Shown: positions 1 through 64,000 of the stretch, in pieces
How the letters are laid out: each line of letters opens with the position of its first letter
How positions within the stretch are numbered: the first letter of the stretch is position 1
Sequence record: MW630116.1
Source of the DNA: Escherichia phage vB_EcoM-ZQ3
DNA: 64,000 bases
Direction: 5' to 3' (one strand)
Position numbers and translations under genes: made by a program
The notes under the pieces: model-generated
What the model was told of the DNA's origin: nothing
The model's input: only the letters and a program-made list of their open reading frames with translations
Database searches by the model: none

Positions 1-762
1 AATTTTTAACTGAGCTGAAGCACCTTTGTCATAGTCTGCTTTAGATACGATTTCAATTTCGAGCTGGTCGCCAAGTTCACCAGGATAAAGAGCAACTACG
101 CCTGGGACACCATATTTTTTAATAGATTCTTGGAAAGTTAGAGAAGTAATAGCTTCTTCAGAAGTTTCAACTTCAGTTAACAGAATACCCGAATCGGTTA
201 CGATAGAACCAATTGTAATAACACCAGAAAGTCCAGAAGAAGAACTGGCAACTTCGGCGGTCCAATTAGAACCCAATGCCGGATATTCATTAATTTCTTT
301 TGCACGAGCAATAATTTTACCGGTTGGGATGTAAATGTTAAGAATTTTACCATCGACATCAACTGAAGTGACATAACCATCTGCTTCAACAGTTTCGGTC
401 AAATACTTAACGATAATTTTATCACCAACTGCATAGTTACTACCAGTAGCAGAGATTGTGAATTCAATATTGCCTGCTACAGGAGATGAGTTCTTAGCAG
501 TAGCACGATCAACTGCGCGTACAACACGAAGGTCATTACCATATTGAAGGAAGTTCATAGCAGACATGAAATAATCTGCTGTATCCGTATTAGGAGTACC
601 AAACATATCAACTAATGCAACTTCATCAGTGATTTGTTTAATCTGGAATGCCGGTCCCCATTGGAATTTTCCAGCCAGGGCAGCGGTACCAGTGGAGTTA
701 TTAACTACAGTACTCTGTACGGTAGTTTCTTTGAGCTCAACGCCCGGAGAGAGAAGTGCCAT
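1..762 (-). CDS. 18: Tail sheath protein gp18, N-terminal part; ORF runs off the window start
   Basis: Minus-strand ATG at 762..760 after AGGAG-like RBS; translation MALLSPGVELKETTVQSTVVNNSTGTAALAGKFQWGP matches T4 gp18 N-terminus; follows gene 17 as in T4. Confidence 0.88.
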   Translation of the reverse strand, partial: MALLSPGVELKETTVQSTVVNNSTGTAALAGKFQWGPAFQIKQITDEVALVDMFGTPNTDTADYFMSAMNFLQYGNDLRVVRAVDRATAKNSSPVAGNIEFTISATGSNYAVGDKIIVKYLTETVEADGYVTSVDVDGKILNIYIPTGKIIARAKEINEYPALGSNWTAEVASSSSGLSGVITIGSIVTDSGILLTEVETSEEAITSLTFQESIKKYGVPGVVALYPGELGDQLEIEIVSKADYDKGASAQLKI

Positions 763-789
763 TTTAATTCCTCTTAATTTGCTTTATTT

Positions 790-3115
<2,326 letters not shown>

Positions 3116-3937
3116 TTATTGTTTTCTAGGACCAGGAGGGGTTGGTGGAGTCGGGATTGGAATATCATGAGTATAAGTTTGTTCAACTTCACCATTCCAA
3201 TCTTGGGCTTCAACGTCTCTCGGTTTAATTTCTGTATCAACTGATTCAAAAACGCTGGCGGCTGTTTGAAGGTCTCGTTCATTAGCATGAAAATCAAGAT
3301 AAGTCGTTTTAATAAGGCCTTCAGCTGCGCCTACCGGAGGATACATCCATCCATTTACTTCAAATGTTAATGACCACTCTAAACGTCGACGGGATAAATT
3401 ATCACCGTCTATTTGTTCATCCATTGCTGCTGCCATCCATACGACTTTAATATCCCTTTCAAATGGAATATCCTGCCCATATTGCTCAATCATAGTCGTA
3501 TTAAAATGCGGCTGAAAATATGGAATAATTTGCTCAACGATTTGGAACATATCATCTTCATAACGAGTAAAGATGCTCAGTTCAAAAATCATTTTAATTG
3601 GTGATGGGTTGTATTGGTCTACAATATCCTTAGTCGATTTACTCAAAAGAGAGTTATTCAATATATTCGTTTTAAACGTCGGGTTATAAACGAAATCTAC
3701 CATTTGGAGATTTATACGTGGTAGAATAGTTTCGACTTTAGCCACATCTTCTTGTGAGTTTATAGAGGTCCATTTATTAAGTTTCATCATAAAGTGCTCT
3801 TTAGATGCATACGTAATAGGAACTCTAATTAATTTATTGCCTGTAGACAATTGACGGTTAACTTGGATATTTGAAAACAAATCGCCCATCATTGTGATAT
3901 ATCGCCTGAACGACGAGTTGTAAAAATAGCCAAACAT
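3116..3937 (-). CDS. 15: Tail sheath stabilizer / tail completion protein gp15
   Basis: Matches T4 gp15; ATGATG tandem start, second ATG has better SD spacing. Confidence 0.85.
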   Translation of the reverse strand: MFGYFYNSSFRRYITMMGDLFSNIQVNRQLSTGNKLIRVPITYASKEHFMMKLNKWTSINSQEDVAKVETILPRINLQMVDFVYNPTFKTNILNNSLLSKSTKDIVDQYNPSPIKMIFELSIFTRYEDDMFQIVEQIIPYFQPHFNTTMIEQYGQDIPFERDIKVVWMAAAMDEQIDGDNLSRRRLEWSLTFEVNGWMYPPVGAAEGLIKTTYLDFHANERDLQTAASVFESVDTEIKPRDVEAQDWNGEVEQTYTHDIPIPTPPTPPGPRKQ

Positions 3938-3989
3938 CATTTCTCCTAACCGGCCTTTCGACCGGTGTTTGCTTTATCTTATCTATTTA

Positions 3990-4754
3990 TTAATTCATAA
4001 ACCCATCGTCAAACGGTGAATTTTGTCTACCACGGTTGTTAACTACTACGTATGGTTCAACGTATTCACTTGCCTCTGAATTGATTTGCTCAACTTCAGA
4101 ATATTCATCGATATTAATGTCATGGATACCGTCAAGATTTCTAACAGGGTTAAGTTCCAAGTCACTAAATTCAGGTATATTGATACCTTCATTTTTCTGA
4201 AGCACCGGATTGATTTCTTCACCAGAGTAAATAAACTTGCCTGCAGTAATTTTACGAATTGCATTTTTACCTACTTGATAGAATGGGTCATATGGTTCAA
4301 CCCAGTTAATCTCAAACAAACTGTTGTCCATTGGGAAGTATATTAAATCACCTTCCTTAGGCTCCTGATTGTTGACCTGGTGTTTGAAAAGACCTGGGTT
4401 AATAGATAATGTAACTTCGTCTTGAACTTGCATTCCGAAGTTGCTGAAGAACGATTTCGCTCCTTCATAACCTTCAAATGAGTTCAGATATGCTGCAAAT
4501 TTCCATGCTTTAGTAAATTTATTTTTAAGGTCCTCGCCAAAGATAAGGTCCACAGCAACATATTCACGTGGAACATAAAAACATTCAATACCACGCATCT
4601 GTATGCTTTCTGCCACTAGAACATCGGCTAATGTCTGGCTATTCTCATAGTTATTAAAATTGACAAATGGATTGAGGATTTCAGTCTCATTTGTCTGAGA
4701 ATACCCACCACGATTTTCCAGCTTGGCGAAAAGATTTTTATCATAAGTAGCCAT
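3990..4754 (-). CDS. 14: Neck protein gp14
   Basis: 254 aa; T4 gp14-like sequence and synteny. Confidence 0.85.
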
Positions 4755-4755
4755 A

Positions 4756-5682
4756 TTAACCTACCAAAATACCTGCAGGAGGGTCCAGTAAATATAACTC
4801 TTCTCGTAAAGCTTCTTTCTCTAAACGAGCTTCTTCAATTAATCGAACACCATCAACAGTGACGCCACCAGGTAACATCATACCTTGATGTTTAGCAAGA
4901 ATTTGTCCATTAAGCTCTTTAGCTAATGCAGTTGCATAATCTTTAACCCAGCGGTTGTTATATGCGCCTTGTTTAGTTGCAGGATCTTCACCAACTCGGC
5001 GTCCGACCAAATTATGGTCTGGATTATCATAACGTTCAGAAATAGACCATGAATCACGAGGACCTACCTGTCCGTACCCTACTGTATTTCCTACCATCTT
5101 ATGGGTCTCGATATAAGAGCGAACATACGATTCAACGATAATGACATCTTTCTGTCTAAAGTTACCCATTACTTTTAATTGCTCGTTTGCAGAGTTAAAC
5201 CAAAAATCTGGAAGAGGAGCAATCATATCTTGAAGCATACCCATATAAGATACTAATTGAGAATAATACCCGAGATCAGCGCCAAAAGCGTTCGGGCCGT
5301 AGAATTTACCGCAATTACTACCCATACCACCTGAAACACCTGCCATTCCTAAAAGGAAATCAGTGAACCATGGATAAGTTGCATTACCATCCATTGAAGT
5401 AATAGAGCCAACGTTTGTTCTTATAATTCTTGTTACAGCAAATACGTTAGAACCACGCATATCAAATACGCCGTGACGGTATTTTTCTTCGTCATCAACA
5501 AAAAATACGTGGAAACCTTTATTCAACCCGTCAAAATGGTATTCGCCATAAAGTTCTAACGCTCGTGAAATACAATCATAAATTTGATCTGTAGTTAATT
5601 CAACATTTACAATAGGAGCGCCTAAACGACGTAATATTACGTCCTTTAATTCTTTAGGGTTTTGTGCATTATAACCTGACAT
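4756..5682 (-). CDS. 13: Neck protein gp13
   Basis: 308 aa; T4 gp13-like sequence and synteny. Confidence 0.85.
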
Positions 5683-5694
5683 ATAAATCCTTTA

Positions 5695-5708
5695 GGGCCC
5701 GAAGGCCC
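5695..5708 (-). other. Intergenic hairpin GGGCC-UUCG-GGCCC between wac and gene 13
   Basis: Perfect 5-bp stem with UUCG tetraloop on the transcribed strand; no strong U-tract, so RNA stability or processing element rather than a clear terminator. Confidence 0.4.
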
Positions 5709-5714
5709 TTTTCA

Positions 5715-7163
5715 TTAAGCTGTAGGAAGTTCAACCCATGCACCGTCTTTGCGAACATAGAATTTACCGTCTGAAGGAGCATCTTCAATATATCCAGCTT
5801 CCTTAAGAGTTTGGATTTCAGCTTCTGCGGCGGCCAAATCAGTTTCAAGAGTAGCAATTCTAGAAGTTAAACCATTAATTGTCGTATCGTGACTTTTAAC
5901 TGTAGGCAATATACCACGTTCTTCAACAGTCGAACCATTTGGGTTGGTGCCGTTTATAAGAGTATTTAATGTGTTTACAGAACCCTTAATCCCTGTGGTA
6001 TTAGTCCCAACATCAGTTTGAATGTTCTGAATGTCATTACTCATCTCACCGATAGATCCTTCAAGCGCTCGAGTACGATAAAGCAAAGAGCCGGCTGGTT
6101 CCGGTTTCCCACCTGAAGCGTCAACACCAACTACGTTATTTAACCATGACACATTAAAACGCAATCCTGACGAAGAATCAGAGCCGACAACAGTGTTCAA
6201 TGCTCCGATAGCATCAGTATTGAGTTTAATACGTCCTTGGATTGTAGTAGGCAAATCATCGGTGCCAATGGCAGTTTCTACTGTAGTCAAACGAGGTTTA
6301 ATACCACCTGATTGATTGAGCTCAAGATTAATGTCGTTTATTGCTGAACTATTCGCATTAGTTGTAGTAATAATAGAAGTCGTATTAGGATACCCAATAG
6401 ACTGTTTAATGCCATCTAAGTCAGCATTTTGACGCGACAAAGTTAAATCAATACCGGAAAGACGACTAAATACTGGAGTAGTGAAAGAAGTGCGAGGTCC
6501 CATTTCTTCGCGTAAGTGTTCGACTTCATTAGTTAAAGAGCCGACGTCAGAATCAGCAAATTTAGTTTCTAGATCAGTTAATCGAACACCGTGGTCAACA
6601 ATCACGGAGCTATTAGTCATAATACGGCGTTTCATACCAGTGCTATCATTTCCTGGAGTAGGAACCCCATTAATATCTTGACCAGTATATTGTCCTAATT
6701 CATTTTTAATCCAAAGCAGGTCGTTACGAACGGTTCTATAAACTGAATCTGTTTCCTGATTATAAACACCAATATCATCAGTATTCGCATCAATATGTTC
6801 ATTCAAATCATTCAATTCACTAGCATGGGTTTGAACTGTGACTTTAATGACATCAATATCTTGGGTGTTCTGACCAATCTGTGCAAGTGCTTCGACGTCC
6901 CCGGAAACATCTAAAATACCTTGAATAACTTTTATATCTTCATTGGCTGTATTCAAAGAAGATGCTATAGTTTTAATATTAGTATCTAACGCTTCTACGT
7001 TACGTTGAACTTCAACAATAGGACGGTTCATTACACCTTCAGAACCGTATTTTGTATCAGCACCGGTAATTTCTTCGTCGTTTTTAATCCATTCAATACG
7101 ACTCTGACCCGCGTCTGGCGGGCCGTCAACATATGGTAAATCTACCAGAGTTATATCAGCCAT
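5715..7163 (-). CDS. wac: Fibritin (whisker protein, wac)
   Basis: 482 aa coiled-coil protein; conserved N-terminus and C-terminal foldon-like GYIEDAPSDGKFYVRKDGAWVEL. Confidence 0.88.
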   Translation of the reverse strand: MADITLVDLPYVDGPPDAGQSRIEWIKNDEEITGADTKYGSEGVMNRPIVEVQRNVEALDTNIKTIASSLNTANEDIKVIQGILDVSGDVEALAQIGQNTQDIDVIKVTVQTHASELNDLNEHIDANTDDIGVYNQETDSVYRTVRNDLLWIKNELGQYTGQDINGVPTPGNDSTGMKRRIMTNSSVIVDHGVRLTDLETKFADSDVGSLTNEVEHLREEMGPRTSFTTPVFSRLSGIDLTLSRQNADLDGIKQSIGYPNTTSIITTTNANSSAINDINLELNQSGGIKPRLTTVETAIGTDDLPTTIQGRIKLNTDAIGALNTVVGSDSSSGLRFNVSWLNNVVGVDASGGKPEPAGSLLYRTRALEGSIGEMSNDIQNIQTDVGTNTTGIKGSVNTLNTLINGTNPNGSTVEERGILPTVKSHDTTINGLTSRIATLETDLAAAEAEIQTLKEAGYIEDAPSDGKFYVRKDGAWVELPTA

Positions 7164-8746
7164 TATTTTACCTTAATAATATAGTTTAAAGAAATATTCC
7201 ATGGACGAGTTTCATTTCCAATTAATTCTGGACGATTCATGGTATATTTAGAGTTACGCTGAGACGCTGGATCAATTTCATATCCTTCGTTAGTAAAATA
7301 TGAACGGTTATCCCAGTCAAGTCCTTTACGAGTACCAACAAAGTTTGAACGACGAGTATTACCAAATGCACCGGAATCATTGTGTTCGCCAAAACCACCA
7401 GCATGTTTATGATATGACATCTGTTGTTTTTGCACTTCACCGACATATCCACCAGTACAACCAACTCCTAAACGAGGTTTACCAAATTGGTCATTACCAT
7501 TAACATTAGGGTTAGTTAAATGTGTACCACGACCTGAGCCGCGAACAAATAATCCACGCATATCAGGCAAGCCCGGGTTAGAAGAGCTACCACCATATCG
7601 TGTCCCAATTCTGGAAGCATATACCGGACATTCTGAAGCAGAAACGGTCCCACCGTGACAGAAGCGCCAGTCAGAACTCGGTAAACTATCTGCAGCCCAC
7701 ATTGTAATAGAGCCAACAGGAAGAATTCGGTCTAATTCATTTTGAGTCACAATACGATTGCCTTGAATATAACCACCAGTCATATTGACATTACCAGTTA
7801 TATTAGCTCCACCAGAACCAACCGTCAACGTATTATTAATGCGAAGCGTGCCGTTAATAGTTTGTCCACCTCGTTGGTGGATAACATCAGCATTCCAAGC
7901 AAGGGCAGAAGAACCATCACCACCTGATTGGCTACCAGCTTGTGTAGTTAAACGAACAACTCCACGTAAAGAAGTTGTAGCCCCACGCCCGTTTAATGTT
8001 GCGCCTGTCACTACAGCTGAAGAGTTGTTACTATTTACTTCAGTCTGTGTCCCTAGTTTAACGACGCCTTTATTAGTTTCTGATGCTACTGAATTCATAA
8101 AGGTATAAGGTGAAATTGCATAGCCTTCACGCAGGGTGCCTTGTTGTGCTTGAGCAACTGTAGCCAAACGAACAACACCTGTAATAGATTCGGTGGCGTC
8201 ACTATTATTTGGAGCAATTTGTGAAATAAGTTTAATTGCTAATTGTTGCGTTTTTAACGGAGTCATTGCCGTTGTATCGTCAGAACCAGCTAATGCCGCA
8301 GCAGAAGTTGAAATTTTAATTACACCATTTGTTGCTTCTGTTGACACTTTTGTCTGAAATACATTGTCTATTTTTTGATTCAATTTAAGCGGAGTAATTG
8401 ATGCATCGTCAATAGCTCCGGTTACTGCTTCATCTTCAGTAGCATAACGAGTTAAACCATATTGTGTTTCGGTTGCATTAGGATATTGTAGACGAGCATT
8501 CAGTGTTGCCGGAGTAACAGCTTTACTATTATCTAATCCATCAATAACTTCTTGTGGAGTAGCTATTTGAATAATTCCTGGTGTAGTAGTTGTTGCTTCC
8601 GGTACGCCATTAACACCTGAAGGAGAAATAGCAGCTAATGCGGCTTGGACATTAGTGACTGTATCTGGAAAATTCGACCCCGTAGGGTCGAATTCAACGT
8701 AAACGGATTCGTTTGAAACGTGTTGGTATGTATTGTTATTACTCAT
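7163..8746 (-). CDS. 12: Short tail fibre protein gp12
   Basis: 527 aa; T4 gp12-like including the conserved C-terminal receptor-binding region. Confidence 0.9.
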
Positions 8747-9402
8747 GAGGCTCTCACAAAGTGGTAGAAAACGGTAGGAGTATCATGGTTATCAAGAGTA
8801 ACCGTTTGGGCACCCAATAAATTCCATGTTCCGTATCCGGATTTTGCTTCAGACAAAATTTCTTGCGAAATTGTTACACCAAACGAAGCATATGTTGGCA
8901 ACACATGACGTTGGTTATCTAAATATGTCACCTGAAGTTTATTACCTTCAGACGGATGGTCTTTATAAGAAGAAATAGCGATTTGATTAGCAATGGCTTC
9001 TTGTAAAGCTATACGAACTTGTGCCGTTAATTCGTTATCAGTCATACCGATTGTTGCTTTAACAGCAAGTCCAAATACGTTAATAACGACTGGCGTTCCA
9101 GTGTCCAAAGTATCGTCGAGAACATCACCAGAAAAAGTCCAATAATCAACTTGTGCTGTACCTTCAGGCGATATGCCTGAAGTGTTTGTGACAACAGTAC
9201 CAATATCGGCTCGTGCCATATTATGGACATCATTTATTGCAGATTCTACGTTAGCATCATAAAAACCGCGAGCTAACTGAGAAATAGTTACGGAACCTAC
9301 AGCTTGGTTGTTTAAAACATCAATTTGAGCTGGGTTTTTTCTGTAATTCAAAAAATCAGCATGACGGGAAATAACTCCCGCCTTTGTATTAAGTACAGTC
9401 AT
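8743..9402 (-). CDS. 11: Baseplate wedge protein gp11
   Basis: T4 gp11-like; start placed at the ATG giving [12 protein letters not shown] (TAATG overlap with gene 10 stop); track ORF extends upstream to a non-ATG codon. Confidence 0.82.
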
Positions 9403-11207
9403 TATGCAATCCTTACCCAACGGTATACAGTTATAGATGGCTGAATATTAGTTATAGAACGCGCTGGAACATGAGATCCATTAGTCTTTGCATAGTCTTC
9501 ACGATATTTAGTGTAAATAGGACCTTCTTCATCTGGGTCATATTGGCAACCGCCTATAATTACTGTACCATTATCATCAGAAATAAGAACCTTTTCGTCG
9601 GTTTGTGTAGCTGGTAAATCAGCATTTTCTAATGTGATGGTTGTTACACCAACGGTACCACCTGCGGTATGAGTAGGGTTACCATTGACGTCAAGGTCAT
9701 TATTATTTAATGCAAAATTAGGATCCGACGCGTCGTCATTCCAACCTGCTAATACTTTGCCTTGTCCCCAAATTTTCCACGAACCAAAACCTAAATAAGT
9801 TGCCGGATTATTAGGGTTAACCGCATTTTCGTAAATAGTCCCAACAGGATAAATTGTATCAAATATTGCTGAGATAGTCGAGAATTCACGTTCATACTTA
9901 GGAACAGGTTCTACATTAGGCCATCCAATTTTATCGAAATCGGTTAATGCAACGTCACCAGTAATTTCAACGTTAGACCCTTGAGAAACATATTTCTCAT
10001 CAGCGACATCAAGGATTTCTTCCATTTCAAGAAGAGTTCCTAAATCGTTATTAAACCATGTGATGGTAATAATGTCTTGGTCTTCAAATTGACGGTCAAA
10101 CAGAATTGCGCTAGGGATATTATCAGTATATTCAATCGCATAATCTGTGTACGATTGAGTCCATGTCCCACCGAGATTAGCGCATGACTCTTCAGAATCG
10201 GCATCCACACCTTCGCAACGGAAAATAGGAGTTCCAACAGTACCAGCTAATTCTTGGAGAATACCGTTGAAGCGAACTTCTAACGAATTAGGGTTAGGTG
10301 GTTCCGTAGGATTAATACCAAATGCTGTAAATGGAATAGACCGGAACGTACTCAAATCAGTGACGTAAATACTTCCATCAATAGACTTTTTAGCAGTCAA
10401 TTTACTATCTAAAATGCGAACTTGGCGACGAGTATATGAACTACGCCACTGAGAAACACCATCTAGGAATGTCTCAATTTGTACAGTGTCCCCAACATTA
10501 CATGGTTGGCGTAATCTAATATTAAATCCATCAAGTGCAACCAGTTCACCAGGATTAGCGCCTGGAGAACCAAAATCACTATTATCACTGAATACATCAC
10601 CATAATACAATTCGTTGCCACGATGTTTTACACGAATGTTGTTAACGTTATAAGAAGTCCCGTTAAAAACATCCATGAAATCGGTCTGACCTTGTGTTTC
10701 AACCAGATATTCTCTACGAGCAACATTACTAATGTCAGAGCTAACTATTTTATCAATTTGTTTGTTCTTGATGTATTCCCAACGTCCAGGAGCACAATAA
10801 ACTAATTCTAAATCAGAGAACTGAACGTTAATTTCTACCGGAGATGAAGAACCTTTAATAGTGTCTCCGTTTGCCGGAATTAAAGTAACAGGGTTAATGT
10901 TCCAAGTTGCAAATACGTCACGAGCACGAATAACTTTATTATAGTCTGCAATTGTCCCTTTAGGAAGATTTACCGAAACTCGTCCAGAAGTAGTATTAAT
11001 TGCATAAGATTTACCCCAAGCGGCATTAAGATTAAGACCATCAGCCGCATCATAAGTCTTCCATGCGCCAGCGGAATAAGGAACTTCACCATCACCTAAT
11101 TCATAATAGATTTCGTCAAAGTTCTCATTTATTTTTTCACCACCTCGACGAAGGTAATCGCCTTGTCCGTCATCAACGACGTTACCAATTTTAATATTTT
11201 GTTTCAT
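9402..11207 (-). CDS. 10: Baseplate wedge protein gp10
   Basis: 601 aa; near-identical to T4 gp10. Confidence 0.9.
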
Positions 11208-12079
11208 TATTGAGCGACCCCAATTTTCTGAGTTGAGATAATTTTAACTGCTGAACGTAATCCAATAATATCAGATGTAATCGTCATAGTAGCAAAGTTG
11301 TTAATAATACTAAAGCTAATATTAGCAATCTCGTCGGTTTCATCTACATTACCAACTCGCATTACTGCAAATTCGGTAGAAAGAACTTCTGAGTTAATTG
11401 TATCTATTAGAATATTTATTTCGCATGTTTTTATTTTTCTACCGTCGGCGGATTGGCATGTAACAAGCAATTTAGCCATGTTATAATCCGTGCGATAAAA
11501 CAGAGGAATAGAAACTGTGTTTCCTGTAAGACTCCAAGTCCCATCGACAGGAGATTCTTTCTGCCCAAACATGCTATCAGTAGAATAATTCCATACTGAA
11601 GTTGGCCCATTAAGTTCAATACAACGAAGAACAACATGGGTATAAGGGGTGGAAATAACAAGATTATTAAGAACGCCTTTAATTGAACCATCGGTTACTT
11701 GGATACTTAAAGGATTGTTAACAGAAATAGACCCATTAGAGTTTATGAATTCTACAGAGTCACCTAATTCAGGACGGTCAATAATAACAATCACACCACC
11801 ATCAGAAGCATCAATATCATGCATGGTGCCTGGTTTAATAGGAGTTTGATAATCGACAGCCTTTCCTTTTTGATAATAGCCTGTGGCATGAATAGTTTGA
11901 CCTGTAGGTCCGGTTCCATCTGCTACAGCCATTTTACGTTGATCGCCAAATGCATTGTAAATAGCGTTGATATCGTCATTTATTTTATTACCACCGTCGA
12001 ATAAGATATCACCTGTTGAGGCATTACCAATTTCGCCGGTATCGATTAATTGTTTAGGAGTTTGCTTAAAAAATGCCAT
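11207..12079 (-). CDS. 9: Baseplate wedge protein gp9 (long tail fibre attachment)
   Basis: 290 aa; T4 gp9-like; synteny. Confidence 0.85.
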   Translation of the reverse strand: MAFFKQTPKQLIDTGEIGNASTGDILFDGGNKINDDINAIYNAFGDQRKMAVADGTGPTGQTIHATGYYQKGKAVDYQTPIKPGTMHDIDASDGGVIVIIDRPELGDSVEFINSNGSISVNNPLSIQVTDGSIKGVLNNLVISTPYTHVVLRCIELNGPTSVWNYSTDSMFGQKESPVDGTWSLTGNTVSIPLFYRTDYNMAKLLVTCQSADGRKIKTCEINILIDTINSEVLSTEFAVMRVGNVDETDEIANISFSIINNFATMTITSDIIGLRSAVKIISTQKIGVAQ

Positions 12080-12111
12080 AATTCTGCCTTTTGTTGTCCG
12101 ATATTATATTC

Positions 12112-12119
12112 TATTTATA
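12112..12119 (-). promoter_or_regulatory. Late promoter TATAAATA for gene 9
   Basis: Plus strand tatttata, about 33 nt upstream of the gp9 ATG on the minus strand. Confidence 0.55.
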
Positions 12120-12130
12120 GATACAAAAAT

Positions 12131-12148
12131 GGGAGCCCGAAGGCTCCC
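12131..12148 (-). terminator. Rho-independent terminator after gene 8 (GGGAGCC-UUCG-GGCUCCC then U-rich tract)
   Basis: Perfect 7-bp stem with UUCG tetraloop, followed on the minus strand by AUUUUUGU. Confidence 0.6.
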
Positions 12149-12151
12149 TAA

Positions 12152-13156
12152 TTAAAACATAAACAAAATGTTAATTTCTTCTGTTTGGTCCATTGCCATA
12201 ATAACAGGTGGTCGGTTTTCCATATAAATCATTTCACCGGAATGACGCTGCAGATCTCTAGGGTCGTAATAATCCTTTTCTGCTTTAACATTAGGGTCAT
12301 TTGGATTTTTCTTAGCTTCTAACGGGTTTGTGATAATTGATATCTGTCTAAAACCCTTGTTACCAGGCAAAGCTGCCTCAGGGAAATAAACAGAATCAAA
12401 ATATGCTTTAAACCGCATCGTATTAGCTTTAACACGGTAAATCAAGCCGTAGTCATCTTGTTGCCAAGTTAAGTTATTTTCATATCCCCAACGGGCGGGG
12501 TCTTCTTTAATTTCTTCCGGCCATGGAACTACAAGATATTCGTTAGTGCAACGGTTAATTGACACATCGGCAGGAATCTCATAAAGATACTCCCAAATAT
12601 ATCCATCACCGGTTTCGATAACCCCATTAGCATCGCCTCTGCCTTCAGGAGGAGACATAGAACGAACAGACGGAGTCCATTTACCACCTAATTTAAGACA
12701 TTCATCTTTATTATCTAAAGATTCTATTGAACAGAGCCCTACATCAGGGACATCTAAACAACGGTAAATTAACCAACCAGCTCCAACTTCTGTCGCGTTG
12801 TACGGAGCAGTATTACATGCGACTATATCGTTAATTCTAAACGTGTAAGGGTCTGGATATCGCACATCTCCCCAATCACGTCTAGGAATAACAGAATCTA
12901 ACATTGAAGGTAAAACTTTAACTGTACCCATCATATGGGTCCACATATCAGTAACACCAAGAACAGAATCTGTAGGATAAGGCGGGGCGAAGCCCACCTC
13001 ATTTTCATTTGACGCCCAAGGCTCTGAACGTCCAAACGTAATATAAATGGAGTTCTTATCATCTCCATCCCCAACTGAATTATAAAAATTCAGCATTTTC
13101 TCTGTTCTAAATTTTGATGTAACTATTGCACGATAGATAACACTTGAATCATTCAT
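12152..13156 (-). CDS. 8: Baseplate wedge protein gp8
   Basis: 334 aa; T4 gp8-like; synteny. Confidence 0.85.
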   Translation of the reverse strand: MNDSSVIYRAIVTSKFRTEKMLNFYNSVGDGDDKNSIYITFGRSEPWASNENEVGFAPPYPTDSVLGVTDMWTHMMGTVKVLPSMLDSVIPRRDWGDVRYPDPYTFRINDIVACNTAPYNATEVGAGWLIYRCLDVPDVGLCSIESLDNKDECLKLGGKWTPSVRSMSPPEGRGDANGVIETGDGYIWEYLYEIPADVSINRCTNEYLVVPWPEEIKEDPARWGYENNLTWQQDDYGLIYRVKANTMRFKAYFDSVYFPEAALPGNKGFRQISIITNPLEAKKNPNDPNVKAEKDYYDPRDLQRHSGEMIYMENRPPVIMAMDQTEEINILFMF

Positions 13157-16100
13157 CTAATTTAACCTGTGGTGGATTCACGGGGTCTCTTGGATTTCCT
13201 ACATTATCGATTAACCGTTGTTCAACCAAATCTCTAAATCTAGAGAATGTTGTTCCGGACGCATCAAATAATGGGCTCATCAGTTTACGTCGTTCCGATG
13301 GAAGTTGACCTTGAAATATGGAGTTATTGTTTTCAGCGTTATAATCTTCAGGCAATGGATAATCTTGACCAGCCATAGGGCCTATTTCATATATCGCTTC
13401 ACCTGTAATAGGGTCAAACTCAACATTTCCTTGTGGGTCTAATTTAGCCACTCGGTCTGCATATTTAGTCGGTAATCCAGAATCCCACTTATAGTTTTTG
13501 TATTTATTAATAATGGTTTCAACATGTTTAAGTGTTAATCCGGTGTTAATAAACATTGTGAGAAGGGTAATTGCGATAAATCCAAATCCAACCGGATGAA
13601 CAAAACGTAATACGTCTGATTTCCAACGAGATGATGGAAGTTTAGATTTAATCTTCATTACGTAGTATGCTCTACCACGATTTATGTAATCGATGTTGTT
13701 CTGAGAAAGCTCCTTACCTTTAATACCACGAACAATTTCACCTTCAAAACTAGGGAGTCTTTCAGCTTTAACTTCCTGACCTTGAATTAAACGACCTAAG
13801 AGGTTGTGAATTGTTACAGTCCATTGTAATTTACCTTTAGAGTAACTTCTCTCGATATACGTTACATTACAACGTCCTGTAGCGGTGTATATGGTTTGTC
13901 CGACCAAATCTTCTGTCAACGAATCAGATTCAATGATGATATCATATTCGGTCCCGGAACTAGATTCAATTTCAATTTCAACATCTTCGTTATAAAGCAC
14001 TTTAAACAAGAATTTATATGATGCTTCAGTTCCTTTAGTTGAATAGAAGTCATAACTTCTTGATTCAAAGAAACGAGACACTAAATCGCGTTTTTCAGCG
14101 TTTAAGTAAATGTTTCGTTTATAAATCTCAGACCATAAATATTCCCACGCATGCTCTTCGCGCGGATATTGATTTTTAATAAGATTTAAAAGGTTGTTAT
14201 AATGGGTCCCATAGCCGTCAGAAAGATACTGAATATAAGCCTCGCAGAATGCTTCGAAGTTTGTATTATCTAAAAGATAAGACTCTGGCATCATTGTAGT
14301 GAGCAATGGACGTAAATCCGGGTCCGCAATACCATTCTCTTCCACAGGAGTCCATGTGGTATCTTTTTCTTGGTTTTGTAATGATGCTGTTAAGAATATA
14401 TTAGTAGGCTTCCAAATTATAGAAACATTATCTCTAACACGATAACTAAAATCATAATAAGAAATAATCTCACCTGATGCTTTATAGAAAATCATGCCAG
14501 ATGCATATTTTTTAAATCCGGTGAAATCTACGTTAGGCATCACTATTGTACAGTCACCGTCATTCCAATATTCATGAACTTCACGGTCTGAAGAACTAAG
14601 TGGATGATTCTCAATAACCTTAGTGTAAAGTAAATCAGAATAAATTACAACGGCTTTGTCTGAGTTATTAATCCAACACCGAGTACCAGACTTTCTAGAA
14701 TAACTAAAGAATGGCTCAGCATAGTATTCCATCGGTTGAGGAGTGAACGATTCCCATTGAGAGTCTTCAGTTGAAATAAATGACATCATATGATAATGTT
14801 TATCAGCCAACCATTCGCGAGGATACTCGTATTTAACAGCACCGATTAAACCGTACTTGACTTGTGTTTTTGGGTCATCAACAATATCTGATTCTAAAAA
14901 TTTAAAATTACTAGATGAAATAGATAACTCAACACCATCAGTAGACATACTGGTGTACCCAGGTTCAATACGACGGCGTTCTTCTTCAGTATTACCAAAC
15001 ACACGTTTAAATGTGCCAGCGTCATGGTCTAGAACGTAAACACCCTTATCAACAGAATCAACAATAGGAGTGGTCCTCGGGTCGTCGTTAAGATTAACAA
15101 CTTCGCCGATAATCAGTGCAAATATTTTACCACCGACAGAATCCATTTTATAGCAAACTGCCTTAGGGTTACCTGTGATGTTAAATGTTTCTTGTTCAAA
15201 CAAACGTTCGGAATATGTCGGAGATAATGGGTCTGAATCAATAGGGGCATTACTAGTTTTAATAAAACGAACTTTATCTCGAGCAGCAACGTATACATAA
15301 TCGTCATTGCAAACGATAGCTTCTGCAATACGTGATACGTTAGCAGGTAATGATGCATAGTTACCAAATATTTCTACATCAAATCCTAAATTTAACTGGT
15401 CACCAATTTTAGCAAATGTTATATCTTGAGAACTAAATCTCACATCATCAGCAGACCAACGAACGTCAGTTGATTTACGGCCGTAAAATAATTTATCATA
15501 CCCAAGAACATACGTGGTGTGATCTGTCTGGTAATACACTGTTCTTGATACAGGGTACCCTACACGGTCATTAAACAATTTAACCGATTTCCAGGTTTGT
15601 CCCTTATCATTAGAGACTTTAACCACAGGCTGATACCGTTCAAACAAATAAAGAATTCCTTCGGATTCCATCAAATAAACACGGTTTATATCATGACACA
15701 CCTGTTGAATCGAACCTTGAATTTCATGATACTCATTTTCGCCAATAATGAAATTTTTAATAGATGAAATATCAGCATAAGCAGGGCTAAATTGGAACGA
15801 TTCATTCATTAGAGCTGCCATTATAGTGTCGTTATTAAAATCGACATAAGCCATGTTGTTATTTGTAAATTTTTCTCTAATAAAAGTGTTAGCCAATTGC
15901 ATTTCAATCATATGTTGAAATGTATAAGCGTTGGTCTGAAATGATTCAAATATTTCGGTATATACCCAATCAGATCTCTCGAAGCCTTCAGCGGCAGTTG
16001 ATACACGAATAATATAAGAAGTTAATGGGTCTAAGCTATTTTCGAACCAGTCGCTATTAGGAGTATATCCTAAATTTACCCATCTGTAGCTGGCAGGGGG

Positions 16101-16247
16101 AATTATTTCCCCGTCTGCCGTTTTAGTCTCAGCGATTTCTACGAAATAGTAGAAATTAGCACCAACGTCATCCCAGCGTATTTGAACTTGGTTAGCGGAC
16201 AACTTGGATATTCTGAGACTTGTGACTGCTGGCGCTTTTACTGTCAT
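13149..16247 (-). CDS. 7: Baseplate wedge initiator gp7
   Basis: 1032 aa, same length as T4 gp7; synteny. Confidence 0.9.
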   Translation of the reverse strand: MTVKAPAVTSLRISKLSANQVQIRWDDVGANFYYFVEIAETKTADGEIIPPASYRWVNLGYTPNSDWFENSLDPLTSYIIRVSTAAEGFERSDWVYTEIFESFQTNAYTFQHMIEMQLANTFIREKFTNNNMAYVDFNNDTIMAALMNESFQFSPAYADISSIKNFIIGENEYHEIQGSIQQVCHDINRVYLMESEGILYLFERYQPVVKVSNDKGQTWKSVKLFNDRVGYPVSRTVYYQTDHTTYVLGYDKLFYGRKSTDVRWSADDVRFSSQDITFAKIGDQLNLGFDVEIFGNYASLPANVSRIAEAIVCNDDYVYVAARDKVRFIKTSNAPIDSDPLSPTYSERLFEQETFNITGNPKAVCYKMDSVGGKIFALIIGEVVNLNDDPRTTPIVDSVDKGVYVLDHDAGTFKRVFGNTEEERRRIEPGYTSMSTDGVELSISSSNFKFLESDIVDDPKTQVKYGLIGAVKYEYPREWLADKHYHMMSFISTEDSQWESFTPQPMEYYAEPFFSYSRKSGTRCWINNSDKAVVIYSDLLYTKVIENHPLSSSDREVHEYWNDGDCTIVMPNVDFTGFKKYASGMIFYKASGEIISYYDFSYRVRDNVSIIWKPTNIFLTASLQNQEKDTTWTPVEENGIADPDLRPLLTTMMPESYLLDNTNFEAFCEAYIQYLSDGYGTHYNNLLNLIKNQYPREEHAWEYLWSEIYKRNIYLNAEKRDLVSRFFESRSYDFYSTKGTEASYKFLFKVLYNEDVEIEIESSSGTEYDIIIESDSLTEDLVGQTIYTATGRCNVTYIERSYSKGKLQWTVTIHNLLGRLIQGQEVKAERLPSFEGEIVRGIKGKELSQNNIDYINRGRAYYVMKIKSKLPSSRWKSDVLRFVHPVGFGFIAITLLTMFINTGLTLKHVETIINKYKNYKWDSGLPTKYADRVAKLDPQGNVEFDPITGEAIYEIGPMAGQDYPLPEDYNAENNNSIFQGQLPSERRKLMSPLFDASGTTFSRFRDLVEQRLIDNVGNPRDPVNPPQVKLDE

Positions 16248-18217
16248 TGTGAAATAGGCTCCAAATCTATAGTTAAGTACTGAGGACGTAAGTCATTTTC
16301 GAATACGATTAAAGAACCATCCTTTGTAAAAATAATATCATCTGCAGGGTCGGAATAAAGTTCAATTGTTTGAACTTCAAAACGGTCTGAAGTGAGGTCA
16401 ATTTTAGCAATGTTCCAATAAATCGAATCGGCGGGATAATTCACTTCACCAATTGAATAGTATTTGTTTCGTCCGTCAGTAACAGTAAGTTTATTAAAAT
16501 CATTACCTGTATAAGGTTGTATATTTTCGTTTTCAACAACATCGCCGTCTGCAAATGGACCGATAATAACTTGACCTATGCCACGGTCATTACGGTCAGA
16601 AGATACTATGCGAACACCATATTTAATAGTTTCGTTTGCATTTTCTGGATTAGGTCTGTGCGAATCAAACGAGAATATATTAGATTCCATCGATCTATCT
16701 TTAATCTGATTATTGTATTTAATACCGGCCTCAGGCGTTTTATAGAAGTTTTGTACTTCGCGAACCATTTGAATAGTAGCTGAAGAACCAATAATAGAAA
16801 TATCTGCATCATCGACATAAGTTAGCATTTTAGATTTTGCAAATGATGAGTTAAAAATTTCTACATCTTCAATATAATAACGGTCTATTTTATTAATAAT
16901 CTGCCCTTCAAGATATTGTTCTGATTCTTGGAGTTTATTCAACGCGTACGTAACTTTGATATTCATTTTGATAAACAAATAATCAGGCGAAATAACAACA
17001 GGTGTAATAGTCCCTAAGTTATAATCATTTAAATAGTTTTTGATATCATCACGTTGAACAGAAGTCAAATACAACCCAGACTTAGGTTTAGCAGCAATAA
17101 ATGCGTACCCTGGTTTAGATGAATCTGTGAATGTTTGAACCGCTTGAATAATAGAACCAAACCGCTCAGAGACGAATGTGTCATAGTCGGAAGCTGTTAC
17201 ACAACGTTGTTGAGTTTCGCGTTTAATTGTGCCTAATTCGCGGATACGTTCAATATCTTCAGGGTCGCCACCACCATCAGCCCCAACAAAGTCTGGGTTA
17301 TTGCTAGGATTCTCGTTAATACCGATTACCGTGATATTAGCTAATGTATCAGCATAAGAAAATCCTACAGCACCGTTAGCATCTGCGCCGTTAGTAGAAA
17401 TATACTCAATTACGATTTTAGAACCCTGAACAGGTTTAAGGCCGCCAATGTAGTTAGATGTTAACGCACCTTCTGATGTGTTAATAGAGATTTCGCCTTC
17501 ACCAAAATAAAATTCAGTGTTCCCATCAACTGTTTCACGCATATAATAGATTGTTGACGTAGAACCAGCGTGAACCATCGACTTACGAGTCCAGTTAATC
17601 CATTCTGCTCCGTCAACATACAACTTAACCAAATTACGGTCAATATTCTTATCACGAATAATGATAGGTTTTAATCTATCAAATGTTAATTCAGTGCGAA
17701 CAATACGTCCTTGAGCTAATCGAAGACGTGGAAAATATTGGTTATTTTTGTCTTTAACTACAATGACATCTTCAGTAGAAACAAAGTTATACGGGTTAAC
17801 AGAAGTATCTTTAGCGTATGCTAAGAAACGAGTGCCACGTGGAATGGTGATATAGTTTCTATTTAATGCATCCGTACATGTGAGCATAATTTCTGTTTGT
17901 GCTGCTGATTTAGATGAAGGCAGATATCCGTTATCTTGAGCCGCTTGTACAACAGAACTACGCAAGTTTGCAGTACGCATAAAACTTTCATACACTGCAC
18001 TATTACTGAACTGTTGGATGTAAAGAGTGTTATATGCTAAAAGGTCACATAATACGTTTAAACGCGAACCTTCAAAATCATAATCAAGAAATTCATTCTG
18101 TCCATTGAGCCATTCGATAATGTTCTGTTTGATTTCGGCAAATGTGCCCCCGATAAAAATCTCGGGAATAGCATTCGCTGTTCGGGTTAATTGATAATTT
18201 ACAGGAGTGTTTGCCAT
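16244..18217 (-). CDS. 6: Baseplate wedge protein gp6
   Basis: T4 gp6-like from MANTPVNYQLTRTANAIPEIF; the track ORF includes a 19-codon upstream extension. Confidence 0.88.
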   Translation of the reverse strand: MANTPVNYQLTRTANAIPEIFIGGTFAEIKQNIIEWLNGQNEFLDYDFEGSRLNVLCDLLAYNTLYIQQFSNSAVYESFMRTANLRSSVVQAAQDNGYLPSSKSAAQTEIMLTCTDALNRNYITIPRGTRFLAYAKDTSVNPYNFVSTEDVIVVKDKNNQYFPRLRLAQGRIVRTELTFDRLKPIIIRDKNIDRNLVKLYVDGAEWINWTRKSMVHAGSTSTIYYMRETVDGNTEFYFGEGEISINTSEGALTSNYIGGLKPVQGSKIVIEYISTNGADANGAVGFSYADTLANITVIGINENPSNNPDFVGADGGGDPEDIERIRELGTIKRETQQRCVTASDYDTFVSERFGSIIQAVQTFTDSSKPGYAFIAAKPKSGLYLTSVQRDDIKNYLNDYNLGTITPVVISPDYLFIKMNIKVTYALNKLQESEQYLEGQIINKIDRYYIEDVEIFNSSFAKSKMLTYVDDADISIIGSSATIQMVREVQNFYKTPEAGIKYNNQIKDRSMESNIFSFDSHRPNPENANETIKYGVRIVSSDRNDRGIGQVIIGPFADGDVVENENIQPYTGNDFNKLTVTDGRNKYYSIGEVNYPADSIYWNIAKIDLTSDRFEVQTIELYSDPADDIIFTKDGSLIVFENDLRPQYLTIDLEPISQ

Positions 18218-18225
18218 TTTAATTC

Positions 18226-18519
18226 CTATTTTATAAAGACTTTTGACGAGGCCTGAGAAACAGTATCCCCGCATGAAATTGGGTCAGCCATTTGAACAGC
18301 CTTTTTACCGGTGACGTATACTTTAGATGTACGAGGTTCAGTAACACCTCCATGAGTCTCGTATGGTTTTTTAATTTCTGTATGAGGTGTTATTTGGTCT
18401 CCTGCCACAAGAACAGGAATACCGCCGGTGAATACTTTAGATTGGGAAGCATTTATTACAGTAGGAGGCCATGCTTCATGACCTGTTGTAACGCACTTGT
18501 CGTAACTTAAGCCAGACAT
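18226..18519 (-). CDS. 5.4: Baseplate spike tip protein gp5.4 (PAAR-like)
   Basis: 97 aa from [19 protein letters not shown]; matches T4 gp5.4. Confidence 0.8.
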
Positions 18520-18521
18520 TT

Positions 18522-19037
18522 TCACGGCCTCACATAAACATAGTTTCGTAATTGTTGAGCCCATTTGCTCCAATTTCCTACTATAGTTTTTGTATAAACC
18601 TTAGTAAGAGTTTTTTGTACTGGAGCCGGTGGAGGTTCTGTACCAGAGGCACTTCTAGAATCGCCTGATGAACTTTCTTCTTGGTAGTTATAAATCATTT
18701 CAACCGTATAACTAAACACTTTACGAAGATTCTGAGGAGCTCTCCACAAATATAACTGTGTGGATTCATCTTTTGGTAAATCATCCCATGAAGATGCGGT
18801 TTCAAAATCGTCATTTAATCGGTATTTCAATGCATCTGAAGAAAAGCTAAACACACTTTCATATGTTCCATATAAACGATTACCATCTACCGTAATGCCT
18901 TGTGTCGGTTCATAATCTGTTATATTTATTGACACTAAAGTTTCGGTTGTTTCTAACTGTGGAGTAAAAAGGACGTCAATAGACGCCCCTTCCATGTCTT
19001 CTCCTAAGTCGGTATTTAAAGGAAGTATATTAGCCAA
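18522..19037 (-). CDS. Hypothetical protein in the position of T4 gene 5.1
   Basis: 171-aa ORF between the endonuclease gene and 5.4; function unknown. Confidence 0.5.
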
Positions 19038-19893
19038 TTACTGAATTCTCCAATGGTGTAAATTTATAATCACATTTTTTCAATGCTTTTAAAATTGCGT
19101 TATAACTTACATCCGGTAGATTATGTTCAATTGCTTTTTCTCTAAACCATTTATATTTCTGCGGATGAGGTTTTCCCAAATCCTCCCAAAGTTTTTTGAC
19201 TTTTTCAATACTAATCCAAGGTTCAACTGATCTTAGTTTTTTATTTCTAGTATCTAATCTTGATTTTCTTATTAAAGGATTATTCCAGGATTTTTTCGTT
19301 CCTTCTATTTTTCCTGGATGATTAATTAATTTGTTTCTATATTCATCGGATTTCCATAAAGATTTGACAGTATTAGAAATACGAATTTTTAATGTGGGAT
19401 CATTTTCAAAAGCAGTTTTCATCGCATTACTCATTTTCTTTCGATATTCCGATTCCGAACATCTAAGTTTATTAATTTTTGAAATTTTTTCTGAAAATTC
19501 TTTTGTAGATTTTCCTTTTGCCAAAGCTTTAAGTTGAGTTTCTCGATACTCAGGATTAGACCACATTCGTTTTAAATCGTTTGAAGAAAATCCATCTCCA
19601 CCGTCTTTTATATTAACACACTGGCCTGTTTTTCTATATTCAGATATCCAAAATTTTTCTCTTTCATTTAAAACATCGAGTGTTGAAACGAATTCGATAA
19701 TTTCGAAATCTATAGCATAGCCTGGTTTGTTTTTAATCTTTTGTATATAATCCCCGCTTCCTACGTAATTATCATCCTCTAGATTAAAATATCTGGATTC
19801 ATGCTTTCCTATATATATTCGAACCAACCCCTTTGGGTTGGTTACTGTTGATTTATAAATGTAACGGAATTGTATGGTTTTGGATTTCTTCAT
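19030..19893 (-). CDS. Putative GIY-YIG homing endonuclease (seg-like) inserted between gene 5 and 5.1
   Basis: N-terminal FRYIYK...GLVRIYIGKH resembles the GIY-YIG motif; repeated W-x-[NS]-[PD]-EYR modules suggest DNA-binding repeats; AT-rich; own late promoter. Confidence 0.6.
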   Translation of the reverse strand: MKKSKTIQFRYIYKSTVTNPKGLVRIYIGKHESRYFNLEDDNYVGSGDYIQKIKNKPGYAIDFEIIEFVSTLDVLNEREKFWISEYRKTGQCVNIKDGGDGFSSNDLKRMWSNPEYRETQLKALAKGKSTKEFSEKISKINKLRCSESEYRKKMSNAMKTAFENDPTLKIRISNTVKSLWKSDEYRNKLINHPGKIEGTKKSWNNPLIRKSRLDTRNKKLRSVEPWISIEKVKKLWEDLGKPHPQKYKWFREKAIEHNLPDVSYNAILKALKKCDYKFTPLENSVIG

Positions 19894-19909
19894 AATTTAC
19901 CTCTGGAAT

Positions 19910-19917
19910 TATTTATA
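19910..19917 (-). promoter_or_regulatory. Late promoter TATAAATA for the seg-like gene, overlapping the gene 5 stop codon
   Basis: Plus strand tatttata; 17 nt upstream of the endonuclease ATG. Confidence 0.45.
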
Positions 19918-21649
19918 ACCCGACATCCACACGGCTACCATCAATTGTGTATTGTCCTGAAGCTACTGAGCTCATTGTAGACATTGTTTCCGCCCAATCC
20001 CCAGCAACAGTCATATCAACATTACCATTAACAGTCCATTTAACGTTTCCGTTGACTGTGTAATCATGATTCCCTTCGACCTGAGTTTTAGCATCGCCTT
20101 TAACAAGAATATCTGCATTTCCGTCAACAACTATTTTGATATTACCCTTAACGTAAAGAGTTCCATCGCCTTCAACAGTTTTAGATTGGTTACCACGAAT
20201 AAAGATTGTATCATTGCCGTCTATTTGATGGAGGCGGTCTGCCATGTTATAATATATTTCATTAGCACCAACGTTAACAAGCTTATCGCCAGAAATCAAG
20301 AAGTTCCCATCGCCATTAGTGATGTCAAAAAGGTCTTCTACAGTTTTACGAGTACGTCGCCCAGACGGAGAAACTTCCTCATATGACCCTGTTGGATGAA
20401 CTAAGCGATAACGTTCATTACCTGGAGTATCGTCAAATTCTTGGATATGACCGCTTTCTGTTTCCATAGCATGAACGTATGGATACTCACCACGATAACT
20501 TGATTCAGGTTCTTTAAAAAGGATACGTGAATCTAACGGAACAGGAGGACCAGCTGGGTCTTCTGGATCGGTATTTCTAGTAACTAAATCGGCACCAACT
20601 CCTGGTGAAGGTGGTGTTTTAACAGGAACGCCATATGATTCCATGTTACCGGTTAAAATAATTGTTGTTACACGTGAAGCACGCCCTTTAGTCTGTTGGA
20701 ACCATAATGAATCACGTCCGGATTTGTATGCGGTTTTCCAATCACCTGTGGCCATTGCTTTAAGCATAGTATTGAATTTTGCTACACCACCAACGCCCAT
20801 CTGGAAGCACATGTTTTCTAATGCCATTTGGCGAGATCTGTTCATTTTAGCATAAACAGGACCTACTTTAGAATTAGAACGAATGTCTTTCTGCATCTTA
20901 GCAAGGTCCTTCTCAAATAACGCTGTTGCTTCTTCTAATGTAATAGTTCCCGGATTTCCTGTTACTTCACGCCCTACTTGATCAGATAACAATTTATTAA
21001 TTCGAGACATATCTCGGGTTTTTTCCATTACTATAAGATGTCCAATACCTACTGTAGGATACCCGAGATGGTCCCAATACACTTTATCACGAAGACCTTC
21101 GTCACGACGTAACATTTCTGTTATTGTAAAATTAGGGTCATCATCTTCTGGAATATTTGCTAAATCTGTATCGTCTGGGTTTATACCATAATCCAAGTTG
21201 TTATCTTGAATTACGTTAGAGTTCGAATAATAACCAGCTTCACCACCTTGGTTTAGTACGTTCGTATCATTACCTAAACGTCGCGGATACTGGCCTGTCG
21301 GGTCTGAAAAACCTTCAAGTCTATTAGGCTTTTCACGTACTATTCCGCCATATGTACCAAGTACAATCCCGTTTGTTTTCCATTTGTCTAAGAAATGACC
21401 ATATACTCGAGTTCCTTCAACAGGACCTGTAACAGAACCACCAATACCTGACATTGATGCAGACGTAATAGGTTGAATAACAGTCATCCATGGAAGTTTT
21501 TCTGTAGGAATACCTTGTACATCACCTTGTGTTCTCTGCGCCGGATGAAGACCAACGACTCGAACTCGAACTCGCCCTTGTTTTAATGGGTCCATTCTGT
21601 CCTCGACAACACCCACGAACCAATTAAGGCTACTGCTAATCATTTCCAT
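19913..21649 (-). CDS. 5: Baseplate hub / cell-puncturing protein gp5 with tail lysozyme domain
   Basis: 578 aa; lysozyme-like core (GYPTVGIGHLI...) and C-terminal beta-helix repeats as in T4 gp5. Confidence 0.9.
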   Translation of the reverse strand: MEMISSSLNWFVGVVEDRMDPLKQGRVRVRVVGLHPAQRTQGDVQGIPTEKLPWMTVIQPITSASMSGIGGSVTGPVEGTRVYGHFLDKWKTNGIVLGTYGGIVREKPNRLEGFSDPTGQYPRRLGNDTNVLNQGGEAGYYSNSNVIQDNNLDYGINPDDTDLANIPEDDDPNFTITEMLRRDEGLRDKVYWDHLGYPTVGIGHLIVMEKTRDMSRINKLLSDQVGREVTGNPGTITLEEATALFEKDLAKMQKDIRSNSKVGPVYAKMNRSRQMALENMCFQMGVGGVAKFNTMLKAMATGDWKTAYKSGRDSLWFQQTKGRASRVTTIILTGNMESYGVPVKTPPSPGVGADLVTRNTDPEDPAGPPVPLDSRILFKEPESSYRGEYPYVHAMETESGHIQEFDDTPGNERYRLVHPTGSYEEVSPSGRRTRKTVEDLFDITNGDGNFLISGDKLVNVGANEIYYNMADRLHQIDGNDTIFIRGNQSKTVEGDGTLYVKGNIKIVVDGNADILVKGDAKTQVEGNHDYTVNGNVKWTVNGNVDMTVAGDWAETMSTMSSVASGQYTIDGSRVDVGL

Positions 21650-22224
21650 TATGCAATCTCCATCTCACGAATCAAATCTGTGATAAACGAGTTTATATCT
21701 TCTTTTGCAACAATTTTTATTTTACGAAGTTTTTCATTATCTAATACTGCCGCTTCATAAGTATCTACTGCAGCTAAAGGTCCTTTATATTGCGGATACT
21801 TACGAGCTTCATCACCTTTATCGTACCACACTAAAGGCTCGTCCGGATATGAAACCAAATTGTAAAATTTCTCACGGTTTTCATTAATATGATAAAGAAT
21901 TTGGTCGCCGCCAGCATTAGCATATTTCTGAATAGACGCTTGATATGCTGCTTCCTGAGATGTAATCCAACCATAATACGGATCATAGTTGTCATTACAC
22001 ATCAAAAGGACCCAGTATAATTGAGGATTGCCATAAATTATATTTGCTAGTTCTTCAGGACGCGGAGAGCCTTTAATATAATAAGAACGTAATCTATAAT
22101 TGGCAGCAACACGCTTAAAGTACTCTTTATAGTTACGAAATATGTCTGTCATAGGAATAGTAGGTGCGTTCTTATTAACTGTTTTAGCACTATATCCTAT
22201 TGGGTCGAAGAATGTAAATAACAA
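21649..22224 (-). CDS. 53: Baseplate wedge protein gp53
   Basis: 191 aa; synteny and sequence; apparent TTG start 6 nt after AAGGAG, no in-frame ATG near the N-terminus. Confidence 0.78.
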   Translation of the reverse strand: MLFTFFDPIGYSAKTVNKNAPTIPMTDIFRNYKEYFKRVAANYRLRSYYIKGSPRPEELANIIYGNPQLYWVLLMCNDNYDPYYGWITSQEAAYQASIQKYANAGGDQILYHINENREKFYNLVSYPDEPLVWYDKGDEARKYPQYKGPLAAVDTYEAAVLDNEKLRKIKIVAKEDINSFITDLIREMEIA

Positions 22225-22251
22225 GATAGTCTCCTTCCAATATGAAATTGG

Positions 22252-22259
22252 TATAAATA
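22252..22259 (+). promoter_or_regulatory. Late promoter TATAAATA for gene 4
   Basis: Exact consensus 27 nt upstream of the gp4 ATG. Confidence 0.5.
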
Positions 22260-22266
22260 ATAATAC

Positions 22267-22274
22267 TATTTATA
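22267..22274 (-). promoter_or_regulatory. Late promoter TATAAATA for gene 53 (divergent from the gene 4 promoter)
   Basis: Plus strand tatttata in the 53/4 intergenic region. Confidence 0.5.
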
Positions 22275-22285
22275 AGGAGGACAAC

Positions 22286-22735
22286 ATGGCCTACTCTGGT
22301 AAATGGGTCCCAAAAAATTTAAAAAAATACCGTGGAGACCATACCAAAATAACGTATCGTTCAAACTGGGAAAAATTCTTTTTCGAATGGTTGGATAAAA
22401 ATCCAGAAATTATTGCATGGGGTAGTGAAACAGCAGTAATTCCATATTTTTGTAATGCTGAAGGTAAGAAACGTCGATACTATATGGACATATGGATGAA
22501 AGATGCATCAGGTCAAGAGTTCTTTGTAGAAATAAAACCAAAGAAAGAAACTCAACCACCTATTAAGCCTGTAAATCTTACGACCGCAGCAAAGAAACGT
22601 TATATGAATGAAATATATACCTGGTCTGTGAACTGTGATAAATGGAAAGCTGCCTCAGCTGTTGCTGAAAAGAGAAATATAAAATTCCGAGTTCTAACCG
22701 AAGATGGTCTTAGAAAACTCGGATACAAGGGGTAA
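22286..22735 (+). CDS. 4: Head completion protein gp4
   Basis: 150 aa from [11 protein letters not shown]; T4 gp4-like; AAGGAGG RBS. Confidence 0.85.
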
Positions 22736-22737
22736 TT

Positions 22738-23559
22738 ATGAGCATATTCAAAATTATATCTGAAGGCGTACAAGCCCCTAAGATTGCTCAGTCTATGAAT
22801 GAAAGAAAATGGATTGAGATAGGATTAGAATACAAGAAAGCTAAAGAGAAAGGAATCACTGCAAAAGCATTTGCAGAATCAAAAGGAATAAAATACTCGT
22901 CGTTTACATCTGCAATGTCTAGATATGCATCATCTATTAAGACTGCACAGAAAATTGAAACGCTTGAATCTAAACCTAAAAATAAACTCAATAAGCAAGA
23001 ACGTCAACTTCTGATGATAAACTCGTTTCGCAGTTCAATACGAGAAAAGATTAGAAATGAAGGCGCAGCAGTAAACAACAAATCATCTAAATGGTTTATT
23101 GAAACAATTAAGAAAAGTGTAAAAGGTCATAAAGTAGTCAAGCCTACTCCAGGCAAAATTTATACTTACGTGTATGATGCTAAACATAAAGATACTCTGC
23201 CGTATTGGGACAGATATCCTTTGATTATTTATTTAGGATTGGGTAAACATAATTTGATGTATGGGTTAAACTTGCACTATATCCCACCTAAAGCGCGACA
23301 ACAGTTTCTTGAAGAATTGCTGAAGCAATATGCTAGCACAACTACTATTACTAATAACACGAAGTTGAAGATAGACTGGAGCAAGGTGAAAGGATTTCAA
23401 GGTGCTGACAAAATGATTAAAGCATATCTGCCAGGTCACATTAGAGGAACAATAACAGAAATAGCTCCCAAAGACTGGGCTAACATAATCATGTTACCTA
23501 CCCAGCAGTTTATGTCAAAAGGAAAACGTTTCTCTGCGAATACTGTTTGGAAATCTTAA
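22738..23559 (+). CDS. 2: DNA end protector protein gp2 (by synteny and size)
   Basis: 273 aa between gp4 and gp3, as in T4. Confidence 0.7.
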
Positions 23560-23661
23560 TTCTATTCTCTTCCGTTCTTCTGATATTCTGTTGAACCGGA
23601 TTAATGGAAGAGACCTAAAACCATTATACTGCATTTTTATTAAAGCGTTTTTGAGGTGCTT

Positions 23662-24246
23662 ATGACTCGTCCAGCGAGACAGATTTTTAACCAAACAAAT
23701 ATAACAAACTTTGTTGTGGATATCCCGGATAGTACACGAACGTCAGGTTTTGTGCTCAATGCCCAAACGGCTCCATTGCCAGGTGTGAGAATTCCTGTTG
23801 TTGAAACTGTGACAGGCACAATGGGGTTAGGACGTGCAATGCGTGCAGGCACCACATTTGAATACGACCCTTTTGTTGTACGATTTATAGTTGATGAAGA
23901 CATGACGTCCTGGATGAACATGTATAAATGGATGCTCAGCACTAATAACTATATAACCGGACATAATACGGCCCACTCCGATGGTCCTGAGTTTGTTACT
24001 TTGCACATTTTAAACAACAATAAGACAGAAGTAGTTTTGACGGCGAATTTCTATAAACCATGGATTTCTGATTTGAGTGAAATTGAATTTAGTTACACCG
24101 AAGACTCCGACCCTGCCGTTACGTGCGTAGCAACTATTCACTACGCGTATATGACGATAGAAAAGGATGGTGAAGTCATTGTATCTCAACAACCACGTCA
24201 AGCGGTCGAATCTAAATCCATTTCTAGACACCCTTCCTTGCGTTAA
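23662..24246 (+). CDS. 3: Tail tube terminator / tail completion protein gp3
   Basis: ATG after GAGGTG; T4 gp3-like sequence and position; track ORF starts 2 codons upstream at GTG. Confidence 0.7.
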   Translation: MTRPARQIFNQTNITNFVVDIPDSTRTSGFVLNAQTAPLPGVRIPVVETVTGTMGLGRAMRAGTTFEYDPFVVRFIVDEDMTSWMNMYKWMLSTNNYITGHNTAHSDGPEFVTLHILNNNKTEVVLTANFYKPWISDLSEIEFSYTEDSDPAVTCVATIHYAYMTIEKDGEVIVSQQPRQAVESKSISRHPSLR

Positions 24247-24299
24247 TCGCTTCTAGCTCCGTATGTTATAATCACTCATAAATTATATGAGGAAAACCT

Positions 24300-25034
24300 A
24301 TGGAGCTAATCTTTTTAAGCGGCATCAAACGTAGTGGTAAAGACACTACTGCCGATTACATCAATTCAAACTTTAAATCCGTAAAATACCAATTGGCATA
24401 TCCTATTAAAGACGCTCTAGCAATAGCCTGGGACCGTAAACATGCCGAAAACCCTGATGTATTCACTGAGTTGAAATATGAATACTTTGAAGGTGTTGGA
24501 TATGACCGTGAAACACCATTAAATCTCAATAAGTTGGATGTTATTGAATTATTAGAAGAAGCGCTAATTTATTTACAAAGTCAATATTTACCAATTAATA
24601 ATGTTAAAGTATTATCATCATTAGAAGGTGGGTATTCATATCTAGATATTAAACCATATGAAGCCCTGCGTGAAGCTATAAATAATATCAACGACACATG
24701 GTCAATCCGCCGTCTTATGCAAGCCCTCGGTACGGATGTTGTCGTTAATTTATTTGACCGTATGTATTGGGTTAAACTTTTTGCATTAAACTATATGGAT
24801 TATATTGGAAGTGATTTCGATTACTATGTTGTAACCGATACACGCCAAGTCCATGAAATGGAAACCGCTAGAGCGATGGGTGCTACAGTTATTCATGTGG
24901 TTCGCTCTGGTACGGAATCCACTGATAAACATATTACAGAAGCTGGGTTGCCTATTGAAGAAGGCGATTTAGTTATTACAAACGACGGCTCTTTAGAAGA
25001 GCTTTATTCTAAAATTGAAACAATCTTAAGGTAA
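24300..25034 (+). CDS. 1: Deoxynucleoside monophosphate kinase (gene 1)
   Basis: 244 aa; P-loop GIKRSGKDT; strong match to T4 gp1. Confidence 0.92.
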   Translation: MELIFLSGIKRSGKDTTADYINSNFKSVKYQLAYPIKDALAIAWDRKHAENPDVFTELKYEYFEGVGYDRETPLNLNKLDVIELLEEALIYLQSQYLPINNVKVLSSLEGGYSYLDIKPYEALREAINNINDTWSIRRLMQALGTDVVVNLFDRMYWVKLFALNYMDYIGSDFDYYVVTDTRQVHEMETARAMGATVIHVVRSGTESTDKHITEAGLPIEEGDLVITNDGSLEELYSKIETILR

Positions 25035-25038
25035 TAAA

Positions 25039-25724
<686 letters not shown>

Positions 25725-25800
25725 TTTAACAAAACAGTTTACATAAGGATGATGGCGTGTTACTATCATCCTATCAAATAAACGACCTCAAGGAAATAAA

Positions 25801-26088
25801 ATGAAAACCTATAAAGAATTTATATCACCTGTTGCTAACGTTTCTACTCTGACCGAAGCAACCCTTACTTCCGAAGTTATTAAAGCAAATAAAGGACGTG
25901 AGGGTAAACCAATGATTAGTCTGGTTGACGGCGAAGAAGTAAAAGGTACTGTTTACTTAGGGGATGGATGGTCTGCTAAGAAAGATGGCGCTACTATTGT
26001 TATCTCTCCGGCTGAAGAGACTGCACTGTTTAAAGCTAAGCATATTTCTGTAGCTCAGCTTAAAATTGTTGCAAAAACTCTTCTGTAA
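25801..26088 (+). CDS. Internal protein with capsid-targeting sequence (ipI position)
   Basis: N-terminal MKTYKEFI with L-x-E prohead-protease-type sites; 95 aa; follows 57B as ipI does in T4. Confidence 0.6.
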   Translation: MKTYKEFISPVANVSTLTEATLTSEVIKANKGREGKPMISLVDGEEVKGTVYLGDGWSAKKDGATIVISPAEETALFKAKHISVAQLKIVAKTLL

Positions 26089-26157
26089 GTAGTTTACATG
26101 CTGATAGGACTATGTTATAGTAGTCCTATCAAATCAACAACCAAACGGAAAAAACAA

Positions 26158-26421
26158 ATGAAAACGTATAAAGAATTTATCGCTGAATCTCAATCTTCTA
26201 CTCTGTCAGAGAACTACGAATCATTCTCTTACAACAACGACCATGCAATGTTCTACGACCGAAACATCGGTACTTATGTCCATGTGTGGGGTGTTAAAGA
26301 TGGTAACGTAGTTGTTAAGAAAAACTCTAAAGAAGGCAATGGTCGTGGCCAGGTAAAAATTACCAGCAAGAAAGCTATCCAAGCTTACGTCGATTATGTT
26401 AAACGCGAAGCTGGTATTTAA
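26158..26421 (+). CDS. Internal-protein-like gene with canonical capsid-targeting sequence MKTYKEFIAE
   Basis: 87 aa; own early-promoter cassette upstream; no T4 counterpart recognised. Confidence 0.55.
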   Translation: MKTYKEFIAESQSSTLSENYESFSYNNDHAMFYDRNIGTYVHVWGVKDGNVVVKKNSKEGNGRGQVKITSKKAIQAYVDYVKREAGI

Positions 26422-26483
26422 TAGTTTACATGATGATAGGACTATGTTATAGTAGTCCTATCAAAACATGAGAGGATAATAAA

Positions 26484-26669
26484 ATGAAACGCGCTGAACT
26501 GATTCGTAATGTTGCTGTAGTAATTGCTTCAATGGCTTTTAGTTTTTCGATGTTTGTAGGATTCATTTGTGGACTACTGACGACAACCGAAAACTCTATC
26601 TCATTGGTAGTGGCATTTCTAATCGGCTTAATCGCCATCGTTATGGATAAAATTGCAAAAGGTGAGTAA
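26484..26669 (+). CDS. Small hydrophobic (membrane) protein
   Basis: 61 aa, two hydrophobic helices; promoter cassette and GAGAGGA RBS upstream. Confidence 0.5.
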   Translation: MKRAELIRNVAVVIASMAFSFSMFVGFICGLLTTTENSISLVVAFLIGLIAIVMDKIAKGE

Positions 26670-26670
26670 A

Positions 26671-27033
26671 ATGAAATATCATGTATATGCTGATTTTGAA
26701 GCTAATCCTTCTAAAGACCCTGATTGTCGTTTGTTACGTGAACCGTTTGATTCAGCCACAGAAGCATGGCACTGGATTAAATCTAAATCACCCGGTTATA
26801 TGTTCTTTGAAGTAGTCGATGACAATGGTGCACTGCATCCAGCCCCTACGGAAACTATTAATTTCCTTCTGTTTGCTGGTTATGAATACTATCCTTATGG
26901 TGGTATCGACGACCTTTACGCTAAAGGTAAAACTGTCGAAGCTCTTCGTGAAATATATAAGAACGCTGAAGAAAATTTCGACTGGTACCATATTGTTAAT
27001 GCCCATACCTTTGAAGTGGTGGAACATTCATGA
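26671..27033 (+). CDS. Hypothetical protein
   Basis: ATG overlapping the upstream stop; 120 aa. Confidence 0.5.
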   Translation: MKYHVYADFEANPSKDPDCRLLREPFDSATEAWHWIKSKSPGYMFFEVVDDNGALHPAPTETINFLLFAGYEYYPYGGIDDLYAKGKTVEALREIYKNAEENFDWYHIVNAHTFEVVEHS

Positions 27034-27320
27034 TTCTTTATGCTAAAGTAAAATCTGTTGAGAATGGTTATGAAAGCGATCAGCAAGCAGCTAAAGCATT
27101 GGTCAATGATTACGGTATTTTGACTAACTTTGAAGTTGAAAAAGTTTACATCGACCGTTCATCTTCGCAGGTTAAATTACTCTGGGAAGACGGTAAATTT
27201 AATAGCGTGAATTTTGATTTCTTTATTGAAACAGAAAAAGGTCCTCTTGAATATGATATTTTCAAGAATCCTTTGAAATTACGTTGCATTGAATATAATT
27301 ACATTAATATGGTACGGTGA
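27030..27320 (+). CDS. Hypothetical protein
   Basis: 96 aa; ATGA overlap with the upstream gene. Confidence 0.45.
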   Translation: MILYAKVKSVENGYESDQQAAKALVNDYGILTNFEVEKVYIDRSSSQVKLLWEDGKFNSVNFDFFIETEKGPLEYDIFKNPLKLRCIEYNYINMVR

Positions 27321-27324
27321 GTAA

Positions 27325-27840
27325 ATGAATATTTGTTTAGGCAGTACAATTCCTAAGGGCTACGTAATTGATGTCACTACCTATGAAAATGATGGTGACA
27401 ACTATAAAACCAAAACATTGTTTGAAGTGGAAGAGCATGAGCTCCAACAGTTTAAATATCTCTTGAAGAAATTTAAGAGCCGTCATTCTAGCACTAAAGC
27501 CGAACGTTATTGCGGTAATACACCATTCAGTGATTGTTCGCTTTTAATCTATGAATACTTGGTTGAAGGACTGTTCTCAGACCAGCTTTATCCAGAATTC
27601 ATTAAAAAGGTCTTTGGTATCGAAGTTGACCTTGGTGACAAATCCGAAGAAGATGAAACACGTGTATTCGACCTATTCTTTGAGAGCGGAGATGAGATAT
27701 CTCAAGGACTTATTGATATTCTTGGCTATGCTTCTGAATACTATGATTACGATTTCTTGCGTGTAGTTGAACGTGTTGAATTCGCTTATATTGAAGAAGA
27801 AATTGTTTTGCCGACTGTTAAAATGATTGATTTGCTTTAA
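27325..27840 (+). CDS. Hypothetical acidic protein
   Basis: 171 aa; GTGAGTAA RBS-like sequence upstream. Confidence 0.5.
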   Translation: MNICLGSTIPKGYVIDVTTYENDGDNYKTKTLFEVEEHELQQFKYLLKKFKSRHSSTKAERYCGNTPFSDCSLLIYEYLVEGLFSDQLYPEFIKKVFGIEVDLGDKSEEDETRVFDLFFESGDEISQGLIDILGYASEYYDYDFLRVVERVEFAYIEEEIVLPTVKMIDLL

Positions 27841-27919
27841 GAATTATGTGTTATTATTAATTCATACCCTCTATTACCAAAGGTGCTCTAAAGTGCCTTT
27901 CATAATAGAAAGTTATTAA

Positions 27920-27994
27920 GGCCCTGTAGCTCAATGGGAGAGCTGTCAGCTCATAACTGATAGGTAGCTGGATCGAAACCAGCCAGGGTCACCA
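27920..27994 (+). tRNA. tRNA with CAU anticodon (Met, or Ile if lysidine-modified), CCA encoded
   Basis: Manual cloverleaf: acceptor GGCCCTG/CAGGGTC, D-stem GCTC/GAGC, anticodon loop CTCATAA, T-arm GCTGG-ATCGAAA-CCAGC, discriminator A, CCA. Confidence 0.8.
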
Positions 27995-28000
27995 AACAAA

Positions 28001-28072
28001 TGGTGCATCGTATAAAGGTTATTACGGGGAGCTGTTAACTCCTTTATCTTGGTTCGAGTCCAAGTGCGCCAG
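28001..28072 (+). tRNA. tRNA-Asn (GUU anticodon), no encoded CCA
   Basis: Acceptor TGGTGCA/TGCGCCA, anticodon stem GGGAG/CTCCT with loop CTGTTAA, T-arm CTTGG-TTCGAGT-CCAAG; 6 nt after the previous tRNA. Confidence 0.7.
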
Positions 28073-28117
28073 TAATTTAAACGAAGTAAATTAAGTGCTC
28101 TATCCAAATAATAAATA

Positions 28118-28136
28118 CTCCTATATTTTATAGGAG
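28118..28136 (+). promoter_or_regulatory. Hairpin sequestering the RBS of the downstream endonuclease gene
   Basis: Inverted repeat CTCCTATA-ttt-TATAGGAG; right arm is the SD 10 nt before the ATG at 28147. Confidence 0.5.
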
Positions 28137-28146
28137 ATAATTGGTA

Positions 28147-28812
28147 ATGAGCATTTGTAAACATTGTAATATGGAATTTGATATTTCTAATAAACCTAAA
28201 GGATGGATGGCTAACCACACTAGATGGTGTAAATCCAACCCTAAATTGGAATTGTATAAAGAAAGTTCTAAATCAGCCATTGCAGCAATGAATAAAGCAC
28301 GTATAGCTTCAGGTAATTTAAACCAGTATGTTGTATCTAAAAAGACTGGTGTCCCTGTAGTAATTTCGGAAGAGACTAGACAAAAATTGTCAGCCGCTTC
28401 ATTAGGTAGAGAACACTCTGAGGAATCTAGAATAAAAATATCTAATGCTCGGAAAAAATGGTTGAATGAAAACCCTGATAAACATCCTTGGAAGAAAAAT
28501 ACAAAATTTAAATCTGTGCCTTGTGAATTTTTGAAATCTAAATTAATAGAAAACGGAATTTCATTTATTGAAGAATACCAACCGGTTAAAAACCGAGCGT
28601 ATTGCACGGATATTGCTTTAATAGATAAAAAGATTATTATTGAAGTTAATGGAAACCAACATTACTCCAATCCTAAGAAAAAGATTTTGGCCCCTTATTA
28701 TAAAGAACGCCATGATATTATAAAATCATTAGGATGGGAAATATATGAACTTCATTATGCTGAAGTTTATAAAGAAGATATTGTAAATAATTTAATTGCC
28801 TCTATAGTGTAA
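28147..28812 (+). CDS. Putative free-standing homing endonuclease (N-terminal Cys/His motif, NUMOD3-like repeats, C-terminal Vsr/DUF559-like nuclease motif)
   Basis: CKHCN...HTRWC; ETRQKLSAASLGREHSEESRIKISNARKKW; C-terminal D..IIIEVNGNQHY..RHD...LGWEI; sits between tRNA genes and overlaps tRNA-Arg by 15 nt; no GIY-YIG motif. Confidence 0.6.
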   Translation: MSICKHCNMEFDISNKPKGWMANHTRWCKSNPKLELYKESSKSAIAAMNKARIASGNLNQYVVSKKTGVPVVISEETRQKLSAASLGREHSEESRIKISNARKKWLNENPDKHPWKKNTKFKSVPCEFLKSKLIENGISFIEEYQPVKNRAYCTDIALIDKKIIIEVNGNQHYSNPKKKILAPYYKERHDIIKSLGWEIYELHYAEVYKEDIVNNLIASIV

Positions 28813-28873
28813 TGGATAGCATATAATCGTTCTAAGGTTAATGGTGAGAGTTCAAATCTTTCTAGAGGCACCA
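28798..28873 (+). tRNA. tRNA-Arg (UCU anticodon), CCA encoded
   Basis: Acceptor GCCTCTA/TAGAGGC, D-stem GTGT/GCAT, anticodon loop GTTCTAA, T-arm GAGAG-TTCAAAT-CTTTC, discriminator A plus CCA. Confidence 0.8.
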
Positions 28874-28891
28874 ACTTTAAGTGAGGAAAAT

Positions 28892-29236
28892 ATGAAAGGC
28901 AATATTTATTTGGTAGTTCATGATTTAACGTTTTATTTTAACGAACAGGATACAGTTATTTCCGACCGGTTGATTAATTCGTTATATCAACACGCTGATT
29001 ACGTTTATTTTCAAAATGAATTCGGACATTGGAAGTTTCTTAAAAACCGTTCCGGGTTAACTAGTTTTGAATACTTTGACCGTAAAGACCTTTTAAACGA
29101 AATTCCATTACAACATCGGTTCCAGAAACGCGAATCACTATACTATTGTCGCCATATACCAAATGCTGAATGTGTTTATGAAGCGATTAATCTATGGCGT
29201 CGGCGTCGAGAGCAAATTGATGATATGCCAAAATAA
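28892..29236 (+). CDS. Hypothetical protein
   Basis: 114 aa from the ATG after GAGGAAAA immediately 3' of tRNA-Arg. Confidence 0.5.
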   Translation: MKGNIYLVVHDLTFYFNEQDTVISDRLINSLYQHADYVYFQNEFGHWKFLKNRSGLTSFEYFDRKDLLNEIPLQHRFQKRESLYYCRHIPNAECVYEAINLWRRRREQIDDMPK

Positions 29237-29546
29237 GAAGCCGGGTCGCTACCGGCAAGACGTCGGACTGATGTTCCCTGAGTAAGGATTGGTCTTAATA
29301 AATCTTTACGATTTGTTAATACCCCCTTACATCACAGCAGAAACGGCGCACAGAATTATCGATTCGAGGAAATATCTTTGCCGTAAGCCGAGTAGCGTTT
29401 TTGACGGAACGTTCGGATATGGTCGAGATATGGCCTTTTAAAAATATTGAGTAGCGTCAACTGCTTAATAACCGGGTTCGAATCCCGGCGTTTCGTACAA
29501 ACACTTACCTAGTAGGTGGAAACCCGACAAGGTTGCCGCAAGGCAT

Positions 29547-29575
29547 AGCCCCTTCCGAAAGGTTGGGGCTTTTTT
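29547..29575 (+). terminator. Rho-independent terminator
   Basis: AGCCCC...GGGGCT stem followed by TTTTT. Confidence 0.6.
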
Positions 29576-29576
29576 G

Positions 29577-29584
29577 TATAAATA
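29577..29584 (+). promoter_or_regulatory. Late promoter TATAAATA upstream of the 29620 internal-protein-like gene
   Basis: Exact consensus directly after the terminator, 35 nt upstream of the ATG. Confidence 0.5.
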
Positions 29585-29619
29585 TAGTAAACAATAAACC
29601 TACTTTCTAAGGACCATCA

Positions 29620-30240
29620 ATGTATACTTTTAATGAATTTTTAGCCGAAACGGAAGTAATCACCGAAGCCGGCGTACGTATGACAAAAGAGAAATGGCAA
29701 GCTGCTTACGATGCTATTTCTGGTACAAAAACTAGTACAGAGTTTTTCAAAAACGTTCAAGCCATGTACGGTATCGACACTTCTAGCCAAAAAGAATATT
29801 ACAGAGCTTCTAAAGCATTCAAAGATATTGTTAGTGGTGGTGTTTCTGCTAAATCGGGTTCGCCTAAAGTAAAACCTGCTCCTACCATTCCTAAACCTGC
29901 GACCCCTAAAGCAAAACCTGAGCCTAAGCCTGAAGTAAAAGCAACTCCTAAAGCTCCTGCTCTTAAGTTTGATACTTCTAGCCTGGAAAAAAAATATAAA
30001 CAACTATCTTCGCTTGTTCGTGATATTGAATCCGATACATCTTCACTCGTTCGTGAATTCAATATTCTTCGTAATGGCCAACATATCAACAACCTTGATA
30101 CTCCAGACCTTTATCGTCTTTATTTGACTATCGAAGGTTTGAAGTATACTCAACCACTTCACGATGCGATTAAAGAAAAACTTCGTCAGGCAGGTCGTTT
30201 GGCTGCTGACGCTGCTCAGTATGCAAAAACTCGTAAGTAA
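29620..30240 (+). CDS. Internal-protein-like gene with capsid-targeting-type N-terminus and Pro/Lys-rich linker
   Basis: MYTFNEFLAETE resembles the capsid-targeting peptide; low-complexity PKPATPKAKPEPKPEVKATPKAP region; 206 aa. Confidence 0.55.
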   Translation: MYTFNEFLAETEVITEAGVRMTKEKWQAAYDAISGTKTSTEFFKNVQAMYGIDTSSQKEYYRASKAFKDIVSGGVSAKSGSPKVKPAPTIPKPATPKAKPEPKPEVKATPKAPALKFDTSSLEKKYKQLSSLVRDIESDTSSLVREFNILRNGQHINNLDTPDLYRLYLTIEGLKYTQPLHDAIKEKLRQAGRLAADAAQYAKTRK

Positions 30241-30349
30241 AGAATGGGGACTTCGGTCCCCATTAGGGGGTCTATAACTTACTAAAAAAGTTGTTTACTT
30301 CTTCCCTAGTTGTGTTACTATAGTCCTATTAAAACATGAGGAGAATATT

Positions 30350-30853
30350 ATGAGTCTTTACACTGAACTGAATAAAAAATCTGAAGAATCCGCTGAAACT
30401 ATTTTTAAAAACGTGCAAAAGCGTATTTTAGAAAAGATGTATAACACTGCAGCTAAAGGTGAAAAATCTTGCCGGTTTCCGATGAGGTGTTCTTCCGATT
30501 TATGCGCAAATACTATTGAATGGCTGGAAAGTGAAGGTCTTACGGTAGAGAAAAACCCGGCGTCTTCTATTGACAGTGAATCATATATTAGTATTTCTTG
30601 GGATAAATCAAGGGTAGAAGAGAAAGATGGTGATTGGGTTGTAGATGTTAAAACTTCTGATGGCGGACGTTCTGTTGAAGTTTCAGCTGTAGTTAAAGGT
30701 ACCCACGAACAAAGGACTTGGGGTTGGGGTGGTGAAGAAAAAGAAATTGTTCTTAGTGTGATTGCCAGGTCAACTAGTAATAAAATTGCACAAAGCATCA
30801 TTGACGCTGCAATTGCTGAAGCAGAAAAAATTTGCAAAATTAAAAATAAATGA
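30350..30853 (+). CDS. Hypothetical protein
   Basis: 167 aa; promoter cassette upstream. Confidence 0.5.
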   Translation: MSLYTELNKKSEESAETIFKNVQKRILEKMYNTAAKGEKSCRFPMRCSSDLCANTIEWLESEGLTVEKNPASSIDSESYISISWDKSRVEEKDGDWVVDVKTSDGGRSVEVSAVVKGTHEQRTWGWGGEEKEIVLSVIARSTSNKIAQSIIDAAIAEAEKICKIKNK

Positions 30854-30911
30854 TGTACAAACGCCAAGGACGGTGTTACTATAGACCTATCAACTACAGA
30901 GGAGAAACAAA

Positions 30912-31139
30912 ATGGCTACAGTTAGTATTGATGTCGTTGATTATGAATACACCGAAGAAGTTATTCGCAGCCGTCACCCTGAAGTTCGTATCGATTCAGT
31001 CCAAGATTCCAAGTTTTGGACAACCGAGCTTAATCTGAGTGGTCCTTATGAAGCTGTTAAGAAGTTCATGGTTGAAGAATACTGCGAAGGCATGCACCCC
31101 GAAGACGCCGAGTTTTATGTCAATTTGATTAAAAAATAA
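30912..31139 (+). CDS. Hypothetical protein
   Basis: 75 aa; GGAGAAA RBS. Confidence 0.5.
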   Translation: MATVSIDVVDYEYTEEVIRSRHPEVRIDSVQDSKFWTTELNLSGPYEAVKKFMVEEYCEGMHPEDAEFYVNLIKK

Positions 31140-31211
31140 TTTACAAACTCTTGAGAGCAGAGTATAATGCTCTCATTGGATAATAAACACCACCAATTGA
31201 AAGGTAATAAT

Positions 31212-31805
31212 ATGAACACACTGAAGAAACTTGTTGAATTCATCCGCACTAAACTGGGTACTGCTATGGCTAAAAATCTGACTGTCGAAGAACAGTATAA
31301 CGCAGCTGCAGATAAGTTGATTACCCAAATCAAAGAACTAAAAACGGCTTCTGTTAAATCTATTAATGAAGAAAAACGTATTCGCGAACTTGTTATTGAA
31401 AAGAATAAGCAAGCCGCTTCTAAGGAACGTGAAATTCGTAAGCTCCTGGCTGAAGGACAAGATGTTACCATGCATGCTAAGCTTGGTCTTCTGTATCGTC
31501 GAACTGCCGAACAACTTAATACAAAAGCTGACGGGTACGCTGCTATGCGAATTGAAATTGCTCGTAAGGTGGTTGAACTTGACGATGCTCGTCAGAATCT
31601 GGCAATCAAACTCGAATACATTCGTGAAACTCGAGCAGCTAATGCCCTTGGTATCTCTACGGCTGATGATGTAATTGAAATCGCTGCACTAACTAAGGTT
31701 GATATCGAAGACACTCTGACTCGTGTTGAAACGTTCAATGGCACACCAGCTGGTGTCGAAACCACTTCTGCTGATGTACAAGAATATATTAACTCTTTGA
31801 AATAA
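31212..31805 (+). CDS. Hypothetical coiled-coil protein
   Basis: 197 aa; heptad-rich; promoter cassette upstream. Confidence 0.5.
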
Positions 31806-31813
31806 AATAATAC

Positions 31814-31835
31814 GGAGGACTCCGGTCCTCCTTTT
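31814..31835 (+). terminator. Rho-independent terminator
   Basis: GGAGGAC-TCCG-GTCCTCC then TTTT. Confidence 0.55.
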
Positions 31836-31854
31836 GGATAATAAAGGAGTTAAC

Positions 31855-32277
31855 ATGCGAAACCAAAATAATGATATTGACTCAATGTTCGAAGAGTTCC
31901 GAAATAAGGTAAATCCACCTACGTCTTTAGTTGATTCATTACGATATGTTGCAACTGGACGTAAATGGTACTGGTCGTCTTCTTATGAGACAACTGAATA
32001 TGCAAATAACCGAAAATCTTTATTAGCCCCAGGTATTATGATTCATGATATCGGAGCTATTGCTAAACTAGTTGCGGACCATGATATTAGATTCACTGAT
32101 TTCGTTGCTCCTACGTGGTCTGTTTGTTGTTTAAACACTGAATGGGACTATATCAGTGAACGCTCTGAAGATTATTATGGTTTTAGAGATAAGCTCTTAA
32201 GGTCTAACATGTTTTATATCGATACTGAAGTTCTAGTCGATAATAAAATATTACTTTACGTTAATCGTCGATTCTGA
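31855..32277 (+). CDS. Hypothetical protein
   Basis: 140 aa from ATG after AGGAG. Confidence 0.5.
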   Translation: MRNQNNDIDSMFEEFRNKVNPPTSLVDSLRYVATGRKWYWSSSYETTEYANNRKSLLAPGIMIHDIGAIAKLVADHDIRFTDFVAPTWSVCCLNTEWDYISERSEDYYGFRDKLLRSNMFYIDTEVLVDNKILLYVNRRF

Positions 32278-32417
32278 AACTATGTATGAAGGCAAGCCTT
32301 TGCTTAAAAGAGTTGATGCTTTAAGTGCTATTGATGCGCTTTATGAAACCATGGTTGTTAGTCCTAATTTCACTAACAATTTAATCCTTGAGCAATTTAT
32401 TATGGAATGTAGAGAAT

Positions 32418-32813
32418 ATGTCAAAGCCAACCCTATACATGCCAATTAAGCCCTGGGCATACGAATACAAACGTAAATTAATCCCAAACGAAGTACTATT
32501 TGGCCCTATTTTAGCTTTAGCGTTTTTAATCTTTATGATTATAGGAGCTGTTTTAGATTCCAATAAAGTTATATCGTCTGATGCAGCGTTTTCATTAATG
32601 TTCGTCGCACCACTTATTGTACCATTTTTATTAATGCCTATTAATTGGGCAGGATATTGGCACCAAGGCCGTCATCACAGAGCTCGAGTTCGTGAGTGGA
32701 AAGTTCAGTGCGCAAAAGCCCAAGCTCAGTATGATGAAGCTGTTAAAAAGTATGAATACGAAGAAGCTATGGAATTCGTTAAGGAAATAAGATGCAAAAG
32801 CCTCAACTCTTAA
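32418..32813 (+). CDS. Predicted membrane protein
   Basis: 132 aa with two hydrophobic segments. Confidence 0.5.
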   Translation: MSKPTLYMPIKPWAYEYKRKLIPNEVLFGPILALAFLIFMIIGAVLDSNKVISSDAAFSLMFVAPLIVPFLLMPINWAGYWHQGRHHRARVREWKVQCAKAQAQYDEAVKKYEYEEAMEFVKEIRCKSLNS

Positions 32814-33043
32814 CCGTATGGCCGTCTCTTGGTGAGAACATTCTAATTTTTATTATGAGTATTGGCATGGGATTTGCCTTTGGATTAGTTGGATTTCTTA
32901 TTGACGGCGTTGTGTTAGGATTTATAGGGAACACTGGTGGATTCACAGACCAATGGCAGGACCTAAGATACACCCAAGCCTTTGCATCTATCGCATCATT
33001 TTGTACTGTAAGTCTATTTTTACTACGATTTTATAAACCATAA
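32792..33043 (+). CDS. Predicted membrane protein
   Basis: 83 aa, hydrophobic; overlaps the upstream gene. Confidence 0.45.
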   Translation: MQKPQLLTVWPSLGENILIFIMSIGMGFAFGLVGFLIDGVVLGFIGNTGGFTDQWQDLRYTQAFASIASFCTVSLFLLRFYKP

Positions 33044-33148
33044 CAAGAAAAATAAAAAGGTTTACGCTTCTCAAATGATTAGTTATAATGAACTCCTAGC
33101 TAGACGTGAAAATGAAACAATAGAAAACTTTATTAAGGAATGTAGAAA

Positions 33149-33454
33149 ATGAGTAAGATTATTGAAATTAAAGTACCAGAGTTTAATGATGCTAAATCCG
33201 CTTCAGATGCAATTTATAAACTTCTGAATCAAGCTGAACGTATCGAAGAAGAAGCAACAAAGATCGCAGACCAATATGCCGTATCATTTTCTGTAGGTGA
33301 TTATGGTAGTGGTCGTACTTATTATCCTAAGGGTGAAATTGTATCCCAGTGGATGAAAGATGAAATTGAAAATAATGGTGGTGATGTTAAACGTGAAGGT
33401 AATGGTTACGTTATTACTGAAGGTGCTTGGGTTTCGTCTTCTTCGATGTGCTAA
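33149..33454 (+). CDS. Small protein, member 1 of a tandem paralogous triplet (C-terminal GAWVSSSSMC)
   Basis: 101 aa; shares the helical N-terminus and C-terminal G-W-[VI]-[SA]-S-S-x-x-C tail with the next two ORFs. Confidence 0.55.
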   Translation: MSKIIEIKVPEFNDAKSASDAIYKLLNQAERIEEEATKIADQYAVSFSVGDYGSGRTYYPKGEIVSQWMKDEIENNGGDVKREGNGYVITEGAWVSSSSMC

Positions 33455-33463
33455 GGAATCATT

Positions 33464-33736
33464 ATGTCTAAAGAACAAACCGAACTGGCTGAAGCCGTAG
33501 CAAAAATCTATGCAGCTATTGAGGCTGCCAAAGAAATTGCTGATAAACAAAACACAACATTCGACTTGTATCCGGCTTATGGTATGGGTGGAACCTATCA
33601 TTCACCCGGACAACTTAAAGCCGATCTTGAACGTTGTACAAAAAACGGCTATGCTGAATGGGCTGACGTTTACCAATACGACTACAACCTGAGCCTCGAA
33701 ACTGGTGGTTGGATTGCATCTTCTCATACTTGCTAA
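33464..33736 (+). CDS. Small protein, member 2 of the triplet (C-terminal GGWIASSHTC)
   Basis: 90 aa; similar intergenic spacer gctaaggaa..atg. Confidence 0.55.
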   Translation: MSKEQTELAEAVAKIYAAIEAAKEIADKQNTTFDLYPAYGMGGTYHSPGQLKADLERCTKNGYAEWADVYQYDYNLSLETGGWIASSHTC

Positions 33737-33745
33737 GGAAACCAT

Positions 33746-33943
33746 ATGTCTCGTGAATTAGATTGTGCTGTACGTACCGCAGTAGCTGCTCTGGAAAACC
33801 TGTTCCAAATTGCAACAGAAGAACGCGAAGAAGTTACATTGTGGATTGAAGATAACGCAGGTCTGAATCTCCAGGACGCGATCTCATTATCCAATAATAG
33901 CATTACTGTTCAAGGCTGGGTATCATCTAGTTATTCTTGCTAA
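33746..33943 (+). CDS. Small protein, member 3 of the triplet (C-terminal QGWVSSSYSC)
   Basis: 65 aa. Confidence 0.55.
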   Translation: MSRELDCAVRTAVAALENLFQIATEEREEVTLWIEDNAGLNLQDAISLSNNSITVQGWVSSSYSC

Positions 33944-34005
33944 AACAGTTTACAACAAGATAGGGCTATGTTATAGTAGTCCTATCAAATTAAATGGAGT
34001 CCACA

Positions 34006-34245
34006 ATGATTTATTACGAAAGTATCGGAACCAAAGTGGTTGGTAAAACCATTACTCGTGAAAAGTTTGCAAAGATATTCGATATGCGTTATAAAAAATC
34101 TGAACACAAAGGCATCCGATTCGAAGATGCACATTGTACAATTTGCCCTTATAATGAAGATATAAATGGTACAATCGTTCCATTGGTAGAGGCTTCACAT
34201 GACGACCTCTGGGATGAATATAATATCGCATGTCGCGAAATTTAA
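34006..34245 (+). CDS. Hypothetical protein
   Basis: ATGGAG...ATG arrangement: the first ATG supplies GGAG as SD for the second; 79 aa. Confidence 0.45.
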   Translation: MIYYESIGTKVVGKTITREKFAKIFDMRYKKSEHKGIRFEDAHCTICPYNEDINGTIVPLVEASHDDLWDEYNIACREI

Positions 34246-34270
34246 GTAATCTAAATTCGAGGAAATTATT

Positions 34271-35227
34271 ATGATGTTAGTTATTGGTTCTCGTGCACTT
34301 CACTATCACGGTCTTATTGATTCTAACGCTATCAAAAATAGTGACTGGGACTTTATTGCAGACCAAGGTTCTTGGAATGCATTCAAAAATCAAATGATGG
34401 GTGTATATGTTCATCAAGATAACCCTGATGTCCAAGTTTTCAAATGCTTCCATAACGGACGCGAAACTCATTTTGAAGCATATATTGTTCCGGCAATCAC
34501 TAATGTCCGTGAACTAGTCGGTGAACTCACTCCTGAAGATTTCACGTCTTCTTATGACCTTTTAAAATACGCCAAGAAAAATTTGACTAAAGACCGTTTG
34601 AACGGGTTTTACTGGGCAACTCCTGAGATGTGCCTTGCAATTAAGATGTCTCATCGTTTCAAGAAAAATAATCCATTCTTTTTAAAGACTATGAACCATA
34701 TTCAGTATCTTCGTGGTAAAGGTGTTAAACTGAATGATGAACTTACTGAAATTATGCTGAAACGTCAGAAAGAAACCTTGAACTATGCTCACCCAGTTCT
34801 TGACACTTCTAAAAGTGCGTTCTTTAAAGATGACATCTATACATATGACCATGATACTATTCATGAAGCCATTGCACTAACAGACCGTCCAGCATATACA
34901 TTTTATATGAAAGACGGTTCTGAAGTCATGACCTCACGCGAGAAGTTCGAATCGTTACCAGAAATGGTCAAATTGGCCGGTGTATATGAAGAATCATGTG
35001 TACTAGCATTAGAACGTTCTCAGATTCCTAATGGCTTTGAAATCCATCCTCGTGATAGTTTTATGATGGCATTAGAAAAGGTCTGTACTTCAATCACATC
35101 AGGCTGGTTCCGTGAGTATGCCTGGGAGAACTACAGCAAAGTAGTAAGTATGTACCAAAGCTTAGGACATGATGATTACGTCAAACGTTTCAAACAAAAT
35201 TTCCATATGGTAAAACCTTTCAAATAA
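34271..35227 (+). CDS. Hypothetical protein, possible nucleotidyltransferase fold (weak)
   Basis: 318 aa; N-terminal IGSRAL...SDWDF loosely fits the G[GS]...D-x-D signature but with longer spacing than usual. Confidence 0.45.
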   Translation: MMLVIGSRALHYHGLIDSNAIKNSDWDFIADQGSWNAFKNQMMGVYVHQDNPDVQVFKCFHNGRETHFEAYIVPAITNVRELVGELTPEDFTSSYDLLKYAKKNLTKDRLNGFYWATPEMCLAIKMSHRFKKNNPFFLKTMNHIQYLRGKGVKLNDELTEIMLKRQKETLNYAHPVLDTSKSAFFKDDIYTYDHDTIHEAIALTDRPAYTFYMKDGSEVMTSREKFESLPEMVKLAGVYEESCVLALERSQIPNGFEIHPRDSFMMALEKVCTSITSGWFREYAWENYSKVVSMYQSLGHDDYVKRFKQNFHMVKPFK

Positions 35228-35306
35228 TTTCACCAAACTGTTTACAAGGTCTGTAGTTGTTGATACTATAGACCTATCAAAACAAATGAGTGAATGGAGA
35301 TACAAA

Positions 35307-35507
35307 ATGACTACTTTGAATAAACGTTTCGGTAAAGCTAAACCTGGCTGTGCAGCAGAACGTCGTTACATTTTCGCTCAGTTAGAAGATGTAGAGTATC
35401 AGATTAATCAAGTTCACATTACTGGCATCGAGCCTATGTGTGGCCTTGAAGCTCTTCGTGAAGTTCGTGACGGGTATCGTCGTGATATCGAAGAAATGTC
35501 AAAATAA
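35307..35507 (+). CDS. Hypothetical protein
   Basis: 66 aa from the second ATG of an ATGGAG...ATG arrangement. Confidence 0.45.
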   Translation: MTTLNKRFGKAKPGCAAERRYIFAQLEDVEYQINQVHITGIEPMCGLEALREVRDGYRRDIEEMSK

Positions 35508-35565
35508 GTGTACAAACTGATAGGGCTATGTTATAGTAGTCCTATTAAAACATGAGGAGAATAAT

Positions 35566-35871
35566 ATGAAATTAACAGAAACCAACCGAATTGGCCTTTT
35601 AACGATACTTACATCACCTTTTTATGCTGTGCTTTCTGTTGCAGTATTACAAAAGGCCTATGGCATGGACGGTGTTCCTGGTTGTGTATTTTTATCACCG
35701 TTTTTGTTATTAGTTGGTGCTCTGTTATTATACGCGACAACAGGTTTCGACCATAATGTTTGGGTCAAGTTTAAACGTAGATTAACTGAAGAAGAACACG
35801 CTGAAGCTCGTAAAAAAGCTATTGAATCTACCAATCTAGAAAATTTCATTAAAGAATGTCGAGGAAAATAA
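35566..35871 (+). CDS. Predicted membrane protein ending in the NFIKECR module
   Basis: 101 aa with two hydrophobic helices; C-terminal ...LENFIKECRGK. Confidence 0.5.
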   Translation: MKLTETNRIGLLTILTSPFYAVLSVAVLQKAYGMDGVPGCVFLSPFLLLVGALLLYATTGFDHNVWVKFKRRLTEEEHAEARKKAIESTNLENFIKECRGK

Positions 35872-35872
35872 T

Positions 35873-36559
35873 ATGAATAGTTCTAAAGTGTTTAATAGTC
35901 AAGCTCGTGCAGTAGGTGGTTTTGCTCATGCGATTAAAAATGACCAGATTAAAAACGAGCCTATGTTCTTCAACTGTAGTTTAGAATTTGCTTATAATAA
36001 CGGTGGTCCTATTACTCGCAGCTTCATCATGAACTTGCCTGATGATTGGAACACCGACCAGGTTGTATTTGATTCACGGGTCCACATGCTGATGCCTGGT
36101 TGGTACCCTGCTATCCCGGGTTATCACCATGATGATGTACCACGCCCGGATATTCCGGTTGGTCAACACTTTATTACTGCAGGACAACCTGATTATGACA
36201 ATCCTCGCTATTTGTCTGAACATATTCTTGGTCTTGTTAACGCTGATGTGTGTCCTACTCATTTTGCAACAGGAACTGCAGAGTTCAGTCAGATTCCTGA
36301 TGGCGAACTTATCTATCGCCAGTGGCACAAAGAAGTCCTCGAAAAAATTGAAAAAGGTGAACTAGAGAAATGGGAAGCTCCAGATCGTACTCTTCTTCAG
36401 TTTGATTGGCAAACATGGCACACTGGTTCTCGTGCAATTAGTAATGGATGGCGTTGGTTCGGACGTGTATCTCGTAATACAGACCGAGTTAAAAAGATTA
36501 CCAATGAAATTCGTGTCAATGCTCAAGTTTATCTGGAATTCCCTATGGAAGGCTGGTAA
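35873..36559 (+). CDS. Hypothetical protein
   Basis: 228 aa; His/Asp-rich segment (HHDDVP); no family assigned. Confidence 0.5.
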   Translation: MNSSKVFNSQARAVGGFAHAIKNDQIKNEPMFFNCSLEFAYNNGGPITRSFIMNLPDDWNTDQVVFDSRVHMLMPGWYPAIPGYHHDDVPRPDIPVGQHFITAGQPDYDNPRYLSEHILGLVNADVCPTHFATGTAEFSQIPDGELIYRQWHKEVLEKIEKGELEKWEAPDRTLLQFDWQTWHTGSRAISNGWRWFGRVSRNTDRVKKITNEIRVNAQVYLEFPMEGW

Positions 36560-36652
36560 TGATTAACAAAACATATTGGTCTTAATATAGACGATGGCAA
36601 CGAAGGTATTTCATACTATTCAGTAGATTGGACAGGATGTCCATCCTACTTA

Positions 36653-36964
36653 GTGAAACATATTTGCCAAGAATTTAAAATCGACCAGCCAGCAGGTATT
36701 ATCGTGAACAGATACATTAATGGATATCAACCTATCGATGAAGTAATACGAACAACTCAAGCTGAGCTTGAAAAGTTTTTCAATAAGTGCCAATGGATAA
36801 CAGGATGGATTATATTTGTACCGTCTATATGGTTTTTCAGTACTAAGGTGAGTTCTTTCGGTTTTGTTGATATTATTGCTATCTTATTAGCATCTAGTAT
36901 CATAAGTGTTGTTGGTGGCATCATTGGCGGCGGTACCGCCGCCATCATTATTAAATCTTATTAA
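36653..36964 (+). CDS. Predicted membrane protein with C-terminal glycine zipper; start codon uncertain
   Basis: ORF has no in-frame ATG (GTG at 36653); C-terminal VVGGIIGGGTAAIII. Confidence 0.35.
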   Translation: MKHICQEFKIDQPAGIIVNRYINGYQPIDEVIRTTQAELEKFFNKCQWITGWIIFVPSIWFFSTKVSSFGFVDIIAILLASSIISVVGGIIGGGTAAIIIKSY

Positions 36965-37048
36965 AAGTAGTTTACAAGAACATAAAGCCAAGATAAAGGC
37001 CAAGAATAATGAAGTTGAACGTTTTATTACCGAATGCAGGAATTTGAG

Positions 37049-37285
37049 ATGAGTATAGCAATTTACATTAAATCAGAATCATGTGATAGTTATCTGTACA
37101 CATACGATAAAGACGTGTCAGAAGAAAAAATCAAAGACGATCTTAATATGGACCTTGATATGTTCTGTCCTATTGCAGATTACAAACTTGCGGTCTCTAA
37201 TAGTGAAAGTCCATCTAAAGAAACGCGCATTGAAGAATTTATGTCCGAATTAATGGCTAAATCATGGGACCGAGATGATGAGTAA
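37049..37285 (+). CDS. Hypothetical acidic protein
   Basis: 78 aa; ATG overlaps the stop of a short upstream reading frame. Confidence 0.45.
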   Translation: MSIAIYIKSESCDSYLYTYDKDVSEEKIKDDLNMDLDMFCPIADYKLAVSNSESPSKETRIEEFMSELMAKSWDRDDE

Positions 37286-37732
37286 GAAAAATAAAGTGAA
37301 AGAACTATCAGCCGGTATTATTTTCCTTACCGAAGATAAAGAATTATTCATGGGGCGTGTAACTGGTTCTCGTCCTAAAGGTTCTTTAGCTCATCGGTGG
37401 GATATTCCTAAAGGACGTGTCGAGCCCGCCGAATCTCCTATTGAAGCCGCTATTCGCGAATGCGAAGAAGAAACTGGGTTTACACAATATGACCTGCCTT
37501 CCTGAAAGACCTAGGTGAACATCATTACTCAGACAATAAGAATATTCATCTGTTCCTATATACCATCCCTGTAGAGCACGAGCAATTCAGAAACAGTGTT
37601 TGTAATTCCTATCATACATTCCCAGACGGACGACAGATTCCTGAATTTGATGCATTCGCTTTAATTAAACCTTCTCAATGGGAATATGTAATGGGCAAAT
37701 CATTATATAAGGTGCTCACTACCCTCCTATAA
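37275..37732 (+). pseudogene. nudE: Nudix hydrolase (nudE / e.1 homolog) split by a -1 frameshift
   Basis: Frame A 37275..37505 carries the Nudix box GRVEPAESPIEAAIRECEEETG then stops; the homolog continues in the -1 frame 37499..37732 (LKDLGEHHYSD...); summed length about 153 aa, like T4 NudE. Confidence 0.6.
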
Positions 37733-37740
37733 GTAATAAA

Positions 37741-37764
37741 TACCTCCTATAAACGTGGGAGGTA
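37741..37764 (+). promoter_or_regulatory. Hairpin spanning the RBS of gene e with an internal late-promoter-like element
   Basis: TACCTCC-tataaacgtg-GGAGGTA; right arm is the e SD; loop holds TATAAACG (6/8 to TATAAATA); matches the arrangement described for T4 gene e. Confidence 0.5.
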
Positions 37765-37766
37765 TT

Positions 37767-38255
37767 ATGAATATATTTGAAATGCTTCGTAATGACGAAG
37801 GTCTTAGACTGACTTTATACAAAGACACCGAAGGCTTTTGGACGATTGGCATAGGCCATTTAGTAACAAAGAACCCGTCTTTAGCCGTAGCTAAAGCTGA
37901 ACTTGACAGAATGATCGGTCGTAAATGCAACGGTACAATTACCCTTGATGAGGCTGAAAAGCTATTTAATGAAGACGTTGATAAAGCCGTTCGCGGAATC
38001 TTGGGTAATGCTAAACTTAAACCGGTATATGATTCTTTAGATGCAGTTCGTCGATGTGCATTGGTCAATATGGTCTTCCAAATGGGTGTAGCAGGCGTCG
38101 CAGGTTTTACTAATTCTCTTCGTATGCTTCAACAGAAACGTTGGGATGAAGCGGCAGTAAATCTAGCCCAATCTAAATGGTATCGTCAGACACCTAATCG
38201 CGCGAAACGCGTAATCTCAACATTTAAAACAGGAACTTGGAAAGCGTATATATGA
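37767..38255 (+). CDS. e: Endolysin (T4 lysozyme, gene e)
   Basis: 162 aa; [32 protein letters not shown]... near-identical to T4 lysozyme. Confidence 0.95.
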
Positions 38256-38533
38256 AAACATATAGTGAATTTTTATCAGAATCTATTCTTAACGAAGCTA
38301 CTGACACATTTGCAACTAAGCTAGGTGCAGCTTTGGTTGAAGCTGAAAGTCTATTAGCACGTATTTCTGAACTTGCTAGTAAGATAGATACTCGCAAATT
38401 TGAGCGCACCAGTGATATCGTTAAGCTTGAAGCCTTGTTGCGTATGTGTGATAAACCGGAAGAAATCGCTAAGAACGGCTCGCTGATGAAACAACGTCTT
38501 GAAAAATATATTTCAGGCGCTTCAGAAAAATAG
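38252..38533 (+). CDS. Internal-protein-like gene with capsid-targeting sequence [10 protein letters not shown]
   Basis: 93 aa; ATGA overlap with the e stop; position of ipIII/ipII in T4. Confidence 0.6.
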
Positions 38534-38591
38534 TGTTTACTTCCTCCAAGGGTTTTGATACTATACATTCATCAACTACTTGGAGGAAATT

Positions 38592-39005
38592 ATGACTCGT
38601 ATCAATTTAACACTTGTTTCTGAACTGACCGACCAACATCTTATGGCTGAGTATCGTGAATTACCACGCGTATTTGGTGCAGTCCGTAAACATGTTCAAA
38701 ACGGTAAACGTGTAAAGGATTTTAAAATCTCCCCGACATTTATCTTAGGCACAGGTCATGTAACATTCTTTTACGACAAACTCGAATTTTTACGTTTACG
38801 TCAAATCGAGCTAATCGCTGAATGCTTGAAACGTGGTTTCAAAATCAAGGACACGACTGTCCAAGATATTTCCGACATCCCTGCCGAATTTCGTAATAAT
38901 TATGTCCCGTCCGAAGCGTCCATTGCGATAAGTCAAGCACGCTTAGACGAAAAAATTGCTCAACGTCCTACTTGGTACAAATACTATGGTAAATCAATTT
39001 ACTAA
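38592..39005 (+). CDS. denV: Endonuclease V, pyrimidine-dimer DNA glycosylase (denV)
   Basis: 137 aa; [35 protein letters not shown]... near-identical to T4 endonuclease V. Confidence 0.95.
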
Positions 39006-39096
39006 GGAAAAAGGTTGCGATGGTAAAGCTTAAACAGTTTACGCTTAAGTATTAATATGGTATAATTACTCTATCAAAACAAACAAGGAAACAAAA

Positions 39097-39399
39097 ATGA
39101 AAACATATCAAGAATTTATTACTGAAGCGCGAGTGAGTGCAGGTAAATTAGAAGCCGCTATAAATAAAAAGGCCCATTCATTTCACGATTTGTCCGATAA
39201 AGACCGTAAGAAACTTGTAAGCCTTTATATTGACAAAGAGCGTATTCTCGCTCTTCCTGGCGCTAATGAAGGTAAACAGGCCAAGCCTTTGAATGCTGTT
39301 GAAAAGAAAATTGATAACTTTGCTTCTAAATTCGGTATGTCTATGGATGACCTTCAGCAAGCGGCTATCGAAGCAGCTAAAGTAATTAAAGGTAAATAA
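39097..39399 (+). CDS. Internal-protein-like gene with capsid-targeting sequence MKTYQEFITE
   Basis: 100 aa; canonical capsid-targeting peptide; promoter cassette upstream. Confidence 0.6.
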   Translation: MKTYQEFITEARVSAGKLEAAINKKAHSFHDLSDKDRKKLVSLYIDKERILALPGANEGKQAKPLNAVEKKIDNFASKFGMSMDDLQQAAIEAAKVIKGK

Positions 39400-39671
39400 C
39401 AGTTTACTTTCTCCTAGAATTGTGATAGTATAATCATAATTACTTGGAGAGGTAAAATGACTCGATGAAAAAATTTTAATGAAGCCACACTGGTATAAGT
39501 ATTAAGGCAAAAATATTTACATTCAAATAACATGGGAACAAGCTGGACCTCATGATTCTATGAGGGATTCCCGCCAACCTGTAATAAGGTCGAGCCCAAG
39601 TGCGGTAATGGGTAAATACAGAAATGGACAATTCATGTGCCATGGAATGGCCCAAACTTAGAGAGAACAAA

Positions 39672-40211
39672 ATGAAAACATTTTTAACTGGACCTTATCT
39701 ATCCCTGATGAATGCTTTTACACACCATTCTGATGCTAGAGTAGAAGAAATTTGTAAGAACGGTTATGTCCCACCATTTGAAGACATACTCAAGCAGTAC
39801 TGTACACTTCGTTTAGACGGTGGCAGACAATCAGGTAAATCCACTGCAGTAACTAATTTTGCTGCTAATTGGCTGCACGACGATGGAACAGTTATTGTTC
39901 TTTCTAATACTTCAGCTTATGCTAAAATTTCTGCTGGCAACATTAAAAAAGAATTTTCTCGTTATTCTAGCGATGATATTCGATTCCGTTTATTTACTGA
40001 TTCTGTCCGTAGTTTTATTGGCAATGAAGGTTCTAAATTCCGTGGATTAACGCTTTCTCGTATTCTATACATAATTGACGAGCCTATTAAAGCTCCTGAT
40101 ATGGATAAGATTTACAATGTCCATATTAAATCAGTACAGCACTGCTGCAAAAGCAAATATTGCATAGGCGGTACTGCTCGTCCTCAATTTTTTGTGATTG
40201 GAATGCAATGA
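39672..40211 (+). CDS. Predicted P-loop NTPase
   Basis: Walker A GGRQSGKST and Walker-B-like LYIIDEP; 179 aa. Confidence 0.55.
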   Translation: MKTFLTGPYLSLMNAFTHHSDARVEEICKNGYVPPFEDILKQYCTLRLDGGRQSGKSTAVTNFAANWLHDDGTVIVLSNTSAYAKISAGNIKKEFSRYSSDDIRFRLFTDSVRSFIGNEGSKFRGLTLSRILYIIDEPIKAPDMDKIYNVHIKSVQHCCKSKYCIGGTARPQFFVIGMQ

Positions 40212-40516
40212 TGACCACTATTGAAGTTTTTGAGTATTGTTATAACAGTCCAGTATGCAATAAAAGGGCTCTTGTAGAAAATTACGAGATCTACCATTTT
40301 AAACCTAAACGATATCGTTTGACTAAAGGTCCGTTCGCAGGTCAGCAGGTTCTTTGTACTGCTCCTAATGCACGGTTGATGACTAGTATTCCGCATTTCA
40401 AAATGGAATTTATTGATGGGCCATTTAAGGGATTAATCACTCAAAGTTTAATGGCGTTTAATTCCGACCCATTTTTGATTAAAGAAAAATCTTGGATAAA
40501 TTTATTTTCTAATTGA
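40208..40516 (+). CDS. Hypothetical protein
   Basis: 102 aa; ATGA overlap with the upstream gene. Confidence 0.45.
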   Translation: MMTTIEVFEYCYNSPVCNKRALVENYEIYHFKPKRYRLTKGPFAGQQVLCTAPNARLMTSIPHFKMEFIDGPFKGLITQSLMAFNSDPFLIKEKSWINLFSN

Positions 40517-40522
40517 GGTTAT

Positions 40523-40885
40523 ATGAAAGCATATCAAATTCTTGAAGGCACACACAAAGGCACTATTTATTTTGAAGACGGTACTCAAGCCCGGATTATT
40601 GTCTCTAAGACTTTTAAAGAAGACGCTATTGTAGACCCGGAAATTTTCTACGGTTTGAATGCCCGTGAAATTGAAATTGAACATCAACCTAAAGTTAAAA
40701 TTGAAGGTGGTCAACACCTGAACGTTAATGTTCTGCGTCGTGAAACTCTGGAAGATGCAGTTAAGCATCCAGAAAAATATCCGCAGTTGACCATCCGTGT
40801 ATCCGGTTATGCAGTTCGCTTTAACTCTCTGACTCCGGAACAGCAGCGCGACGTTATCGCTCGTACCTTTACTGAGAGTCTATAA
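40523..40885 (+). CDS. Autonomous glycyl-radical cofactor (GrcA/YfiD-like)
   Basis: C-terminal ...[60 protein letters not shown] is the glycyl-radical module; codon usage in this half looks host-like (CTG, CGT, GCG). Confidence 0.8.
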
Positions 40886-41109
40886 TGGCTAAATTGATTA
40901 TAGAAGGGTCTGAAGATGTTTTAAAATGTTTTGCCGCCTGGTTTAGTTGCTCAGGCGAGCAATCATTCATTGAAGCATTTAGAATGGGTGATATTACTGG
41001 AAACTATCCGGCAACTGATATCACTGTACGTGGATATGGTATTAATGAGCCTATCCAATTGGTCGAATATGACCTTGCCACTGATGAGGAAATTCCTTAT
41101 GTCGATTGA
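40885..41109 (+). CDS. Hypothetical protein
   Basis: 74 aa. Confidence 0.45.
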   Translation: MAKLIIEGSEDVLKCFAAWFSCSGEQSFIEAFRMGDITGNYPATDITVRGYGINEPIQLVEYDLATDEEIPYVD

Positions 41110-41365
41110 AGATATTAAAGGCTACAAGCCACATACCGACGATAAAATCGGTAAAGTGAACGCTATTAAAGATGCAGAAGTCCGTCTTGGATTGTTGTTT
41201 GATGCTCTGATTGAAGAAGCATATATCTTGAAAGAAAATGAAACAGAGCAACAAACCAAAGAAGATATGGATGCAGTACAGGCTCTTAAGTATGCTAAGC
41301 AACATCTAAAAGAAGCCAGCATGTGGGCCTGTCGTGCAGTATTTCGACCTGAGGAAAAATACTAA
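41099..41365 (+). CDS. Hypothetical protein
   Basis: 88 aa from ATG overlapping the upstream stop. Confidence 0.45.
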
Positions 41366-41664
41366 TGGCTCAAATCCTATCAGGCTTTGGAACTCATTAT
41401 GAATCATCTAGACGCATAACTGAAAGCAATCCTTTTGGCCTTGTTCCGAAGCACAAAAAAATTCAAAGCCTTGATGACTTTGAGAACCGCCTATGGGCCC
41501 TCTTTAATGAGTACAAGGCATATCTGAAAGAAGACGCTGACGATTGTCTTGAAGAAGATGAGATTGCGTATTACGAACAACGCCTTGAACAGCTCAAGAA
41601 CTTCCACCAGGTTCGTGACGAAGTATCTAAAGCAGTTAAAAAGTTAATTCCTTTCAAAGAGTAG
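41365..41664 (+). CDS. Hypothetical protein (T4 vs-cluster position)
   Basis: 99 aa helical protein next to regB. Confidence 0.45.
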
Positions 41665-41720
41665 TTTACTTCTCCTCTAGATGTGTTACTATAGACCTGT
41701 CAACTAGAGGAGAAATCAAA

Positions 41721-42179
41721 ATGACTATCAATTCAGACGTTTTTATCCGCCGCAATAAACTCCGTCGAATCTTTGAAACGGAGTTCCGCAAAATAAATGC
41801 CAGTATAAAAGATGCTGCAAAGTCTCTTGGACTACCAGGCTTTCATATCAAGTATTCTCAACATCTCTTAGATCGTGCCATCCAGAGAGAAATAGATGAG
41901 AACTACGTTTTTGAATTATTTCGTAAAGTAAAAAATCATGTTAAAGAAGTTGCAGAATTTTTATCAATGCCGGCACGTCCGGATGTTGATGAAGATTTTG
42001 TCGAAGGCGTCGAATATCGCCCAGGCCGTTTAGAAATAACTGATGGAAATCTTTGGTTAGGACTTACAGTTTGTCGCGAAAATCCAGCATTCAAAATGAA
42101 GACTCTTCAATGCAGAATGGCTATTATTAACAGTAAACGACTACCAGGAAAAGCTTCTAAAGCAGTGATTAAAATCTAG
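41721..42179 (+). CDS. regB: RegB endoribonuclease
   Basis: 152 aa; matches T4 RegB as recalled; promoter cassette upstream. Confidence 0.8.
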   Translation: MTINSDVFIRRNKLRRIFETEFRKINASIKDAAKSLGLPGFHIKYSQHLLDRAIQREIDENYVFELFRKVKNHVKEVAEFLSMPARPDVDEDFVEGVEYRPGRLEITDGNLWLGLTVCRENPAFKMKTLQCRMAIINSKRLPGKASKAVIKI

Positions 42180-42187
42180 AGGTAAAC

Positions 42188-42730
42188 ATGAGAAAAGCAC
42201 TACTCGCTGGTCTATTTGCTCTTTCATTATCAGCACATAGCTCCGAGCATACTTTTAGTAATGTCCAACTCGATAACTTGAATTATGCTTATCAGTTTGG
42301 GGAACAGTTTTCTAAGGACGGAAAATTTAAAACGCATGAAAATATGCATAAGAAAGGACTTGGATACATAATGGCCGCAATACTATGGCAGGAATCATCT
42401 GCTGGTATTAATCTTAAAGATAAGAAAGGTCACCATGCGTATGGAATGTTCCAAAATTATCTACCAACAATGAGGGCAAGAATTAACCAGCTTGGTTATA
42501 ATATGTCTGATGCCCAAATTAAGAAAATGCTATCTAAGCGGTCTAATTCAGCCAGATGGGCTTATATCGAATTTTCTTATTGGTTAAATATACATAACGG
42601 GGATATAAGAAAAGCTATATCCTCATATAATGCGGGATGGAAGACAAGTGCTGGAAGTAAATATGCTTCTGAAGTCCTAGAAAAGGCTAATTACCTTAAA
42701 TCAAATAAACTACTGGAAATAAAAGAATGA
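42188..42730 (+). CDS. Secreted lytic-transglycosylase-like protein (SLT domain)
   Basis: Signal peptide MRKALLAGLFALSLSAHS; catalytic-type ILWQESS and SSYNAGW motifs. Confidence 0.65.
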   Translation: MRKALLAGLFALSLSAHSSEHTFSNVQLDNLNYAYQFGEQFSKDGKFKTHENMHKKGLGYIMAAILWQESSAGINLKDKKGHHAYGMFQNYLPTMRARINQLGYNMSDAQIKKMLSKRSNSARWAYIEFSYWLNIHNGDIRKAISSYNAGWKTSAGSKYASEVLEKANYLKSNKLLEIKE

Positions 42731-43074
42731 CCAAAATGTTGGCTTTAATAGTTGGCTTGGTTTCATTTAACGCTCTTGCTAATACTACATATACTGATGT
42801 AACGGAGTATACAAACAGAACAGCGTCTGATTATTGTGGTAAAAGTCAAGAGTGTAAAGTAGATTTTTCACAAAAATTGTTATATGCGTATAAAGACGGA
42901 GAAAAAGATGGGGCGTCTAGTAGGTTCAAGGCGTCTACCTTAATTAAAAGATACTATAAAAAATGGCAAATATTAGAATGCTCGGTGGCGGAACCTAAAG
43001 ATAAGGCAGCATGCAATTCTATGGTGGACCGTCTAGTTGACTCTTATACTAGAGGACTTGCAGCAAGTGATTAA
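42727..43074 (+). CDS. Secreted Cys-containing protein
   Basis: Signal peptide MTKMLALIVGLVSFNALA; four Cys; 115 aa. Confidence 0.5.
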   Translation: MTKMLALIVGLVSFNALANTTYTDVTEYTNRTASDYCGKSQECKVDFSQKLLYAYKDGEKDGASSRFKASTLIKRYYKKWQILECSVAEPKDKAACNSMVDRLVDSYTRGLAASD

Positions 43075-43534
43075 AAACTATATCAAGGGCGATATTGTCG
43101 CCCTGTTTTCTAAAGGTAATAATATTGCTCATGGGTGTAATTGTTTTCATACAATGGGCGCCGGTGTGGCAGGACAATTAGCAAAGGCTTATCCAAAAAT
43201 TCTAGAAGCCGATAAACTTCAAACCGAATTCGGAGACGAGTCTAAACTCGGGACTTATTCGGTTTATGAAAAATATTTTAAGACCCACAAAGCTTATTGC
43301 TTTAATCTTTATACGCAGTTTGAGCCGGGACCTAATTTTGAGTACTCTGCTTTAATGAATTGTATAATAGAATTAAATAAATTCGGAAAGAATAAGATAA
43401 CAAAGCCTGTAATTTATATGCCAAGAATTGGTGCAGGTATCGGTGGTGGAAACTGGGACGTCATCGAAGAGATTTTAGATACGTATTCCACTAAACTAGA
43501 AATTGTGATTGTTGATTGGGAACCATTATTATGA
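43067..43534 (+). CDS. Macro-domain protein (ADP-ribose binding or hydrolysis); start uncertain (GTG 43067 or TTG 43037)
   Basis: NIAHGCNCFHTMGAGVAGQLAKAYP and RIGAGIGGGNWDVIEEIL resemble macro-domain glycine-rich loops; no in-frame ATG at the N-terminus. Confidence 0.55.
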   Translation: MIKNYIKGDIVALFSKGNNIAHGCNCFHTMGAGVAGQLAKAYPKILEADKLQTEFGDESKLGTYSVYEKYFKTHKAYCFNLYTQFEPGPNFEYSALMNCIIELNKFGKNKITKPVIYMPRIGAGIGGGNWDVIEEILDTYSTKLEIVIVDWEPLL

Positions 43535-43743
43535 ATATACATTATCCACATCCATATGACCCAAAGAATAAGGCAGTAATTATTCGTCAATGGGAACGCA
43601 TTTGTCGTACCAAATGTCCAATTAATAGTCCACATGATGTAGATAAAGACTACATCGGAACATTCGTTGAATATACTTTTATCGATAAGAAAGGCCGTAA
43701 ACAACATGTAGAAGAATATTGCTTAAAGGTGACATGGTTATGA
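43531..43743 (+). CDS. Hypothetical protein
   Basis: 70 aa; ATGA overlap. Confidence 0.45.
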   Translation: MNIHYPHPYDPKNKAVIIRQWERICRTKCPINSPHDVDKDYIGTFVEYTFIDKKGRKQHVEEYCLKVTWL

Positions 43744-43925
43744 GTTTAAGTAAAGAACAAAAAGACAGACTGTTTTCTCTTATTCACGAAGTTATGGATA
43801 AAAATAGTGAATTGGAAAAAGTTTGCGATGAATGCGGTCCTTTTAATACCGACGAATACGAAGAACTGTGTAAAGATTTCGACGATAAAGAACAAGAACT
43901 TATTGATTATATAAATTCCTTATGA
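43740..43925 (+). CDS. Hypothetical small acidic protein (paralog of the next ORF)
   Basis: 61 aa; shares an N-terminal pattern with 43922..44119. Confidence 0.45.
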   Translation: MSLSKEQKDRLFSLIHEVMDKNSELEKVCDECGPFNTDEYEELCKDFDDKEQELIDYINSL

Positions 43926-44119
43926 TTACTCGCGAACAAAAGAATGAAATACGATTTTTAATCAGCGAAATTATTAGTTTAGAACGAGATTTATCTTTTG
44001 AATTGGCTTCGGATTATGGAGATGCTGAAACATACTACGAATTAGTAAAATCTATCGATAAAGCTGAAAATGATTTAGAAACATATTTAGAAAATTTAAC
44101 TAAGGACTCTTATGGCTAG
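43922..44119 (+). CDS. Hypothetical small acidic protein
   Basis: 65 aa. Confidence 0.45.
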   Translation: MITREQKNEIRFLISEIISLERDLSFELASDYGDAETYYELVKSIDKAENDLETYLENLTKDSYG

Positions 44120-44693
44120 TTTAATTTTTACATATGCCGCTATGAACGCTGGTAAGTCTGCTTCATTACTTACTGCCGCACATAACTATAAAGAACGTGG
44201 CATGGGTGTATTAGTTCTTAAACCGGCTATTGATACTCGCGATTCAAAAGGTGAAATAGTCTCTCGTATTGGTATTCGTCAGGACGCCAATATAATTACA
44301 AAAGACATGGATATCTTTGAATTCTATAAATGGGCTGCAGCACAAAAGGATATTCATTGTGTATTTGTTGACGAAGCTCAGTTCTTAACTACTGAAAAGG
44401 TGTATCAACTTAGTCGTATTGTTGACGTATACAATGTGCCGGTAATGGCATATGGACTACGAACAGATTTTAAAGGTAATCTATTTGAAGGTTCTCAAGC
44501 ATTAATGGCTATTGCCGATAAGCTTGTTGAACTTAAAGGCGTCTGTCATTGTGGTAAAAAGGCCACAATGGTAGCTAGAGTCACGGAAGACGGACTTCCA
44601 ATTACAGATGGCAGTCAAATTGAAATTGGTGATACTGATAGATATGTGTCATTATGCCGGAAGCATTGGAATGATTTGACAGGGTTGTTATAA
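44112..44693 (+). CDS. tk: Thymidine kinase
   Basis: 193 aa; P-loop AMNAGKS; Zn-binding CHCGKKA...C; T4 Tk-like. Confidence 0.95.
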   Translation: MASLIFTYAAMNAGKSASLLTAAHNYKERGMGVLVLKPAIDTRDSKGEIVSRIGIRQDANIITKDMDIFEFYKWAAAQKDIHCVFVDEAQFLTTEKVYQLSRIVDVYNVPVMAYGLRTDFKGNLFEGSQALMAIADKLVELKGVCHCGKKATMVARVTEDGLPITDGSQIEIGDTDRYVSLCRKHWNDLTGLL

Positions 44694-44720
44694 ATACTAA
44701 TATCTAACCAAGAGGTATAT

Positions 44721-44933
44721 ATGCAGCAATTAAACGAAAGACAACTTCGTAATCTTACTGTAACCCAACTGGATGAAATCCGAAGAGAATTAGGACATTC
44801 TATTTCTCATTTAAACGAGGATATCCGTCAAACTGGTTCTAAAGCTGATTATACACGCAAGCGCAAGCTGGAAAAATACCTCACAGATGTTAAGGCCGTC
44901 CAAAGGCGAAAAATAAATACTGGCCAAAATTAA
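44721..44933 (+). CDS. Hypothetical protein
   Basis: 70 aa. Confidence 0.5.
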
Positions 44934-44945
44934 CAGGAGGCCTAT

Positions 44946-45248
44946 ATGGCCTTAAGAGCGATAGCTGTCATGGCGATGCTGGGGTTTTTTGCAGCAACAA
45001 CTCCTATCGTTGGTACTGCGTACACCGACCCATATTTTGATAACTTTATGGAATCAGGGATTAAAAACGTATATACTTTGTTTGAAATTCAAAATGTCGA
45101 GAATTCTGAAAAATTCTATAAGTATATGGCAAAGCATTACAAAAATAGCCCCTGTGATGATGCATTTGAATGTCATGAACAAGGCATAAAAACTGCCAGA
45201 CAATTTGCCGAGTTCATGAAAATAAAATTAGAGCCTACATCTATCTAA
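44946..45248 (+). CDS. rI: Lysis-inhibition regulator rI (periplasmic antiholin)
   Basis: 100 aa; N-terminal signal-anchor; DPYFDNFMESGIKNVYTLFE and CDDAFEC motifs resemble T4 RI. Confidence 0.75.
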   Translation: MALRAIAVMAMLGFFAATTPIVGTAYTDPYFDNFMESGIKNVYTLFEIQNVENSEKFYKYMAKHYKNSPCDDAFECHEQGIKTARQFAEFMKIKLEPTSI

Positions 45249-45254
45249 TTTAAT

Positions 45255-45283
45255 AGCCCCTTCCTTATGGTTGGGGCTTTTTT
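45255..45283 (+). terminator. Rho-independent terminator after rI
   Basis: AGCCCC...GGGGCT stem plus TTTTT. Confidence 0.6.
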
Positions 45284-45349
45284 GCATTTAGCAGTTTACT
45301 TCTCCTCAGGTTGTGTTATAGTAGTCCTTACTTACTAGAGGAGAACGTT

Positions 45350-45529
45350 ATGTCACGTAAAGAAAAAATTTCTAAGTTAATGTTTTTGATTGAAGAGTAC
45401 GCTAATGCGGTATCTGATTGGGAAAATGCTCATGGTTGCGAAGATGGAGACATCGACATTAACAGAGCTATGAAAAAGATGGCTGATACGCACACCGAAT
45501 TGCAAATGTATGTTAACGAGATTATGTGA
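45350..45529 (+). CDS. Hypothetical small protein
   Basis: 59 aa; GAGGAGAA RBS within a promoter cassette. Confidence 0.4.
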   Translation: MSRKEKISKLMFLIEEYANAVSDWENAHGCEDGDIDINRAMKKMADTHTELQMYVNEIM

Positions 45530-45536
45530 GGATATT

Positions 45537-45701
45537 ATGCTTTACGATTATACTGGAAAATCTGAAGACGGTGTACTTGAACTTTTACCTGAAAGCGCTG
45601 AAGATGATATGGTGGTGATATATTGTGTTGGTTGTCAATCAATGCATGATGAAATTTTTAAACGTGAACCAAGAAACTGTTGGCACAGGAGCATGAGATG
45701 A
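45537..45701 (+). CDS. Hypothetical small protein (paralog of 45793..46008)
   Basis: 54 aa; MLYDYTGKSEDGVLELLPE resembles MLYDPSGCSEDGVIVLEPE. Confidence 0.4.
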   Translation: MLYDYTGKSEDGVLELLPESAEDDMVVIYCVGCQSMHDEIFKREPRNCWHRSMR

Positions 45702-45793
45702 TTTATTATCTTGAACCTTGGGCTTGGTTAACAATGGCTGTAGGACCTGTTTTAATTGGTTTATTCTTTTCATGGTTAGCGAGGAAACTGTAA
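45698..45793 (+). CDS. Possible 31-aa hydrophobic micro-protein
   Basis: MIYYLEPWAWLTMAVGPVLIGLFFSWLARKL; ATGA and TAATG overlaps with both neighbours; below the ORF-track size cutoff. Confidence 0.3.
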   Translation: MIYYLEPWAWLTMAVGPVLIGLFFSWLARKL

Positions 45794-46008
45794 TGTTATA
45801 TGACCCAAGCGGTTGTTCTGAAGATGGTGTGATTGTTCTGGAGCCTGAGCATCCAGTTGGTGATGTATATCGCACCGTTGAAGTATGCGAATGTAATTTC
45901 GTTGAAGGTAATACTGGCGGAATTTCCATTGAGCAAGATGATGATGTTATTTACCTGGATGCAAGCCAAGTAGAAGCTCTTTATAGCATTTTAAAACATA
46001 ATCGGTAG
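45793..46008 (+). CDS. Hypothetical small protein
   Basis: 71 aa. Confidence 0.45.
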   Translation: MLYDPSGCSEDGVIVLEPEHPVGDVYRTVEVCECNFVEGNTGGISIEQDDDVIYLDASQVEALYSILKHNR

Positions 46009-46065
46009 TTTACGTCTTGGTAGGACTATGATATAGTAATCCTACCAAAACAAATGGAGAACAAA

Positions 46066-46176
46066 ATGAAACTTTTGCTTATCGCTTATGTTGTAGTACA
46101 ATACAATTATCCGATGTTTACTTATAACATGGTAAACGGCATAGTGAATCTTATTGAAACGAGTATGGTAAAATGA
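46066..46176 (+). CDS. Possible 36-aa hydrophobic micro-protein
   Basis: MKLLLIAYVVVQYNYPMFTYNMVNGIVNLIETSMVK; directly downstream of a promoter cassette. Confidence 0.3.
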   Translation: MKLLLIAYVVVQYNYPMFTYNMVNGIVNLIETSMVK

Positions 46177-46352
46177 CCCGTGAACAAGCTAATAAATTGA
46201 TGGACCTTATCCGTGACTTACGTGAAGCCGATTCAGATTTGAGTGATGTAGCTTATCATGCGGTAAATGATAACGGAGACTTTTATGAAAATCAGGTTGA
46301 TGCTTGCCAGAATGCTTTGGTGAATTTTGTTGAAACTTTAATTGGTGAATAA
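46173..46352 (+). CDS. Hypothetical small acidic protein
   Basis: 59 aa; ATGA overlap with the upstream micro-ORF. Confidence 0.35.
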   Translation: MTREQANKLMDLIRDLREADSDLSDVAYHAVNDNGDFYENQVDACQNALVNFVETLIGE

Positions 46353-46353
46353 T

Positions 46354-46884
46354 ATGAAAACTGTAATTGAAACAACCGAGTTGTTTGGTGATTTATGTAT
46401 CGAAAAACGTGGTTATGTGTATGTTCTGACACAAGAAGATGATGCTGCTACTATTCTTCCTATGGAACTGGACAAGATTTTGAAACTCAATCCACCAGGT
46501 CATGCATCTGTAATTAACATTAATGAAGACCTTCAAGTTCGTTTTTATCATGGACTTTATAGTGGGGTTAATATCGAAACTGAAGACGAATGTTTTTCTA
46601 TTAATAATTGGAAAACATTCGTCACTAAGGTGAAAGAATTCGTGGAATCTGAAACAGCCAAAAAGGCCAAACTTCAATGGGCTAAATGCCGTAATGCTTT
46701 TATTACAAATCCGGCCAACCCTGTCTCTACAACGGTCTTAGGCGTTAATCCTTCTTATGAAGATGGTGATGTCGTAGTTATTCGTCAAATTGATGACCTT
46801 CGTCAACATATCATTACATTAGACAAAGATGAAGCAGTTGCTCTTAAAGCTTATCTTGATTCTATTATCCCGACTTTGAAATAA
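46354..46884 (+). CDS. Hypothetical protein
   Basis: 176 aa. Confidence 0.55.
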   Translation: MKTVIETTELFGDLCIEKRGYVYVLTQEDDAATILPMELDKILKLNPPGHASVININEDLQVRFYHGLYSGVNIETEDECFSINNWKTFVTKVKEFVESETAKKAKLQWAKCRNAFITNPANPVSTTVLGVNPSYEDGDVVVIRQIDDLRQHIITLDKDEAVALKAYLDSIIPTLK

Positions 46885-46893
46885 GGAATTATT

Positions 46894-47367
46894 ATGATTA
46901 TCAATGAAAACTCTTGGCACTTTAAAATTTATGCCGCGTTCAATAGTACATGGAATCGTCCGAAAACGTTGTGTGCTTATTTTTGGAAAACGTTAATCCC
47001 GGTATTGGCTGTTTCAATTATTGGATTTGCGATTTTAGCAGCAGTAACAATCATTGGCCAAGAAATTTTAACTAGATTCTTTGTTTTTAGCAGTCTATGG
47101 ACATTAGTTCCGGCCTCAATTGGTGTAGGCATTTTAATGGTAGCAGTCATGGCTTTTATTTCTGCCGGGTTGGTAATTGGTCCGTCTTGGTTGTTAGACA
47201 AATATAACGACAGAAAATATTATAAAGAAATTGAGCTCATTGCGCGAAACCAAGAACGAATTAAAAATGGACTTGAGCCTATTGAACGTAAGAAATCATT
47301 AATAGGTGAATACCTTAAAGCTCGTAAAGAAAAAATCTGTCCTACTCTTGAATATAAGGCTAAATAA
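46894..47367 (+). CDS. Predicted membrane protein
   Basis: 157 aa; three hydrophobic helices then a basic C-terminal tail. Confidence 0.5.
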   Translation: MIINENSWHFKIYAAFNSTWNRPKTLCAYFWKTLIPVLAVSIIGFAILAAVTIIGQEILTRFFVFSSLWTLVPASIGVGILMVAVMAFISAGLVIGPSWLLDKYNDRKYYKEIELIARNQERIKNGLEPIERKKSLIGEYLKARKEKICPTLEYKAK

Positions 47368-48353
47368 TGAAAACGATTGTTAAGGCTTACTTTGGTAGCC
47401 ACCTTTATGGAACGTCTACTCCTGAATCTGACGTCGATTTTAAAGAAATTTATGTCCCTCACGCTCGTGATATCTTGACCGGTAACGTTAAAGAACACAT
47501 GAGCAAGAACACGAATAACACATCTTCTAAGAACACAAAAGACGACGTGGACCATGAGTTGTATAGTCTCAAATATTTCTTTAAACTAGCTGCAGATGGC
47601 GAAACCGTCGCATTAGATATGCTTCACACTCCACCAAGTTTAGTAGTTAAATCTGATTTGCCTGATGTATGGAAGTATATTCAAGATAACAGGTCTCGTT
47701 TCTATACCACTAACATGAAATCTTATTTAGGGTATGTCCGTAAGCAAGCTTCTAAATACGGTGTCAAGGGTTCTCGACTGGCTGTTCTTCGTCAAGCCCT
47801 TAAACGTTCTAATGAATGGGGACAATACTTTGATAATGGTGCAGTAATTCGTTTATCACATATGAAGAATGTTCTGCCTGTAGGTGAATTTGCTTCGTGG
47901 GTTGAAACCGAAAACGAGAAAACAGGTAAGCAAACATTCTATAATCTGTTAGACCGTAAATTCCAAGACACATTAACCAATAAAGAGTTCAATGCCATCC
48001 TGGTTAAACTAGAAGAGAACTATGGCGAACGTGCTCGTAAGGCAGAAGCTAACGAAGGTATTGACTGGAAAGCATTGAGTCATGCATGTCGTGGTGGACT
48101 TCAACTATTAGAAATTTATAAAACCGGCGACCTGGTTTACCCACTTCAGGATGCTCCATTTATTCTCGATGTTAAGCTTGGTAAACATACGTTTAAAACT
48201 GTACAAGAATTCCTAGAAGATATCGTTGACCAAGTTGAACATGCGTCAGAACAAGCTGCCAAGAACGGTATGCAACAAAAAGTAGATATGAGTTTCTGGG
48301 ATGATTTCCTTGAACAAGTCTATCTCGAAAATCATAATTCTTACTATAAATAA
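47367..48353 (+). CDS. Predicted nucleotidyltransferase-fold protein
   Basis: N-terminal FGSHLYGTSTPESDVDF fits the G[GS]-x(9-13)-D-x-[DE] signature; 328 aa with helical C-terminal region. Confidence 0.55.
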   Translation: MKTIVKAYFGSHLYGTSTPESDVDFKEIYVPHARDILTGNVKEHMSKNTNNTSSKNTKDDVDHELYSLKYFFKLAADGETVALDMLHTPPSLVVKSDLPDVWKYIQDNRSRFYTTNMKSYLGYVRKQASKYGVKGSRLAVLRQALKRSNEWGQYFDNGAVIRLSHMKNVLPVGEFASWVETENEKTGKQTFYNLLDRKFQDTLTNKEFNAILVKLEENYGERARKAEANEGIDWKALSHACRGGLQLLEIYKTGDLVYPLQDAPFILDVKLGKHTFKTVQEFLEDIVDQVEHASEQAAKNGMQQKVDMSFWDDFLEQVYLENHNSYYK

Positions 48354-48384
48354 GTAGATAAATAACCATTAACTTGAGGTAAAT

Positions 48385-48648
48385 ATGAAAAAATTAGTAA
48401 TTGGTTTATTCGCAGTAATGATGGCATTCTCTGTTGGTGCTACCACGGGTGCAGTTGGTGGTAACCAGACTTCTGGGCCTTCTAATGGTTCGGTAAATGC
48501 ATCACATTCTCAGGGTATTGAGAACATTAGATCAAGCTATATTAATAGCACAGCCGGACAAGCAACTGAAGCATGGTCAAAGGGCCGAGTAGTTACTCGC
48601 TCCGTATTCTGTGATATGCCTAATTATGTTGCTAAGTGCGATAAGTAA
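48385..48648 (+). CDS. Small secreted protein
   Basis: Signal peptide MKKLVIGLFAVMMAFSVGA; Gly/Ser-rich; two C-terminal Cys. Confidence 0.5.
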   Translation: MKKLVIGLFAVMMAFSVGATTGAVGGNQTSGPSNGSVNASHSQGIENIRSSYINSTAGQATEAWSKGRVVTRSVFCDMPNYVAKCDK

Positions 48649-48767
48649 ATGTGGGGACCTTCGGGTCCCTTTAGGGGGTTAAAATATTTTTAAAAAAGTA
48701 GTGTACATGCTTTTAGGATATGTTATTATAGACCTATCGAAACGAAATGAGTAAATTGGAGAATAAA

Positions 48768-49748
48768 ATGTTCAACGTTCAAATCAAAAAAGGTATCTAT
48801 CGTAATAACGAAATCTCTGGTTCTTATGTCGCCACAAAGACATGGTTCCCGGCAAAGCTTAATCCTGAATGTTCCCACTTAGGTGATGGTAAAATTTTCG
48901 TTATGATTGATGGTTCTGAACGTGGAGTATGGGTCTTCAAATCAGACATCGTAATGGAAGGAGTTGAGACATCACCAGTTGCAGTTGTTGAAAGCACTGA
49001 AGATATGAAAACTCGTATCAACAAACGCTTTAAAGTAATGAACATGATGACGAATGGCATTATCGATGGCAAAATTCGTTCACTCATTATTTCAGGTGCA
49101 GCTGGTATTGGTAAGACGTATTCTCTGGATAAAGCACTTAATAATGCTAATGATAATGGTTTCATCAAATACAAAAGCATTAATGGTAAAATCTCTGGTA
49201 TTGGCCTTTACGAACAACTTTGGCTCAACCGTGATGCAGACAGCGTTCTCTTAATCGACGACGTTGACGTATTCTCGGATATGGACATCTTGAACCTTCT
49301 TAAAGCAGCATTAGATACTGGAGATAAACGCAAAGTTTGCTGGAGCACTGCGTCATCTTATCTCGATGATAAGGGTATTGATAAAGAATTTGAGTTTGAA
49401 GGTACTATCGTTTTCATTACAAACGTTGATATCGATAAAGAGTTAGAACGCGGTTCGAAGCTTGCCCCACACCTTCAAGCTTTAGTATCTCGTTCAGTGT
49501 ATCTCGACCTTGGAGTACACTCTAATGAAGAGATTATGGTTCGAGTTGAAGATGTAATATTATCTACTGACATGATGCAGAAACGTGGTCTGACAGATGC
49601 AGAAACGTATAAAGCATTGTCCTGGATGAAGGCCAACGTATCTCGTCTTCGCAATGTATCATTACGTACGGCTCTTTATGTAGCAGATTTTATTTCAACT
49701 GATAAAGATGGTTGGGAAGAAATCTCTGAAGTAACTTTACTGAAATAA
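48768..49748 (+). CDS. AAA+/P-loop ATPase with about 100-aa N-terminal domain
   Basis: Walker A ISGAAGIGKT, Walker B VLLIDDVD; start placed at the second ATG of an ATGAGT...GGAG...ATG leader. Confidence 0.6.
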   Translation: MFNVQIKKGIYRNNEISGSYVATKTWFPAKLNPECSHLGDGKIFVMIDGSERGVWVFKSDIVMEGVETSPVAVVESTEDMKTRINKRFKVMNMMTNGIIDGKIRSLIISGAAGIGKTYSLDKALNNANDNGFIKYKSINGKISGIGLYEQLWLNRDADSVLLIDDVDVFSDMDILNLLKAALDTGDKRKVCWSTASSYLDDKGIDKEFEFEGTIVFITNVDIDKELERGSKLAPHLQALVSRSVYLDLGVHSNEEIMVRVEDVILSTDMMQKRGLTDAETYKALSWMKANVSRLRNVSLRTALYVADFISTDKDGWEEISEVTLLK

Positions 49749-49886
49749 GCTTATAGGAAGTTCTGAGGTAACAAAAGCCATAAAGATGAATAATCATATG
49801 GCTTACCTCAAAGAAGGACACCAGGAACCTACTGAGGGCATAGAAATATTTAAAAATAATGGTGTACAAATCAAAGAGGATATGTT

Positions 49887-50174
49887 ATGGATTTTATGCA
49901 AAAAATTAAAGCCGCAGTCGAACTGTATGCTCATCGTATGGTTAGTTCTACGATGCAATACAGCGAGGAGGTTCGCCAGGACTCTTCCTTGAAAGGAAAA
50001 ACTAAAGCCTTAATTACCTTAGACCGTCTACAAAAGAATGCCCTAGAGTTGTTACAGTACGACAAGGATGCATATAAGAAAGAACAGGAAGAGAAACTTA
50101 AATCTGAAAAATTACAAAAAATCCCGAAATCGGTTTGGTTCAGCGGAAAAAATACCGAAAAAAGTTTCTTTTAG
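49887..50174 (+). CDS. Hypothetical protein
   Basis: 95 aa; AGAGGA RBS; overlapping alternative frame 49786..49992 is less likely. Confidence 0.45.
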   Translation: MDFMQKIKAAVELYAHRMVSSTMQYSEEVRQDSSLKGKTKALITLDRLQKNALELLQYDKDAYKKEQEEKLKSEKLQKIPKSVWFSGKNTEKSFF

Positions 50175-50232
50175 TTGTTTACAAGGTCTATGGTTGTGTT
50201 ATTATAGACCTATCAACTACTGGAGGTAAAAC

Positions 50233-50673
50233 ATGAACGCTAAAGATATTTTCAACCTGGTAAATTATAACGACGGTAAATTTAAATCTGAAGCACAAAG
50301 CAAGTTCTTTAATGACGTTGCTTATGGTAACGAGATTACCGTAGACGGAGGTCAGATTTTCAAATCTCGCTGGAATTGGATTGTTATCATCGATTCAGTT
50401 GGAATTGTGGAAGTCTACAAAAACACTAACAAAAAACGTACATTATTCTGGTCTCGTGAAACTAACGAGCAGTACAAAAAGGATAAAGCATCTCGTTTAT
50501 CCAAAGTAACCCAGGAAGATATCGAGTTTATCAAGAAAGATATCGAGATGTACGAAAATTTAATCGCTGAAGACCAGGCAGTACTCGATAAGTTTGATGA
50601 AATTAAAGCTTCTCGTGAAATCCCTGACTTCATGAAAGAAACAGTAAATGAACGATACGCTCTCACTTCATAA
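50233..50673 (+). CDS. Hypothetical protein
   Basis: 146 aa; promoter cassette and GGAGGT RBS. Confidence 0.5.
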   Translation: MNAKDIFNLVNYNDGKFKSEAQSKFFNDVAYGNEITVDGGQIFKSRWNWIVIIDSVGIVEVYKNTNKKRTLFWSRETNEQYKKDKASRLSKVTQEDIEFIKKDIEMYENLIAEDQAVLDKFDEIKASREIPDFMKETVNERYALTS

Positions 50674-50822
50674 CGTATTGCAAACTATACAAAACAGAAA
50701 TCAGAACGTATTAGTACTCTTCGGAAATTTGAAGAACGTTTAAAGACGGTTCACGCATAAACGCTTTACCCAAGGACGGGTTATAATGGTTTTGAGTTCC
50801 AATTCAATCTGAGGAAATAGTT

Positions 50823-51818
50823 ATGAGCATTACATCTGATGCGGTAAAACATGAAATTAACGGTTTATGTGCTTCACAGATTAAAGTGTGGTTTAAAGAC
50901 CATAATGATCGCAGAGCACTTAATTATGAGCAAATTGCTATCCAAGTTCATCAATTACTGACTAGTAAATTTGATTTTCATATGCCGTCTGAAATCTATA
51001 CTAATCTACCGCGAGCGCTTATTAAAGCGTGTAAAGGTTACGGAAAATCAATGGCCGATGGAATCTTCAGCGCGCTGAATAAACTTAACGTTCTGTCGAT
51101 GATTAACTCTAACAACATCCTGCGTAATCTAGGACGTACTGATTTGTTCGGTCGGGAACAGTGTAAAATGCCTTTGAAATGGATTGTTGCTCATCTTAAC
51201 GAGAACCAAACACGTTTTATGGCCGTATCAGCACGCTTACAAATGGGCCTAGATCGTCAGATGAACTTTAAAACTCATCCACGTTATTCAGGTTCAACTG
51301 TCTTTTATAAATGTGAGCTTCAAAAGGTCGGTGGCAAAACTGTCTTAGTAGTTCGTGTAACGTTTGAAGGACGACGTCAAGGATATTTTGACCTAATCGG
51401 CTCTGGTCTTAAACATTGTGGATTTATTGACGAAGTTGATATCAAGCGAGACGGCATTGGATACCGTATTGGATATGTTTGTACTCTTAAAGAAGAGATT
51501 TCAGGACCAGCACCAGGACTAAAAGACGTTAGATATAAAGACGAGCTCGTTGAAGAAATAAAAGAAGTTGAATATGATATCAACCAAGAAGATGCTCTTA
51601 AAGACCTTATTGATGAACTGAACCAAGACGTTATTCCGGTTCAGAAATTTGAATCAAAACATGCTGAGCAAATCAAATACTTTGAAGCTTTGATTAACGA
51701 ACTTAATGTAACTATTCAACAGACTGACGATGAAATCTCACGATTAGCAGGCTTAAACGGTAAAAATAAAACAGAACGAGCTAATCTTATTCAGGTAGTA
51801 AAACTTCTTAAGGAATGA
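50823..51818 (+). CDS. Hypothetical protein with C-terminal coiled coil
   Basis: 331 aa; promoter at about 50770. Confidence 0.5.
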   Translation: MSITSDAVKHEINGLCASQIKVWFKDHNDRRALNYEQIAIQVHQLLTSKFDFHMPSEIYTNLPRALIKACKGYGKSMADGIFSALNKLNVLSMINSNNILRNLGRTDLFGREQCKMPLKWIVAHLNENQTRFMAVSARLQMGLDRQMNFKTHPRYSGSTVFYKCELQKVGGKTVLVVRVTFEGRRQGYFDLIGSGLKHCGFIDEVDIKRDGIGYRIGYVCTLKEEISGPAPGLKDVRYKDELVEEIKEVEYDINQEDALKDLIDELNQDVIPVQKFESKHAEQIKYFEALINELNVTIQQTDDEISRLAGLNGKNKTERANLIQVVKLLKE

Positions 51819-51873
51819 TGTACAACCAAGGATGGTTGGAGTATAATAAATTTTTCAACATGAGGAATATAAA

Positions 51874-52806
51874 ATGGCTTTTATTACACGTAGAGAACTT
51901 ATCAAAGAATTTACCTCGAACGCATATACTCCAGGACCTAATCCTATCCGTATGCCTGTAAAGACTCCTGAAGAGATTGAGGAAATCTGTTCATATTATG
52001 GGATTACTTCTCGTAAGTTTACTCAATTTGAATGCGTTACTAACACACCCGTTAAAGAGTTCATTAAAAATGGCGAGTTCAGCCGTTTATTAGCCAAACA
52101 GAAACTTCGTAATTTTTGTATTGGCGGTGAAGGACAATATTTCGCTAAGCAGTTCCGGAATAACCTTAACAATCTGATGGCCATTGCTTCTCGTATTCGT
52201 CCTCAAGCAATTAACATGAAACATTTGAAATATACTTACGATAAGTTGGAAATCATGGTTATCAGTGAGAATGAGTTCACTCTTACGTATAAACCTAAGA
52301 ATGATAACGTTGCTCGTGTATTCCACCAAGCGTTGGAAGTGTTAGGTGATAATATTCACCAGATTAAAGCAATTTATTCTCGTGAGCTTAATATTATCGA
52401 CCCTATCAAGAATAAGGGCCATATCGCTATCCAGGCTCGTGTATCTATTGGTAAAAAGGTTCCTGCACCATGGTGGCACAAAGACTCTGAATACTATCAA
52501 AATCTTAAAAAGGAAAATGCAACGTTCGAAGCGTCAATTATTGTCGCCCCGACTATCGGTAAGATTAATTCAGCTTCAGCACAACCTGTTATGTTTAACG
52601 GCACACCGTCGACTAAACTGGAAATCTCTAACGGTCTTCTTCCTGCCGAAGATTACTATTATAATCAAATCAAAGCCACTGCGGACCAACTGTCTGATGA
52701 ACTTGACAAAGCACAAGCTAAGCTTCGTGATGCTCAACAAGTAGTTACCAAGCTCCAGTTGCAGTACTCTAAACTTTTTAACGCAATGAATGCATTAAAA
52801 TCATAA
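51874..52806 (+). CDS. Hypothetical protein with C-terminal coiled coil
   Basis: 310 aa; promoter cassette ccaaggatggttggagtataat upstream. Confidence 0.5.
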   Translation: MAFITRRELIKEFTSNAYTPGPNPIRMPVKTPEEIEEICSYYGITSRKFTQFECVTNTPVKEFIKNGEFSRLLAKQKLRNFCIGGEGQYFAKQFRNNLNNLMAIASRIRPQAINMKHLKYTYDKLEIMVISENEFTLTYKPKNDNVARVFHQALEVLGDNIHQIKAIYSRELNIIDPIKNKGHIAIQARVSIGKKVPAPWWHKDSEYYQNLKKENATFEASIIVAPTIGKINSASAQPVMFNGTPSTKLEISNGLLPAEDYYYNQIKATADQLSDELDKAQAKLRDAQQVVTKLQLQYSKLFNAMNALKS

Positions 52807-52868
52807 ATCAGTTTACAACCAAGGATGGTTGGAGTATAATGAATCTATCTTAACGAGAGGAAAATATT

Positions 52869-53819
52869 ATGACACGTTCACATTATGTTGATTATTTTGC
52901 AGGTCTTATCGCTAACGTTCATGCCCAACGTGCTTCTGGTTCATTAGGATTTGATGTTCCACACCGAGTTGTAGTAAGTGGTATTCTTCGCGATTTTGGT
53001 ACATACACAGGCCAAGAAAATCATATCTGTAAAGATACTCAGAATGCGTATTCTCATTCATTAGGGACACTGCTTCAATGGTTCAAACGTTCTCGTTTAT
53101 TATCTTCTACTGTAGCTCGCGATAACATTAAAAACTTTATGAAGCCGAGCTTTATTAAATCTGTGACATCTAAAACCGATTTGGTTGAATTTACTATTAT
53201 TAACGATGTTAAAAAGACTCATTTGGCTGATTGGTTATCTACCATTCCTGAAACTAAATTTGCTGATAAATTTGCTTGTGAATTCAATAACCAAGTGAAT
53301 ATGCTTTTTAAACATTCACGTAAATTATTCACAGGCGGCGACGGTCGTACAAATAAAGTTCATGTTAAAGATTGGGTTACTGCAGTATTCAAACCAACTG
53401 GTAATTGTAACGCATCATTGTCAATTGATATCCAGGTTCCTTATTACTACTCACGTAATCTCGGTACCATGAAAGCTGAAGAAATTAATAAGCATAACAA
53501 AACCGTTCGTTCGTTGTCTTATAAACTTATTACATTGTTAGAGACTATGGATGTTGTTGAAACGTTCGACGAATCCGAAGATAACGGTTCAATGTTATAC
53601 AGTTCTCGTACCCGAATTAAGCTGAAGAACCCTAATATGTATAAACCTAAGCTTATTAAAGAACCTAAAGCAGAAAAGGTTGATATCATGGCTGAAGAAC
53701 GTGAATACCTCAAATCTCGTCTGAAAGAAGTCGAAGCCCAGATTGCAGAACAAACTAAATCGTTAAAAGCTCTGAATGCGAAAGCGGACGGTTTACGAAA
53801 TGCCATTGAGGTTTTATAA
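52869..53819 (+). CDS. Hypothetical protein with C-terminal coiled coil
   Basis: 316 aa; near-identical promoter cassette upstream. Confidence 0.5.
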   Translation: MTRSHYVDYFAGLIANVHAQRASGSLGFDVPHRVVVSGILRDFGTYTGQENHICKDTQNAYSHSLGTLLQWFKRSRLLSSTVARDNIKNFMKPSFIKSVTSKTDLVEFTIINDVKKTHLADWLSTIPETKFADKFACEFNNQVNMLFKHSRKLFTGGDGRTNKVHVKDWVTAVFKPTGNCNASLSIDIQVPYYYSRNLGTMKAEEINKHNKTVRSLSYKLITLLETMDVVETFDESEDNGSMLYSSRTRIKLKNPNMYKPKLIKEPKAEKVDIMAEEREYLKSRLKEVEAQIAEQTKSLKALNAKADGLRNAIEVL

Positions 53820-54124
53820 TGAAACTACGTCTTTTAGAGGATATTGATATGAGCACTAATCACGGCTTGGTTAAGTTTATTGACGATAGTTCAAAGATTG
53901 AATTTGTTCAGCGAGATAAAATCCACGGTGAAGAAGAGTTCGTTCCTCCGGCATGGAACGAAATCATGAAAATGGTTGAACGACGTGAAAATGCTGCCAA
54001 ATCGGCAGCAAAACATCCATGCCCGGAATGTGGAACTATCCAAGTCCAACTGGTTAACTGGACCACTGATAACTTGAAATTGAAATGCCGTAAATGCTTC
54101 CACAAATTTGAGAGAACATTATAA
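53819..54124 (+). CDS. Hypothetical protein with C-terminal zinc ribbon
   Basis: CPECG...CRKC; 101 aa. Confidence 0.5.
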   Translation: MKLRLLEDIDMSTNHGLVKFIDDSSKIEFVQRDKIHGEEEFVPPAWNEIMKMVERRENAAKSAAKHPCPECGTIQVQLVNWTTDNLKLKCRKCFHKFERTL

Positions 54125-54537
54125 TGAGATATAGCCTTCGTTTGTTTATTGCAGCTTTAGTTTTTGCCATCATTCCATTCATTTGGAACAGCCAGAATAC
54201 TTACATGGAAACTAAAGTAATTCCTGTGGAGGTAGTGGAATTAATCTCAGGTCAATCTACAGGAAAATATTCTAAATTGGAATTTATTGCAGTTTATAAA
54301 GATGAACAAGGTCGAGTTTTTGACAGGCGTGTATCGCCATCGTTTTATACGCTTCTGAATAAAGGTGATACGATAGCTATAGAAATTCGTGAGATGGATA
54401 TCAAACAAACTACTAAAGATAACTTGATTTGGTTCTTTGGTACAGTGTTGTTGGTTTCTATCTGTATCACAGGTTTTATTACATGTATTGTATTTGGTGT
54501 TGCATATTTAATCGATGAAAGGAAAAATAATGTTTAA
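54124..54537 (+). CDS. Predicted membrane protein
   Basis: 137 aa; N- and C-terminal hydrophobic helices. Confidence 0.5.
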   Translation: MRYSLRLFIAALVFAIIPFIWNSQNTYMETKVIPVEVVELISGQSTGKYSKLEFIAVYKDEQGRVFDRRVSPSFYTLLNKGDTIAIEIREMDIKQTTKDNLIWFFGTVLLVSICITGFITCIVFGVAYLIDERKNNV

Positions 54538-54793
54538 AGTGTACGGGTATGACTCTACTATTCATAAATGCATTTATTGCGATAATGCGAAACGATTGCT
54601 GACTGTTAAGAAACAGCCATTCGAATTCATTAATGTTATGCCAGAAAAAGGTGTGTTCGATGATGAGAAAATTGCTGAGCTTCTGGTTAAGCTTGGACGT
54701 GAATCACAAGTCGGATTGACTATGCCTCAAGTGTTTGCTCCTGACGGAAGTCACATTGGTGGATTTGACCAACTGCGAGAATATTTTAAATGA
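54530..54793 (+). CDS. nrdC: Thioredoxin/glutaredoxin NrdC
   Basis: 87 aa from MFKVYGYDSTIHKCIYC; active-site CIYC; T4 NrdC-like. Confidence 0.85.
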   Translation: MFKVYGYDSTIHKCIYCDNAKRLLTVKKQPFEFINVMPEKGVFDDEKIAELLVKLGRESQVGLTMPQVFAPDGSHIGGFDQLREYFK

Positions 54794-55125
54794 ACAATAT
54801 TGATTTCACCAAAGCATATAAATTTGTAGCAACTCTTCTCGGCCCTGACGCTCCTACTAAGCTTGAAGTTTTAAATTCGATTCCGACTTCATTGGTTCGA
54901 GATGCTGAAATATGGACATGGGATGACCCGGCTGTTTGTGAAGACCTGTACATTCTGATGAATGACATGATGGTTAAAAAGCCTGAAACAATGGTTACTA
55001 TTACTGTTGAAGAATATAATCGCCTACAAGCCATCGAAGAGCTTCTGTGGAACATTGAATCTGCTTTGCCATCTGGGCTAGAATCCTGGATTGATTATGA
55101 AGAGCTTAATAAACTCCGCGGTTAA
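54790..55125 (+). CDS. Hypothetical protein
   Basis: 111 aa; ATGA overlap with nrdC. Confidence 0.5.
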   Translation: MNNIDFTKAYKFVATLLGPDAPTKLEVLNSIPTSLVRDAEIWTWDDPAVCEDLYILMNDMMVKKPETMVTITVEEYNRLQAIEELLWNIESALPSGLESWIDYEELNKLRG

Positions 55126-55253
55126 ACCGTGGTATTCGGCTCGATGGGAGACGGTCGAGCCGGACGTTGAAACAGTTTACAACGACGAAGAAACGTGTTA
55201 TGATGAGCCTTCAATAAATGAATTAATTGATATGGAAATGGGAAGAGATTATT

Positions 55254-55424
55254 ATGCAAGTTAAATTATTGTACCGTTTATTAAAAAATGGCAAGCATGA
55301 TTGGTATTTGCTTATTAAAACCGATCCGAATTTTTTCTCTGGACAACCATTTACAGTTCGTCCTACTAAACGTCAGCTTCGCAAAGCTAAACGTTCTCAT
55401 CGTAACTTTTATAGAGAATATTGA
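55254..55424 (+). CDS. Hypothetical small basic protein
   Basis: 56 aa; strongly basic C-terminus; early promoter and hairpin upstream. Confidence 0.4.
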   Translation: MQVKLLYRLLKNGKHDWYLLIKTDPNFFSGQPFTVRPTKRQLRKAKRSHRNFYREY

Positions 55425-55425
55425 T

Positions 55426-55851
55426 ATGAATATTTCTGAAACTCGCGGTAAATGGTTCAAGATTGTTAAAGAAGATGAAGAACTACAAGTCAAGTTTCCT
55501 GAATTAAAGAAAGGAACACTCATCAAGGTAATTGGTACTACTACCGAAGATGGTTATGGCGGCCATGGCATTAACGAAGTGATGTTGAACACAGGTGAGA
55601 AACTTTGCATCTATGACCGTGATACTTCTCTTTGGTGCTTCTGGGAATCCCATTCAATAGATGAACTCGAAGAAATTGACCAAGTAGTTTGTGTTGGCGA
55701 ATTCGAAGGTGAACGTATTTCTTATGCTCTAGCTAAATTAGCCGCCCAAGAAAATAATGACGGTTATGAAGGTAATCTGATGCAAGCCGCAGCGGAATAC
55801 ATTGAATATTTAGAAAGACGTTTTCATCGAGACTTTTATAACGTTTACTAA
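55426..55851 (+). CDS. Hypothetical protein adjacent to gene 49 (position of T4 pin; identity not established)
   Basis: 141 aa from ATG; track ORF extends upstream to 55288 in the same frame. Confidence 0.45.
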   Translation: MNISETRGKWFKIVKEDEELQVKFPELKKGTLIKVIGTTTEDGYGGHGINEVMLNTGEKLCIYDRDTSLWCFWESHSIDELEEIDQVVCVGEFEGERISYALAKLAAQENNDGYEGNLMQAAAEYIEYLERRFHRDFYNVY

Positions 55852-55853
55852 AT

Positions 55854-55861
55854 TATAAATA
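55854..55861 (+). promoter_or_regulatory. Late promoter TATAAATA upstream of gene 49, followed by an ACCCTTA...TAAGGGT inverted repeat
   Basis: Exact consensus 30 nt before the ATG; inverted repeat 55862..55886 overlaps the SD. Confidence 0.5.
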
Positions 55862-55890
55862 CCCTTATCTATTTAAGGTAAGGGTTTATC

Positions 55891-56364
55891 ATGTTATTAT
55901 CAGGCGCAAAATATAAAGAAGAAAAACAAAAATTTTATGATGCACAGAATGGTAAGTGTCCTATTTGCCACCGTGAATTAGACCCTGATGTTCAAGGTAA
56001 CCATCTTGACCACGACCATGAATTAAACGGGCCAAAAGCAGGTAGAGTTCGTGGGTTACTCTGTAATCTGTGCAACGCAGCAGAAGGCCAAATGAAGCAT
56101 AAGTTCAACCGTTCCGGTCTTAAAGGACGTGATGTCGACTACTTAGAATGGCTTGAAGCTCTTCTTGCTTATTTGAAACAAGATTATTCTGATAATAATA
56201 TCCATCCTAATTTTGTTCCAGACAAAACTAAAGAGTTCTCAAGACTAGGTAAAGAGGAAATGATGTCCGAGATGCTTCAAAGAGGATTTGAATATAATGA
56301 ATCTGATACCAAAACACAATTAATAGCTTCATTCAAAAAGCAGCTTAGAAAGAGTTTAAAATGA
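55891..56364 (+). CDS. 49: Endonuclease VII, Holliday-junction resolvase (gene 49)
   Basis: 157 aa; MLLSGAKYKEEKQKFYDAQNGKCPICHREL...HLDHDHELNGPKAG; T4 endo VII-like. Confidence 0.95.
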   Translation: MLLSGAKYKEEKQKFYDAQNGKCPICHRELDPDVQGNHLDHDHELNGPKAGRVRGLLCNLCNAAEGQMKHKFNRSGLKGRDVDYLEWLEALLAYLKQDYSDNNIHPNFVPDKTKEFSRLGKEEMMSEMLQRGFEYNESDTKTQLIASFKKQLRKSLK

Positions 56365-58178
56365 AAATTGAAAAAGAAATTGAAGGATTAATTCATAAAA
56401 CTAATAAAGATCTTTTGAACGAGAATGCTAATAAAGATTCTCGTGTTTTTCCAACTCAACGGGACCTTATGGCTGGTATTGTGTCTAAGCACATTGCCAA
56501 AAATATGGTCCCGTCTTTTATTATGAAAGCACATGAAAGCGGAATTATCCATTTCCATGATATTGATTATTCTCCTGCTCTTCCATTTACTAATTGCTGT
56601 TTAGTAGATTTAAAAGGAATGCTTGAGAATGGATTTAAATTAGGCAATGCTCAAATTGAAACGCCTAAATCTATTGGCGTTGCTACTGCAATTATGGCAC
56701 AAATTACTGCACAAGTTGCTTCGCATCAGTATGGTGGAACTACATTTGCGAATGTAGATAAAGTCCTTTCTCCTTATGTTAAACGCACCTACGCAAAACA
56801 TATTGAGGACGCAGAAAAATGGCAAATCGCTGATGCATTGAATTATACCCAATCTAAAACAGAAAAAGACGTATACGATGCATTCCAAGCGTATGAATAT
56901 GAAGTAAATACTCTCTTTAGTTCAAACGGACAAACGCCTTTTGTAACAATTACGTTTGGTACGGGAACTGACTGGGCTGAACGAATGATTCAGAAAGCAA
57001 TTCTGAAAAATCGTATTAAAGGCCTTGGACGCGATGGGATAACTCCTATTTTTCCTAAACTTGTTATGTTTGTTGAAGAAGGTGTTAATCTTTATAAAGA
57101 TGATCCGAACTATGATATTAAACAACTTGCGTTAGAATGTGCAAGCAAAAGAATGTATCCTGACATTATTTCTGTTAAGAATAATAAAGCTATTACCGGT
57201 TCTTCAGTTCCTGTTTCTCCGATGGGCTGTCGTAGTTTCTTGAGCGTATGGAAAGATTCGACTGGTAATGAAATTCTTGATGGACGTAATAATCTTGGTG
57301 TTGTAACACTGAATCTTCCTCGTATTGCGTTAGATTCTTATATTGGAACACAGTTCAATGAACAGAAATTTGTTGAGCTATTTAATGAACGAATGGATCT
57401 GTGTTTTGAAGCTTTGATGTGTAGAATTAGTTCCTTAAAAGGAGTTAAAGCTACTGTTGCTCCTATTCTTTACCAAGAAGGTGCATTTGGGGTTCGTCTT
57501 AAACCTGATGACGACATAATTGAGTTATTTAAAAACGGTAGAAGTTCGGTGTCTTTAGGATACATTGGTATTCACGAATTGAATATTCTTGTCGGTCGTG
57601 ATATTGGGCAAGAAATTTTAACTAAAATGAATGCTCATCTTAAACAGTGGTCTGAAAGAACTGGATTTGCTTTTAGTTTATATTCTACTCCTGCTGAAAA
57701 CCTTTGTTATCGCTTCTGTAAACTTGATACAGAAAAATATGGAAGTGTAAAAGATGTTACTGATAAAGGCTGGTACACTAATAGTTTCCATGTTTCAGTA
57801 GAAGAAAATATCACTCCGTTTGAAAAGATTTCTCGCGAAGCCCCATATCATTTCATTGCGACTGGCGGACATATTTCTTATGTTGAACTTCCTGATATGA
57901 AAAATAACCTAAAAGGTCTTGAGGCTGTATGGGATTATGCTGCACAACATTTAGATTATTTTGGTGTTAATATGCCAGTAGATAAATGTTTTACATGTGG
58001 AAGTACTCATGAAATGACTCCTACTGAAACCGGATTTGTTTGTTCTATTTGTGGAGAAACTGACCCTAAAAAGATGAACACCATAAGAAGAACATGCGGT
58101 TATCTTGGAAATCCTAACGAACGCGGATTTAATCTCGGCAAAAATAAAGAAATCATGCATAGGGTTAAACACCAATGA
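56361..58178 (+). CDS. nrdD: Anaerobic ribonucleoside-triphosphate reductase NrdD (uninterrupted)
   Basis: 605 aa; C-terminal Zn and glycyl-radical region; continuous ORF with no intron. Confidence 0.95.
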   Translation: MKIEKEIEGLIHKTNKDLLNENANKDSRVFPTQRDLMAGIVSKHIAKNMVPSFIMKAHESGIIHFHDIDYSPALPFTNCCLVDLKGMLENGFKLGNAQIETPKSIGVATAIMAQITAQVASHQYGGTTFANVDKVLSPYVKRTYAKHIEDAEKWQIADALNYTQSKTEKDVYDAFQAYEYEVNTLFSSNGQTPFVTITFGTGTDWAERMIQKAILKNRIKGLGRDGITPIFPKLVMFVEEGVNLYKDDPNYDIKQLALECASKRMYPDIISVKNNKAITGSSVPVSPMGCRSFLSVWKDSTGNEILDGRNNLGVVTLNLPRIALDSYIGTQFNEQKFVELFNERMDLCFEALMCRISSLKGVKATVAPILYQEGAFGVRLKPDDDIIELFKNGRSSVSLGYIGIHELNILVGRDIGQEILTKMNAHLKQWSERTGFAFSLYSTPAENLCYRFCKLDTEKYGSVKDVTDKGWYTNSFHVSVEENITPFEKISREAPYHFIATGGHISYVELPDMKNNLKGLEAVWDYAAQHLDYFGVNMPVDKCFTCGSTHEMTPTETGFVCSICGETDPKKMNTIRRTCGYLGNPNERGFNLGKNKEIMHRVKHQ

Positions 58179-58645
58179 ATTATGATAGATTTTATCCTTG
58201 CGATTTTGTGAATGGCCCTGGTTGCAGGGTCGTTCTTTTCGTTACAGGTTGTTTGCATAAATGCGAAGGGTGTTATAATAAATCAACATGGAACGCTAGA
58301 AATGGTATTCCATTCACGGGTGAAACACTAGAGCAATTAATTGAATGTTTGAATAATGATTATATAGAAGGATTAACTATAACTGGAGGAGACCCTCTCT
58401 ATCCCGATAACAGAGATGTTGTTCATTGCATTGCTCAAACAGTAAAAAATCTTTATCCCAATAAAAGCATTTGGTTGTGGACAGGATATAAGTTTGAAGA
58501 TATTAAACAACTAGAAATGCTTAAATATGTTGATGTTATTATTGATGGGAAGTATGAGAAAAATCTTCCGACCAAAAAACTGTGGCGAGGATCAGATAAT
58601 CAGCGACTTTGGTCAAATACCGATGGGGTGTGGAAACATGATTAA
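58175..58645 (+). CDS. nrdG: Anaerobic RNR activating enzyme NrdG (radical SAM)
   Basis: 156 aa; Cys-rich radical-SAM-type N-terminus (CDFVNGPGCR...CLHKCEGC). Confidence 0.93.
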   Translation: MNYDRFYPCDFVNGPGCRVVLFVTGCLHKCEGCYNKSTWNARNGIPFTGETLEQLIECLNNDYIEGLTITGGDPLYPDNRDVVHCIAQTVKNLYPNKSIWLWTGYKFEDIKQLEMLKYVDVIIDGKYEKNLPTKKLWRGSDNQRLWSNTDGVWKHD

Positions 58646-58755
58646 ATTGAATTACATTATGGATACTATAAATGATATGATTTTTCGTTTTGGTCCAGAA
58701 TTTTATTCGCAGTATAGTTTGGTGTTTATCAATGCTTAGTTAATTAAGGGTAAAT

Positions 58756-58971
58756 ATGTATAAATTTCGTAAAGGTTTAGCTGATTTTCTTACAACTGTA
58801 ACGTTCTTTTTGTTTATGGCAGTTGGAGCTATTTTTCTTATTCCTTTTACTGTTGTATTTTTCTTGATTAGTTTAATTTCTCCGGAAAAGGGTTTATCCT
58901 CCAGCGAATTCAATGAACGTTTGGACAAAATTACTAATAAACTGAATTCTGTTCTTGATAAAAAGGCTTAA
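58756..58971 (+). CDS. Small membrane protein
   Basis: 71 aa; one long hydrophobic helix. Confidence 0.45.
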   Translation: MYKFRKGLADFLTTVTFFLFMAVGAIFLIPFTVVFFLISLISPEKGLSSSEFNERLDKITNKLNSVLDKKA

Positions 58972-58973
58972 TT

Positions 58974-59291
58974 ATGATTAGTTTTGAGCGGTATGTGGTA
59001 GAGAGTTGGAAAGGTTTTGATATGTTCGGTAATGACTATTATTTTTACGAATGTAATCTAAATCCTAGTTTTTGGGCTGGACGTGAACGAGATCTCGAAG
59101 AAATTAATGCTCGTGCCGAATTGTTAGGTGAACTGCCTACAGTTTATTTTACCTTTGATGAATCTGGATTTGTTATCCAGGTTTATTTTCCTGAAGAAAA
59201 CTCTGGCGAGGATTCTGTTAATCCTCCTTATTGGGCTTACCAAGGAATTATTTCTCGTGGAACAAAACTCGAACTTAAAGAACAAGATTGA
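58974..59291 (+). CDS. Hypothetical protein
   Basis: 105 aa. Confidence 0.5.
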   Translation: MISFERYVVESWKGFDMFGNDYYFYECNLNPSFWAGRERDLEEINARAELLGELPTVYFTFDESGFVIQVYFPEENSGEDSVNPPYWAYQGIISRGTKLELKEQD

Positions 59292-59580
59292 AATTTATGG
59301 CATCCCTGAAGAAGTAGGACGTTGTCCGGGATGTTATACTGTTACAAAACTTTTAAAGGAGCTCAATGCTCCTTATACATTTTATAAAGTCCTCACTAAT
59401 AATGGTAAGATTGAATATGACCGTCCTTTAATCGTATCTCTTGCTAAACGTGCAGGATTCACTTCACTTAATATTCGTTATCCTGTCATATTTTTAAATG
59501 ATAAGAAACAAAAGAATATTGCAGAGTTTAAAAAGTCCTTGATTTCATTAGGATATGACTCTGATATCATAGAAGATTGA
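59287..59580 (+). CDS. Glutaredoxin-like protein (possible NrdH-type redoxin); start codon unresolved
   Basis: IEIYGIPEEVGRCPGCY redox motif; no in-frame ATG near the N-terminus (candidates ATT 59287, GTG 59257); overlaps the upstream gene. Confidence 0.45.
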   Translation: MEIYGIPEEVGRCPGCYTVTKLLKELNAPYTFYKVLTNNGKIEYDRPLIVSLAKRAGFTSLNIRYPVIFLNDKKQKNIAEFKKSLISLGYDSDIIED

Positions 59581-59745
59581 CCAGGTGCCGCCTGGTCTTC
59601 TTTATCTCATTTCTAATATAATCCATTGGAATCTTCACTTCACTATCTCCTTGTGCCCCTCTCAAATCGAAAATATTTTCATAAAACAGTTTACATCCTC
59701 AATAGATGTGTTAAGATTAAACCATCCACTATAGAGGAAAATAAA

Positions 59746-59928
59746 ATGACAATTGAAGATAAAGAAATTAAGGTCGACCAGTACTATTCTGTCAATGGTA
59801 ATGCAATACAGATAACCAGAGTTTCAAGCCTGGATGTTTGGTACCGTTCAATCAAATATCCAGAAATTGGTGAAATGCTTTGTGACCGTGGTATCTTCTG
59901 TTCAATTGCGAAGGAAATTAAGCCATGA
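59746..59928 (+). CDS. Hypothetical small protein
   Basis: 60 aa; GAGGAAAA RBS downstream of a promoter cassette. Confidence 0.4.
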   Translation: MTIEDKEIKVDQYYSVNGNAIQITRVSSLDVWYRSIKYPEIGEMLCDRGIFCSIAKEIKP

Positions 59929-60173
59929 TTAGTTTAGATTCAAAGAAAGTTGTTCTAACTCTTAATGTAAACAACGAACGTCCAGTATTCGTTACCATTT
60001 CCGATTTGCATGTTGAAATTGCTAATGGCGTCCGTACTTATCAAACGTCTAAAACACAATGGGACTATATCCCAATGTTGACGCTTACTCAGCGTTTAGA
60101 ATCAATCGGTCTTAAAGACCTTTCAGTAAGTGAAATGAATTTTATCAAACGCATTGTATCAATCAACCTCTGA
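59925..60173 (+). CDS. Hypothetical protein
   Basis: 82 aa; ATGA overlap. Confidence 0.45.
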   Translation: MISLDSKKVVLTLNVNNERPVFVTISDLHVEIANGVRTYQTSKTQWDYIPMLTLTQRLESIGLKDLSVSEMNFIKRIVSINL

Positions 60174-60180
60174 GGTACTT

Positions 60181-60474
60181 ATGGGTAAAACGTATCGTCG
60201 TAAAGATTTGAAAGTTCGTGATTACGACTATTTTGGTAAACGTAAAGCTCCTGACGGTGTTAGCCACAAAGTCATGGTTGAAAACATTTTCCGCTCAGAT
60301 AAATGGAAACGTATGAAAGGCGTTGATTCTGAAGTCAAGAACGAAATGAATCGACAACTCCGCAAAGAAGTTCGTAAGTTGAAAAAAGATGTTTACAGTA
60401 AAGAAGATTATGATTATAATACTTCTCATACTGAAGCCAAACGTAAAGCTAATGAATGTTATCGTTACAGTTGA
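60181..60474 (+). CDS. Hypothetical basic protein
   Basis: 97 aa; GAGGT RBS. Confidence 0.45.
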   Translation: MGKTYRRKDLKVRDYDYFGKRKAPDGVSHKVMVENIFRSDKWKRMKGVDSEVKNEMNRQLRKEVRKLKKDVYSKEDYDYNTSHTEAKRKANECYRYS

Positions 60475-60481
60475 GGAAATT

Positions 60482-60616
60482 ATGAATATCAAACGAATGC
60501 TTTTTAAGCAGGGATTATATACTTTAAATGTTAATCCAAAGGGTGATACAACTAAATGGTCTGTAAATGACTGGATTAAGTTCATCGATGAAAATGGGGC
60601 GTGGAACACAAAATGA
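60482..60616 (+). CDS. Hypothetical small protein
   Basis: 44 aa; GAGGAAA RBS. Confidence 0.35.
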   Translation: MNIKRMLFKQGLYTLNVNPKGDTTKWSVNDWIKFIDENGAWNTK

Positions 60617-60813
60617 ATCCTGAAAATATTGTGTCATGGCAACTTCGTGAAGAACGTGCCGAATTCTTTGCCAATATGAAACTCAATGGTGTTGAGGACG
60701 AAGACTTTTTACGTTGGTTCTGGATTTACAAATACAAAGAATGCCAACATGCCGTGCTATTGACTTGCGCAGCTATGTATGAAGGCTGGAAAGGCGCTAA
60801 AAAGTTCGGTTAA
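60613..60813 (+). CDS. Hypothetical protein
   Basis: 66 aa; ATGA overlap. Confidence 0.4.
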   Translation: MNPENIVSWQLREERAEFFANMKLNGVEDEDFLRWFWIYKYKECQHAVLLTCAAMYEGWKGAKKFG

Positions 60814-60876
60814 TAATGTACGACGATAGGAAGACATGTTATTATCTTCCTATCGTCTTAAAATGAGGAAAATATC

Positions 60877-61116
60877 ATGGCCCAAGAATTAGATTTTATC
60901 AAATTCAAAAAACACCTCGACGTTAAAATTGGGGATTCAATTGTTAGGATTGAGTATGACATTTTAACAGATGCTATTACTGTTAGTTGTGATGGAAATA
61001 GTTTCAGCTTCGATACAACCGAAAATAAATACCCAATCTATAAAGGCATCTTTGATATAGGTGTTGATATTACTCCACGTGATACAAATTACTTACTTTT
61101 CATGCTTAAAAAATAG
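60877..61116 (+). CDS. Hypothetical protein
   Basis: 79 aa; promoter inside a 13-bp-arm inverted repeat upstream. Confidence 0.45.
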   Translation: MAQELDFIKFKKHLDVKIGDSIVRIEYDILTDAITVSCDGNSFSFDTTENKYPIYKGIFDIGVDITPRDTNYLLFMLKK

Positions 61117-61182
61117 TATATAAACTCTTGAGAGCAGAGTATAATTCTCTCATTGGATAATAAAATAACCGAGGAAAATAAT

Positions 61183-61515
61183 ATGTCTACTAAAATCAAA
61201 AACGTAGTTAATTCTTTCGCTTTCGATAAAGTTGTTGCTCTTCTGGAATCCGGCAATATTGTTACTCCTCAAGTCCTTGACGCGTGGGAATTCCGTCTTT
61301 ATGAAATTATGCAAAAACACGACCAGAAAATTGGACGTAATTCTATTCGCGAAATTCTAGTACAATATATTCTTTCTGAATTTGACGTTGCTGCATTTGG
61401 TGTTGAATCTAAAGCTTATCAGAAACATGAAATCTCTGAAAAAACTATCCGTCGTATGAAAAATCAACGTAAGAAAAAATTCGCTGACTTGAAAATTGTT
61501 AAGGCGGTAAAATGA
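61183..61515 (+). CDS. Hypothetical protein
   Basis: 110 aa; GAGGAAAA RBS; repeated promoter cassette upstream. Confidence 0.5.
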   Translation: MSTKIKNVVNSFAFDKVVALLESGNIVTPQVLDAWEFRLYEIMQKHDQKIGRNSIREILVQYILSEFDVAAFGVESKAYQKHEISEKTIRRMKNQRKKKFADLKIVKAVK

Positions 61516-61739
61516 GCGTATTAACAGAAACTTTGATTAATGACCTGCGTCTAGCTGGTTACGAAGTTGGTACAAATAGCCTAGGTCTTCCTCAGATTGA
61601 AGGTCCTGGATTTATTCTTGAATACGAATTCAAACAATGGTGGTTATATGCTACGGTTGACGATGCATTGAATATTGATTTCGTTGACCAATTTGATTCG
61701 TTGGATGATGCTCTTGAAGCAGCAAAGGAACTAGAATGA
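61512..61739 (+). CDS. Hypothetical acidic protein
   Basis: 75 aa. Confidence 0.45.
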   Translation: MSVLTETLINDLRLAGYEVGTNSLGLPQIEGPGFILEYEFKQWWLYATVDDALNIDFVDQFDSLDDALEAAKELE

Positions 61740-62005
61740 AATTAACTCGAATCAGTATAACTGAAGAAAAGCTGGGCGAATTTTATGTTGACGAATACAT
61801 GAAAGTCACGTATTTTCCATTCGTTAAAGGTGTTGGTTTTTGGGAAACTCATGTATCTCAATTAAACGAAGGCGACTATAACGAAACTCATGAGAACTTT
61901 TTAGATTTTCTTTATAATGCCGGTCTTACTGAGCTTTATATCGATATCCATGAGTTCAAACGTTTAATGGAAAAAGTGTTTCAGGCTTATTGTTTGCTCC
62001 GATAG
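61736..62005 (+). CDS. Hypothetical protein
   Basis: 89 aa. Confidence 0.45.
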   Translation: MKLTRISITEEKLGEFYVDEYMKVTYFPFVKGVGFWETHVSQLNEGDYNETHENFLDFLYNAGLTELYIDIHEFKRLMEKVFQAYCLLR

Positions 62006-62077
62006 TATCTCGTGCTTTAAGATAGGTCTCTAAATATTATGATATAATAGACCTATGAATTGAGCTAAGAGGTACTT

Positions 62078-62635
62078 ATGACTGAACAAAAACCTAAAAA
62101 TAACTATGTGAATAATAAAGAGCTTCTCGCCGCTATAATCGAGTGGAAAAAGGAGCTCTTAAATAATAAAGACCCAAACAAAATTATTCGTCAGAATGAT
62201 ACCATCGGTTTAGCAATTATGCTTATCGCCGAAGGCCTGTCCAAACGTTTCAACTTTTCAGGATATACCCAGTCTTGGAAGCAGGAGATGATTGCAGATG
62301 GGATTGAAGCCTCTATTAAGGGACTTCATAATTTCGACGAAACTAAGTACAATAACCCACATGCATACATAACTCGAGCTTGTTTTAATGCTTTTGTCCA
62401 ACGTATCAAAAAAGAGCGTAAGGAAGTTGCAAAGAAATATAGTTACTTCGTTCATAACGTCTACGACAGTCATGACGATGATATGGTAGCGTTGGTAGAT
62501 GAAACGTTTATTCAAGACATCTACGATAAAATGACGCATTATGAAGAATCCGCTTATAAAGCTCCTGGGGCTGAAAAGAAGGAAGTTGTTAGCGATTCGC
62601 CTAGTTTGGATTTTTTATATGAGGATGACAATTGA
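62078..62635 (+). CDS. 55: Late-transcription sigma factor gp55
   Basis: 185 aa; near-identical to T4 gp55 as recalled. Confidence 0.95.
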
Positions 62636-62834
62636 CATCTCTAACTACTTAGAAGAACCTTTTGACGAAGCAATCCCTTATTTGGTAAAACTGTTGGGTC
62701 GTGAATTTAAAATTAATTTTGACATCGACCCTTTGAACCCATATGACGTGTCATTTTCGATAAATGGGACTCCGGTTGAGTATGAGTTCTGTATTGAAGA
62801 GGATGGACGTTTTTATTTTAATTTAATGAGATAA
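62622..62834 (+). CDS. Hypothetical protein
   Basis: 70 aa; overlaps the gene 55 stop. Confidence 0.4.
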
Positions 62835-62835
62835 T

Positions 62836-63159
62836 ATGACTACCGAGATTATTGAAAATAAAGAAGCAGAAGATGCAGTAGCTAAAATGCTACAAGAAAT
62901 CCAAAAGAAAAATGAAGCTGAAGCACGTAAAAAATCCGAAAAGATTCTTAAAAAGAATCGTTTTGAGCTAAACCGTCTTTATGCTCATGCTCAAGAAGCA
63001 GCAATTCAAAACAACTTCGAAGCTTACGAATATGCTATTAAGAAATCTCGGGATATTCTACGACAACCATATAATGACAAGTTAATTAAAATCCAGTGGG
63101 TTACTACTCGTCAGGCTATTGAGGACATCATTAATGGCGCTAGTTCAAACAAAGTTTAA
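62836..63159 (+). CDS. Hypothetical protein
   Basis: 107 aa. Confidence 0.5.
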   Translation: MTTEIIENKEAEDAVAKMLQEIQKKNEAEARKKSEKILKKNRFELNRLYAHAQEAAIQNNFEAYEYAIKKSRDILRQPYNDKLIKIQWVTTRQAIEDIINGASSNKV

Positions 63160-63340
63160 ACGTCTTAATCTGAACGCAGGATTCACCCTTAAATTGGGAG
63201 GTCCTCTTTGTGTTAAAATTTCCGAAAAGGAATATCACGACGGTTCTATTACAGAAATTTGTCCGCCTATTGTAAAGGCAGACCCAAAACAACTCGTGTG
63301 GGTCGATTCATTTCAAGTTAAGAAATGGTGGAAACGATGA
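63134..63340 (+). CDS. Hypothetical protein
   Basis: 68 aa from the internal ATG. Confidence 0.4.
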   Translation: MALVQTKFKRLNLNAGFTLKLGGPLCVKISEKEYHDGSITEICPPIVKADPKQLVWVDSFQVKKWWKR

Positions 63341-63378
63341 GAGAAATCGATTTAGGCATTTTCTGAGAGGTGCTTATG

Positions 63379-63552
63379 CATGACGAACATCCCGACTTCT
63401 GAAAATTTCGATAAAATCCGTAAAGGCAAAGCAGAAAGAATGAGACGTTTTAAAGAGTCTTATGATAAAGCTAAAGCCGAAGGAACTATTACATACAAGC
63501 CCATTCGATTTAAAAGTTCAAATGAGCCTCTGTACGGTGTACTATGTGGATA
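63379..63552 (+). CDS. Possible small basic protein (57 aa)
   Basis: MTNIPTSENFDKIRKGKAERMRRFKESYDK...; GAGAGGT RBS; terminator directly after. Confidence 0.35.
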
Positions 63553-63578
63553 GGAACTCTTCGGAGTTCCTTTTTTTG
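63553..63578 (+). terminator. Rho-independent terminator
   Basis: GGAACTC-TTCG-GAGTTCC then TTTTTTT. Confidence 0.6.
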
Positions 63579-63623
63579 CTTTATAAACGGATGATAGAAT
63601 GAATTAACTAATGAGGAAATAAT

Positions 63624-63989
63624 ATGAAAATTTTAAATTTAGGTGATTGGCATTTAGGTGTTAAAGCCGATGATGAGTGGGTTCAATCCATTCAGTTGGA
63701 TGGAATTAAGCAGGCGATAGAATATTCTAAGAAAAATGGAATTACTACATGGATTCAATACGGCGATATTTTTGATGTGCGAAAAGCAATCACGCATAAA
63801 ACTATGGAGTTCGCACGTGAAATAGTTCAAATGCTTGATGATGCTGGTATTACCCTACATACTGTTGTAGGAAACCATGATATGCACTTTAAAAATACTT
63901 TAACTCCAAACGCTTCTACTGAGCTTTTAGCTAAATATCCTAATGTTAAAGTATACGATAAGCCTACTACAGTAGATTTGGATGTTTGA
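63624..63989 (+). CDS. 47: Recombination endonuclease subunit gp47 (Mre11/SbcD-like), N-terminal 121 aa; in-frame stop at 63987 close to the window end
   Basis: MKILNLGDWHLGVKADDEW... phosphoesterase motifs; T4 gp47-like; ends far short of the expected length. Confidence 0.8.
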   Translation: MKILNLGDWHLGVKADDEWVQSIQLDGIKQAIEYSKKNGITTWIQYGDIFDVRKAITHKTMEFAREIVQMLDDAGITLHTVVGNHDMHFKNTLTPNASTELLAKYPNVKVYDKPTTVDLDV

Positions 63990-64000
63990 TTGATTTAATT

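Follow-up and report, generated by a model that had tools for sequence, protein, structure and literature searches.

We propose that the 287-aa open reading frame between genes 5 and 5.1 of Escherichia phage vB_EcoM-ZQ3 (MW630116.1; the window analyzed here is the whole stretch of 64,000 nt) is probably a free-standing homing endonuclease cassette of the Seg (GIY-YIG) type, inserted at the end of tail-spike gene 5. The ORF, which starts with an ATG, occupies 19030..19893 on the minus strand. Its upstream neighbor is gene 5 itself (19913..21649, minus), and it is directly followed by gene 5.1 (157 aa; 18522..18995, minus), of which an identical copy in contigs matches PF26906 (Phage_T4_Y07E). 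The initial annotation had described the ORF as AT-rich relative to its neighbors; indeed, the GC content within it is 0.285-0.305 (~0.29 overall), compared to 0.38-0.42 in both flanks. Most records label this seg-like gene 'hypothetical protein'.

Relative to insert-free T4, the cassette comprises 899 nt in place of 13 nt of gene 5, with the insertion point 22 nt before the end of that gene. It consists, in order, of a recoded gp5 end, TTATAAATA, a GAGG ribosome-binding site, the 287-aa ORF and the original last two codons of gene 5 with their stop. Both edges are clean, T4 and T6 being 97-100% identical right up to each of them. Upstream, this identity extends to ...ATTGATGG, after which approximately half of the next 21 positions differ, mostly synonymously. 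The recoded last codons of gene 5 carried by the cassette (19913..19937, minus) specify ...S R V D V G L stop instead of the S R I D I G stop of insert-free phages, and AGC CGT ... TTA TAA is common to all three seg+ alleles. The extra Leu codon TTA completes TATAAATA, a predicted T4-type late promoter, and yields TTATAAATA, which is stop codon and late-promoter box in one; in every carrier the tip of gp5, the cell-puncturing spike protein, is thus one residue longer. Downstream, the ancestral end of gene 5, which in T4 reads ...GAC ATT GGC TAA TATACTTCC, has become the end of the seg-like gene, with ATT GGC TAA (19030..19038, minus) now providing its last two codons and stop. The identity between T4 and T6 resumes exactly at ATTGGCTAATATACTTCC, and the same sequence is present in the window. 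The start of gene 5.1 is unaltered by the insertion: it is the conserved ATG at 18995, preceded by AGGAG, in agreement with the annotation of F2, T4 and T6, and a 171-aa 'TTG' ORF overlapping the seg stop was set aside as an artefact of the ORF listing. The cassette illustrates how the coding end of an essential structural gene can be invaded harmlessly, with the element supplying a substitute C-terminus and re-using the stop codon of the host gene.

The encoded protein can be divided into three parts. Residues 1-105 (19579..19893, minus) form the predicted N-terminal GIY-YIG catalytic domain, with YIY at 11-13, YIG at 27-29, Y-x-GSG at 43-47, E79 and N94; the N-terminal motifs reported earlier are found in the translation as 'RYIYK' (residues 10-14) and 'RIYIGKH' (residues 25-31). 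Y13, Y27, G29, E79 and N94 are invariant across 56 relatives. Residues 106-224 (19222..19578, minus) appear to be a helical linker of approximately six degenerate NUMOD3-like units. These units correspond to the W-x-[NS]-[PD]-EYR repeats of the initial annotation, two of which are exact (MWSNPEYR, LWKSDEYR) and two degenerate (CSESEYR, SWNNPLIR). In the structure model consecutive helices run from residue 104 to 223, and residues 106-224 align with the NUMOD3 (PF07460) repeats of those relatives that do score (best E 4.9e-13); the protein itself gives no Pfam match to NUMOD3. The remaining residues 225-287 (19033..19221, minus) contain a three-helix HTH-like module of ~45-60 aa, presumed to be the DNA-binding and specificity domain.

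The endonuclease reading had been made to depend on a profile search, and here the outcome was divided. With the single sequence, Pfam-A gave no GIY-YIG match at E<=1 (neither PF01541 nor PF19835) and NCBIfam no nuclease match, whereas PHROG 314 'homing endonuclease' matches the protein at 7e-20 and the family profiles retrieve the catalytic domain of I-TevI (1LN0) with E=2.3e-6 (A2, 6 sequences) and E=5.3e-9 (A3, 56 sequences). Both profiles span the whole 1LN0 domain (residues 4-93 of 97), while the single sequence reaches E=0.2 only. Since Pfam and NCBIfam are blank on the single protein, profiles and a comparison of folds were needed, and the latter places the protein within the GIY-YIG fold; a Foldseek search with the full-length model returned nothing. 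PF07460, PF19835 and PF01541 occur among the relatives, and many of those used for the family profile carry PF19835 or PF01541. Alignment against the T4 Seg proteins, a check suggested at the outset, gives SegC as a BLASTP match (3e-8), and the tblastn matches include genes annotated segE (4e-9) and segF (3e-4). Taken together, PHROG 314, the I-TevI profile comparison and the similarity to SegC, segE and segF support the assignment of the ORF to the T-even Seg type of GIY-YIG endonuclease genes, its product being a predicted endonuclease. A counterpart of I-TevI Arg27 was sought by profile alignment and not found; the profile has an insertion at the R27 segment, and T4 SegC is alike in this respect. 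The initial annotation left open whether the gene corresponds to a named T4 seg gene. It does not: in T4, gene 5 is followed by 5.1 with nothing in between, and segC lies between 5.1 and 5.3. The gene is an unnamed new member of the classic T-even Seg family, with the last ~25 nt of gene 5 and the 5/5.1 spacer as predicted target. That Pfam misses the SegE-like subgroup to which the protein belongs is a caution for annotation.

Presence or absence of the insert in related phages, also proposed as a check, follows the pattern of a mobile element at one precise site, with ~34 carrier records against ~600 empty ones (~490 T4-like and ~105 close Mosigvirus-like). The T4 junction is uninterrupted in 489 of the 531 Tequatrovirus-type records. 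Among the ~107 close Mosigvirus-like relatives of the window, F2 alone covers 100% of it, and the others lack the ~4% that corresponds to the insert. The protein is 100% identical in phage F2 and in 13 metagenome or genome contigs, and IMG/VR holds one further copy of the gene only.

The locus is itself a mosaic. The backbone of the window is 98% identical to JS09, ST0 and HX01, and compared to HX01 it shows 95-100% identity on either side of a gap from ~19960 to 19040. Embedded in this Mosigvirus-like backbone is a Tequatrovirus-like tract (19021..19946, minus) that includes the cassette and short co-converted flanks. The window allele is, by these comparisons, a Tequatrovirus-type cassette in a Mosigvirus-type backbone and is recombinant in its own right: overall it shares 86% amino acid and 82.5% nucleotide identity with T6 ncORF142, of which the 3' 400 bp are ~94% identical in nucleotides and the 5' (catalytic) half only ~71-72% (76% in amino acids), with saturated dS. 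Given an overall divergence of 17% between the Mosigvirus allele and the T6 type, the transfer between genera would not be recent. When the junctions are compared marker by marker, the upstream crossover falls at no fewer than two different points among carriers whose protein is identical. Tequatrovirus-type flanking markers in a Mosigvirus backbone are consistent with homing, though no proof of it, and they point to a homing endonuclease gene that crosses between the backbones of the two genera. For RB69, the type phage of Mosigvirus, no homing endonuclease genes are listed (PMC2993671). All three alleles have open frames and a dN/dS of ~0.06-0.12 with saturated dS; judged from the alleles, the gene is intact and under selection.

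The homing mechanism that we envisage is extrapolated from the established behavior of SegA, B, C, E, F and G. Synthesis of the enzyme would take place late in infection, driven by its own TATAAATA, by read-through of the gene 53/5 late transcript, or by both. During mixed infection with a seg- relative, the C-terminal part would bind the uninterrupted gene 5/5.1 junction, and the GIY-YIG domain tethered to it would cut nearby; with Seg enzymes such as SegF and SegG, the cut frequently falls tens to hundreds of bp away from the insertion site. Recombination-dependent repair would then use the carrier genome as template and copy the cassette along with flanking markers over a variable distance. 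The carrier genome itself would be protected from its own enzyme by the splitting of the target and the recoding of the gene 5 half. The searchable literature contains neither a name nor a characterization of the gene, and no cleavage, homing or transcript reports for it or its T6 orthologue.

Two alternatives accept the nuclease and question its present role. The first, which we consider unlikely, holds that the gene once homed and no longer does so, and is kept for the gp5 end, stop and late promoter or as a DNA-binding regulator, e.g., an autorepressor similar to I-TevI. Such retention is conceivable since a deletion would remove the gp5 C-terminus, the stop codon and the late promoter, the cassette now providing the end of an essential gene as well as a promoter, and embedded promoters are considered to favor retention of such genes (PMC2988022). 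This reading is also in line with the overlap between the promoter box and what is left, in recoded form, of the target, and with the rarity of the gene and its old, diverged alleles. Against it, the catalytic domain is under purifying selection as strong as that on the remainder of the protein (N-terminal dN/dS 0.06-0.12), the catalytic Tyr, Tyr, Glu and Asn are retained in every allele, and the conversion tracts differ between carriers whose protein is identical, which speaks for ongoing exchange. The second, to which we assign a lower probability still, is that an active nuclease chiefly benefits the phage, either by excluding competing genomes (marker exclusion) or by stimulating local recombination or amplification of neighboring genes. 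SegB was recently reported to promote amplification of anti-defence loci in T6 (PMC13096335). The seg-like gene is a neighbor of the spike-tip genes (5, 5.1 and 5.4), a place at which swapping modules for host range or penetration could be relevant, and recombination junctions cluster at the cassette; yet the locus shows no sign of anti-defence cargo, the endonuclease being the sole gene of the cassette. Phage benefit and homing do not exclude each other since the molecular mechanism is the same. Finally, an AT-rich accessory ORF that resembles GIY-YIG proteins by chance and is no nuclease would account for the blank Pfam and NCBIfam scans of the single sequence and the negative Foldseek search, but is close to refuted by profile, fold and pairwise comparisons that converge on GIY-YIG/Seg proteins.

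The initial annotation gave the gene its own late promoter, and as a prediction this holds. TATAAATA lies on the minus strand at 19910..19917, overlapping the gp5 stop TAA (19915-19913), with 16 nt between the box and the seg ATG; the GAGG ribosome-binding site (19900..19903, minus) is located 6 nt before the ATG and is kept in all alleles. All three alleles (window, T6 and L009), whose synonymous sites are otherwise saturated, retain the box, which is absent from the insert-free junctions of T4 and HX01. The record of Yersinia phage fPS-2 already annotates a 'predicted late promoter' at the equivalent box. Across the 64-kb window TATAAATA is not significantly enriched (11 found, 8.5 expected). 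Unlike their count, the placement of these boxes is non-random: only one of the 11 lies wholly within a long ORF, and six lie 16-35 nt upstream of an ATG-initiated ORF on the same strand. The gap of the seg box is the shortest of these six, the others being 24-35 nt, and use of the promoter from a 16-nt gap would leave a leader of ~10 nt, which counts against the promoter reading. A hairpin sequestering the ribosome-binding site, of the type described for I-TevI, segB and mobE, is not supported: the 131 nt that include the ATG and the sequence before it fold like their shuffles (z=-0.66), and the only stem that RNAalifold places around the ribosome site is weak, consists of A-U pairs alone and shows no covariation. 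Compared by eye, ~11 of 20 positions of the promoter region are alike with the empty site, no more than shared ancestry of the gene 5 end gives, and an autorepressor 'operator' at this place is speculation.

Among known systems, the closest is the 'seg-like' T6ncORF142 (AXN58183.1), an orthologue with copies in ~30 Tequatroviruses (ACG-C40, fPS-2, PYPS2T, vB_SsoM_113 and others). It shares the insertion site and anatomy, i.e., the recoded gp5 end with the additional Leu, TATAAATA, GAGG and an ORF ending in ATT GGC TAA, and in some records such copies already bear the annotation of a Seg-like GIY-YIG homing endonuclease, together with that of a predicted late promoter. The difference lies in the backbone, which is Tequatrovirus there and Mosigvirus-like here, and in the diverged catalytic halves. 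T4 SegC, listed as an active enzyme (PMC2988022, Table 1), is 32% identical over the catalytic domain (E=3e-8) and has the YxGSG, E and N-x-K-x-GG motifs in common; it passes Pfam PF19835. Its gene belongs to the same operon and is separated from the site of the cassette by gene 5.1 (495 bp) alone, but insertion site and C-terminal region differ and, unlike the cassette described here with its TATAAATA, segC is promoter-less according to review (PMC2988022). Mutual exclusion of the two genes around 5.1 was considered and rejected, as phage T4_ev151 carries both. By tblastn, the closest paralogues are SegE-like endonucleases (annotated segE in RB68 and AR1; PF19835 SegE_GIY-YIG), with ~24% identity over 91% of the length (E=4e-9). 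They share the long YIY-YIG spacer and YxGSG, and the pair that was scanned (Merci gp266 and the RB68 gene annotated segE) escapes Pfam detection as well; their loci, however, are in the nrdC and uvsY/uvsW regions and their C-terminal modules are others. I-TevI of the T4 td intron has the same catalytic fold and a similar layout of nuclease, linker and C-terminal DNA-binding part, and its ORF has a late promoter directly upstream (PMC2988022), as predicted for the seg-like gene. In contrast to this intron-encoded enzyme, the seg-like gene is free-standing, its product has no Arg27 counterpart that we could find and no evident zinc finger, and there is no significant hairpin sequestering its ribosome-binding site (z = -0.66). 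The cassette is ordinary in kind, although neatly fitted into the spike gene, and the current understanding of homing endonucleases is unchanged.

Within the ORF, a perfect 9-bp stem with a 4-nt loop (19822..19843, assigned to neither strand) covers seg codons 17-24 (VTNPKGLV), in the spacer between YIY and YIG. Its energy ranges from -11.5 to -14.5 kcal/mol across the three alleles, in which it is kept by compensatory synonymous changes amid saturated synonymous sites; both partners of three stem pairs are substituted in the T6 allele, and each of these substitutions falls on a third codon position. Three SegE-like paralogues at other loci were examined; two of them form a perfect stem, of 10 and 7 bp, inside this spacer or next to it, and T4 SegC has none. 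Conservation of the hairpin is not universal, as the more distant homologue P0121 retains only a 5-bp inner stem. That the longer spacer is an insertion created by the hairpin was rejected, since SegE-like paralogues share this spacer. We put forward only tentatively that selection acts on the hairpin as a nucleic-acid element and that it does not simply follow from the amino acid sequence; if so, the cassette, with its borrowed gp5 end and stop, would be finely host-adapted, insulating an essential late operon from itself. The mobE and segF intragenic terminators combine a GC-rich stem with a 4-nt loop and lie early in ORFs of free-standing endonucleases, at the 5' end (PMC2988022, section 11). 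The seg-like hairpin resembles them in stem, loop and 5' position, and by analogy could attenuate the endonuclease as reported for mobE and segF, but its terminator-type U-rich tail is found on the antisense instead of the sense strand. It scores as a terminator on the strand antisense to seg, both in the window and in T6. Because the U-rich tail is on this other strand, the hairpin could alternatively be an antisense terminator that stops transcripts of the AT-rich insert from running back into gene 5 and oriE. The latter is the antisense replication origin of gene 5, ~330 bp away in T4.

Between gene 5, which encodes the tail spike gp5 (578 aa; 19913..21649, minus strand), and gene 5.1, the window holds an ORF of 287 aa on the same strand (19030..19893, ATG start) that, together with its surroundings, is very probably a Seg-type homing endonuclease cassette. 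The initial annotation had described this ORF, its N-terminal motif, its W-x-[NS]-[PD]-EYR repeats and its AT-richness, and all of these are borne out: the translated N-terminus includes FRYIYKSTVTNPKGLVRIYIGKH, two exact units (WSNPEYR, WKSDEYR) and two degenerate ones are present, and GC content is 0.285-0.305 within the ORF versus 0.38-0.42 in both flanks.

The GIY-YIG domain proposed at the same time is not recovered from the single sequence: no nuclease family reaches E<=1 in Pfam-A, NCBIfam has no nuclease match, and with phmmer against PDB sequences the catalytic domain of I-TevI scores only E=0.2. It does emerge from family profiles of 6 and 56 members, whose matches (2.3e-6 and 5.3e-9) span the entire I-TevI catalytic domain (1LN0). 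The protein also matches PHROG 314 'homing endonuclease' (7e-20), has homologues reaching 3.6e-8 in a search of 5.8 billion sequences and, by profile search, thousands of relatives, many with NUMOD3 (PF07460), SegE_GIY-YIG (PF19835) or GIY-YIG (PF01541). Alignment to the T4 seg proteins, suggested in the initial annotation, yields SegC (BLASTP E=3e-8, with 32% of 122 aligned residues identical), and tblastn retrieves genes annotated segE (4e-9) and segF (3e-4). Residues Y13, Y27, G29, E79 and N94 correspond to I-TevI Y6, Y17, G19, E75 and N90 and are invariant in 56 relatives; no counterpart of I-TevI R27 could be identified in the protein. An invariant Y-x-G-S-G motif of its subgroup also occurs in SegC, which is listed as an active enzyme (PMC2988022). 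The gene belongs to a well-known class of T-even phage genes, the free-standing GIY-YIG Seg homing endonucleases, and is most like the SegE/SegC subgroup.

The EYR repeats fall in residues 106-224, modelled as consecutive helices, and, given their alignment with NUMOD3 repeats in relatives, are taken as degenerate NUMOD3-like units. Residues 225-287 contain a presumed DNA-binding, three-helix HTH-like module (about 45-60 aa) covered by no Pfam family. It is found in the gene's own group, in a more distant seg-like protein of the same architecture and twice in an HNH-type protein (motif recognized by eye; no Pfam family found in that protein), a spread that represents the kind of module exchange usual in the DNA-binding regions of homing endonucleases.

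Over its first 24 kb the window shows 98% identity to Mosigvirus-type phages, e.g., JS09, ST0 and HX01. About 107 records align at 95-99% identity, with 100% query coverage only in phage F2 and about 4% missing in the others. When a 2-kb query centred on the ORF is used, the Mosigvirus-type relatives align as two pieces with the ORF missing, and in HX01 gene 5.1 directly follows gene 5. Presence or absence in relatives, a comparison also proposed in the initial annotation, separates carriers from empty sites: the ORF is present in 34 phage records, while the T4-type junction is uninterrupted in 489 of 531 Tequatrovirus-type records. Identity is at least 99% in F2 and two partial CEV1 contigs and about 82.5% at the nucleotide level in 30 Tequatroviruses (including T6, ACG-C40, fPS-2, PYPS2T and vB_SsoM_113), in all of which the ORF lies between genes 5 and 5.1. 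Its annotation reads 'seg-like hypothetical protein, T6ncORF142' in T6, 'Seg-like homing endonuclease, GIY-YIG family' in vB_SsoM_113 and 'homing endonuclease' in fPS-2. T4 has no ORF between both genes, which lie 34 nt apart, and carries segC instead on the far side of 5.1. F2 (NC_054913) is classified in the genus Tequatrovirus ('Tequatrovirus efftwo'); in the 24-kb comparison, F2 and the window share about 98% identity with JS09, ST0 and HX01 and only 65-85% with T6, and this genus assignment looks doubtful.

The insertion site can be delimited exactly. In both flanks, T4 and T6 share 97-100% identity up to the insert edges. The empty site of T4 consists of ATTGATGG, ATCGAGGATTGAC and ATTGGCTAATATACTTCC in succession, and its middle 13 nt are replaced by about 899 nt in T6 and the window (19937..19039). 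The insert starts with TAGCCGT(G/A)T(G/A)GA(T/C)GT(C/A)GG(G/T)TTATAA, a recoded gp5 C-terminus reading S-R-(V/I)-D-V-G-L-stop versus S-R-I-D-I-G-stop without insert. About half of 21 gp5-end positions are altered, mostly synonymously (TCG to AGC, AGG to CGT), the extra Leu codon TTA gives rise to TTATAAATA, and gp5 is one residue longer in every carrier. At the opposite edge, the 3' end of the seg ORF runs into ATT GGC TAA, the final two codons and stop with which gene 5 originally ended. Given the recoded gp5 end and the borrowed stop, the cassette thus lies within the terminal coding stretch of an essential gene: it carries a substitute gp5 end and a predicted promoter, and uses the host stop codon.

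This predicted promoter is a late-promoter-type box, TATAAATA (19917-19910, minus strand), which overlaps the gp5 stop TAA (19915-19913) as the initial annotation had stated, and GAGG (19903-19900, minus strand) lies within the 16 nt from box to seg ATG. The box is absent from insert-free gene 5/5.1 junctions, and in the fPS-2 record a 'predicted late promoter' is annotated on it. In the Mosigvirus-type backbone it is a second late-promoter consensus between those upstream of gene 53 and gene 9. The 16-nt spacing is unusually short compared to the 24-35 nt of five comparable boxes in the window, which is a caveat for the predicted promoter. No convincing candidate for a hairpin sequestering the ribosome site was found at the gene. 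Tequatroviruses also have TATAAATA 65 nt inside gene 5.1 (4287-4294 in the T4 locus L005; 3974-3981 in the T6 locus L006). In the Mosigvirus-type backbone of the window this internal box is mutated to CAATAAATA (about 18925-18935), and the seg-borne box is therefore the sole late-promoter consensus lying between genes 53 and 9 on that strand.

A Tequatrovirus-type tract extends in the window from about 19946 to about 19021, with HX01-like sequence beyond both ends. The identical protein is encoded by 13 contigs; the eight that were read are all Mosigvirus-type, and their upstream tract ends differ. In the window and five of these eight the upstream switch occurs within about 45 nt of the ORF, and in F2 and two others T4/T6-type markers extend about 40 nt further. 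Such differing ends are what would be expected if co-conversion tracts vary or if recombination has recurred at this site. Within the gene, residues 151-287 show 94% nucleotide identity to T6 (dS 0.23), residues 1-150 show 71-72% with saturated dS, and a third, metagenomic allele (L009) is about 73% identical throughout; judged by these identities, the gene is an intragenic mosaic. All three alleles are intact and dN/dS is 0.06-0.12 in every segment, hence the protein is under purifying selection, catalytic domain included.

From the characterized Seg enzymes (PMC2988022) we infer the following mechanism. The protein would be made late, from its own box and/or by read-through of the 53/5 late transcript. 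In a co-infecting relative, the C-terminal half of the protein would recognize the intact 5/5.1 junction, the tethered GIY-YIG domain would cut near that junction, and recombinational repair would copy the cassette in, flanking markers included. Carriers would be protected by a target that is split and recoded. Fold and family, the exact occupied or empty site, the structure of the cassette, its mosaic flanks and selection on the ORF are shown directly; activity, target, timing and immunity belong to the proposed mechanism. Current activity in homing is reasonably probable, with less confidence than the identity of the cassette; the best explanation, a Seg-type cassette that is presently homing, is likely to a degree between these two since it covers both claims.

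By sequence, the gene is orthologous to the T6 gene, already annotated yet unnamed and uncharacterized. Petrov et al. (PMC2993671) give the number of seg-like genes as six for T6 and zero for RB69. In the literature we found no characterization of the gene, nor published descriptions of how the end of gene 5 is taken over in frame, of a Tequatrovirus-type seg cassette in a Mosigvirus backbone, or of the mosaic and the intragenic hairpin. These features are of modest specialist interest and leave the overall picture unchanged.

The idea that this gene and segC are alternatives is rejected by Escherichia phage T4_ev151, which carries both. In its locus (L022, 3026-4998) two homing endonuclease genes, the 5/5.1 seg gene and a segC of full length, lie on either side of gene 5.1. 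The segC (140 aa) and 5.3 (56 aa) of the T4 reference are halves of one 196-aa ORF, intact in T4_ev151. Compared with T4_ev151 (4408-4998), the T4 record (L005, 4697-5292) is disrupted solely by the loss of 1 nt in GGGCCTAGAGGG(C)CTAGAGG; consequently, either the reference SegC lacks its C-terminal domain or the record contains a frameshift.

A 171-aa TTG ORF overlapping the seg end is a listing artefact; gene 5.1 starts at a conserved ATG (18995) behind AGGAG, the start also annotated in F2, T4 and T6. HX01-type phages have about 10 extra nt (ATGGCACAAA) after the gene 5 stop (window 19021-19037 versus HX01 locus L002 2985-3010), creating an upstream in-frame ATG from which 5.1 is annotated to start (171 aa). 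The Tequatrovirus-type right edge of the cassette deletes this ATG, leaving TTG. The ATG behind AGGAG is likely the true 5.1 start throughout these phages.

Seg codons 17-24 (VTNPKGLV), the spacer between the catalytic motifs YIY and YIG, encompass a hairpin with a perfect 9-bp stem and 4-nt loop (19822-19843; L006 3058-3079; L009 about 124-145). Six perfect hairpins of this type occur in the 64-kb window versus about three expected by chance. The T6 allele keeps 9 of 9 pairs, three of them altered on both sides, all at synonymous third positions, and the L009 allele retains eight. The chance of three third-position pairs staying complementary is about 0.04-0.12 (a hand estimate, with synonymous sites saturated), and the compensatory changes are suggestive, not proof, of a selected hairpin. 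Of the SegE-like paralogues at other loci, three were compared: two have perfect stems, of 10 and 7 bp, within or next to the spacer; the RB68 SegE-like copy has a weak stem only, T4 SegC has no such stem, and the distant homologue P0121 keeps five pairs. On the strand antisense to seg, the hairpin with its U-rich tail passes the terminator scan in the window and T6; the scan did not flag the L009 hairpin. About 180 nt upstream of the hairpin, the antisense strand also has a sigma-70-like match (10 of 12). The hairpin may serve as an attenuator or as an antisense insulator of gene 5 and oriE, or may be coincidental.

Other perfect hairpins of at least 9 bp in the window lie at 30243-30264 (plus strand), 8671-8694 and 25334-25356. 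One of them has a CTTCGG tetraloop, typical of T4 terminators, immediately past an ORF ending at 30240. Two near-identical, early-promoter-like copies of about 45 nt (GTTTAC ... TATAGT; 26090-26135 and 26422-26467, plus strand) overlap a perfect stem-loop (11-bp stem, 8-nt loop) and flank a small ORF (ATG 26159 to stop 26421), resembling the 'promoter-early stem-loop' mobile regulatory cassettes of T4-type phages as outlined in PMC2839356.

What the first reader, a model, noticed from the sequence alone, without database searches (positions are those of the whole stretch)
25801..39399. Five genes carry the T4 capsid-targeting N-terminal peptide, two more than T4's three internal proteins
ORFs starting at 25801, 26158, 29620, 38252 and 39097 all begin with MKTY[KQS]EF[IL]xE (29620 has the variant MYTFNEFLAE), followed by unrelated bodies of 87-206 aa. 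In T4 this decapeptide directs ipI, ipII and ipIII into the prohead, is cleaved by the prohead protease, and the proteins are injected with the DNA; IPI counters a type IV restriction system. The copies at 26158 and 29620 have no T4 counterpart that I recognise. The 29620 copy sits behind a terminator and a TATAAATA late promoter and has a Pro/Lys-rich linker. Injected, hypervariable proteins are prime anti-defence effector candidates.
Basis: partly seen in the sequence, partly recalled or inferred. Interest (0 to 1): 0.7.

Follow-up and report, generated by a model that had tools for sequence, protein, structure and literature searches.

The report
Five internal-protein genes in RB69-like phage
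This RB69-like T-even phage carries five genes whose products start with the peptide that loads proteins into the phage head for injection; three are known internal proteins and two are unannotated new members, which is normal for this kind of phage.

Summary
Exactly five ORFs in the 64-kb window start with M[KY]T[YF]xEF[IL] (shuffles give about 0.01). The similarity is confined to the first 30 coding bases, and the bodies are unrelated.

The window is a Mosigvirus (RB69/JS09-like). 25801 is IPI (87% to T4 IPI) and 39097 is IPII (93%). 38252 is the RB69p127 "internal head protein", not IPIII, which is absent.

Variable sets of leader-bearing internal proteins have been known in T-even phages since 1994. 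RB69 has five such genes and the relative mar007P3 has six, so "two more than T4" is ordinary.

The two extras are "hypothetical" in every database.
- **26158** is a 332-bp cassette between two 96%-identical promoter/stem-loop repeats. Its ipI-like 18-codon leader is fused to a small protein that Dhakaviruses encode leaderless at another locus.
- **29620** belongs to a small family held in one conserved slot in at least six T4-like genera. That slot lies after the rnaD/rnaC terminator, behind its own late promoter. The protein has a leader, a helical domain, a Pro/Lys spacer and a C-domain that is sometimes exchanged.

Packaging, cleavage, injection and anti-defence activity are inferred, not shown. 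Verdict: new members of a known kind, moderate interest.

The parts
25735..25781 (+). Early promoter plus stem-loop (PeSL-type) upstream of ipI
   Evidence: GTTTACA-N17-TACTAT with an embedded inverted repeat. It is the third, 64%-identical copy of repeat family D1.
25801..26088 (+). ipI orthologue. Predicted LTE|A cleavage after residue 19 gives a 76-aa IPI*.
   Evidence: Pfam IPI_T4 PF11634, E 3e-50, covering residues 20-95. 87% identical to T4 IPI and 99% to RB69 IPI. Cleavage site.
26090..26136 (+). Left copy of the 47-nt PeSL repeat that brackets the 26158 cassette
   Evidence: Repeat family D1, reference copy. RB69 and mar007P3 carry a single copy at this position.
26158..26421 (+). Unannotated internal-protein candidate. 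The leader is codons 1-18 (26158-26211; IAE|S and LSE|N sites). The body (about 69 aa, pI 9.4) is homologous to a leaderless Dhakavirus early protein.
   Evidence: phrog_13302 profile starts at residue 16. (only two clusters among 5.8 billion proteins)... (dN/dS 0.17).
26422..26468 (+). Right copy of the PeSL repeat (96% identical). It also serves as promoter for the downstream tRNA.4-like gene.
29233..29497 (+). Homologues of T4 stable RNAs rnaD (29233-29352, 87%) and rnaC (29359-29497, 99%), ending the tRNA operon
   Evidence: blastn against the annotated T4 rnaC and rnaD. No Rfam family matches.
29547..29576 (+). Intrinsic terminator of the tRNA/rnaD/rnaC operon
   Evidence: Hairpin of -16 kcal/mol followed by T6. 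The same element follows rnaC in T4.
29577..29584 (+). T4-type late promoter TATAAATA, 43 nt upstream of the 29620 ATG
   Evidence: Conserved exactly (35-43 nt from the ATG) or with one mismatch in JS98, PG7, CHI14, Kosakonia 305 and Marfa. T4 has no such sequence at this position.
29620..30240 (+). Unannotated leader-bearing late protein (phrog_2280 family). Leader MYTFNEFLAE|TEVITE|A; helical N-domain (residues about 17-73); Pro/Lys/Ala spacer (74-113); three-helix C-domain (114-206).
30243..30264 (+). Hairpin immediately downstream of the 29620 stop codon
   Evidence: AATGGGGACTTCGGTCCCCATT, -15.5 kcal/mol.
38252..38533 (+). Internal head protein of the RB69p127 family (not IPIII). Its ATG overlaps the stop codon of lysozyme gene e.
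   Evidence: phrog_3499 'internal head protein', E 1e-46. 92% identical to RB69p127. ATGA overlap with e. Found in 496 phage records.
39037..39066 (+). Strong early promoter (GTTTACG-N17-TATAAT) for ipII
39097..39399 (+). ipII orthologue. Predicted ITE|A cleavage after residue 10 gives a 90-aa basic protein.
   Evidence: 93% identical to T4 IPII. phrog_7857, E 4.5e-55.. Here it lies after denV, whereas in T4 it lies before denV.

Best explanation
The window comes from an RB69/JS09-like T-even phage (genus Mosigvirus). The five ORFs are its set of internal-protein (Ip) genes.

From established T4 biology, the N-terminal decapeptide (capsid-targeting sequence, CTS) docks the protein onto the scaffolding core of the prohead. 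The prohead protease gp21 then cuts after Glu in an (L/I)xE motif. The mature protein stays in the head with the DNA and is injected with it, where known Ips block type IV restriction enzymes.

Three of the five are known families: IPI (25801), IPII (39097) and the RB69p127 internal head protein (38252).

The other two are unannotated members of the same kind.

**26158** is a 332-bp cassette bounded by two near-identical early-promoter/stem-loop repeats (PeSL). An ipI-like leader (RBS, CTS and a second cleavage site) has been fused to a complete small early protein, which Dhakaviruses encode without a leader at another locus. A cytoplasmic early protein has most likely been turned into an injected one.

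**29620** is a late-promoter-driven protein kept at one conserved slot, directly after the tRNA/rnaD/rnaC terminator, in at least six T4-like genera. It has its own leader variant, a conserved helical N-domain, a Pro/Lys spacer and a C-terminal helical domain that is replaced in some relatives.

- **Shown here:** the sequence anatomy, the homologies, synteny, the repeat-bounded insertion and purifying selection.
- **Inferred:** packaging, cleavage positions, injection, and any anti-defence target for 26158, 29620 and 38252.
For: **Identity of the phage.** 95-96% nucleotide identity to Mosigvirus genomes.

**The motif.**
- Exactly five hits in six frames, against about 0.01 expected.
- Similarity is limited to the translated decapeptide.
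- All five keep an aromatic residue at position 4, Phe at position 7, and an (L/I)xE site at 8-10 or 17-19. These are the positions that Mullaney and Black's mutagenesis linked to targeting (4, 7) and processing (8, 10), as summarised in PMC9026906.

**Known families.** Pfam and PHROG assignments; 87%, 93% and 92% identity to T4 IPI, T4 IPII and RB69p127.

**26158.**
- 47-nt repeats that are 96% identical flank the gene.
- RB69 and mar007P3 have one repeat and no gene at the same site.
- The 5' end is homologous to the ipI 5' end at the DNA level through the second cleavage site.
- The body is 63% identical to the leaderless 73-aa AnYang ORF188. That gene sits next to gene 39 behind an early promoter, with in-frame stops upstream.
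- Homology begins at the predicted LSE|N cut. dN/dS is 0.17.

**29620.**
- The JS98 orthologue has the canonical MKTYNEFLNESVLNEA leader.
- The leader pattern and a second (L/I)xE|[AS] site persist down to about 30% identity.
- The late promoter and the upstream hairpin are conserved in other genera.
- The slot is syntenic.
- The leader does not resemble the N-termini of gp67, gp68, gp21 or gp22.
- RB69 carries a divergent allele with a leader in the same slot.
- Two relatives carry unrelated C-domains.

**Literature.**
- Ips are a diverse set of defence proteins that share only the CTS (PMC3012670).
- Ip1, Ip2 and Ip3 each inhibit a distinct GmrSD (PMC12373910).
- IPIII is needed on strain ECOR17 and works without its CTS when expressed in the cell (bioRxiv 10.1101/2022.04.14.488369).
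- The leader-bearing Bas37_0260 inhibits McrBC (bioRxiv 10.1101/2025.11.20.689424).
- PeSL-mediated cassette exchange has been described, and similar observations were made earlier at the IP locus (PMC4122927).
Against: - I found no virion proteomics or N-terminal sequencing for either new family in the searchable literature.
- The 29620 leader differs from the canonical one at positions 2-3. In PG7 the classical Ip slots keep MKTY while this family has MLNF, so its targeting efficiency is untested.
- The 29620 C-domain is conserved across genera, unlike the fast-evolving, narrowly specific known Ips.
- No structural or sequence homologue gives a function: Foldseek against PDB has best E 1.2, the PDB profile search has 0 hits, and Pfam and NCBIfam give nothing.
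- The 26158 structure model is unusable (pLDDT 44).
- gp21 and gp22 lie outside the window, so the cognate machinery is assumed from relatives.
- The direction of the leader event (gain in Mosigvirus or loss in Dhakavirus) is not proven.
Confidence: 0.7

Rival explanations
1. 29620 is packaged, but it is a structural or DNA-associated head-internal component (a core accessory or charge-neutralising protein) rather than an injected anti-defence effector.
For: - It has only a late promoter, unlike the other four, which sit behind early promoters or are coupled to e.
- The mature protein is basic (pI 9.7, 34 K+R) with a Lys/Pro-rich spacer.
- The N-domain is under strong purifying selection (dN/dS 0.07), and the C-domain is conserved across at least six genera at a fixed slot.
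- It is all-helical, as scaffold-like proteins are.
- Lysines of internal proteins contact DNA phosphates in T4 heads (PMC3012670).
Against: - T4 and other Tequatroviruses lack it, so it is dispensable for head assembly.
- RB69 carries a divergent, apparently frameshifted allele.
- Two relatives have unrelated C-domains, a pattern more typical of exchangeable effectors.
- The leader is Ip-type, not gp67/gp68-type.
Confidence: 0.3
2. The N-terminal motif of 29620 and/or 26158 is a vestige or a coincidence. These proteins act only in the cytoplasm and are not loaded into heads.
For: - There is no direct evidence of encapsidation.
- 29620 departs from MKTY at positions 2-3.
- 26158 has a leaderless homologue that evidently works without packaging.
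- IPIII works without its CTS when expressed in the cell (bioRxiv 10.1101/2022.04.14.488369).
Against: - The positions that matter for targeting and processing (4, 7, 8, 10) are kept in every family member down to about 30% identity.
- A second cleavage site is kept as well.
- dN/dS of the 29620 leader is 0.22.
- The CTS alone is sufficient to package foreign proteins in T4 (PMC9026906, PMC3012670).
- Chance occurrence is about 0.01 per window.
- In 26158 the junction falls exactly at a predicted cleavage site.
Confidence: 0.12
3. 26158 is a non-functional by-product of recombination between promoter repeats: a chimeric ORF in transit.
For: It is rare (35 of about 1000 related phage records, and two protein clusters in 5.8 billion sequences). 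It is flanked by repeats that promote insertion and excision.
Against: - The ORF is intact and 95-100% identical in 28 independent genomes.
- The body is under purifying selection against the Dhakavirus homologue (dN/dS 0.17).
- It has its own promoter and RBS.
- The fusion is in frame and leaves a complete domain after the cleavage site.
Confidence: 0.08

Closest known systems
T4 IPI (Pfam PF11634, inhibitor of the GmrSD type IV restriction enzyme)
   Same: 25801 is its orthologue: 87% identical, the same 95-aa length, the same locus after 57B, and the same LTE/ITE|A site at residue 19. RB69 IPI, 99% identical to the window copy, is reported to protect RB69 from GmrSD (PMC6024577).
   Different: A few substitutions only. 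Specificity towards GmrSD variants is untested.
T4 IPII (Ip2, inhibitor of the ECOR21 GmrSD/BrxU-type enzyme; PMC12373910)
   Same: 39097 is 93% identical over its full length, with the same leader and cleavage site.
   Different: It lies downstream of denV rather than between ipIII and denV.
T4 IPIII (Ip3)
   Same: Only the leader peptide is shared.
   Different: The IPIII body is absent from the window. 29620 is similar in size and charge but is not homologous. It is also not a replacement, because JS98 has both.
RB69 'internal head proteins' RB69p125, p127 and p156, and the extra Ips of Repoila et al. 1994
   Same: The same principle: a shared leader on unrelated small bodies, at the 57B-tRNA.4 and e-denV-vs.8 loci. 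38252 is RB69p127 (92% identical).
   Different: The window lacks p125 and p156. Instead it has 26158 in the slot downstream of ipI. I could not read Repoila 1994 to compare its Ip4 and later sequences.
Bas37_0260, a leader-bearing McrBC inhibitor at the ipI locus (bioRxiv 10.1101/2025.11.20.689424)
   Same: An extra gene at the ipI locus with the packaging leader and a body unrelated to IPI-III. This is a precedent for new Ips being type IV restriction inhibitors.
   Different: I did not retrieve its sequence. The 26158 body found homologues only in Mosigvirus and Dhakavirus records, so homology is unlikely. No function is known for 26158.
PeSL (early promoter/stem-loop) cassettes of T4-like phages (Arbiol 2010; Comeau 2014, PMC4122927)
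   Same: 26158 is flanked by two 96%-identical promoter/stem-loop repeats, and relatives have one repeat at the empty site. This is the architecture proposed for mini-circle insertion and excision.
   Different: Here the cassette also carries an ipI-derived leader fused to the cargo, so two recombination steps are implied. The stem-loop overlaps the spacer and -10 region rather than lying upstream of the promoter.
T4 prohead core proteins gp67, gp68 and gp22 (also cut by gp21)
   Same: They are late-expressed and cut by the same protease.
   Different: There is no similarity in leader or body. Those proteins are acidic or scaffold-type and are core genes, whereas the 29620 family is accessory.

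Membership tests
T4-type internal proteins (leader/CTS-bearing, gp21-processed, injected) | N-terminal decapeptide of the MKTYQEFIAE type, with an aromatic residue at position 4 and Phe at position 7 (the targeting determinants) | tested here: met
   All five ORFs meet it. 29620 has F4, as T4 IPI itself does. The determinants are as summarised in PMC9026906.
T4-type internal proteins (leader/CTS-bearing, gp21-processed, injected) | gp21 cleavage motif (L/I)xE at residues 8-10, or within the first 20 or so residues | tested here: met
   IAE10 and LSE18 (26158); LAE10 and ITE16 (29620); LSE10 and LNE15 (38252); ITE10 (39097); LTE19 (25801).
T4-type internal proteins (leader/CTS-bearing, gp21-processed, injected) | Similarity between members confined to the leader, with unrelated bodies | tested here: met
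   All-against-all BLASTP and the nucleotide identity profile.
T4-type internal proteins (leader/CTS-bearing, gp21-processed, injected) | Location in the known variable Ip loci (57B to tRNA.4; e to denV to vs.8) | tested here: inconclusive
   Met for 25801, 26158, 38252 and 39097. 29620 sits in a different but conserved slot after rnaC.
T4-type internal proteins (leader/CTS-bearing, gp21-processed, injected) | Cognate prohead protease gp21 and scaffold gp22 encoded by the same phage | not testable with these tools
   The window ends within the late-gene block (largest ORFs) and does not reach genes 21-22. These are core genes of all T4 relatives (PMC9026906).
T4-type internal proteins (leader/CTS-bearing, gp21-processed, injected) | Physical presence in virions in N-terminally processed form | not testable with these tools
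   I found no proteomic data for phrog_2280 or phrog_13302 members.
T4-type internal proteins (leader/CTS-bearing, gp21-processed, injected) | Injection with the DNA and inhibition of a host defence | not testable with these tools
   Known only for Ip1-3 and Bas37_0260 (PMC12373910; bioRxiv 10.1101/2025.11.20.689424).
IPI_T4 (PF11634) | Match to the family profile above the curated cut-off | tested here: met
   25801 scores 168.4 bits against a cut-off of 25, covering profile positions 1-76 of 76.
IPIII | Homology of the mature body to T4 IPIII | tested here: not met
   tblastn of T4 IPIII against the window matches only leader peptides. 38252 and 29620 are unrelated to it.
PeSL-bounded mobile cassette | Gene flanked by direct repeats of an early promoter plus stem-loop, with a single repeat at the empty site in close relatives | tested here: met
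   Repeats at 26090-26136 and 26422-26468 are 96% identical. The -35/-10 hexamers are present with 17-nt spacing. mar007P3 and RB69 have one copy and no gene.

The most novel reading that the evidence does not exclude
Two claims together.

1. The 29620 family is an unrecognised class of modular injected protein in T4-like phages. It is built as packaging leader, conserved adaptor domain, rigid Pro/Lys spacer and exchangeable C-terminal module. It is kept at a fixed late-transcribed slot in at least six genera and acts on a target other than the GmrSD enzymes hit by Ip1-3.
2. 26158 records a recent natural conversion of a cytoplasmic early protein into an injected one, by capture of the ipI leader.
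Probability: 0.3. Interest if true: 0.6.

Novelty: new member of a known kind. Interest (0 to 1): 0.4.

Why it matters
Injected internal proteins act before any phage gene is expressed. Every one characterised so far (Ip1, Ip2, Ip3, Bas37_0260) disables a type IV restriction enzyme. Each new leader-bearing family is therefore a ready candidate anti-defence factor and a possible host-range determinant for therapeutic T-even phages.

The two unannotated families here can be tested directly with existing isolates.

- **26158:** the pairing of a leader-bearing and a leaderless homologue offers a natural experiment on what pre-loading a protein into the virion adds.
- **29620:** this family would widen the Ip concept. 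It goes beyond short hypervariable proteins at two hotspots to a conserved, two-domain, late-only protein at a third locus.

The principle itself is long known, so the gain is incremental.

Tried and rejected
1. **Leader 'dialect' tracking the phage genus.** Rejected. In PG7 the classical Ip slots keep MKTYQEF/MKTYNEF while the 29620-family member has MLNFKEFITES, so the variant is specific to the family.
2. **29620 as a replacement for IPIII.** Rejected. JS98 has both, and the Mosigvirus AV112 has IPIII.
3. **Fold-based function for 29620.** The model has pLDDT 70 and is all-helical. Foldseek against PDB gives a best E of 1.2 (generic helical hairpins), BFVD returns only family members, and the PDB profile search has 0 hits. 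The afdb50 library was unavailable.
4. **Structure of 26158.** pLDDT 44, too poor to search with.
5. **Family libraries for the two new proteins.** Pfam and NCBIfam give nothing significant, and PHROGs gives only 'unknown function' families. Pfam also gives nothing for distant 29620 relatives.
6. **Resemblance of the 29620 leader to gp67, gp68, gp21 or gp22.** None found.
7. **Virion mass-spectrometry evidence in the literature.** Not found. Repoila 1994 and Zuber 2007 are not held in the library. Petrov 2010 does not discuss Ips.
8. **Rfam match for the RNA region upstream of 29620.** Only tRNAs matched. The rnaC and rnaD identities came from direct comparison with T4.

Full report
**Observation**

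- 25801-26088: 95 aa, MKTYKEFISP...
- 26158-26421: 87 aa, MKTYKEFIAE...
- 29620-30240: 206 aa, MYTFNEFLAE...
- 38252-38533: 93 aa, [10 protein letters not shown]...
- 39097-39399: 100 aa, MKTYQEFITE...

A six-frame scan of all 64 kb finds these five and nothing else, with both a strict and a loose pattern. 200 shuffles average 0.01 hits. All-against-all BLASTP finds similarity only in the first 10-25 residues.

At the DNA level the first 30 coding bases are 63-87% identical between pairs. The 40 bases upstream are 25-42% identical and the next 30 bases 17-33%. Thr3 uses all four synonymous codons. The conserved unit is therefore the translated peptide.

One correction: 25801 has Pro at position 10. 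Its only leader cleavage motif is LTE|A at residue 19. T4 IPI is arranged the same way: it also lacks Glu at position 10 and has ITE at residues 17-19.

**What phage this is**

The region is 95-96% identical at the nucleotide level to Mosigvirus genomes such as NHEP29, AV117, JS09, HX01 and mar005P1.

The gene order in the window is 1, 57A, 57B, ipI, 26158, tRNA.4-.2, tRNA-Met, tRNA-Asn, a homing-endonuclease-like ORF, tRNA-Arg, rnaD, rnaC, 29620, the e.x genes, nudE, e, 38252, denV, 39097.

**Three known families**
- **25801** is IPI: Pfam IPI_T4 at E 3e-50, 87% identical to T4 IPI and 99% to RB69 IPI.
- **39097** is IPII: 93% identical to T4 IPII, phrog_7857. It lies after denV, whereas in T4 it lies before denV.
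- **38252** is not IPIII. It is the RB69p127 'internal head protein' (92% identical, phrog_3499).

The IPIII body is absent from the window.

**How unusual is five?**

It is not unusual.
- The RB69 reference annotates four internal head or virion proteins (p125, p127, p155, p156). It also has an unflagged fifth leader-bearing gene, ORF149c.
- mar007P3, which is 95% identical to the window, has six.
- The literature already states that T-even phages carry many Ips recognised by the shared leader: 'at least 10' in PMC12373910, citing Repoila 1994. [quoted passage not shown]

Counts among 50,697 phage records show a patchy, mosaic distribution:

| Family | Records |
|---|---|
| IPI | 291 |
| IPII | 197 |
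| IPIII | 261 |
| 38252 family | 496 |
| 29620 family | 143 |
| 26158 | 35 |

**ORF 26158**

Every one of the 35 records calls it hypothetical or leaves it unannotated. Its PHROG family (13302, unknown function) aligns only from residue 16 onward. A search of 5.8 billion proteins finds just two clusters: the 87-aa Mosigvirus form and a 73-aa Dhakavirus form.

The Dhakavirus form (AnYang ORF188) begins MKTLNINSFFYN... and has no leader. It has in-frame stops upstream and lies behind an early promoter next to gene 39, which is a different locus.

Homology starts at the predicted second cleavage site of the window protein (LSE|N19) and runs to the C-terminus, at 63% identity and dN/dS 0.17.

The 5' end of 26158 (promoter/stem-loop, RBS, the first ten codons and the TCTACTCTG.C.GA segment encoding the second cleavage site) is homologous at the DNA level to the 5' end of the adjacent ipI (families D1, D3, D4).

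The gene is bracketed by 47-nt early-promoter/stem-loop repeats at 26090-26136 and 26422-26468, which are 96% identical. RB69 and mar007P3 have one repeat and no gene at exactly this place. This is the PeSL cassette architecture of Arbiol 2010 and Comeau 2014. Those authors noted that similar observations had been made at the IP locus by Repoila 1994 (PMC4122927).

The most economical reading is that a small early protein was fused to an ipI-type leader and now moves as a 332-bp cassette. The direction of the event (leader gain or leader loss) is inferred from the local DNA homology to ipI and is not proven.

**ORF 29620**

The 143 phage records with a match call it hypothetical wherever it is annotated, in the rows listed. 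Its PHROG family (2280) has unknown function.

*Context.* Upstream lie homologues of the T4 stable RNAs rnaD (87%) and rnaC (99%). The same hairpin terminator that follows rnaC in T4 comes next (29547-29576, -16 kcal/mol). TATAAATA lies at 29577, 43 nt before the ATG. T4 has the terminator but neither the promoter nor the gene.

*Synteny.* The slot is the same in JS98 (Dhakavirus), CHI14 (Winklervirus), Kosakonia 305 (Kanagawavirus), Marfa (Marfavirus) and PG7 (Karamvirus). In each the gene follows the last tRNA and a hairpin. The late promoter is exact in JS98 and PG7 and has one mismatch in the other three.

*Leader.* The leaders are MKTYNEFLNESVLNE|A (JS98), MLKFKEFISE|A, MLNFNEFITES..VTE|A, MLKFKDILTE|S and MLNFKEFITES..ITE|A. 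Position 4 is always aromatic. Position 7 is Phe, or Ile in the Marfa-type members. Positions 8-10 are always (L/I)xE. This holds in members as distant as about 30% identity.

The variant is specific to the family and not to the genus, because PG7's classical Ip slots keep MKTY. It does not resemble the N-termini of gp67, gp68, gp21 or gp22.

*Architecture and size of the family.* The AlphaFold model (pLDDT 70) shows helices at 23-71, a disordered Pro/Lys/Ala stretch at 74-111, and a three-helix C-domain at 120-204 with pLDDT 83-90.

Against JS98, dN/dS is 0.07 for the N-domain, 0.22 for the leader and 0.79 for the spacer.

A profile search of 1.84 billion representative proteins finds only 15 hits, some of them fragments. 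Two of them (P0026, P0029) match only the leader, N-domain and spacer and carry unrelated C-termini. Both come from T4-like contigs.

RB69 carries a divergent allele in the same slot: MKTYAEFLTEA..., 30% identical over 101 aa, split by a frameshift into ORF149c and ORF148c.

*Function.* No function could be inferred from fold or sequence.

**Mechanism, and what rests on what**

*Established for T4* (PMC9026906, PMC3012670):
- The first ten residues of IPIII suffice to load foreign proteins into proheads.
- Residues 4 and 7 matter for targeting, and residues 8 and 10 for cleavage.
- The cleaved proteins are injected with the DNA.

*Established for function:*
- Ip1, Ip2 and Ip3 each inhibit one GmrSD subtype (PMC12373910).
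- IPIII is needed on strain ECOR17.
- Bas37_0260 inhibits McrBC.
- RB69 IPI is reported to protect RB69 against GmrSD (PMC6024577).

*Shown here:* all five ORFs satisfy the sequence requirements. Two of them are new families, and their evolutionary behaviour indicates selection on the leader: cassette mobility, leader capture, a conserved slot, allele replacement and C-domain exchange.

*Inferred:* that 26158 and 29620 are actually encapsidated, cut at the predicted sites, injected, and act against host defences. For 29620 a head-internal structural or DNA-associated role is a serious alternative, which I put at about 0.3.

**Expression signals**
- ipI, 26158 and ipII sit behind T4-type early promoters.
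- 38252 overlaps the stop codon of e (ATGA). It probably shares e's transcripts. Upstream of e are one-mismatch versions of the two exact late promoters that T4 has there.
- An exact TATAAATA inside gene 1 (24677) could give late read-through into 57A, 57B, ipI and 26158.
- 29620 is the only one of the five with an exact late promoter just upstream and no recognisable early promoter.

**Verdict**

The phenomenon is known, and the two extra genes are unannotated new members of it, with some instructive evolutionary detail. Interest is moderate (0.4).

Noticed in passing
window 29233-29497: Homologues of the T4 stable RNAs rnaD (87% identical) and rnaC (99% identical, far above the surrounding protein-coding similarity to T4). 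Their function is still unknown, and no Rfam family covers them.
   Followed up: partly
window 28141-28812: A homing-endonuclease-like ORF (weak NUMOD3, DUF559 and RAP hits; phrog_9084) lies between tRNA-Asn and tRNA-Arg, and its 3' end overlaps the start of tRNA-Arg. RB69 and mar007P3 have no ORF in the tRNA cluster. The position recalls segB in T4.
   Followed up: partly
window 33149-33943: Three tandem small paralogues (101, 90 and 65 aa) all end in the motif GW[VI][SA]SSxxC directly before the stop codon. They fall in phrog_899 and phrog_4882, both of unknown function.
   Followed up: partly
L007 (RB69 NC_004928) 15429-15991, minus strand: RB69 ORF149c and ORF148c look like one leader-bearing gene split by a frameshift (a sequencing error or a real pseudogene). 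It is a divergent allele of the 29620 family and is not annotated as an internal protein.
   Followed up: partly
L007 (RB69) 6923-7204 compared with window 38252-38300: RB69p127 has a degenerate leader (MKTYMNFYQNLSLNEA) where the window has [16 protein letters not shown]. The rest of the protein is essentially identical, so the RB69 copy may be poorly packaged.
   Followed up: no
window 25735-26468, 38534-38590, 39400-39460: Nearly every intergenic gap in this region carries a GTTTAC-N17-TA..AT early promoter with an embedded inverted repeat (PeSL-like). This fits a hyperplastic region built from exchangeable cassettes.
   Followed up: partly
window 37728-37742: Upstream of lysozyme gene e the window has TATAAGTA and AATAAATA, where T4 has two exact TATAAATA late promoters. 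Late expression of e and the coupled 38252 may therefore differ from T4.
   Followed up: no
L001 (mar007P3) 14316-14570: The deposited start of this ORF (MYQEFIIE...) appears to be truncated by two codons relative to RB69p125 (MKMYQEFIIE...), which hides its leader from annotation.
   Followed up: no
window 26098-26421: The mechanical ORF call starts 60 nt upstream of the true ATG, inside the promoter repeat. GenBank relatives and the leader motif support the 26158 start.
   Followed up: yes

Follow-up and report, generated by a model that had tools for sequence, protein, structure and literature searches.

The window analysed here (the whole stretch of 64,000 nt) carries 22 T4-type early promoters. 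A strong inverted repeat accompanies 15 of them, its left arm falling within the promoter spacer, 5' of the predicted +1. These 15 are probably early-promoter cassettes with built-in hairpins, which would mask the SD in read-through RNA in one class (class B), are PeSL-like in the other (class A), and would serve gene shuffling at the DNA level.

Early promoters in the window

The window is about 96% identical to Mosigvirus phages, derives from an RB69/JS09-like T4-type phage and keeps the T4 gene order (4-2-3-1-57-ipI...e-denV-vs-regB-tk...49-55). The region corresponds to the hyperplastic early region of such a phage. The pattern GTTTAC-N17/18-TAnnnT has 21 matches in the window versus 2.1 +/- 1.35 in shuffles, and 19 of the 21 are plus-strand sites from 25737 to 60391. 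With these sites as its training set, a position-weight scan gained three ATGTAC variants (30853, 51818 and 60816) and found no early promoters on the minus strand of the window. The curated set comprises 22 promoters, all on the plus strand from 25737 to 60816 (Table 1). Each cassette spans about 60 bp and contains, in order, an AT-rich upstream tract, GTTTAC, a spacer of 17/18 nt, TAnnnT, a conserved AGnCCTATCAAAAC discriminator/leader, the SD and ATG. The +1 of all cassettes was placed solely by spacing to the -10, following the RB69 early-promoter logo, which has C at -3 to -1 (Nolan 2006, PMC1524935) and with which TATAGT-AGTCCT-A agrees.

The initial annotation had described such promoters, up to 62077, as embedded in repeats that include the SD before nearly every gene cluster. 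The promoters and the strong spacer-arm repeats in 15 of them are borne out, but a repeat that includes, and could mask, the SD occurs in only 5 of the 22, and the repeat just before 62078 lacks a GTTTAC-type -35. That last repeat has GCTTTA 23 nt from its -10, too far for a MotA box.

Table 1. Early-promoter cassettes and the repeat 5' of gene 55 (positions in the window)
Feature	Position	Strand	Class	Arms	z	Remarks
ipI early promoter cassette	25737..25800	+	A	25746-25753 / 25765-25772	-3.9	ipI ATG 25801
Cassette 5' of IP-like gene	26092..26157	+	A	26102-26112 / 26121-26131	-5.0	11-bp arms, -10 in loop
Cassette near-identical to 26092 copy	26424..26483	+	A	26434-26444 / 26453-26463
Early promoter	30293..30349	+	no embedded repeat			UUCG-loop hairpin upstream at 30243-30264
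Early promoter	30853..30911	+	no repeat			ATGTAC -35
Early promoter 5' of e.6 homologue	31139..31211	+	A	31152-31159 / 31168-31175	-3.2
Early promoter GTTTACGCTT...	33060..33148	+	no repeat
Early promoter	33948..34005	+	A	33959-33968 / 33977-33986	-5.6	one G.U pair
Early promoter	35240..35306	+	A	35247-35257 / 35265-35275	-4.9	one G.U pair
Early promoter	35508..35565	+	A	35518-35528 / 35537-35547	-4.1	GTGTAC -35
denV early promoter	38535..38591	+	B	38541-38550 / 38579-38588	-4.1	spacer anti-SD TTCCTCCAAG pairs with SD CTTGGAGGAA
Early promoter GTTTACGCTTAAG... 5' of IP-like gene	39037..39096	+	no repeat
Early promoter, nested hairpins	39402..39468	+	B	39408-39414 / 39446-39452 (outer)	-5.5	inner class A stem around -10
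regB early promoter	41664..41720	+	B	41670-41680 / 41704-41714	-3.2	TTCTCCTCTAG pairs with CTAGAGGAGAA
Early promoter 5' of 59-aa ORF (phrog_2758)	45294..45349	+	B, weaker	45300-45307 / 45338-45345	-1.2	TTCTCCTC pairs with GAGGAGAA
Early promoter 5' of mobD.2 homologue	46008..46065	+	A	46017-46025 / 46040-46048	-4.5
Early promoter 5' of nrdC.10 homologue	48701..48767	+	no embedded repeat			UUCG-loop hairpin upstream
Early promoter	50177..50232	+	A	50184-50191 / 50204-50211	-2.7
Early promoter	51818..51873	+	no embedded repeat			ATGTAC -35; spacer as in 52811; just a short intra-spacer hairpin
Early promoter	52811..52868	+	no embedded repeat			spacer identical to 51818
Early promoter 5' of 60-aa ORF (phrog_2283)	59689..59745	+	B	59696-59705 / 59729-59738	-2.4	TCCTCAATAG pairs with CTATAGAGGA, one mismatch
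Early promoter	60816..60876	+	A	60822-60834 / 60845-60857	-6.8	ATGTAC -35; 13-bp arms GACGATAGGAAGA/TCTTCCTATCGTC
Inverted repeat around TATAAT	62022..62056	+				ATAGGTCT/AGACCTAT; 22 nt 5' of gene 55 (late sigma factor); promoter class uncertain

Inverted repeats embedded in the promoters

Complementarity of the spacer to downstream sequence exceeds that of shuffled spacers (p < 0.05) at 15 of the 22 promoters (Fisher p = 6e-18, for copies that are not all independent). The same test on the 22 promoters found no significant embedded repeat at 30293, 30853, 33060, 39037, 48701, 51818 or 52811; the genes downstream of 51818 and 52811 are unrelated. We propose that the spacer, otherwise unconstrained, has evolved complementarity to a downstream segment in the 15 cassettes. 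Because the 5' arm lies upstream of the predicted +1, the hairpin would be possible only in read-through RNA and not in the cassette's own transcript. Fold z-scores against shuffles range from -2.4 to -6.8 for 13 of the 14 hairpins tested, that of 45294 being weak (-1.2).

The 22 cassettes divide into ten of class A, five of class B and seven without a promoter-embedded repeat. The class A right arm is the discriminator/+1 region just 3' of the -10 and ends at about +3/+4, leaving the SD untouched; the -10 sits in the loop. In class B the SD itself forms the right arm (38535, 39402, 41664, 45294 and 59689). The earlier description of the right arm as the RBS, with the left arm upstream of the start, fits these five, given the predicted +1, but neither the class A cassettes nor those lacking a repeat.

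Since the hairpins are intergenic and stable (-11 to -20 kcal/mol), they might be terminators or attenuators of upstream transcription, the function proposed for PeSLs, with the SD overlap incidental; one RB49 PeSL stem-loop cut lacZ expression as much as rrnB T1 (Arbiol 2010, PMC2839356). We consider this unlikely, as none of the 15 cassette hairpins is in the terminator-like lists, the sequence after the right arms is A-rich (CAAAAC, AAATTATG) rather than a U-tract, and true U-tract terminators stand separately nearby (~45255, 48651, 59579 and 63552). It also leaves unexplained that class B right arms, whatever the lineage, consist of the SD.

Class A cassettes and PeSLs

The repeats quoted in the initial annotation all exist, at 38541/38579, 41670/41704 and 60822/60845. 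The family that it placed at 26105, 26437, 33957 and 35521 is present as GATAGGRCTA...TAGTCCTAT at 26102, 26434, 33959 and 35518, but the string given for it, gATAGGACTAtgttaTAGTCCTATc, lacks three bases and has no match with up to 2 mismatches, the true sequence being GATAGGACTA-TGTTATAG-TAGTCCTATC. Class A arms are promoter-specific and not one common palindrome: the duplex energy is -15.8 kcal/mol for cognate versus -6.5 kcal/mol for non-cognate arms (0/20000 permutations). T4 orthologues carry other arm sequences at the same place (ipI, TGATGAGGTA/TACCTCATCA; mobD.2, TTGACAAGATTA/TAATCTTGTCAA), and the T4 orthologue of the 50177 cassette, at T4 53943, is of class B.

Palindromes overlapping the -10 might instead be operators through which early promoters are shut off by a dimeric protein of phage or host origin, and the T4 shut-off mechanism is described as not completely understood (PMC3014915). 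However, arms that vary between promoters and orthologues while keeping their complementarity are a base-pairing signature rather than a common protein recognition sequence, which makes operators very improbable.

Class A corresponds to the published PeSL cassettes (Arbiol et al. 2010, PMC2839356; Comeau et al. 2014, PMC4122927), whose stem-loops lie most often between -35 and -10 or overlap the -10 (Arbiol 2010, PMC2839356). The resemblance suggested earlier thus holds for stem-loop position. Both share the layout of AT-rich tract, early promoter, stem-loop, SD and ATG, and both are intergenic, occur in many copies in hyperplastic early regions 5' of small unknown ORFs and IP genes, and flank insertions, deletions and replacements. 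Homology blocks at the IP locus go back to Repoila et al. 1994, as cited in the PeSL papers. Differences are also apparent. The window lineage is Mosigvirus/RB69-like, with AT-rich, promoter-specific arms, whereas RB49 stems contain G/C runs. The published T4/PST figure legend has stems just 5' of the promoter, whereas the left arm falls within the spacer in the window and, by our scan, in T4. The published function is that of a terminator/attenuator, whereas the window hairpins are without U-tracts. SD pairing is not described in Arbiol 2010 or Comeau 2014. For cistrons upstream, the class A hairpin might be a barrier at the 3' end or a mark for processing.

Class B cassettes and predicted SD masking

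The predicted mean unpaired probability of the class B SD is 0.10-0.41 in read-through RNA versus 0.43-0.71 in locally started RNA, with 0.10 versus 0.59 for denV, 0.22 versus 0.47 for regB, 0.12 versus 0.58 for 45294 and 0.41 versus 0.71 for 59689. For the SDs of the 17 other cassettes, neither the spacer nor the 90 nt preceding the -35 shows excess complementarity, with the exception of 35508 (z = -2.9). The proposal that read-through hides the RBS and local initiation frees it is therefore sustained for class B, by the place of the left arm in the spacer 5' of the predicted +1, by these predictions and by the compensatory changes at regB and denV described below, and not for the other 17. 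Terminator-like hairpins lie 5' of 45294 and 59689, and little read-through may reach these two.

In the five class B cassettes, including those of regB and denV, the 3' arm is the SD and with it the RegB target GGAG, so that read-through RNA would be poorly translated and RegB-resistant at that cistron. RegB requires its GGAGRAYARAA target to be single-stranded, and secondary structure inhibits it (Durand 2006, PMC1702504); the SD of regB itself is a known target (PMC3014915, PMC1702504). Class B right arms and most window leaders resemble the RegB sites of T4 early mRNAs in having GGAG followed by an A-rich tract (e.g. GAGGAGAATAATATG, GAGGAGAAATCAAAATG). As the substrate of RegB is single-stranded RNA, GGAG in read-through RNA would be shielded by the hairpin, a protection not described in the RegB literature compared. 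RNA from the gene's own early promoter would have an open SD, tying synthesis of class B products to the brief firing of that promoter. If so, expression of class B genes, including the nuclease genes regB and denV, would be confined to the immediate-early burst. The sole ORF downstream of 39402 is a remnant mini-ORF, ATGACTCGATGA.

The same pairing could serve translational coupling, with the SD masked on polycistronic RNA and opened by the ribosome terminating the upstream gene, so that the downstream gene is coupled rather than off. The upstream stop abuts or overlaps the -35: the G of GTTTAC in the regB cassette is shared with the upstream stop codon TAG (TAGTTTAC at 41662-41669), and at 38535, at 39402 and in other lineages GTTTAC follows TAG/TAA by 0-5 nt. 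The anti-SD thus begins about 6-8 nt past the stop, which from the ribosome footprint should be within reach of a terminating ribosome. However, at 45294 and 59689 the upstream gene is separated from the cassette by long untranslated gaps and terminator-like hairpins (for 45294, an intrinsic terminator at ~45255-45283), and the left arms that overlap the -10/discriminator, seen in several lineages, are more than 25 nt away from the upstream stop. Coupling is a possible though somewhat doubtful account, and is compatible with read-through masking rather than exclusive of it.

Read-through masking in class B would be the hairpin logic of T4 e, 49, soc and I-TevI on early promoters. As in the T4 cases (e, soc, 49, I-TevI, segB; mobE of Aeh1), the SD would be paired in long read-through transcripts, and the promoter lies where RNA started from it does not contain the 5' arm; e and 49 versions occur in the window itself (~37735-37768 and 55853-55888). 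The regulated genes described 'are all late genes' (Edgell et al. 2010, PMC2988022), and the 2010 reviews consulted give late genes only. All of the described cases rely on late (gp55) promoters and postpone expression to the late period, whereas class B has a sigma-70 early promoter with the 5' arm in its spacer and a predicted effect that is the mirror image, expression in the immediate-early burst only. The likeness to e and 49 drawn in the initial annotation extends to the predicted SD masking but not to promoter type.

Conservation of the regB and denV pairing

Upstream regions of regB and denV were collected from T4-like contigs of IMG/VR, with families picked from loci with a recognisable promoter. 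In many lineages the partner paired with the SD lies 5' of the start site, the sequences differing. Left arms are of spacer type (CTCCTGTAG/CTACAGGAG, CTCCGTTTG/CAAACGGAG, TTCTCCTCTTTATG/CATAAAGAGGAGAA, TCTCCTGTAAG/CTTACAGGAGA) or of -10/discriminator type (GTGTTCTC/GGAGAACAC, GATGTCTTCC/GGAGGACATC). Across lineages, class B duplex energy is -14.6 kcal/mol for cognate versus -9.2 kcal/mol for non-cognate arms (0/20000 permutations). With the alignment anchored on TCC/GGA only, 12 of 15 stem pairs changed on both sides, and the covariation score was 0.362 versus 0.149 in shuffles (0/500 reach the observed value), with 0.08-0.13 in slid registers. The arrangement is absent from one regB relative (L018), L050 and four jumbo-phage denV relatives. 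These comparisons support maintenance of the regB and denV SD pairing by compensatory changes. The class B SD pairing and its conservation are evident in the sequences, with start sites at predicted positions and a presumed effect on translation.

Correction of one arm by the other could mimic such covariation, if the repeats were DNA-level features without RNA function, either recombination hot spots or quasi-palindromes perfected when the template switches from one arm to the other. Quasi-palindrome-templated mutation is a known trait of T4-type phages. The stem mismatches (G.T 6, A.C 3) do not separate RNA-level from DNA-level constraint and are not decisive. This account seems improbable, since it gives no reason for the SD to be consistently one of the arms, nor for the other arm to lie 5' of the predicted +1 in every case, with at least two geometries at denV.

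Cassettes at gene-content breakpoints

A purely DNA-level origin would also draw on the position of cassette copies, which flank insertions and deletions, with crossovers relative to related phages falling within cassettes; PeSL mini-circles and recombination inside the stem-loop have been reported (Arbiol 2010, PMC2839356). However, what recombination requires is direct cassette repeats and not an inverted repeat inside them. Breakpoints lie at cassettes in 12/28 cases versus 6.7% of all positions (p = 8e-8), but in 7/14 versus 30% when intergenic positions only are considered, which is not significant (p = 0.10). The comparison of cassettes with gene-content breakpoints advised in the initial annotation thus places copies at breakpoints, with significant enrichment over all positions only.

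In the combined reading that we favour, repeated cassettes would act at the DNA level as short homologies for gene gain, loss and swap. Sequence comparison shows such changes at repeated cassettes at three loci in the window. The gene at 26158-26421, flanked by two 45-bp cassette copies (26092 and 26424), is absent from a related phage (L001), which has a single hybrid cassette where the window has the pair. The gene at 35307-35507, flanked by the 35240 and 35508 cassettes, is absent from another (L099), and at the 30853 cassette it is L001 that carries an additional gene.

Early promoters of the hyperplastic region

Bases 26000-64000 of the window are about 96% identical to many Mosigvirus coliphages (RB69/JS09/HX01-like). 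Judged from annotated relatives and T4, the order of genes on the plus strand is 4, 2, 3, 1, 57A, ipI, the tRNA genes, e.x, nudE, e, denV, IP genes, vs.8-vs.3, regB, vs, tk, rI, mobD.x, nrdC.x, 49, nrdD and 55, which is that of the classic hyperplastic region of counter-clockwise early genes in T-even phages. An Rfam search of the window returned three tRNAs and nothing else.

The pattern GTTTAC-N17/18-TAnnnT occurs 21 times in the window, against 2.1 +/- 1.35 times in shuffled sequences, and 19 of these matches lie on the plus strand between 25737 and 60391. A two-block weight matrix recovered the pattern matches and added three ATGTAC variants (30853, 51818 and 60816), while its scan of the minus strand found no early promoter. 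Only this phage-specific pattern discriminates from background; a scan with the generic sigma-70 consensus was uninformative (72 matches versus 67.5 expected, and 58 versus 63.1). The curated set comprises 22 intergenic early promoters, all on the plus strand with A-rich sequence upstream, and each of them leads into a conserved AGnCCTATCAAAAC discriminator/leader, a Shine-Dalgarno sequence (SD) and an ATG. The start site (+1) was placed 7 nt past the -10 from spacing alone, and the C residues that then fall at -3 to -1 agree with the logo of RB69 early promoters (PMC1524935). In RB69, 57 early promoters have already been predicted, and repeats go unmentioned there (PMC1524935); the T4 GenBank records carry no annotated promoter features for comparison.

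Two classes of promoter-embedded hairpins

At 15 of the 22 promoters the spacer is complementary to downstream sequence beyond the level of shuffled spacers (Fisher p = 6e-18, several of the promoters being paralogous copies), and a hairpin with its left arm inside the spacer can form. RNA folding gave z-scores of -2.4 to -6.8 in 13 of the 14 cassettes tested, the cassette at 45294 being weak (-1.2). The inverted repeats that the initial annotation had reported near early promoters are present, essentially where they had been placed; one quoted repeat string had dropped three bases and finds no match even at two mismatches, whereas the corrected pattern has four copies.

The cassettes, named by their start coordinates, fall into two classes (see table). 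In class A the right arm extends from within or just past the -10 to about +3/+4, which places the -10 in the loop; the SD follows 12-20 nt further 3', outside the hairpin. In class B the left arm has the consensus TTCTCCTCTAG, an anti-SD, and the right arm consists of the SD and the bases flanking it on the 5' side. The repeats had been said to include the downstream SD, which applies to just these five of the 22 cassettes, since ten end near +3/+4 and in the other seven no promoter-embedded repeat reaches significance. Among the seven, the promoters at 30293 and 48701 have instead a UUCG-loop hairpin just 5' of the promoter, leaving five of the 22 promoters with neither kind of hairpin. In the 17 cassettes outside class B, the SD shows no above-chance complementarity to the 90 nt 5' of the -35, and only 35508 reaches z = -2.9.

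Early promoter cassettes of the window with a left hairpin arm in the spacer, and arms at orthologous T4 promoters
Group	Start or promoter	Strand	Gene	Left arm position	Arms (left/right)
Class A	25737	+		in spacer	
Class A	26092	+		in spacer	
Class A	26424	+		in spacer	
Class A	31139	+		in spacer	
Class A	33948	+		in spacer	
Class A	35240	+		in spacer	
Class A	35508	+		in spacer	
Class A	46008	+		in spacer	
Class A	50177	+		in spacer	
Class A	60816	+		in spacer	
Class B	38535	+	denV	immediately 3' of -35	
Class B	39402	+		immediately 3' of -35	
Class B	41664	+	regB	immediately 3' of -35	
Class B	45294	+		immediately 3' of -35	
Class B	59689	+		immediately 3' of -35	
T4	P-denV				CTCCTGTAG/CTACAGGAG
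T4	P-regB				TTCCTCTTGACTG/CAGTTAAGAGGAG
T4	P-ipI				TGATGAGGTA/TACCTCATCA
T4	P-mobD.2				TTGACAAGATTA/TAATCTTGTCAA
T4	P-ipII				15-bp arms

The hairpins upstream of 30293 and 48701 are part of a recurring element in which TTAGGGGGT comes after GGGGAC(C)TTCGG(G)TCCC; its copies occupy 30243-30275 and 48651-48680, 20-30 nt 5' of the respective promoters. This UUCG-tetraloop hairpin belongs to a type that has been described as resistant to RegB. In addition, the cassettes at 51818-51847 and 52811-52840 share an identical spacer and -10 (AACCAAGGATGGTTGGAGTATAAT); the genes that follow are not paralogous, their 310-aa and 316-aa proteins being unrelated.

Probable selection for base pairing

In the homologous region of T4, orthologous promoters have the same geometry with different arm sequences, and the class A cassette at 50177 has a class B orthologue in T4. 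For class A, the comparison of spacer/discriminator duplexes covered 16 promoters, drawn from the window, from T4 and from two metagenomic relatives; the mean was -15.8 kcal/mol for cognate pairs versus -6.5 kcal/mol for non-cognate pairs (0/20000 permutations). Arms are specific to their promoter, evidence in favour of base pairing rather than an operator for a shared protein. A palindromic protein operator is disfavoured: the regulated promoters would share one half-site, whereas the arms vary from promoter to promoter and cognate pairs are far better than non-cognate ones.

For class B, the regB and denV loci were taken from IMG/VR. Pairing of the SD with a segment 5' of the predicted +1, located in the spacer or overlapping the -10/discriminator, recurs in nearly all T4-like lineages whose promoter is recognisable. 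Cognate duplexes averaged -14.6 kcal/mol versus -9.2 kcal/mol for non-cognate ones (0/20000 permutations). When the alignment was anchored solely on the TCC/GGA cores, both sides of the stem had changed at 12 of 15 positions, and the covariation score was 0.362 versus 0.149 in shuffles (0/500) and 0.08-0.13 in slid registers. As to selection at the RNA or the DNA level, G.T and A.C mismatches in the stem numbered 6 versus 3, both small counts. These sequence comparisons establish the pairing predicted for class B and its conservation.

The arrangement is absent in one distant regB relative (L018), in L050 and in four jumbo-phage denV relatives, which have a terminator hairpin containing the -35 instead. 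In the latter (contigs L041, L043, L047 and L049, of 345-378 kb), GGGTTGACTTCGGTCAGCCC followed by a T-run is found about 60 nt 5' of denV; the TTGAC -35 lies in the left arm of this terminator hairpin and TATAAT follows, which represents another way of fusing a terminator with a promoter.

Class B as a possible gate on transcript origin

Because every left arm lies upstream of the predicted +1, the hairpin would be confined to RNA arriving from an upstream promoter (read-through RNA). A transcript from the internal promoter (local RNA) would lack the 5' arm, the left arms of these cassettes stopping 9-20 nt short of the -10. In silico, the SD of all five class B cassettes is base-paired in upstream-started transcripts, with a mean unpaired probability of 0.10-0.41 in read-through RNA versus 0.43-0.71 in local RNA. 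For most class A cassettes the predicted accessibility of the SD is equal in the two. The earlier proposal that read-through hides the ribosome-binding site and local initiation frees it is partly supported: it fits a conserved minority that includes two nuclease genes, and fails as a general description.

In three cassettes (38535, 39402 and 41664) the stop codon of the upstream gene adjoins the -35 and no terminator lies between them, so that read-through is expected; upstream of 45294 and 59689 there are terminator-like hairpins. The sequence masked in class B is also a RegB-type site, and RegB requires single-stranded GGAGRAYARAA (PMC1702504). The best reading, with a predicted start site and a translational effect that we infer, is that in class B the origin of the RNA governs both the translation of the gene and the sensitivity of the masked site to RegB. 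On this reading the short burst of each gene's own early promoter would set when regB and denV are expressed. Translational coupling could act as well, in that a ribosome terminating at the adjacent upstream stop would open the anti-SD; this is compatible with gating by transcript origin.

In its predicted logic class B matches the hairpins of T4 e, soc, 49 and I-TevI, of which the initial annotation had named e and 49. The T4 examples, however, combine a late promoter (TATAAATA, gp55) with a late gene, whereas class B has an early GTTTAC/TAnnnT promoter and regB is an early gene. Both known late-gene hairpins can be seen in the window: that of e at 37735-37768, where AATACCTCC/GGAGGTATT masks the SD, and that of 49 at 55853-55888, where ACCCTTA/TAAGGGT comes after TATAAATA. 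The two provide positive controls, within the window itself, for this hairpin logic. Reviews from 2010 give only late-gene cases and state that the genes so regulated "are all late genes" (PMC3014915; PMC2988022). Spacer repeats are unmentioned in the review of early transcription, and the older T4 literature (Miller 2003; Repoila 1994; Liebig and Rueger 1989) may hold earlier notice of class B.

We tentatively put forward, as a serious possibility, that an anti-SD in the early-promoter spacer or -10/discriminator is a conserved transcript-origin gate of Tevenvirinae. It would limit RegB and DenV, which are potentially harmful nucleases, and some small early proteins to their own immediate-early transcripts, with read-through RNA untranslatable and RegB-resistant at that cistron. 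If so, class B would provide the e/49/soc/I-TevI hairpins with their first counterpart among early genes, would carry over to early genes a classic T4 regulatory device of late genes and would help to explain the brief synthesis of RegB. In practical terms, it might provide compact promoter/RBS modules whose output is set by the origin of transcription.

Relationship to PeSL cassettes and gene shuffling

A role in driving gene shuffling among T4-type phages has been ascribed to promoter-early stem-loop (PeSL) cassettes. They consist of an early promoter with an AT-rich upstream tract, a stable stem-loop in or next to the promoter, and an SD with the start codon of a gene, often a small ORF of unknown function or an IP gene; their copies flank insertions, deletions and replacements that distinguish close relatives, and recombination between cassettes is reported to yield excised mini-circles. 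In the window these features correspond to the 22 GTTTAC-N17/18-TAnnnT sites, the hairpins of 15 spacers and those upstream of 30293 and 48701, genes of PHROG families of unknown function or with IP-like MKTYKEFI leaders, and three clean cases of insertion or deletion. The resemblance that had been suggested is borne out by class A and the insertion/deletion pattern, which fit the PeSL cassettes of Arbiol 2010 and Comeau 2014. Class A belongs to an already known type, while class B varies a known regulatory device.

The PeSL stem-loop is held to end or attenuate upstream transcription, a role for which the support so far is a single terminator assay in another lineage. Here the hairpins lack a U-tract, are absent from lists of terminator-like structures, and have right arms followed by A-rich sequence, all of which makes them unlikely intrinsic terminators. 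For class A, sequence and folding show a genuine hairpin that would be confined to read-through RNA and lacks terminator features; a 3'-end barrier or processing mark would be a guess at its role. If the class B gate exists, at least part of the PeSL stem-loops would gain a defined function other than termination: the subclass with its 5' arm hidden in the promoter and the ribosome-binding site as its 3' arm offers a direct alternative.

Alignment breakpoints against two relatives often fall within cassettes, 12 of 28 versus 6.7% expected over all positions (p = 8e-8), but the enrichment is not significant against intergenic positions only (7/14 versus 30%, p = 0.10). The DNA-level case consequently rests on three clean insertion/deletion loci. 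The gene at 26158-26421 lies between two copies of a 45-bp cassette (26092/26424), where phage mar005P1 (L001) has one hybrid cassette; the gene at 35307-35507 lies between 35240 and 35508 and is absent in the relative L099, with the crossover at the -35; and mar005P1 has an extra gene at the 30853 cassette. For annotators of T4-like genomes, the cassette helps to place gene starts and to predict insertion/deletion hot spots.

The small genes at 25801-26088, 26158-26421 and 39097-39399 begin with the internal-protein leader MKTYKEFI/MKTYQEFI, the second being an extra IP-like gene (MKTYKEFI) with identical promoter cassettes on either side and absent from mar005P1. At 39402-39468 nothing but ATGACTCGATGA comes after a complete promoter/hairpin/SD cassette. 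The first 8 nt of ATGACTCGATGA are the start of denV (ATGACTCG), and the same cassette precedes an intact denV in a metagenomic T4-like contig (L036). On this sequence evidence, 39402-39468 looks like a scar of cassette-mediated recombination.

Other promoter-like elements

Early-promoter-like sites also occur within coding regions, at 53791, 55175, 58251 and 60391, and three of the four are kept at homologous T4 positions (T4 47452, 42840 and 41261). The promoters at 33060-33089 and 39037-39066, neither with a hairpin, both read GTTTACGCTT..., with GCTT right after the -35 at a MotA-box-like distance from the -10 (GCTTAA-N12-TATAAT at 39043), and may be dual early/middle promoters. A MotA-box reading of the repeat before gene 55 was rejected, its spacing being 23 nt versus 11-13. 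Candidate middle promoters of the MotA-box type (GCTTTA-N11-13-TAnnnT) are found at 27834-27857, 50763-50787 and 63578-63600, 5' of the tRNA cluster and two genes; the candidate at 63578 comes directly after a strong terminator (63552-63571).

Follow-up and report, generated by a model that had tools for sequence, protein, structure and literature searches.

A tRNA-Asn, a putative homing endonuclease gene and a divergent tRNA-Arg form an exchanged cassette in the tRNA region of the RB69-like phage vB_EcoM-ZQ3

The tRNA region of Escherichia phage vB_EcoM-ZQ3 was analysed in a window of 64,000 nucleotides from sequence record MW630116.1, which is the whole stretch of DNA under study. The window derives from an RB69-like phage of the genus Mosigvirus. 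It contains three tRNA genes, all on the plus strand, with the anticodons CAU, GUU and UCU, and a free-standing open reading frame (ORF) is located between the last two. The features of the locus are as follows.

27920-27994, plus strand: CAU tRNA whose CCA end is encoded, interpreted as a tRNA-Ile2-type counterpart of T4 tRNA-Ile (ARAGORN; Rfam, 59.4 bits)
27996-28869, plus strand: replacement cassette of tRNA-Asn, ORF leader, nuclease ORF and divergent tRNA-Arg (alignments with ATK47)
28001-28072, plus strand: tRNA-Asn (GUU); U1-A72, G73 as discriminator, CCA not encoded (ARAGORN; Rfam, 53.6 bits)
28110-28117, plus strand: AATAAATA, agreeing at 7/8 positions with TATAAATA, the late-promoter box of T4, and directly upstream of the hairpin (sequence reading)
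28118-28136, plus strand: 8-bp hairpin CUCCUAUA-UUU-UAUAGGAG, covering the Shine-Dalgarno sequence GGAG of the ORF (RNA fold)
28147-28812, plus strand: free-standing ORF of 221 aa with ATG at 28147, a putative homing endonuclease (Pfam, AlphaFold, Foldseek)
28798-28873, plus strand: tRNA-Arg (UCU), allele of the cassette type, CCA end encoded (ARAGORN; Rfam, 56.3 bits)
28892-29236, plus strand: conserved ORF of 114 aa outside the cassette, homologue of RB69ORF150c (PHROG 3355, E 1.9e-50; ATK47 annotation)
29233-29496, plus strand: homologues of rnaD (about 29233-29351) and rnaC (about 29358-29496), within about 2 nt on either side (projected from the T4 alignment)

The three tRNA genes were found by ARAGORN in the whole 64-kb window, and the Rfam model RF00005 returned the same three with E-values from 1e-8 to 3e-10. 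Each of the scores listed above exceeds the gathering threshold of this cloverleaf covariance model, which is 29 bits. A fourth tRNA was not found by either program within the window, and a permissive Rfam scan of positions 26500-30500 (E up to 10) gave no extra or degenerate tRNA. The first-pass annotation had described three clean CAU, GUU and UCU cloverleafs at this locus, and these results bear it out; ARAGORN accepts the GUU cloverleaf and adds no tRNA gene. It had also stated that T4 has eight tRNAs and that Asn is not among them, which agrees with the T4 tRNA region. GenBank records of close relatives already annotate these tRNAs. The description of the locus as a reduced set is only partly supported. 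The usual Mosigvirus set consists of two tRNAs, CAU and UCU, located 3 nt apart (ATK47, AV110 and LNA2), and RB69, the type phage of the group, is reported to have two tRNAs in total (PMC2993671). Since two is the Mosigvirus norm, the phage is one above its group norm and not five below, which makes 'reduced T4 set' a misleading label. The three tRNAs are real and mostly ordinary for an RB69-like phage, and the three-tRNA set alone is routine.

The CAU tRNA is 100% identical in all of the Mosigviruses examined and in ELT1. For this species, the first-pass annotation had offered either an Ile tRNA as in T4 or a Met tRNA. The acceptor pairs 4:69 and 5:68 are identity elements of E. coli TilS (PMC11947777), and the CAU tRNA has C4:G69 and C5:G68 as in E. 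coli ileX, where metT and metU have U4:A69 and A5:U68. Its acceptor stem GGCCCUG is that of T4 tRNA-Ile, and its anticodon stem has G27.U43 and C29-G41 in common with ileX, while metT has C27-G43 and U29-A41. Because the TilS identity positions match T4 tRNA-Ile and ileX, this tRNA is most likely a lysidine-dependent AUA reader similar to T4 tRNA-Ile, as judged from its base pairs. Host TilS would convert C34 to lysidine, and AUA would thereby be read. The methionine reading, as an elongator or initiator, follows the label given by ARAGORN and by the annotation of the relatives; the unmodified CAU anticodon is the main determinant for MetRS, and the overall identity to metT (70%) is nearly equal to that to ileX (72%). 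Against it stand the acceptor and anticodon-stem pairs and the T4-type acceptor stem described above. Furthermore, the CAU tRNA has G1-C72 and the stem GUCAG/CUGAU, where metZ has C1 and A72 and GGG/CCC; it is therefore not an initiator, lacking both the C1xA72 mismatch and three successive G-C pairs in its anticodon stem. Finally, AUA, and not AUG, is over-used by the phage, and we consider the methionine reading very unlikely.

The codon use in 72 ORFs of the window was 12.1 (AUA), 8.1 (AGA) and 25.1 (AUG) per 1000. This AT-rich phage uses AUA and AGA several-fold above the general E. coli codon frequencies taken for comparison, and the scarcest E. coli tRNAs serve these two codons. With the UCU tRNA reading AGA and the CAU tRNA reading AUA, the two genes would have a classical supplementation role.

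The tRNA-Asn agrees with E. coli asnT in the GUU anticodon, G73, U1-A72 and the anticodon loop CUGUUAA, and the anticodon GUU and the discriminator G73 are the identity elements for E. coli AsnRS. The overall identity is 64% to asnT and 54% to the T2 tRNA-Asn. The gene including its flanking bases is 100% identical in the Salmonella Gelderlandviruses SEA1 and STP4-a. Its T-loop GGTTCGAGTCC matches the published core motif of SegB, whose preferred target is the tRNA-Asn of T2L, RB1 and RB3 (PMC2330249). The possibility that the tRNA-Asn in the window is this preferred allele was rejected, because the T2 allele is only 54% identical. The presence of a tRNA-Asn in T2 means that Asn is not new among the T-even relatives, and judging by the T2/T2L region, tRNA-Asn (GUU) is part of the T-even accessory tRNA pool. 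It is not an obligate part of a unit with the nuclease gene either, since PSD2001 and DCP548 carry the ORF without Asn, and SEA1 carries Asn without the ORF.

The tRNA-Arg has the same sequence in ELT1. Its identity is 70% with the tRNA-Arg of T4 but only 57-60% with the alleles resident in Mosigviruses (ATK47 and AV110), and the gene is a foreign allele, not the resident one. The identity elements for E. coli ArgRS are A20 of the D-loop and C35 within the UCU anticodon. The gene has the anticodon UCU, and the D-loop AAUGGAUA puts an A at position 20 by sequence reading. The same kind of reading gives a purine at position 32 (G32), where E. coli argU and T4 have C32. The first 15 nt of the gene also encode the last four codons of the ORF (A-S-I-V) and its stop codon.

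This ORF is composed of an N-terminal C-x2-C...H-x3-C motif, which may be a zinc finger, a NUMOD3-like motif and a C-terminal nuclease domain of the Vsr/DUF559 type. In Pfam, DUF559 (PF04480) scored 21.4 bits, marginally (0.8 bits) above the cut-off of 20.6, and RAP (23.9 bits; cut-off, 24.2) and NUMOD3 (18.9 bits; cut-off, 20.4) remained below theirs. There was no Pfam match to GIY-YIG in the ORF. The AlphaFold model had a pLDDT of 92.7, and its best fold match in the PDB by Foldseek was the catalytic domain of I-Bth0305I (3r3p; E 4.6e-4, probability 1.00, TM 0.65 on the target), followed by 3hrl and then Vsr (1cw0 and 1vsr). The Vsr-like fold, together with the marginal Pfam score, places the protein in the DUF559/Vsr-like superfamily. 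When the PDB was searched by sequence, neither the single protein nor a profile of 55 sequences gave a significant match to I-Bth0305I or Vsr, and these enzymes were reached only by comparison of the modelled fold, at the E-value given above. All 55 homologues, some with as little as about 40% identity, retain E143, D155, E166, N168, G169 and H172. The acidic and His residues among them (E143, D155, E166 and H172) were considered against the composite EDxHD motif, whose fifth residue is not conserved, with no further Asp reaching 80% of the homologues. The EDxHD Vsr-like homing endonucleases include the Hef type of T-even phages (Taylor et al. 2011). The order of a NUMOD-like motif followed by a nuclease domain is that of the EDxHD enzymes, but the NUMOD3 score is below the cut-off.

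I-Bth0305I has an N-terminal NUMOD-type DNA-binding region and then a C-terminal Vsr-like nuclease, an order in which the predicted domains of the ORF agree with it, although no sequence similarity between the two is detectable. The gene of I-Bth0305I lies within an intron of recA and its protein carries NUMOD2/HTH repeats, whereas this free-standing ORF belongs to a tRNA cluster and has Cys/His and NUMOD3-like motifs. The ORF was also considered as an orthologue of SegB, which occupies the same slot and has the same length of 221 aa. This candidate was rejected, since the best BLASTP hit against T4 SegB had E 2.1. The ORF family is without a close characterised member, and a literature search combining DUF559, homing endonuclease and phage yielded only a general survey of the superfamily. 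The ORF lies in the 725-bp gap between the Asn and Arg genes and had been missed by the first-pass annotation.

The leader of the ORF is expected to restrict its expression. RNA folding of positions 28073-28165 gave -20 kcal/mol with z = -3.64, and none of 200 shuffled sequences was as stable. The leader is conserved alongside the ORF in LilPanda (88%), where the homologue has a perfect TATAAATA at the same place. From its letters, AATAAATA is a candidate late promoter. Expression of the ORF would probably be low, with the hairpin covering the ribosome-binding site and relief coming only from a late transcript that starts inside the hairpin. In T4, endonuclease genes have a promoter overlapping a sequestering hairpin, and two like modes of expression control were proposed for SegB (PMC2330249). 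At the other end, maturation of the tRNA-Arg by RNase P would cut the ORF message 12 nt before its stop codon. The ORF is in frame from nucleotide +1 of the tRNA and its stop codon corresponds to nucleotides 13-15, so that, on a tentative reading, one transcript could yield either the tRNA-Arg or a terminable message, and not both. A scan for sigma-70 promoters and terminators gave numbers at about the chance level.

The alignments define a cassette. At the corresponding site, the ORF-less relatives have only a 3-nt spacer and the resident tRNA-Arg. The cassette is identical to that of HY126 at 874 of 874 positions, while the flanks of HY126 are 92-96.5% identical. In the Tequatrovirus ELT1, the identity is 99-100% in the cassette and 80-82% in the flanks. 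Over 27920-28873, which includes the CAU and Arg tRNAs at its two ends, identity is 99-100% in both HY126 and ELT1. Only eight phages, from two genera, carry the cassette, which is 99-100% identical among them versus 80-96% for the flanks. Most Mosigviruses are without it, and LNA2 lacks it even though its right flank is 98.6% identical. The ORF thus shows the presence/absence polymorphism at a collinear locus and the co-converted tract of high identity that characterize free-standing homing endonuclease genes. The near-identical block crossed between Mosigvirus and Tequatrovirus, and one relative was left with a broken tRNA-Arg. In this relative, DCP548, the gene is chimeric, with a 5' end of the cassette type (47/50) and a 3' end of the resident type (28/28); its acceptor stem pairs at 2 of 7 positions, and ARAGORN rejects it. 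This dead chimeric tRNA-Arg looks like the scar of a crossover. We infer the direction of the transfer, as a movement of the cassette into ORF-less genomes.

An independent replicate of this presence/absence pattern appears in the sequences of Jiaodavirus. Hyena is ORF-less and has Arg of the resident type, Leu and Thr, whereas LilPanda has a divergent Leu, the ORF, Arg of the cassette type and Thr. More generally, every one of the 10 lineages examined has its member of the ORF family at a distance of 0-142 nt from a tRNA gene. Homologues are present in 33 phage records and also in metagenomic contigs. The identical 15-nt overlap between the ORF and tRNA-Arg was found in four of the 10, and it is conserved in PSD2001, LilPanda and the metagenomic L023.

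From this pattern, we propose that a cassette of about 875 bp replaced the resident tRNA-Arg by gene conversion. The putative nuclease would most likely cut alleles that lack the ORF, either within the resident tRNA-Arg or beside it, and repair from an ORF-bearing genome would copy the ORF together with the neighbouring tRNA genes. The copied cassette would also restore the AGA reader destroyed by the event.

The surroundings of the cassette are those of the T4 tRNA region. The cassette occupies the slot of segB in T4, where the CAU tRNA comes first, a T4-type tRNA-Arg lies directly downstream of the nuclease gene, and rnaD and rnaC come next. Downstream of the cassette, the rnaD/rnaC segment is 91% identical to T4 over 351 bp, ATK47 annotates rnaC, and the 3' end of rnaC has a T-arm-like sequence, GGTTCGAATCC, with the motif at 29475. 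There was no Rfam family match to rnaD or rnaC. These homologues of two stable RNAs of T4 complete a T4-type tRNA transcription unit. Both segB and the ORF in the window are free-standing genes of 221 codons with a hairpin over the ribosome-binding site, and in both cases the 3' end of the message should be damaged when tRNA-Arg is matured. However, the proteins are unrelated, SegB being a GIY-YIG enzyme and the ORF having the Vsr/DUF559 fold. Moreover, T4 has seven further tRNAs and no Asn, and segB stops just before the tRNA, whereas the ORF here runs 15 nt into tRNA-Arg. SegB drives the inheritance of the surrounding T4 tRNA genes (PMC2330249). The two-tRNA set of RB69 and other Mosigviruses has the 100% identical CAU tRNA, the same flanking genes and an AGA-reading tRNA that follows, but the window has the Arg allele that is 57-60% identical, plus tRNA-Asn and the nuclease ORF. 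RB69 is reported to lack homing endonuclease genes (PMC2993671). In T2/T2L, the tRNA region comprises Met, Tyr, Asn and Arg. The order there runs from CAU to Asn and Arg, and the T2 homologue of the 114-aa ORF then follows as in the window; however, the Asn allele differs (54%), the Arg belongs to the resident type (81% identical to that of ATK47), and there is no nuclease gene. We consider it likely that a mobile element has altered what is otherwise the T4 tRNA transcription unit in its RB69-type version.

Other explanations of the locus were weighed against this one. Simple loss would make it a plain reduced T4 set, in which an ancestor with eight tRNAs lost five, the Asn is incidental and the ORF has no bearing on which tRNAs are present. 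The locus is indeed orthologous to the T4 tRNA region, with homologues of trna.3 and trna.4 upstream and rnaD and rnaC downstream, and deletions between T-loop motifs demonstrably occur here: AV115 has tRNA-Asn fused to the 3' end of rnaC, and G2285 has lost 28144-29209. However, the two-tRNA arrangement is the Mosigvirus norm (also PMC2993671), so that relative to its group the phage has gained a segment. This segment is almost the same in different genera and includes a foreign Arg allele, and simple loss is unlikely. The same T-loop-motif recombination, which is frequent at the locus, bears on the role of the ORF, as the putative nuclease could be inactive or serve another function. The ORF would then encode a Vsr-like protein that has decayed or been domesticated, and general recombination between conserved tRNA sequences would spread the cassette, with no nuclease needed for the movement. 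The marginal Pfam scores and the 1-bp length difference that splits the ORF in PTE-Eco05 are in line with this. On the contrary, the reading frame in the window is intact, the acidic and His residues are invariant across the 55 homologues, the regulatory leader has been kept, and the presence/absence pattern with its high-identity tract is typical of homing endonuclease genes. An inactive ORF is accordingly improbable, to about the same degree as simple loss.

The cassette could also be viewed as anti-defence cargo, in which its tRNAs replace or out-number the host tRNA-Asn and tRNA-Arg cut by defence systems or colicin-type anticodon nucleases, and the nuclease spreads or amplifies them. Septu is overcome when SegB amplifies tRNA-Tyr (PMC13096335), two anti-defence genes, Acb1 and IPI, are located 2-2.6 kb from the locus, and G32 in the cassette tRNA-Arg is unusual compared with argU and T4. 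However, the anticodon loop of tRNA-Asn is identical to that of asnT and therefore carries no sign of a resistance change, no tandem amplification was seen in the window, and AGA is already explained by codon supplementation. This reading is less probable than either simple loss or an inactive ORF.

Returning to the mobile-element reading of the locus, the accessory tRNAs of T4-like phages appear to owe their make-up to reshuffling by selfish nuclease genes and not to tuning gene by gene. It is possible, and we say so tentatively, that the ORF belongs to a second family, of the Vsr/DUF559 fold and unrelated to SegB, that has made the tRNA clusters of phages its niche, brings along a replacement tRNA-Arg of its own and has its expression tied to tRNA processing. 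If so, this family would shape, like SegB, the accessory tRNAs circulating across T4-like genera, possibly with anti-defence use. Since amplification of tRNA genes by SegB defeats tRNA-cleaving defences, an unrelated second family offers a testable comparison. The value of the cassette lies in explaining why the phage has three tRNAs, and the locus is a natural case of a protein gene and a tRNA gene overlapping on the same strand. That Asn, the ORF and the Arg allele make up an exchanged cassette had not been seen at first pass. In public records, the ORF is unannotated, 'hypothetical' or mislabelled 'HNH'.

Exactly three tRNA genes, all on the plus strand, were found by ARAGORN in the 64-kb window, and the same three were obtained with the Rfam tRNA model (threshold 29 bits).

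tRNA genes of the window (ARAGORN; score from the Rfam tRNA model)
27920-27994, plus strand, tRNA with anticodon CAU, 59.4 bits
28001-28072, plus strand, tRNA with anticodon GUU, 53.6 bits
28798-28873, plus strand, tRNA with anticodon UCU, 56.3 bits

These genes are real, and the first-pass annotation had their coordinates and anticodons right. The GUU cloverleaf, for which rejection had been considered, was accepted by ARAGORN and Rfam, and additional tRNAs appeared neither in the ARAGORN search of the whole window nor in a permissive Rfam scan of 26500-30500, which gave no further tRNA-like matches. The set is ordinary and is already annotated in relatives. The region matches the RB69-like phages of the genus Mosigvirus, and ATK47, AV110 and LNA2 have only two tRNAs at the locus, CAU and UCU, with a spacing of 3 nt in ATK47 and LNA2. 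Petrov et al. 2010 (PMC2993671) give eight tRNA genes for T4, two for RB69 and three for JS98, and no homing endonuclease genes are reported there for RB69. T4 indeed has eight tRNAs with Asn absent from them, as the first-pass annotation had stated. The description of a reduced set is only partly right: this is not a cut-down T4 set, since the norm in Mosigvirus is two, and the window therefore has the norm plus one. Apart from this, the locus is an orthologue of the T4 tRNA unit, with homologues of trna.3 and trna.4 upstream and the following downstream of the tRNAs:

~29233-29496, homologues of rnaD (species 2) and rnaC (species 1), the T4 stable RNAs, 91% identical to T4

No Rfam family was found over 29233-29496. 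AV110 is a different Mosigvirus variant (contig L004, 2219-2752), with the CAU and Arg tRNAs 28 nt apart, a tRNA-Arg allele 82% identical to that of ATK47, and an additional 177-codon ORF inserted immediately after tRNA-Arg. This arrangement seems to be one more variable insertion at this hotspot.

The window CAU tRNA has the acceptor stem and the 5' half of the D-arm in common with T4 tRNA-Ile. C4:G69 and C5:G68 are present in both this tRNA and E. coli ileX, in place of the U4:A69 and A5:U68 of E. coli elongator tRNA-Met; ileX, but not metT, also agrees with it at G27.U43 and C29-G41. Initiator hallmarks were absent in the comparison with E. coli tRNAs. According to PMC11947777, which cites Ikeuchi 2005, the pairs 4:69 and 5:68 (C4:G69, C5:G68) are major identity elements for E. 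coli TilS. From its sequence, we read the CAU tRNA as a lysidine-dependent AUA reader; of the two identities that the first-pass annotation had left, the ileX-like pairs favor Ile over elongator Met. In the GUU tRNA, the first pair is U1-A72, the discriminator is G73 and the anticodon loop is that of E. coli asnT; a CCA end is not encoded. The UCU tRNA folds into a standard cloverleaf, and its CCA end is encoded. In 72 long ORFs of the window, AUA, AGA and AUG occur 12.1, 8.1 and 25.1 times per 1000 codons, and the Asn codons 61.9 times. In E. coli, AUA and AGA are each several-fold rarer and are served by the scarcest tRNAs. The CAU and UCU tRNAs fit the classical role of rare-codon supplementation, and the case for tRNA-Asn is weaker.

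In the alignment with ATK47, identity ends directly past the CAU tRNA, at 27996, and returns only at the final bases of tRNA-Arg, ACCAACTT. The unmatched segment, hereafter the cassette, contains tRNA-Asn, a 221-codon ORF (28147-28812) and tRNA-Arg(UCU), which shows only 57-60% identity with the alleles resident in Mosigvirus and 70% with that of T4. These break points and the divergence of the alleles indicate that the resident Arg gene was replaced, not merely displaced. Eight phages (F2, HY126, Mizar, WFL6982, WFK, PTE-Eco05, AV111 and ELT1) share the cassette at 99.3% identity or more, and most relatives are without it. In HY126, 874 of 874 cassette positions are identical and the flanks are 92-96.5% identical; in LNA2, the right flank is 98.6% identical and the cassette is absent. 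The Tequatrovirus ELT1, which has the seven T4-type tRNAs from Gln to Thr, carries the whole CAU-to-Arg tRNA block at 99-100% identity, while its flanks reach only 80-82%. In PTE-Eco05 (PQ306573.1, 25808-26683), the cassette measures 876 bp instead of 875, and the match to the ORF falls into two parts, with two hypothetical proteins annotated in its place; this copy is either frameshifted or affected by a sequencing error.

A similar exchange of alleles is seen in Klebsiella phages of the genus Jiaodavirus. In the ORF-less Hyena the order is resident-type Arg, Leu, Thr. In LilPanda a divergent Leu precedes the ORF, which is followed by cassette-type Arg and then Thr, and homology between the two phages returns at Thr. 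Phage tRNA-Arg(UCU) genes fall into two lineages, one never beside a nuclease gene (T2, ATK47, SEA1 and Hyena) and the other always immediately 3' of one (segB in T4; the ORF in the window, ELT1, PSD2001 and LilPanda). In the cassette type (window 28798-28873, PSD2001, LilPanda), the anticodon loop is GUUCUAA, with G32 in place of the C32 of T4 tRNA-Arg and E. coli argU; a purine at 32 is uncommon. The resident type (ATK47, L002 2099-2175; SEA1, L007 2584-2660) has U19 and A56, with T-loop UUAGAAU, where most tRNAs have G19:C56. As read from the sequence, U19:A56 looks like a covarying tertiary pair, and the change destroys the core motif of SegB, GGTTCRANTCC. In the Mosigvirus DCP548, a diverged ORF copy is followed by a chimeric tRNA-Arg (L015, ~2201-2276), which is of cassette type over its first 50 nt (47/50) and of resident type over its last 28 nt (28/28). 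Two of its seven acceptor pairs form, and ARAGORN made no call. Such a chimera is what would be left by a crossover within the tRNA-Arg T-arm, and DCP548 appears to have lost its AGA-reading tRNA by recombination, the chimera being apparently non-functional.

The window tRNA-Asn allele, flanking bases included, is identical in the Salmonella Gelderlandviruses SEA1 and STP4-a, where it directly adjoins resident-type tRNA-Arg without the ORF. Since PSD2001 and DCP548 carry the ORF without Asn, tRNA-Asn was rejected as obligate cargo of the cassette, and it is a neighbour co-transferred in the window lineage. The tRNA-Asn of T2 is another allele, with 54% identity to that of the window. The preferred SegB site is the tRNA-Asn of T2L, RB1 and RB3 (PMC2330249). 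The T-loop of window tRNA-Asn, GGTTCGAGTCC, matches the SegB core motif, which by chance should occur about 0.19 times in the window. The T-loops of the CAU and Arg tRNAs gave no match by motif search and reading, the CAU tRNA having an unusual T-loop with A54 (GGAUCGAAACC) that breaks the motif. A third exact match (GGTTCAAATCC) lies at 1700-1710, far from the tRNA cluster, with no tRNA there by ARAGORN or Rfam. Two phages, G2285 and AV115, carry deletion derivatives of the region. G2285 keeps Asn and the ORF leader and has lost 28144-29209. In AV115, the 5' part of Asn is joined at its T-loop to the T-loop-like rnaC 3' end (29475), whose tRNA-like T-arm is CCGGGTTCGAATCCCGG.

The Pfam matches of the ORF are marginal: DUF559 at 21.4 bits (cut-off 20.6), and RAP at 23.9 and NUMOD3 at 18.9 bits, below their cut-offs of 24.2 and 20.4. 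The PHROGs matches were to 'homing endonuclease' families and to others of unknown function. The AlphaFold model, with 55 homologues as input, has a mean pLDDT of 92.7. [quoted passage not shown] All 55 homologues have E143, D155, E166, N168, G169 and H172. The six T4-like phage homologues that were aligned share an N-terminal C-x2-C...H-x3-C motif without exception, and C4, C7 and H24 are found in 45-46 of the 55. Taylor et al. 2011 (PMC3239194) placed T-even 'Hef-type' endonucleases together with I-Bth0305I in the Vsr-like EDxHD family. We call the ORF, from its predicted structure, homing-endonuclease-like with a Vsr/DUF559 fold, and no more than a candidate EDxHD member. A relationship to SegB was rejected by sequence comparison: segB occupies the same genomic slot and both have 221 codons, but the proteins are unrelated. 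Homologues are encoded in only 33 of 50,697 phage records, and are usually unannotated, 'hypothetical' or 'HNH'.

The distance between the ORF and a tRNA gene is 0-142 nt in every one of ten lineages examined (the window group, PSD2001 of Gaprivervirus, DCP548, LilPanda, PSTRCR_121 of Gualtarvirus, AB-Navy97 of Lazarusvirus, and four metagenomic contigs of 100-246 kb). In four, the terminus of the ORF is exactly 15 nt inside tRNA-Arg; in one of these the ORF is a distant homologue and the tRNA that follows is tRNA-Arg(CCU). The reading frame starts at tRNA nucleotide +1 and the stop, UAA, is at tRNA positions 13-15, so that RNase P cleavage at +1 would strip the last four codons and the stop from the ORF message. 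The same kind of control was proposed for segB by Brok-Volchanskaya et al. (PMC2330249). A second element precedes the ORF:

28118-28136, upstream of the ORF, 8-bp hairpin over its Shine-Dalgarno sequence, z = -3.64

Directly before it, AATAAATA matches the T4 late-promoter box at 7 of 8 positions, and LilPanda has a perfect TATAAATA at the corresponding position. A late transcript starting about 6 nt downstream of the box would be without the 5' arm of the hairpin, which would expose the ribosome-binding site. This promoter/hairpin design is known for T4 intron endonuclease genes (PMC2330249).

The best explanation is that a standard RB69-type rare-codon tRNA pair exchanged its Arg gene and gained an Asn gene through a mobile cassette with a Vsr-fold, homing-endonuclease-like gene. 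The cassette would be functionally analogous to T4 segB, with a gene of another, unrelated family. The nuclease activity of the ORF, its target, the direction of transfer, the lysidine of the CAU tRNA and the regulatory model are candidate readings. We consider it unlikely that the cassette arose by passive recombination, and an inactive ORF is likewise improbable beside its invariant residues. An anti-defence role of the cassette tRNAs seems unlikely to us; it is prompted by recent SegB/tRNA-Tyr/Septu work (PMC13096335) and by two genes 2-2.6 kb upstream of the tRNA cluster:

25269-25724, anti-CBASS Acb1 gene, Pfam 197 bits
25801-26088, IPI nuclease-inhibitor internal protein, Pfam 168 bits

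The tRNA/nuclease cluster of a metagenomic T4-like contig (L022) and that of the Klebsiella 'Roth' phages also have an Acb1 gene in their vicinity. In L022, a second ORF with a faint NUMOD3 match (1502-2155) lies just upstream of tRNA-Thr and tRNA-Gly and the Vsr-like ORF lies downstream of them; two nuclease-like genes seem to share one tRNA cluster.
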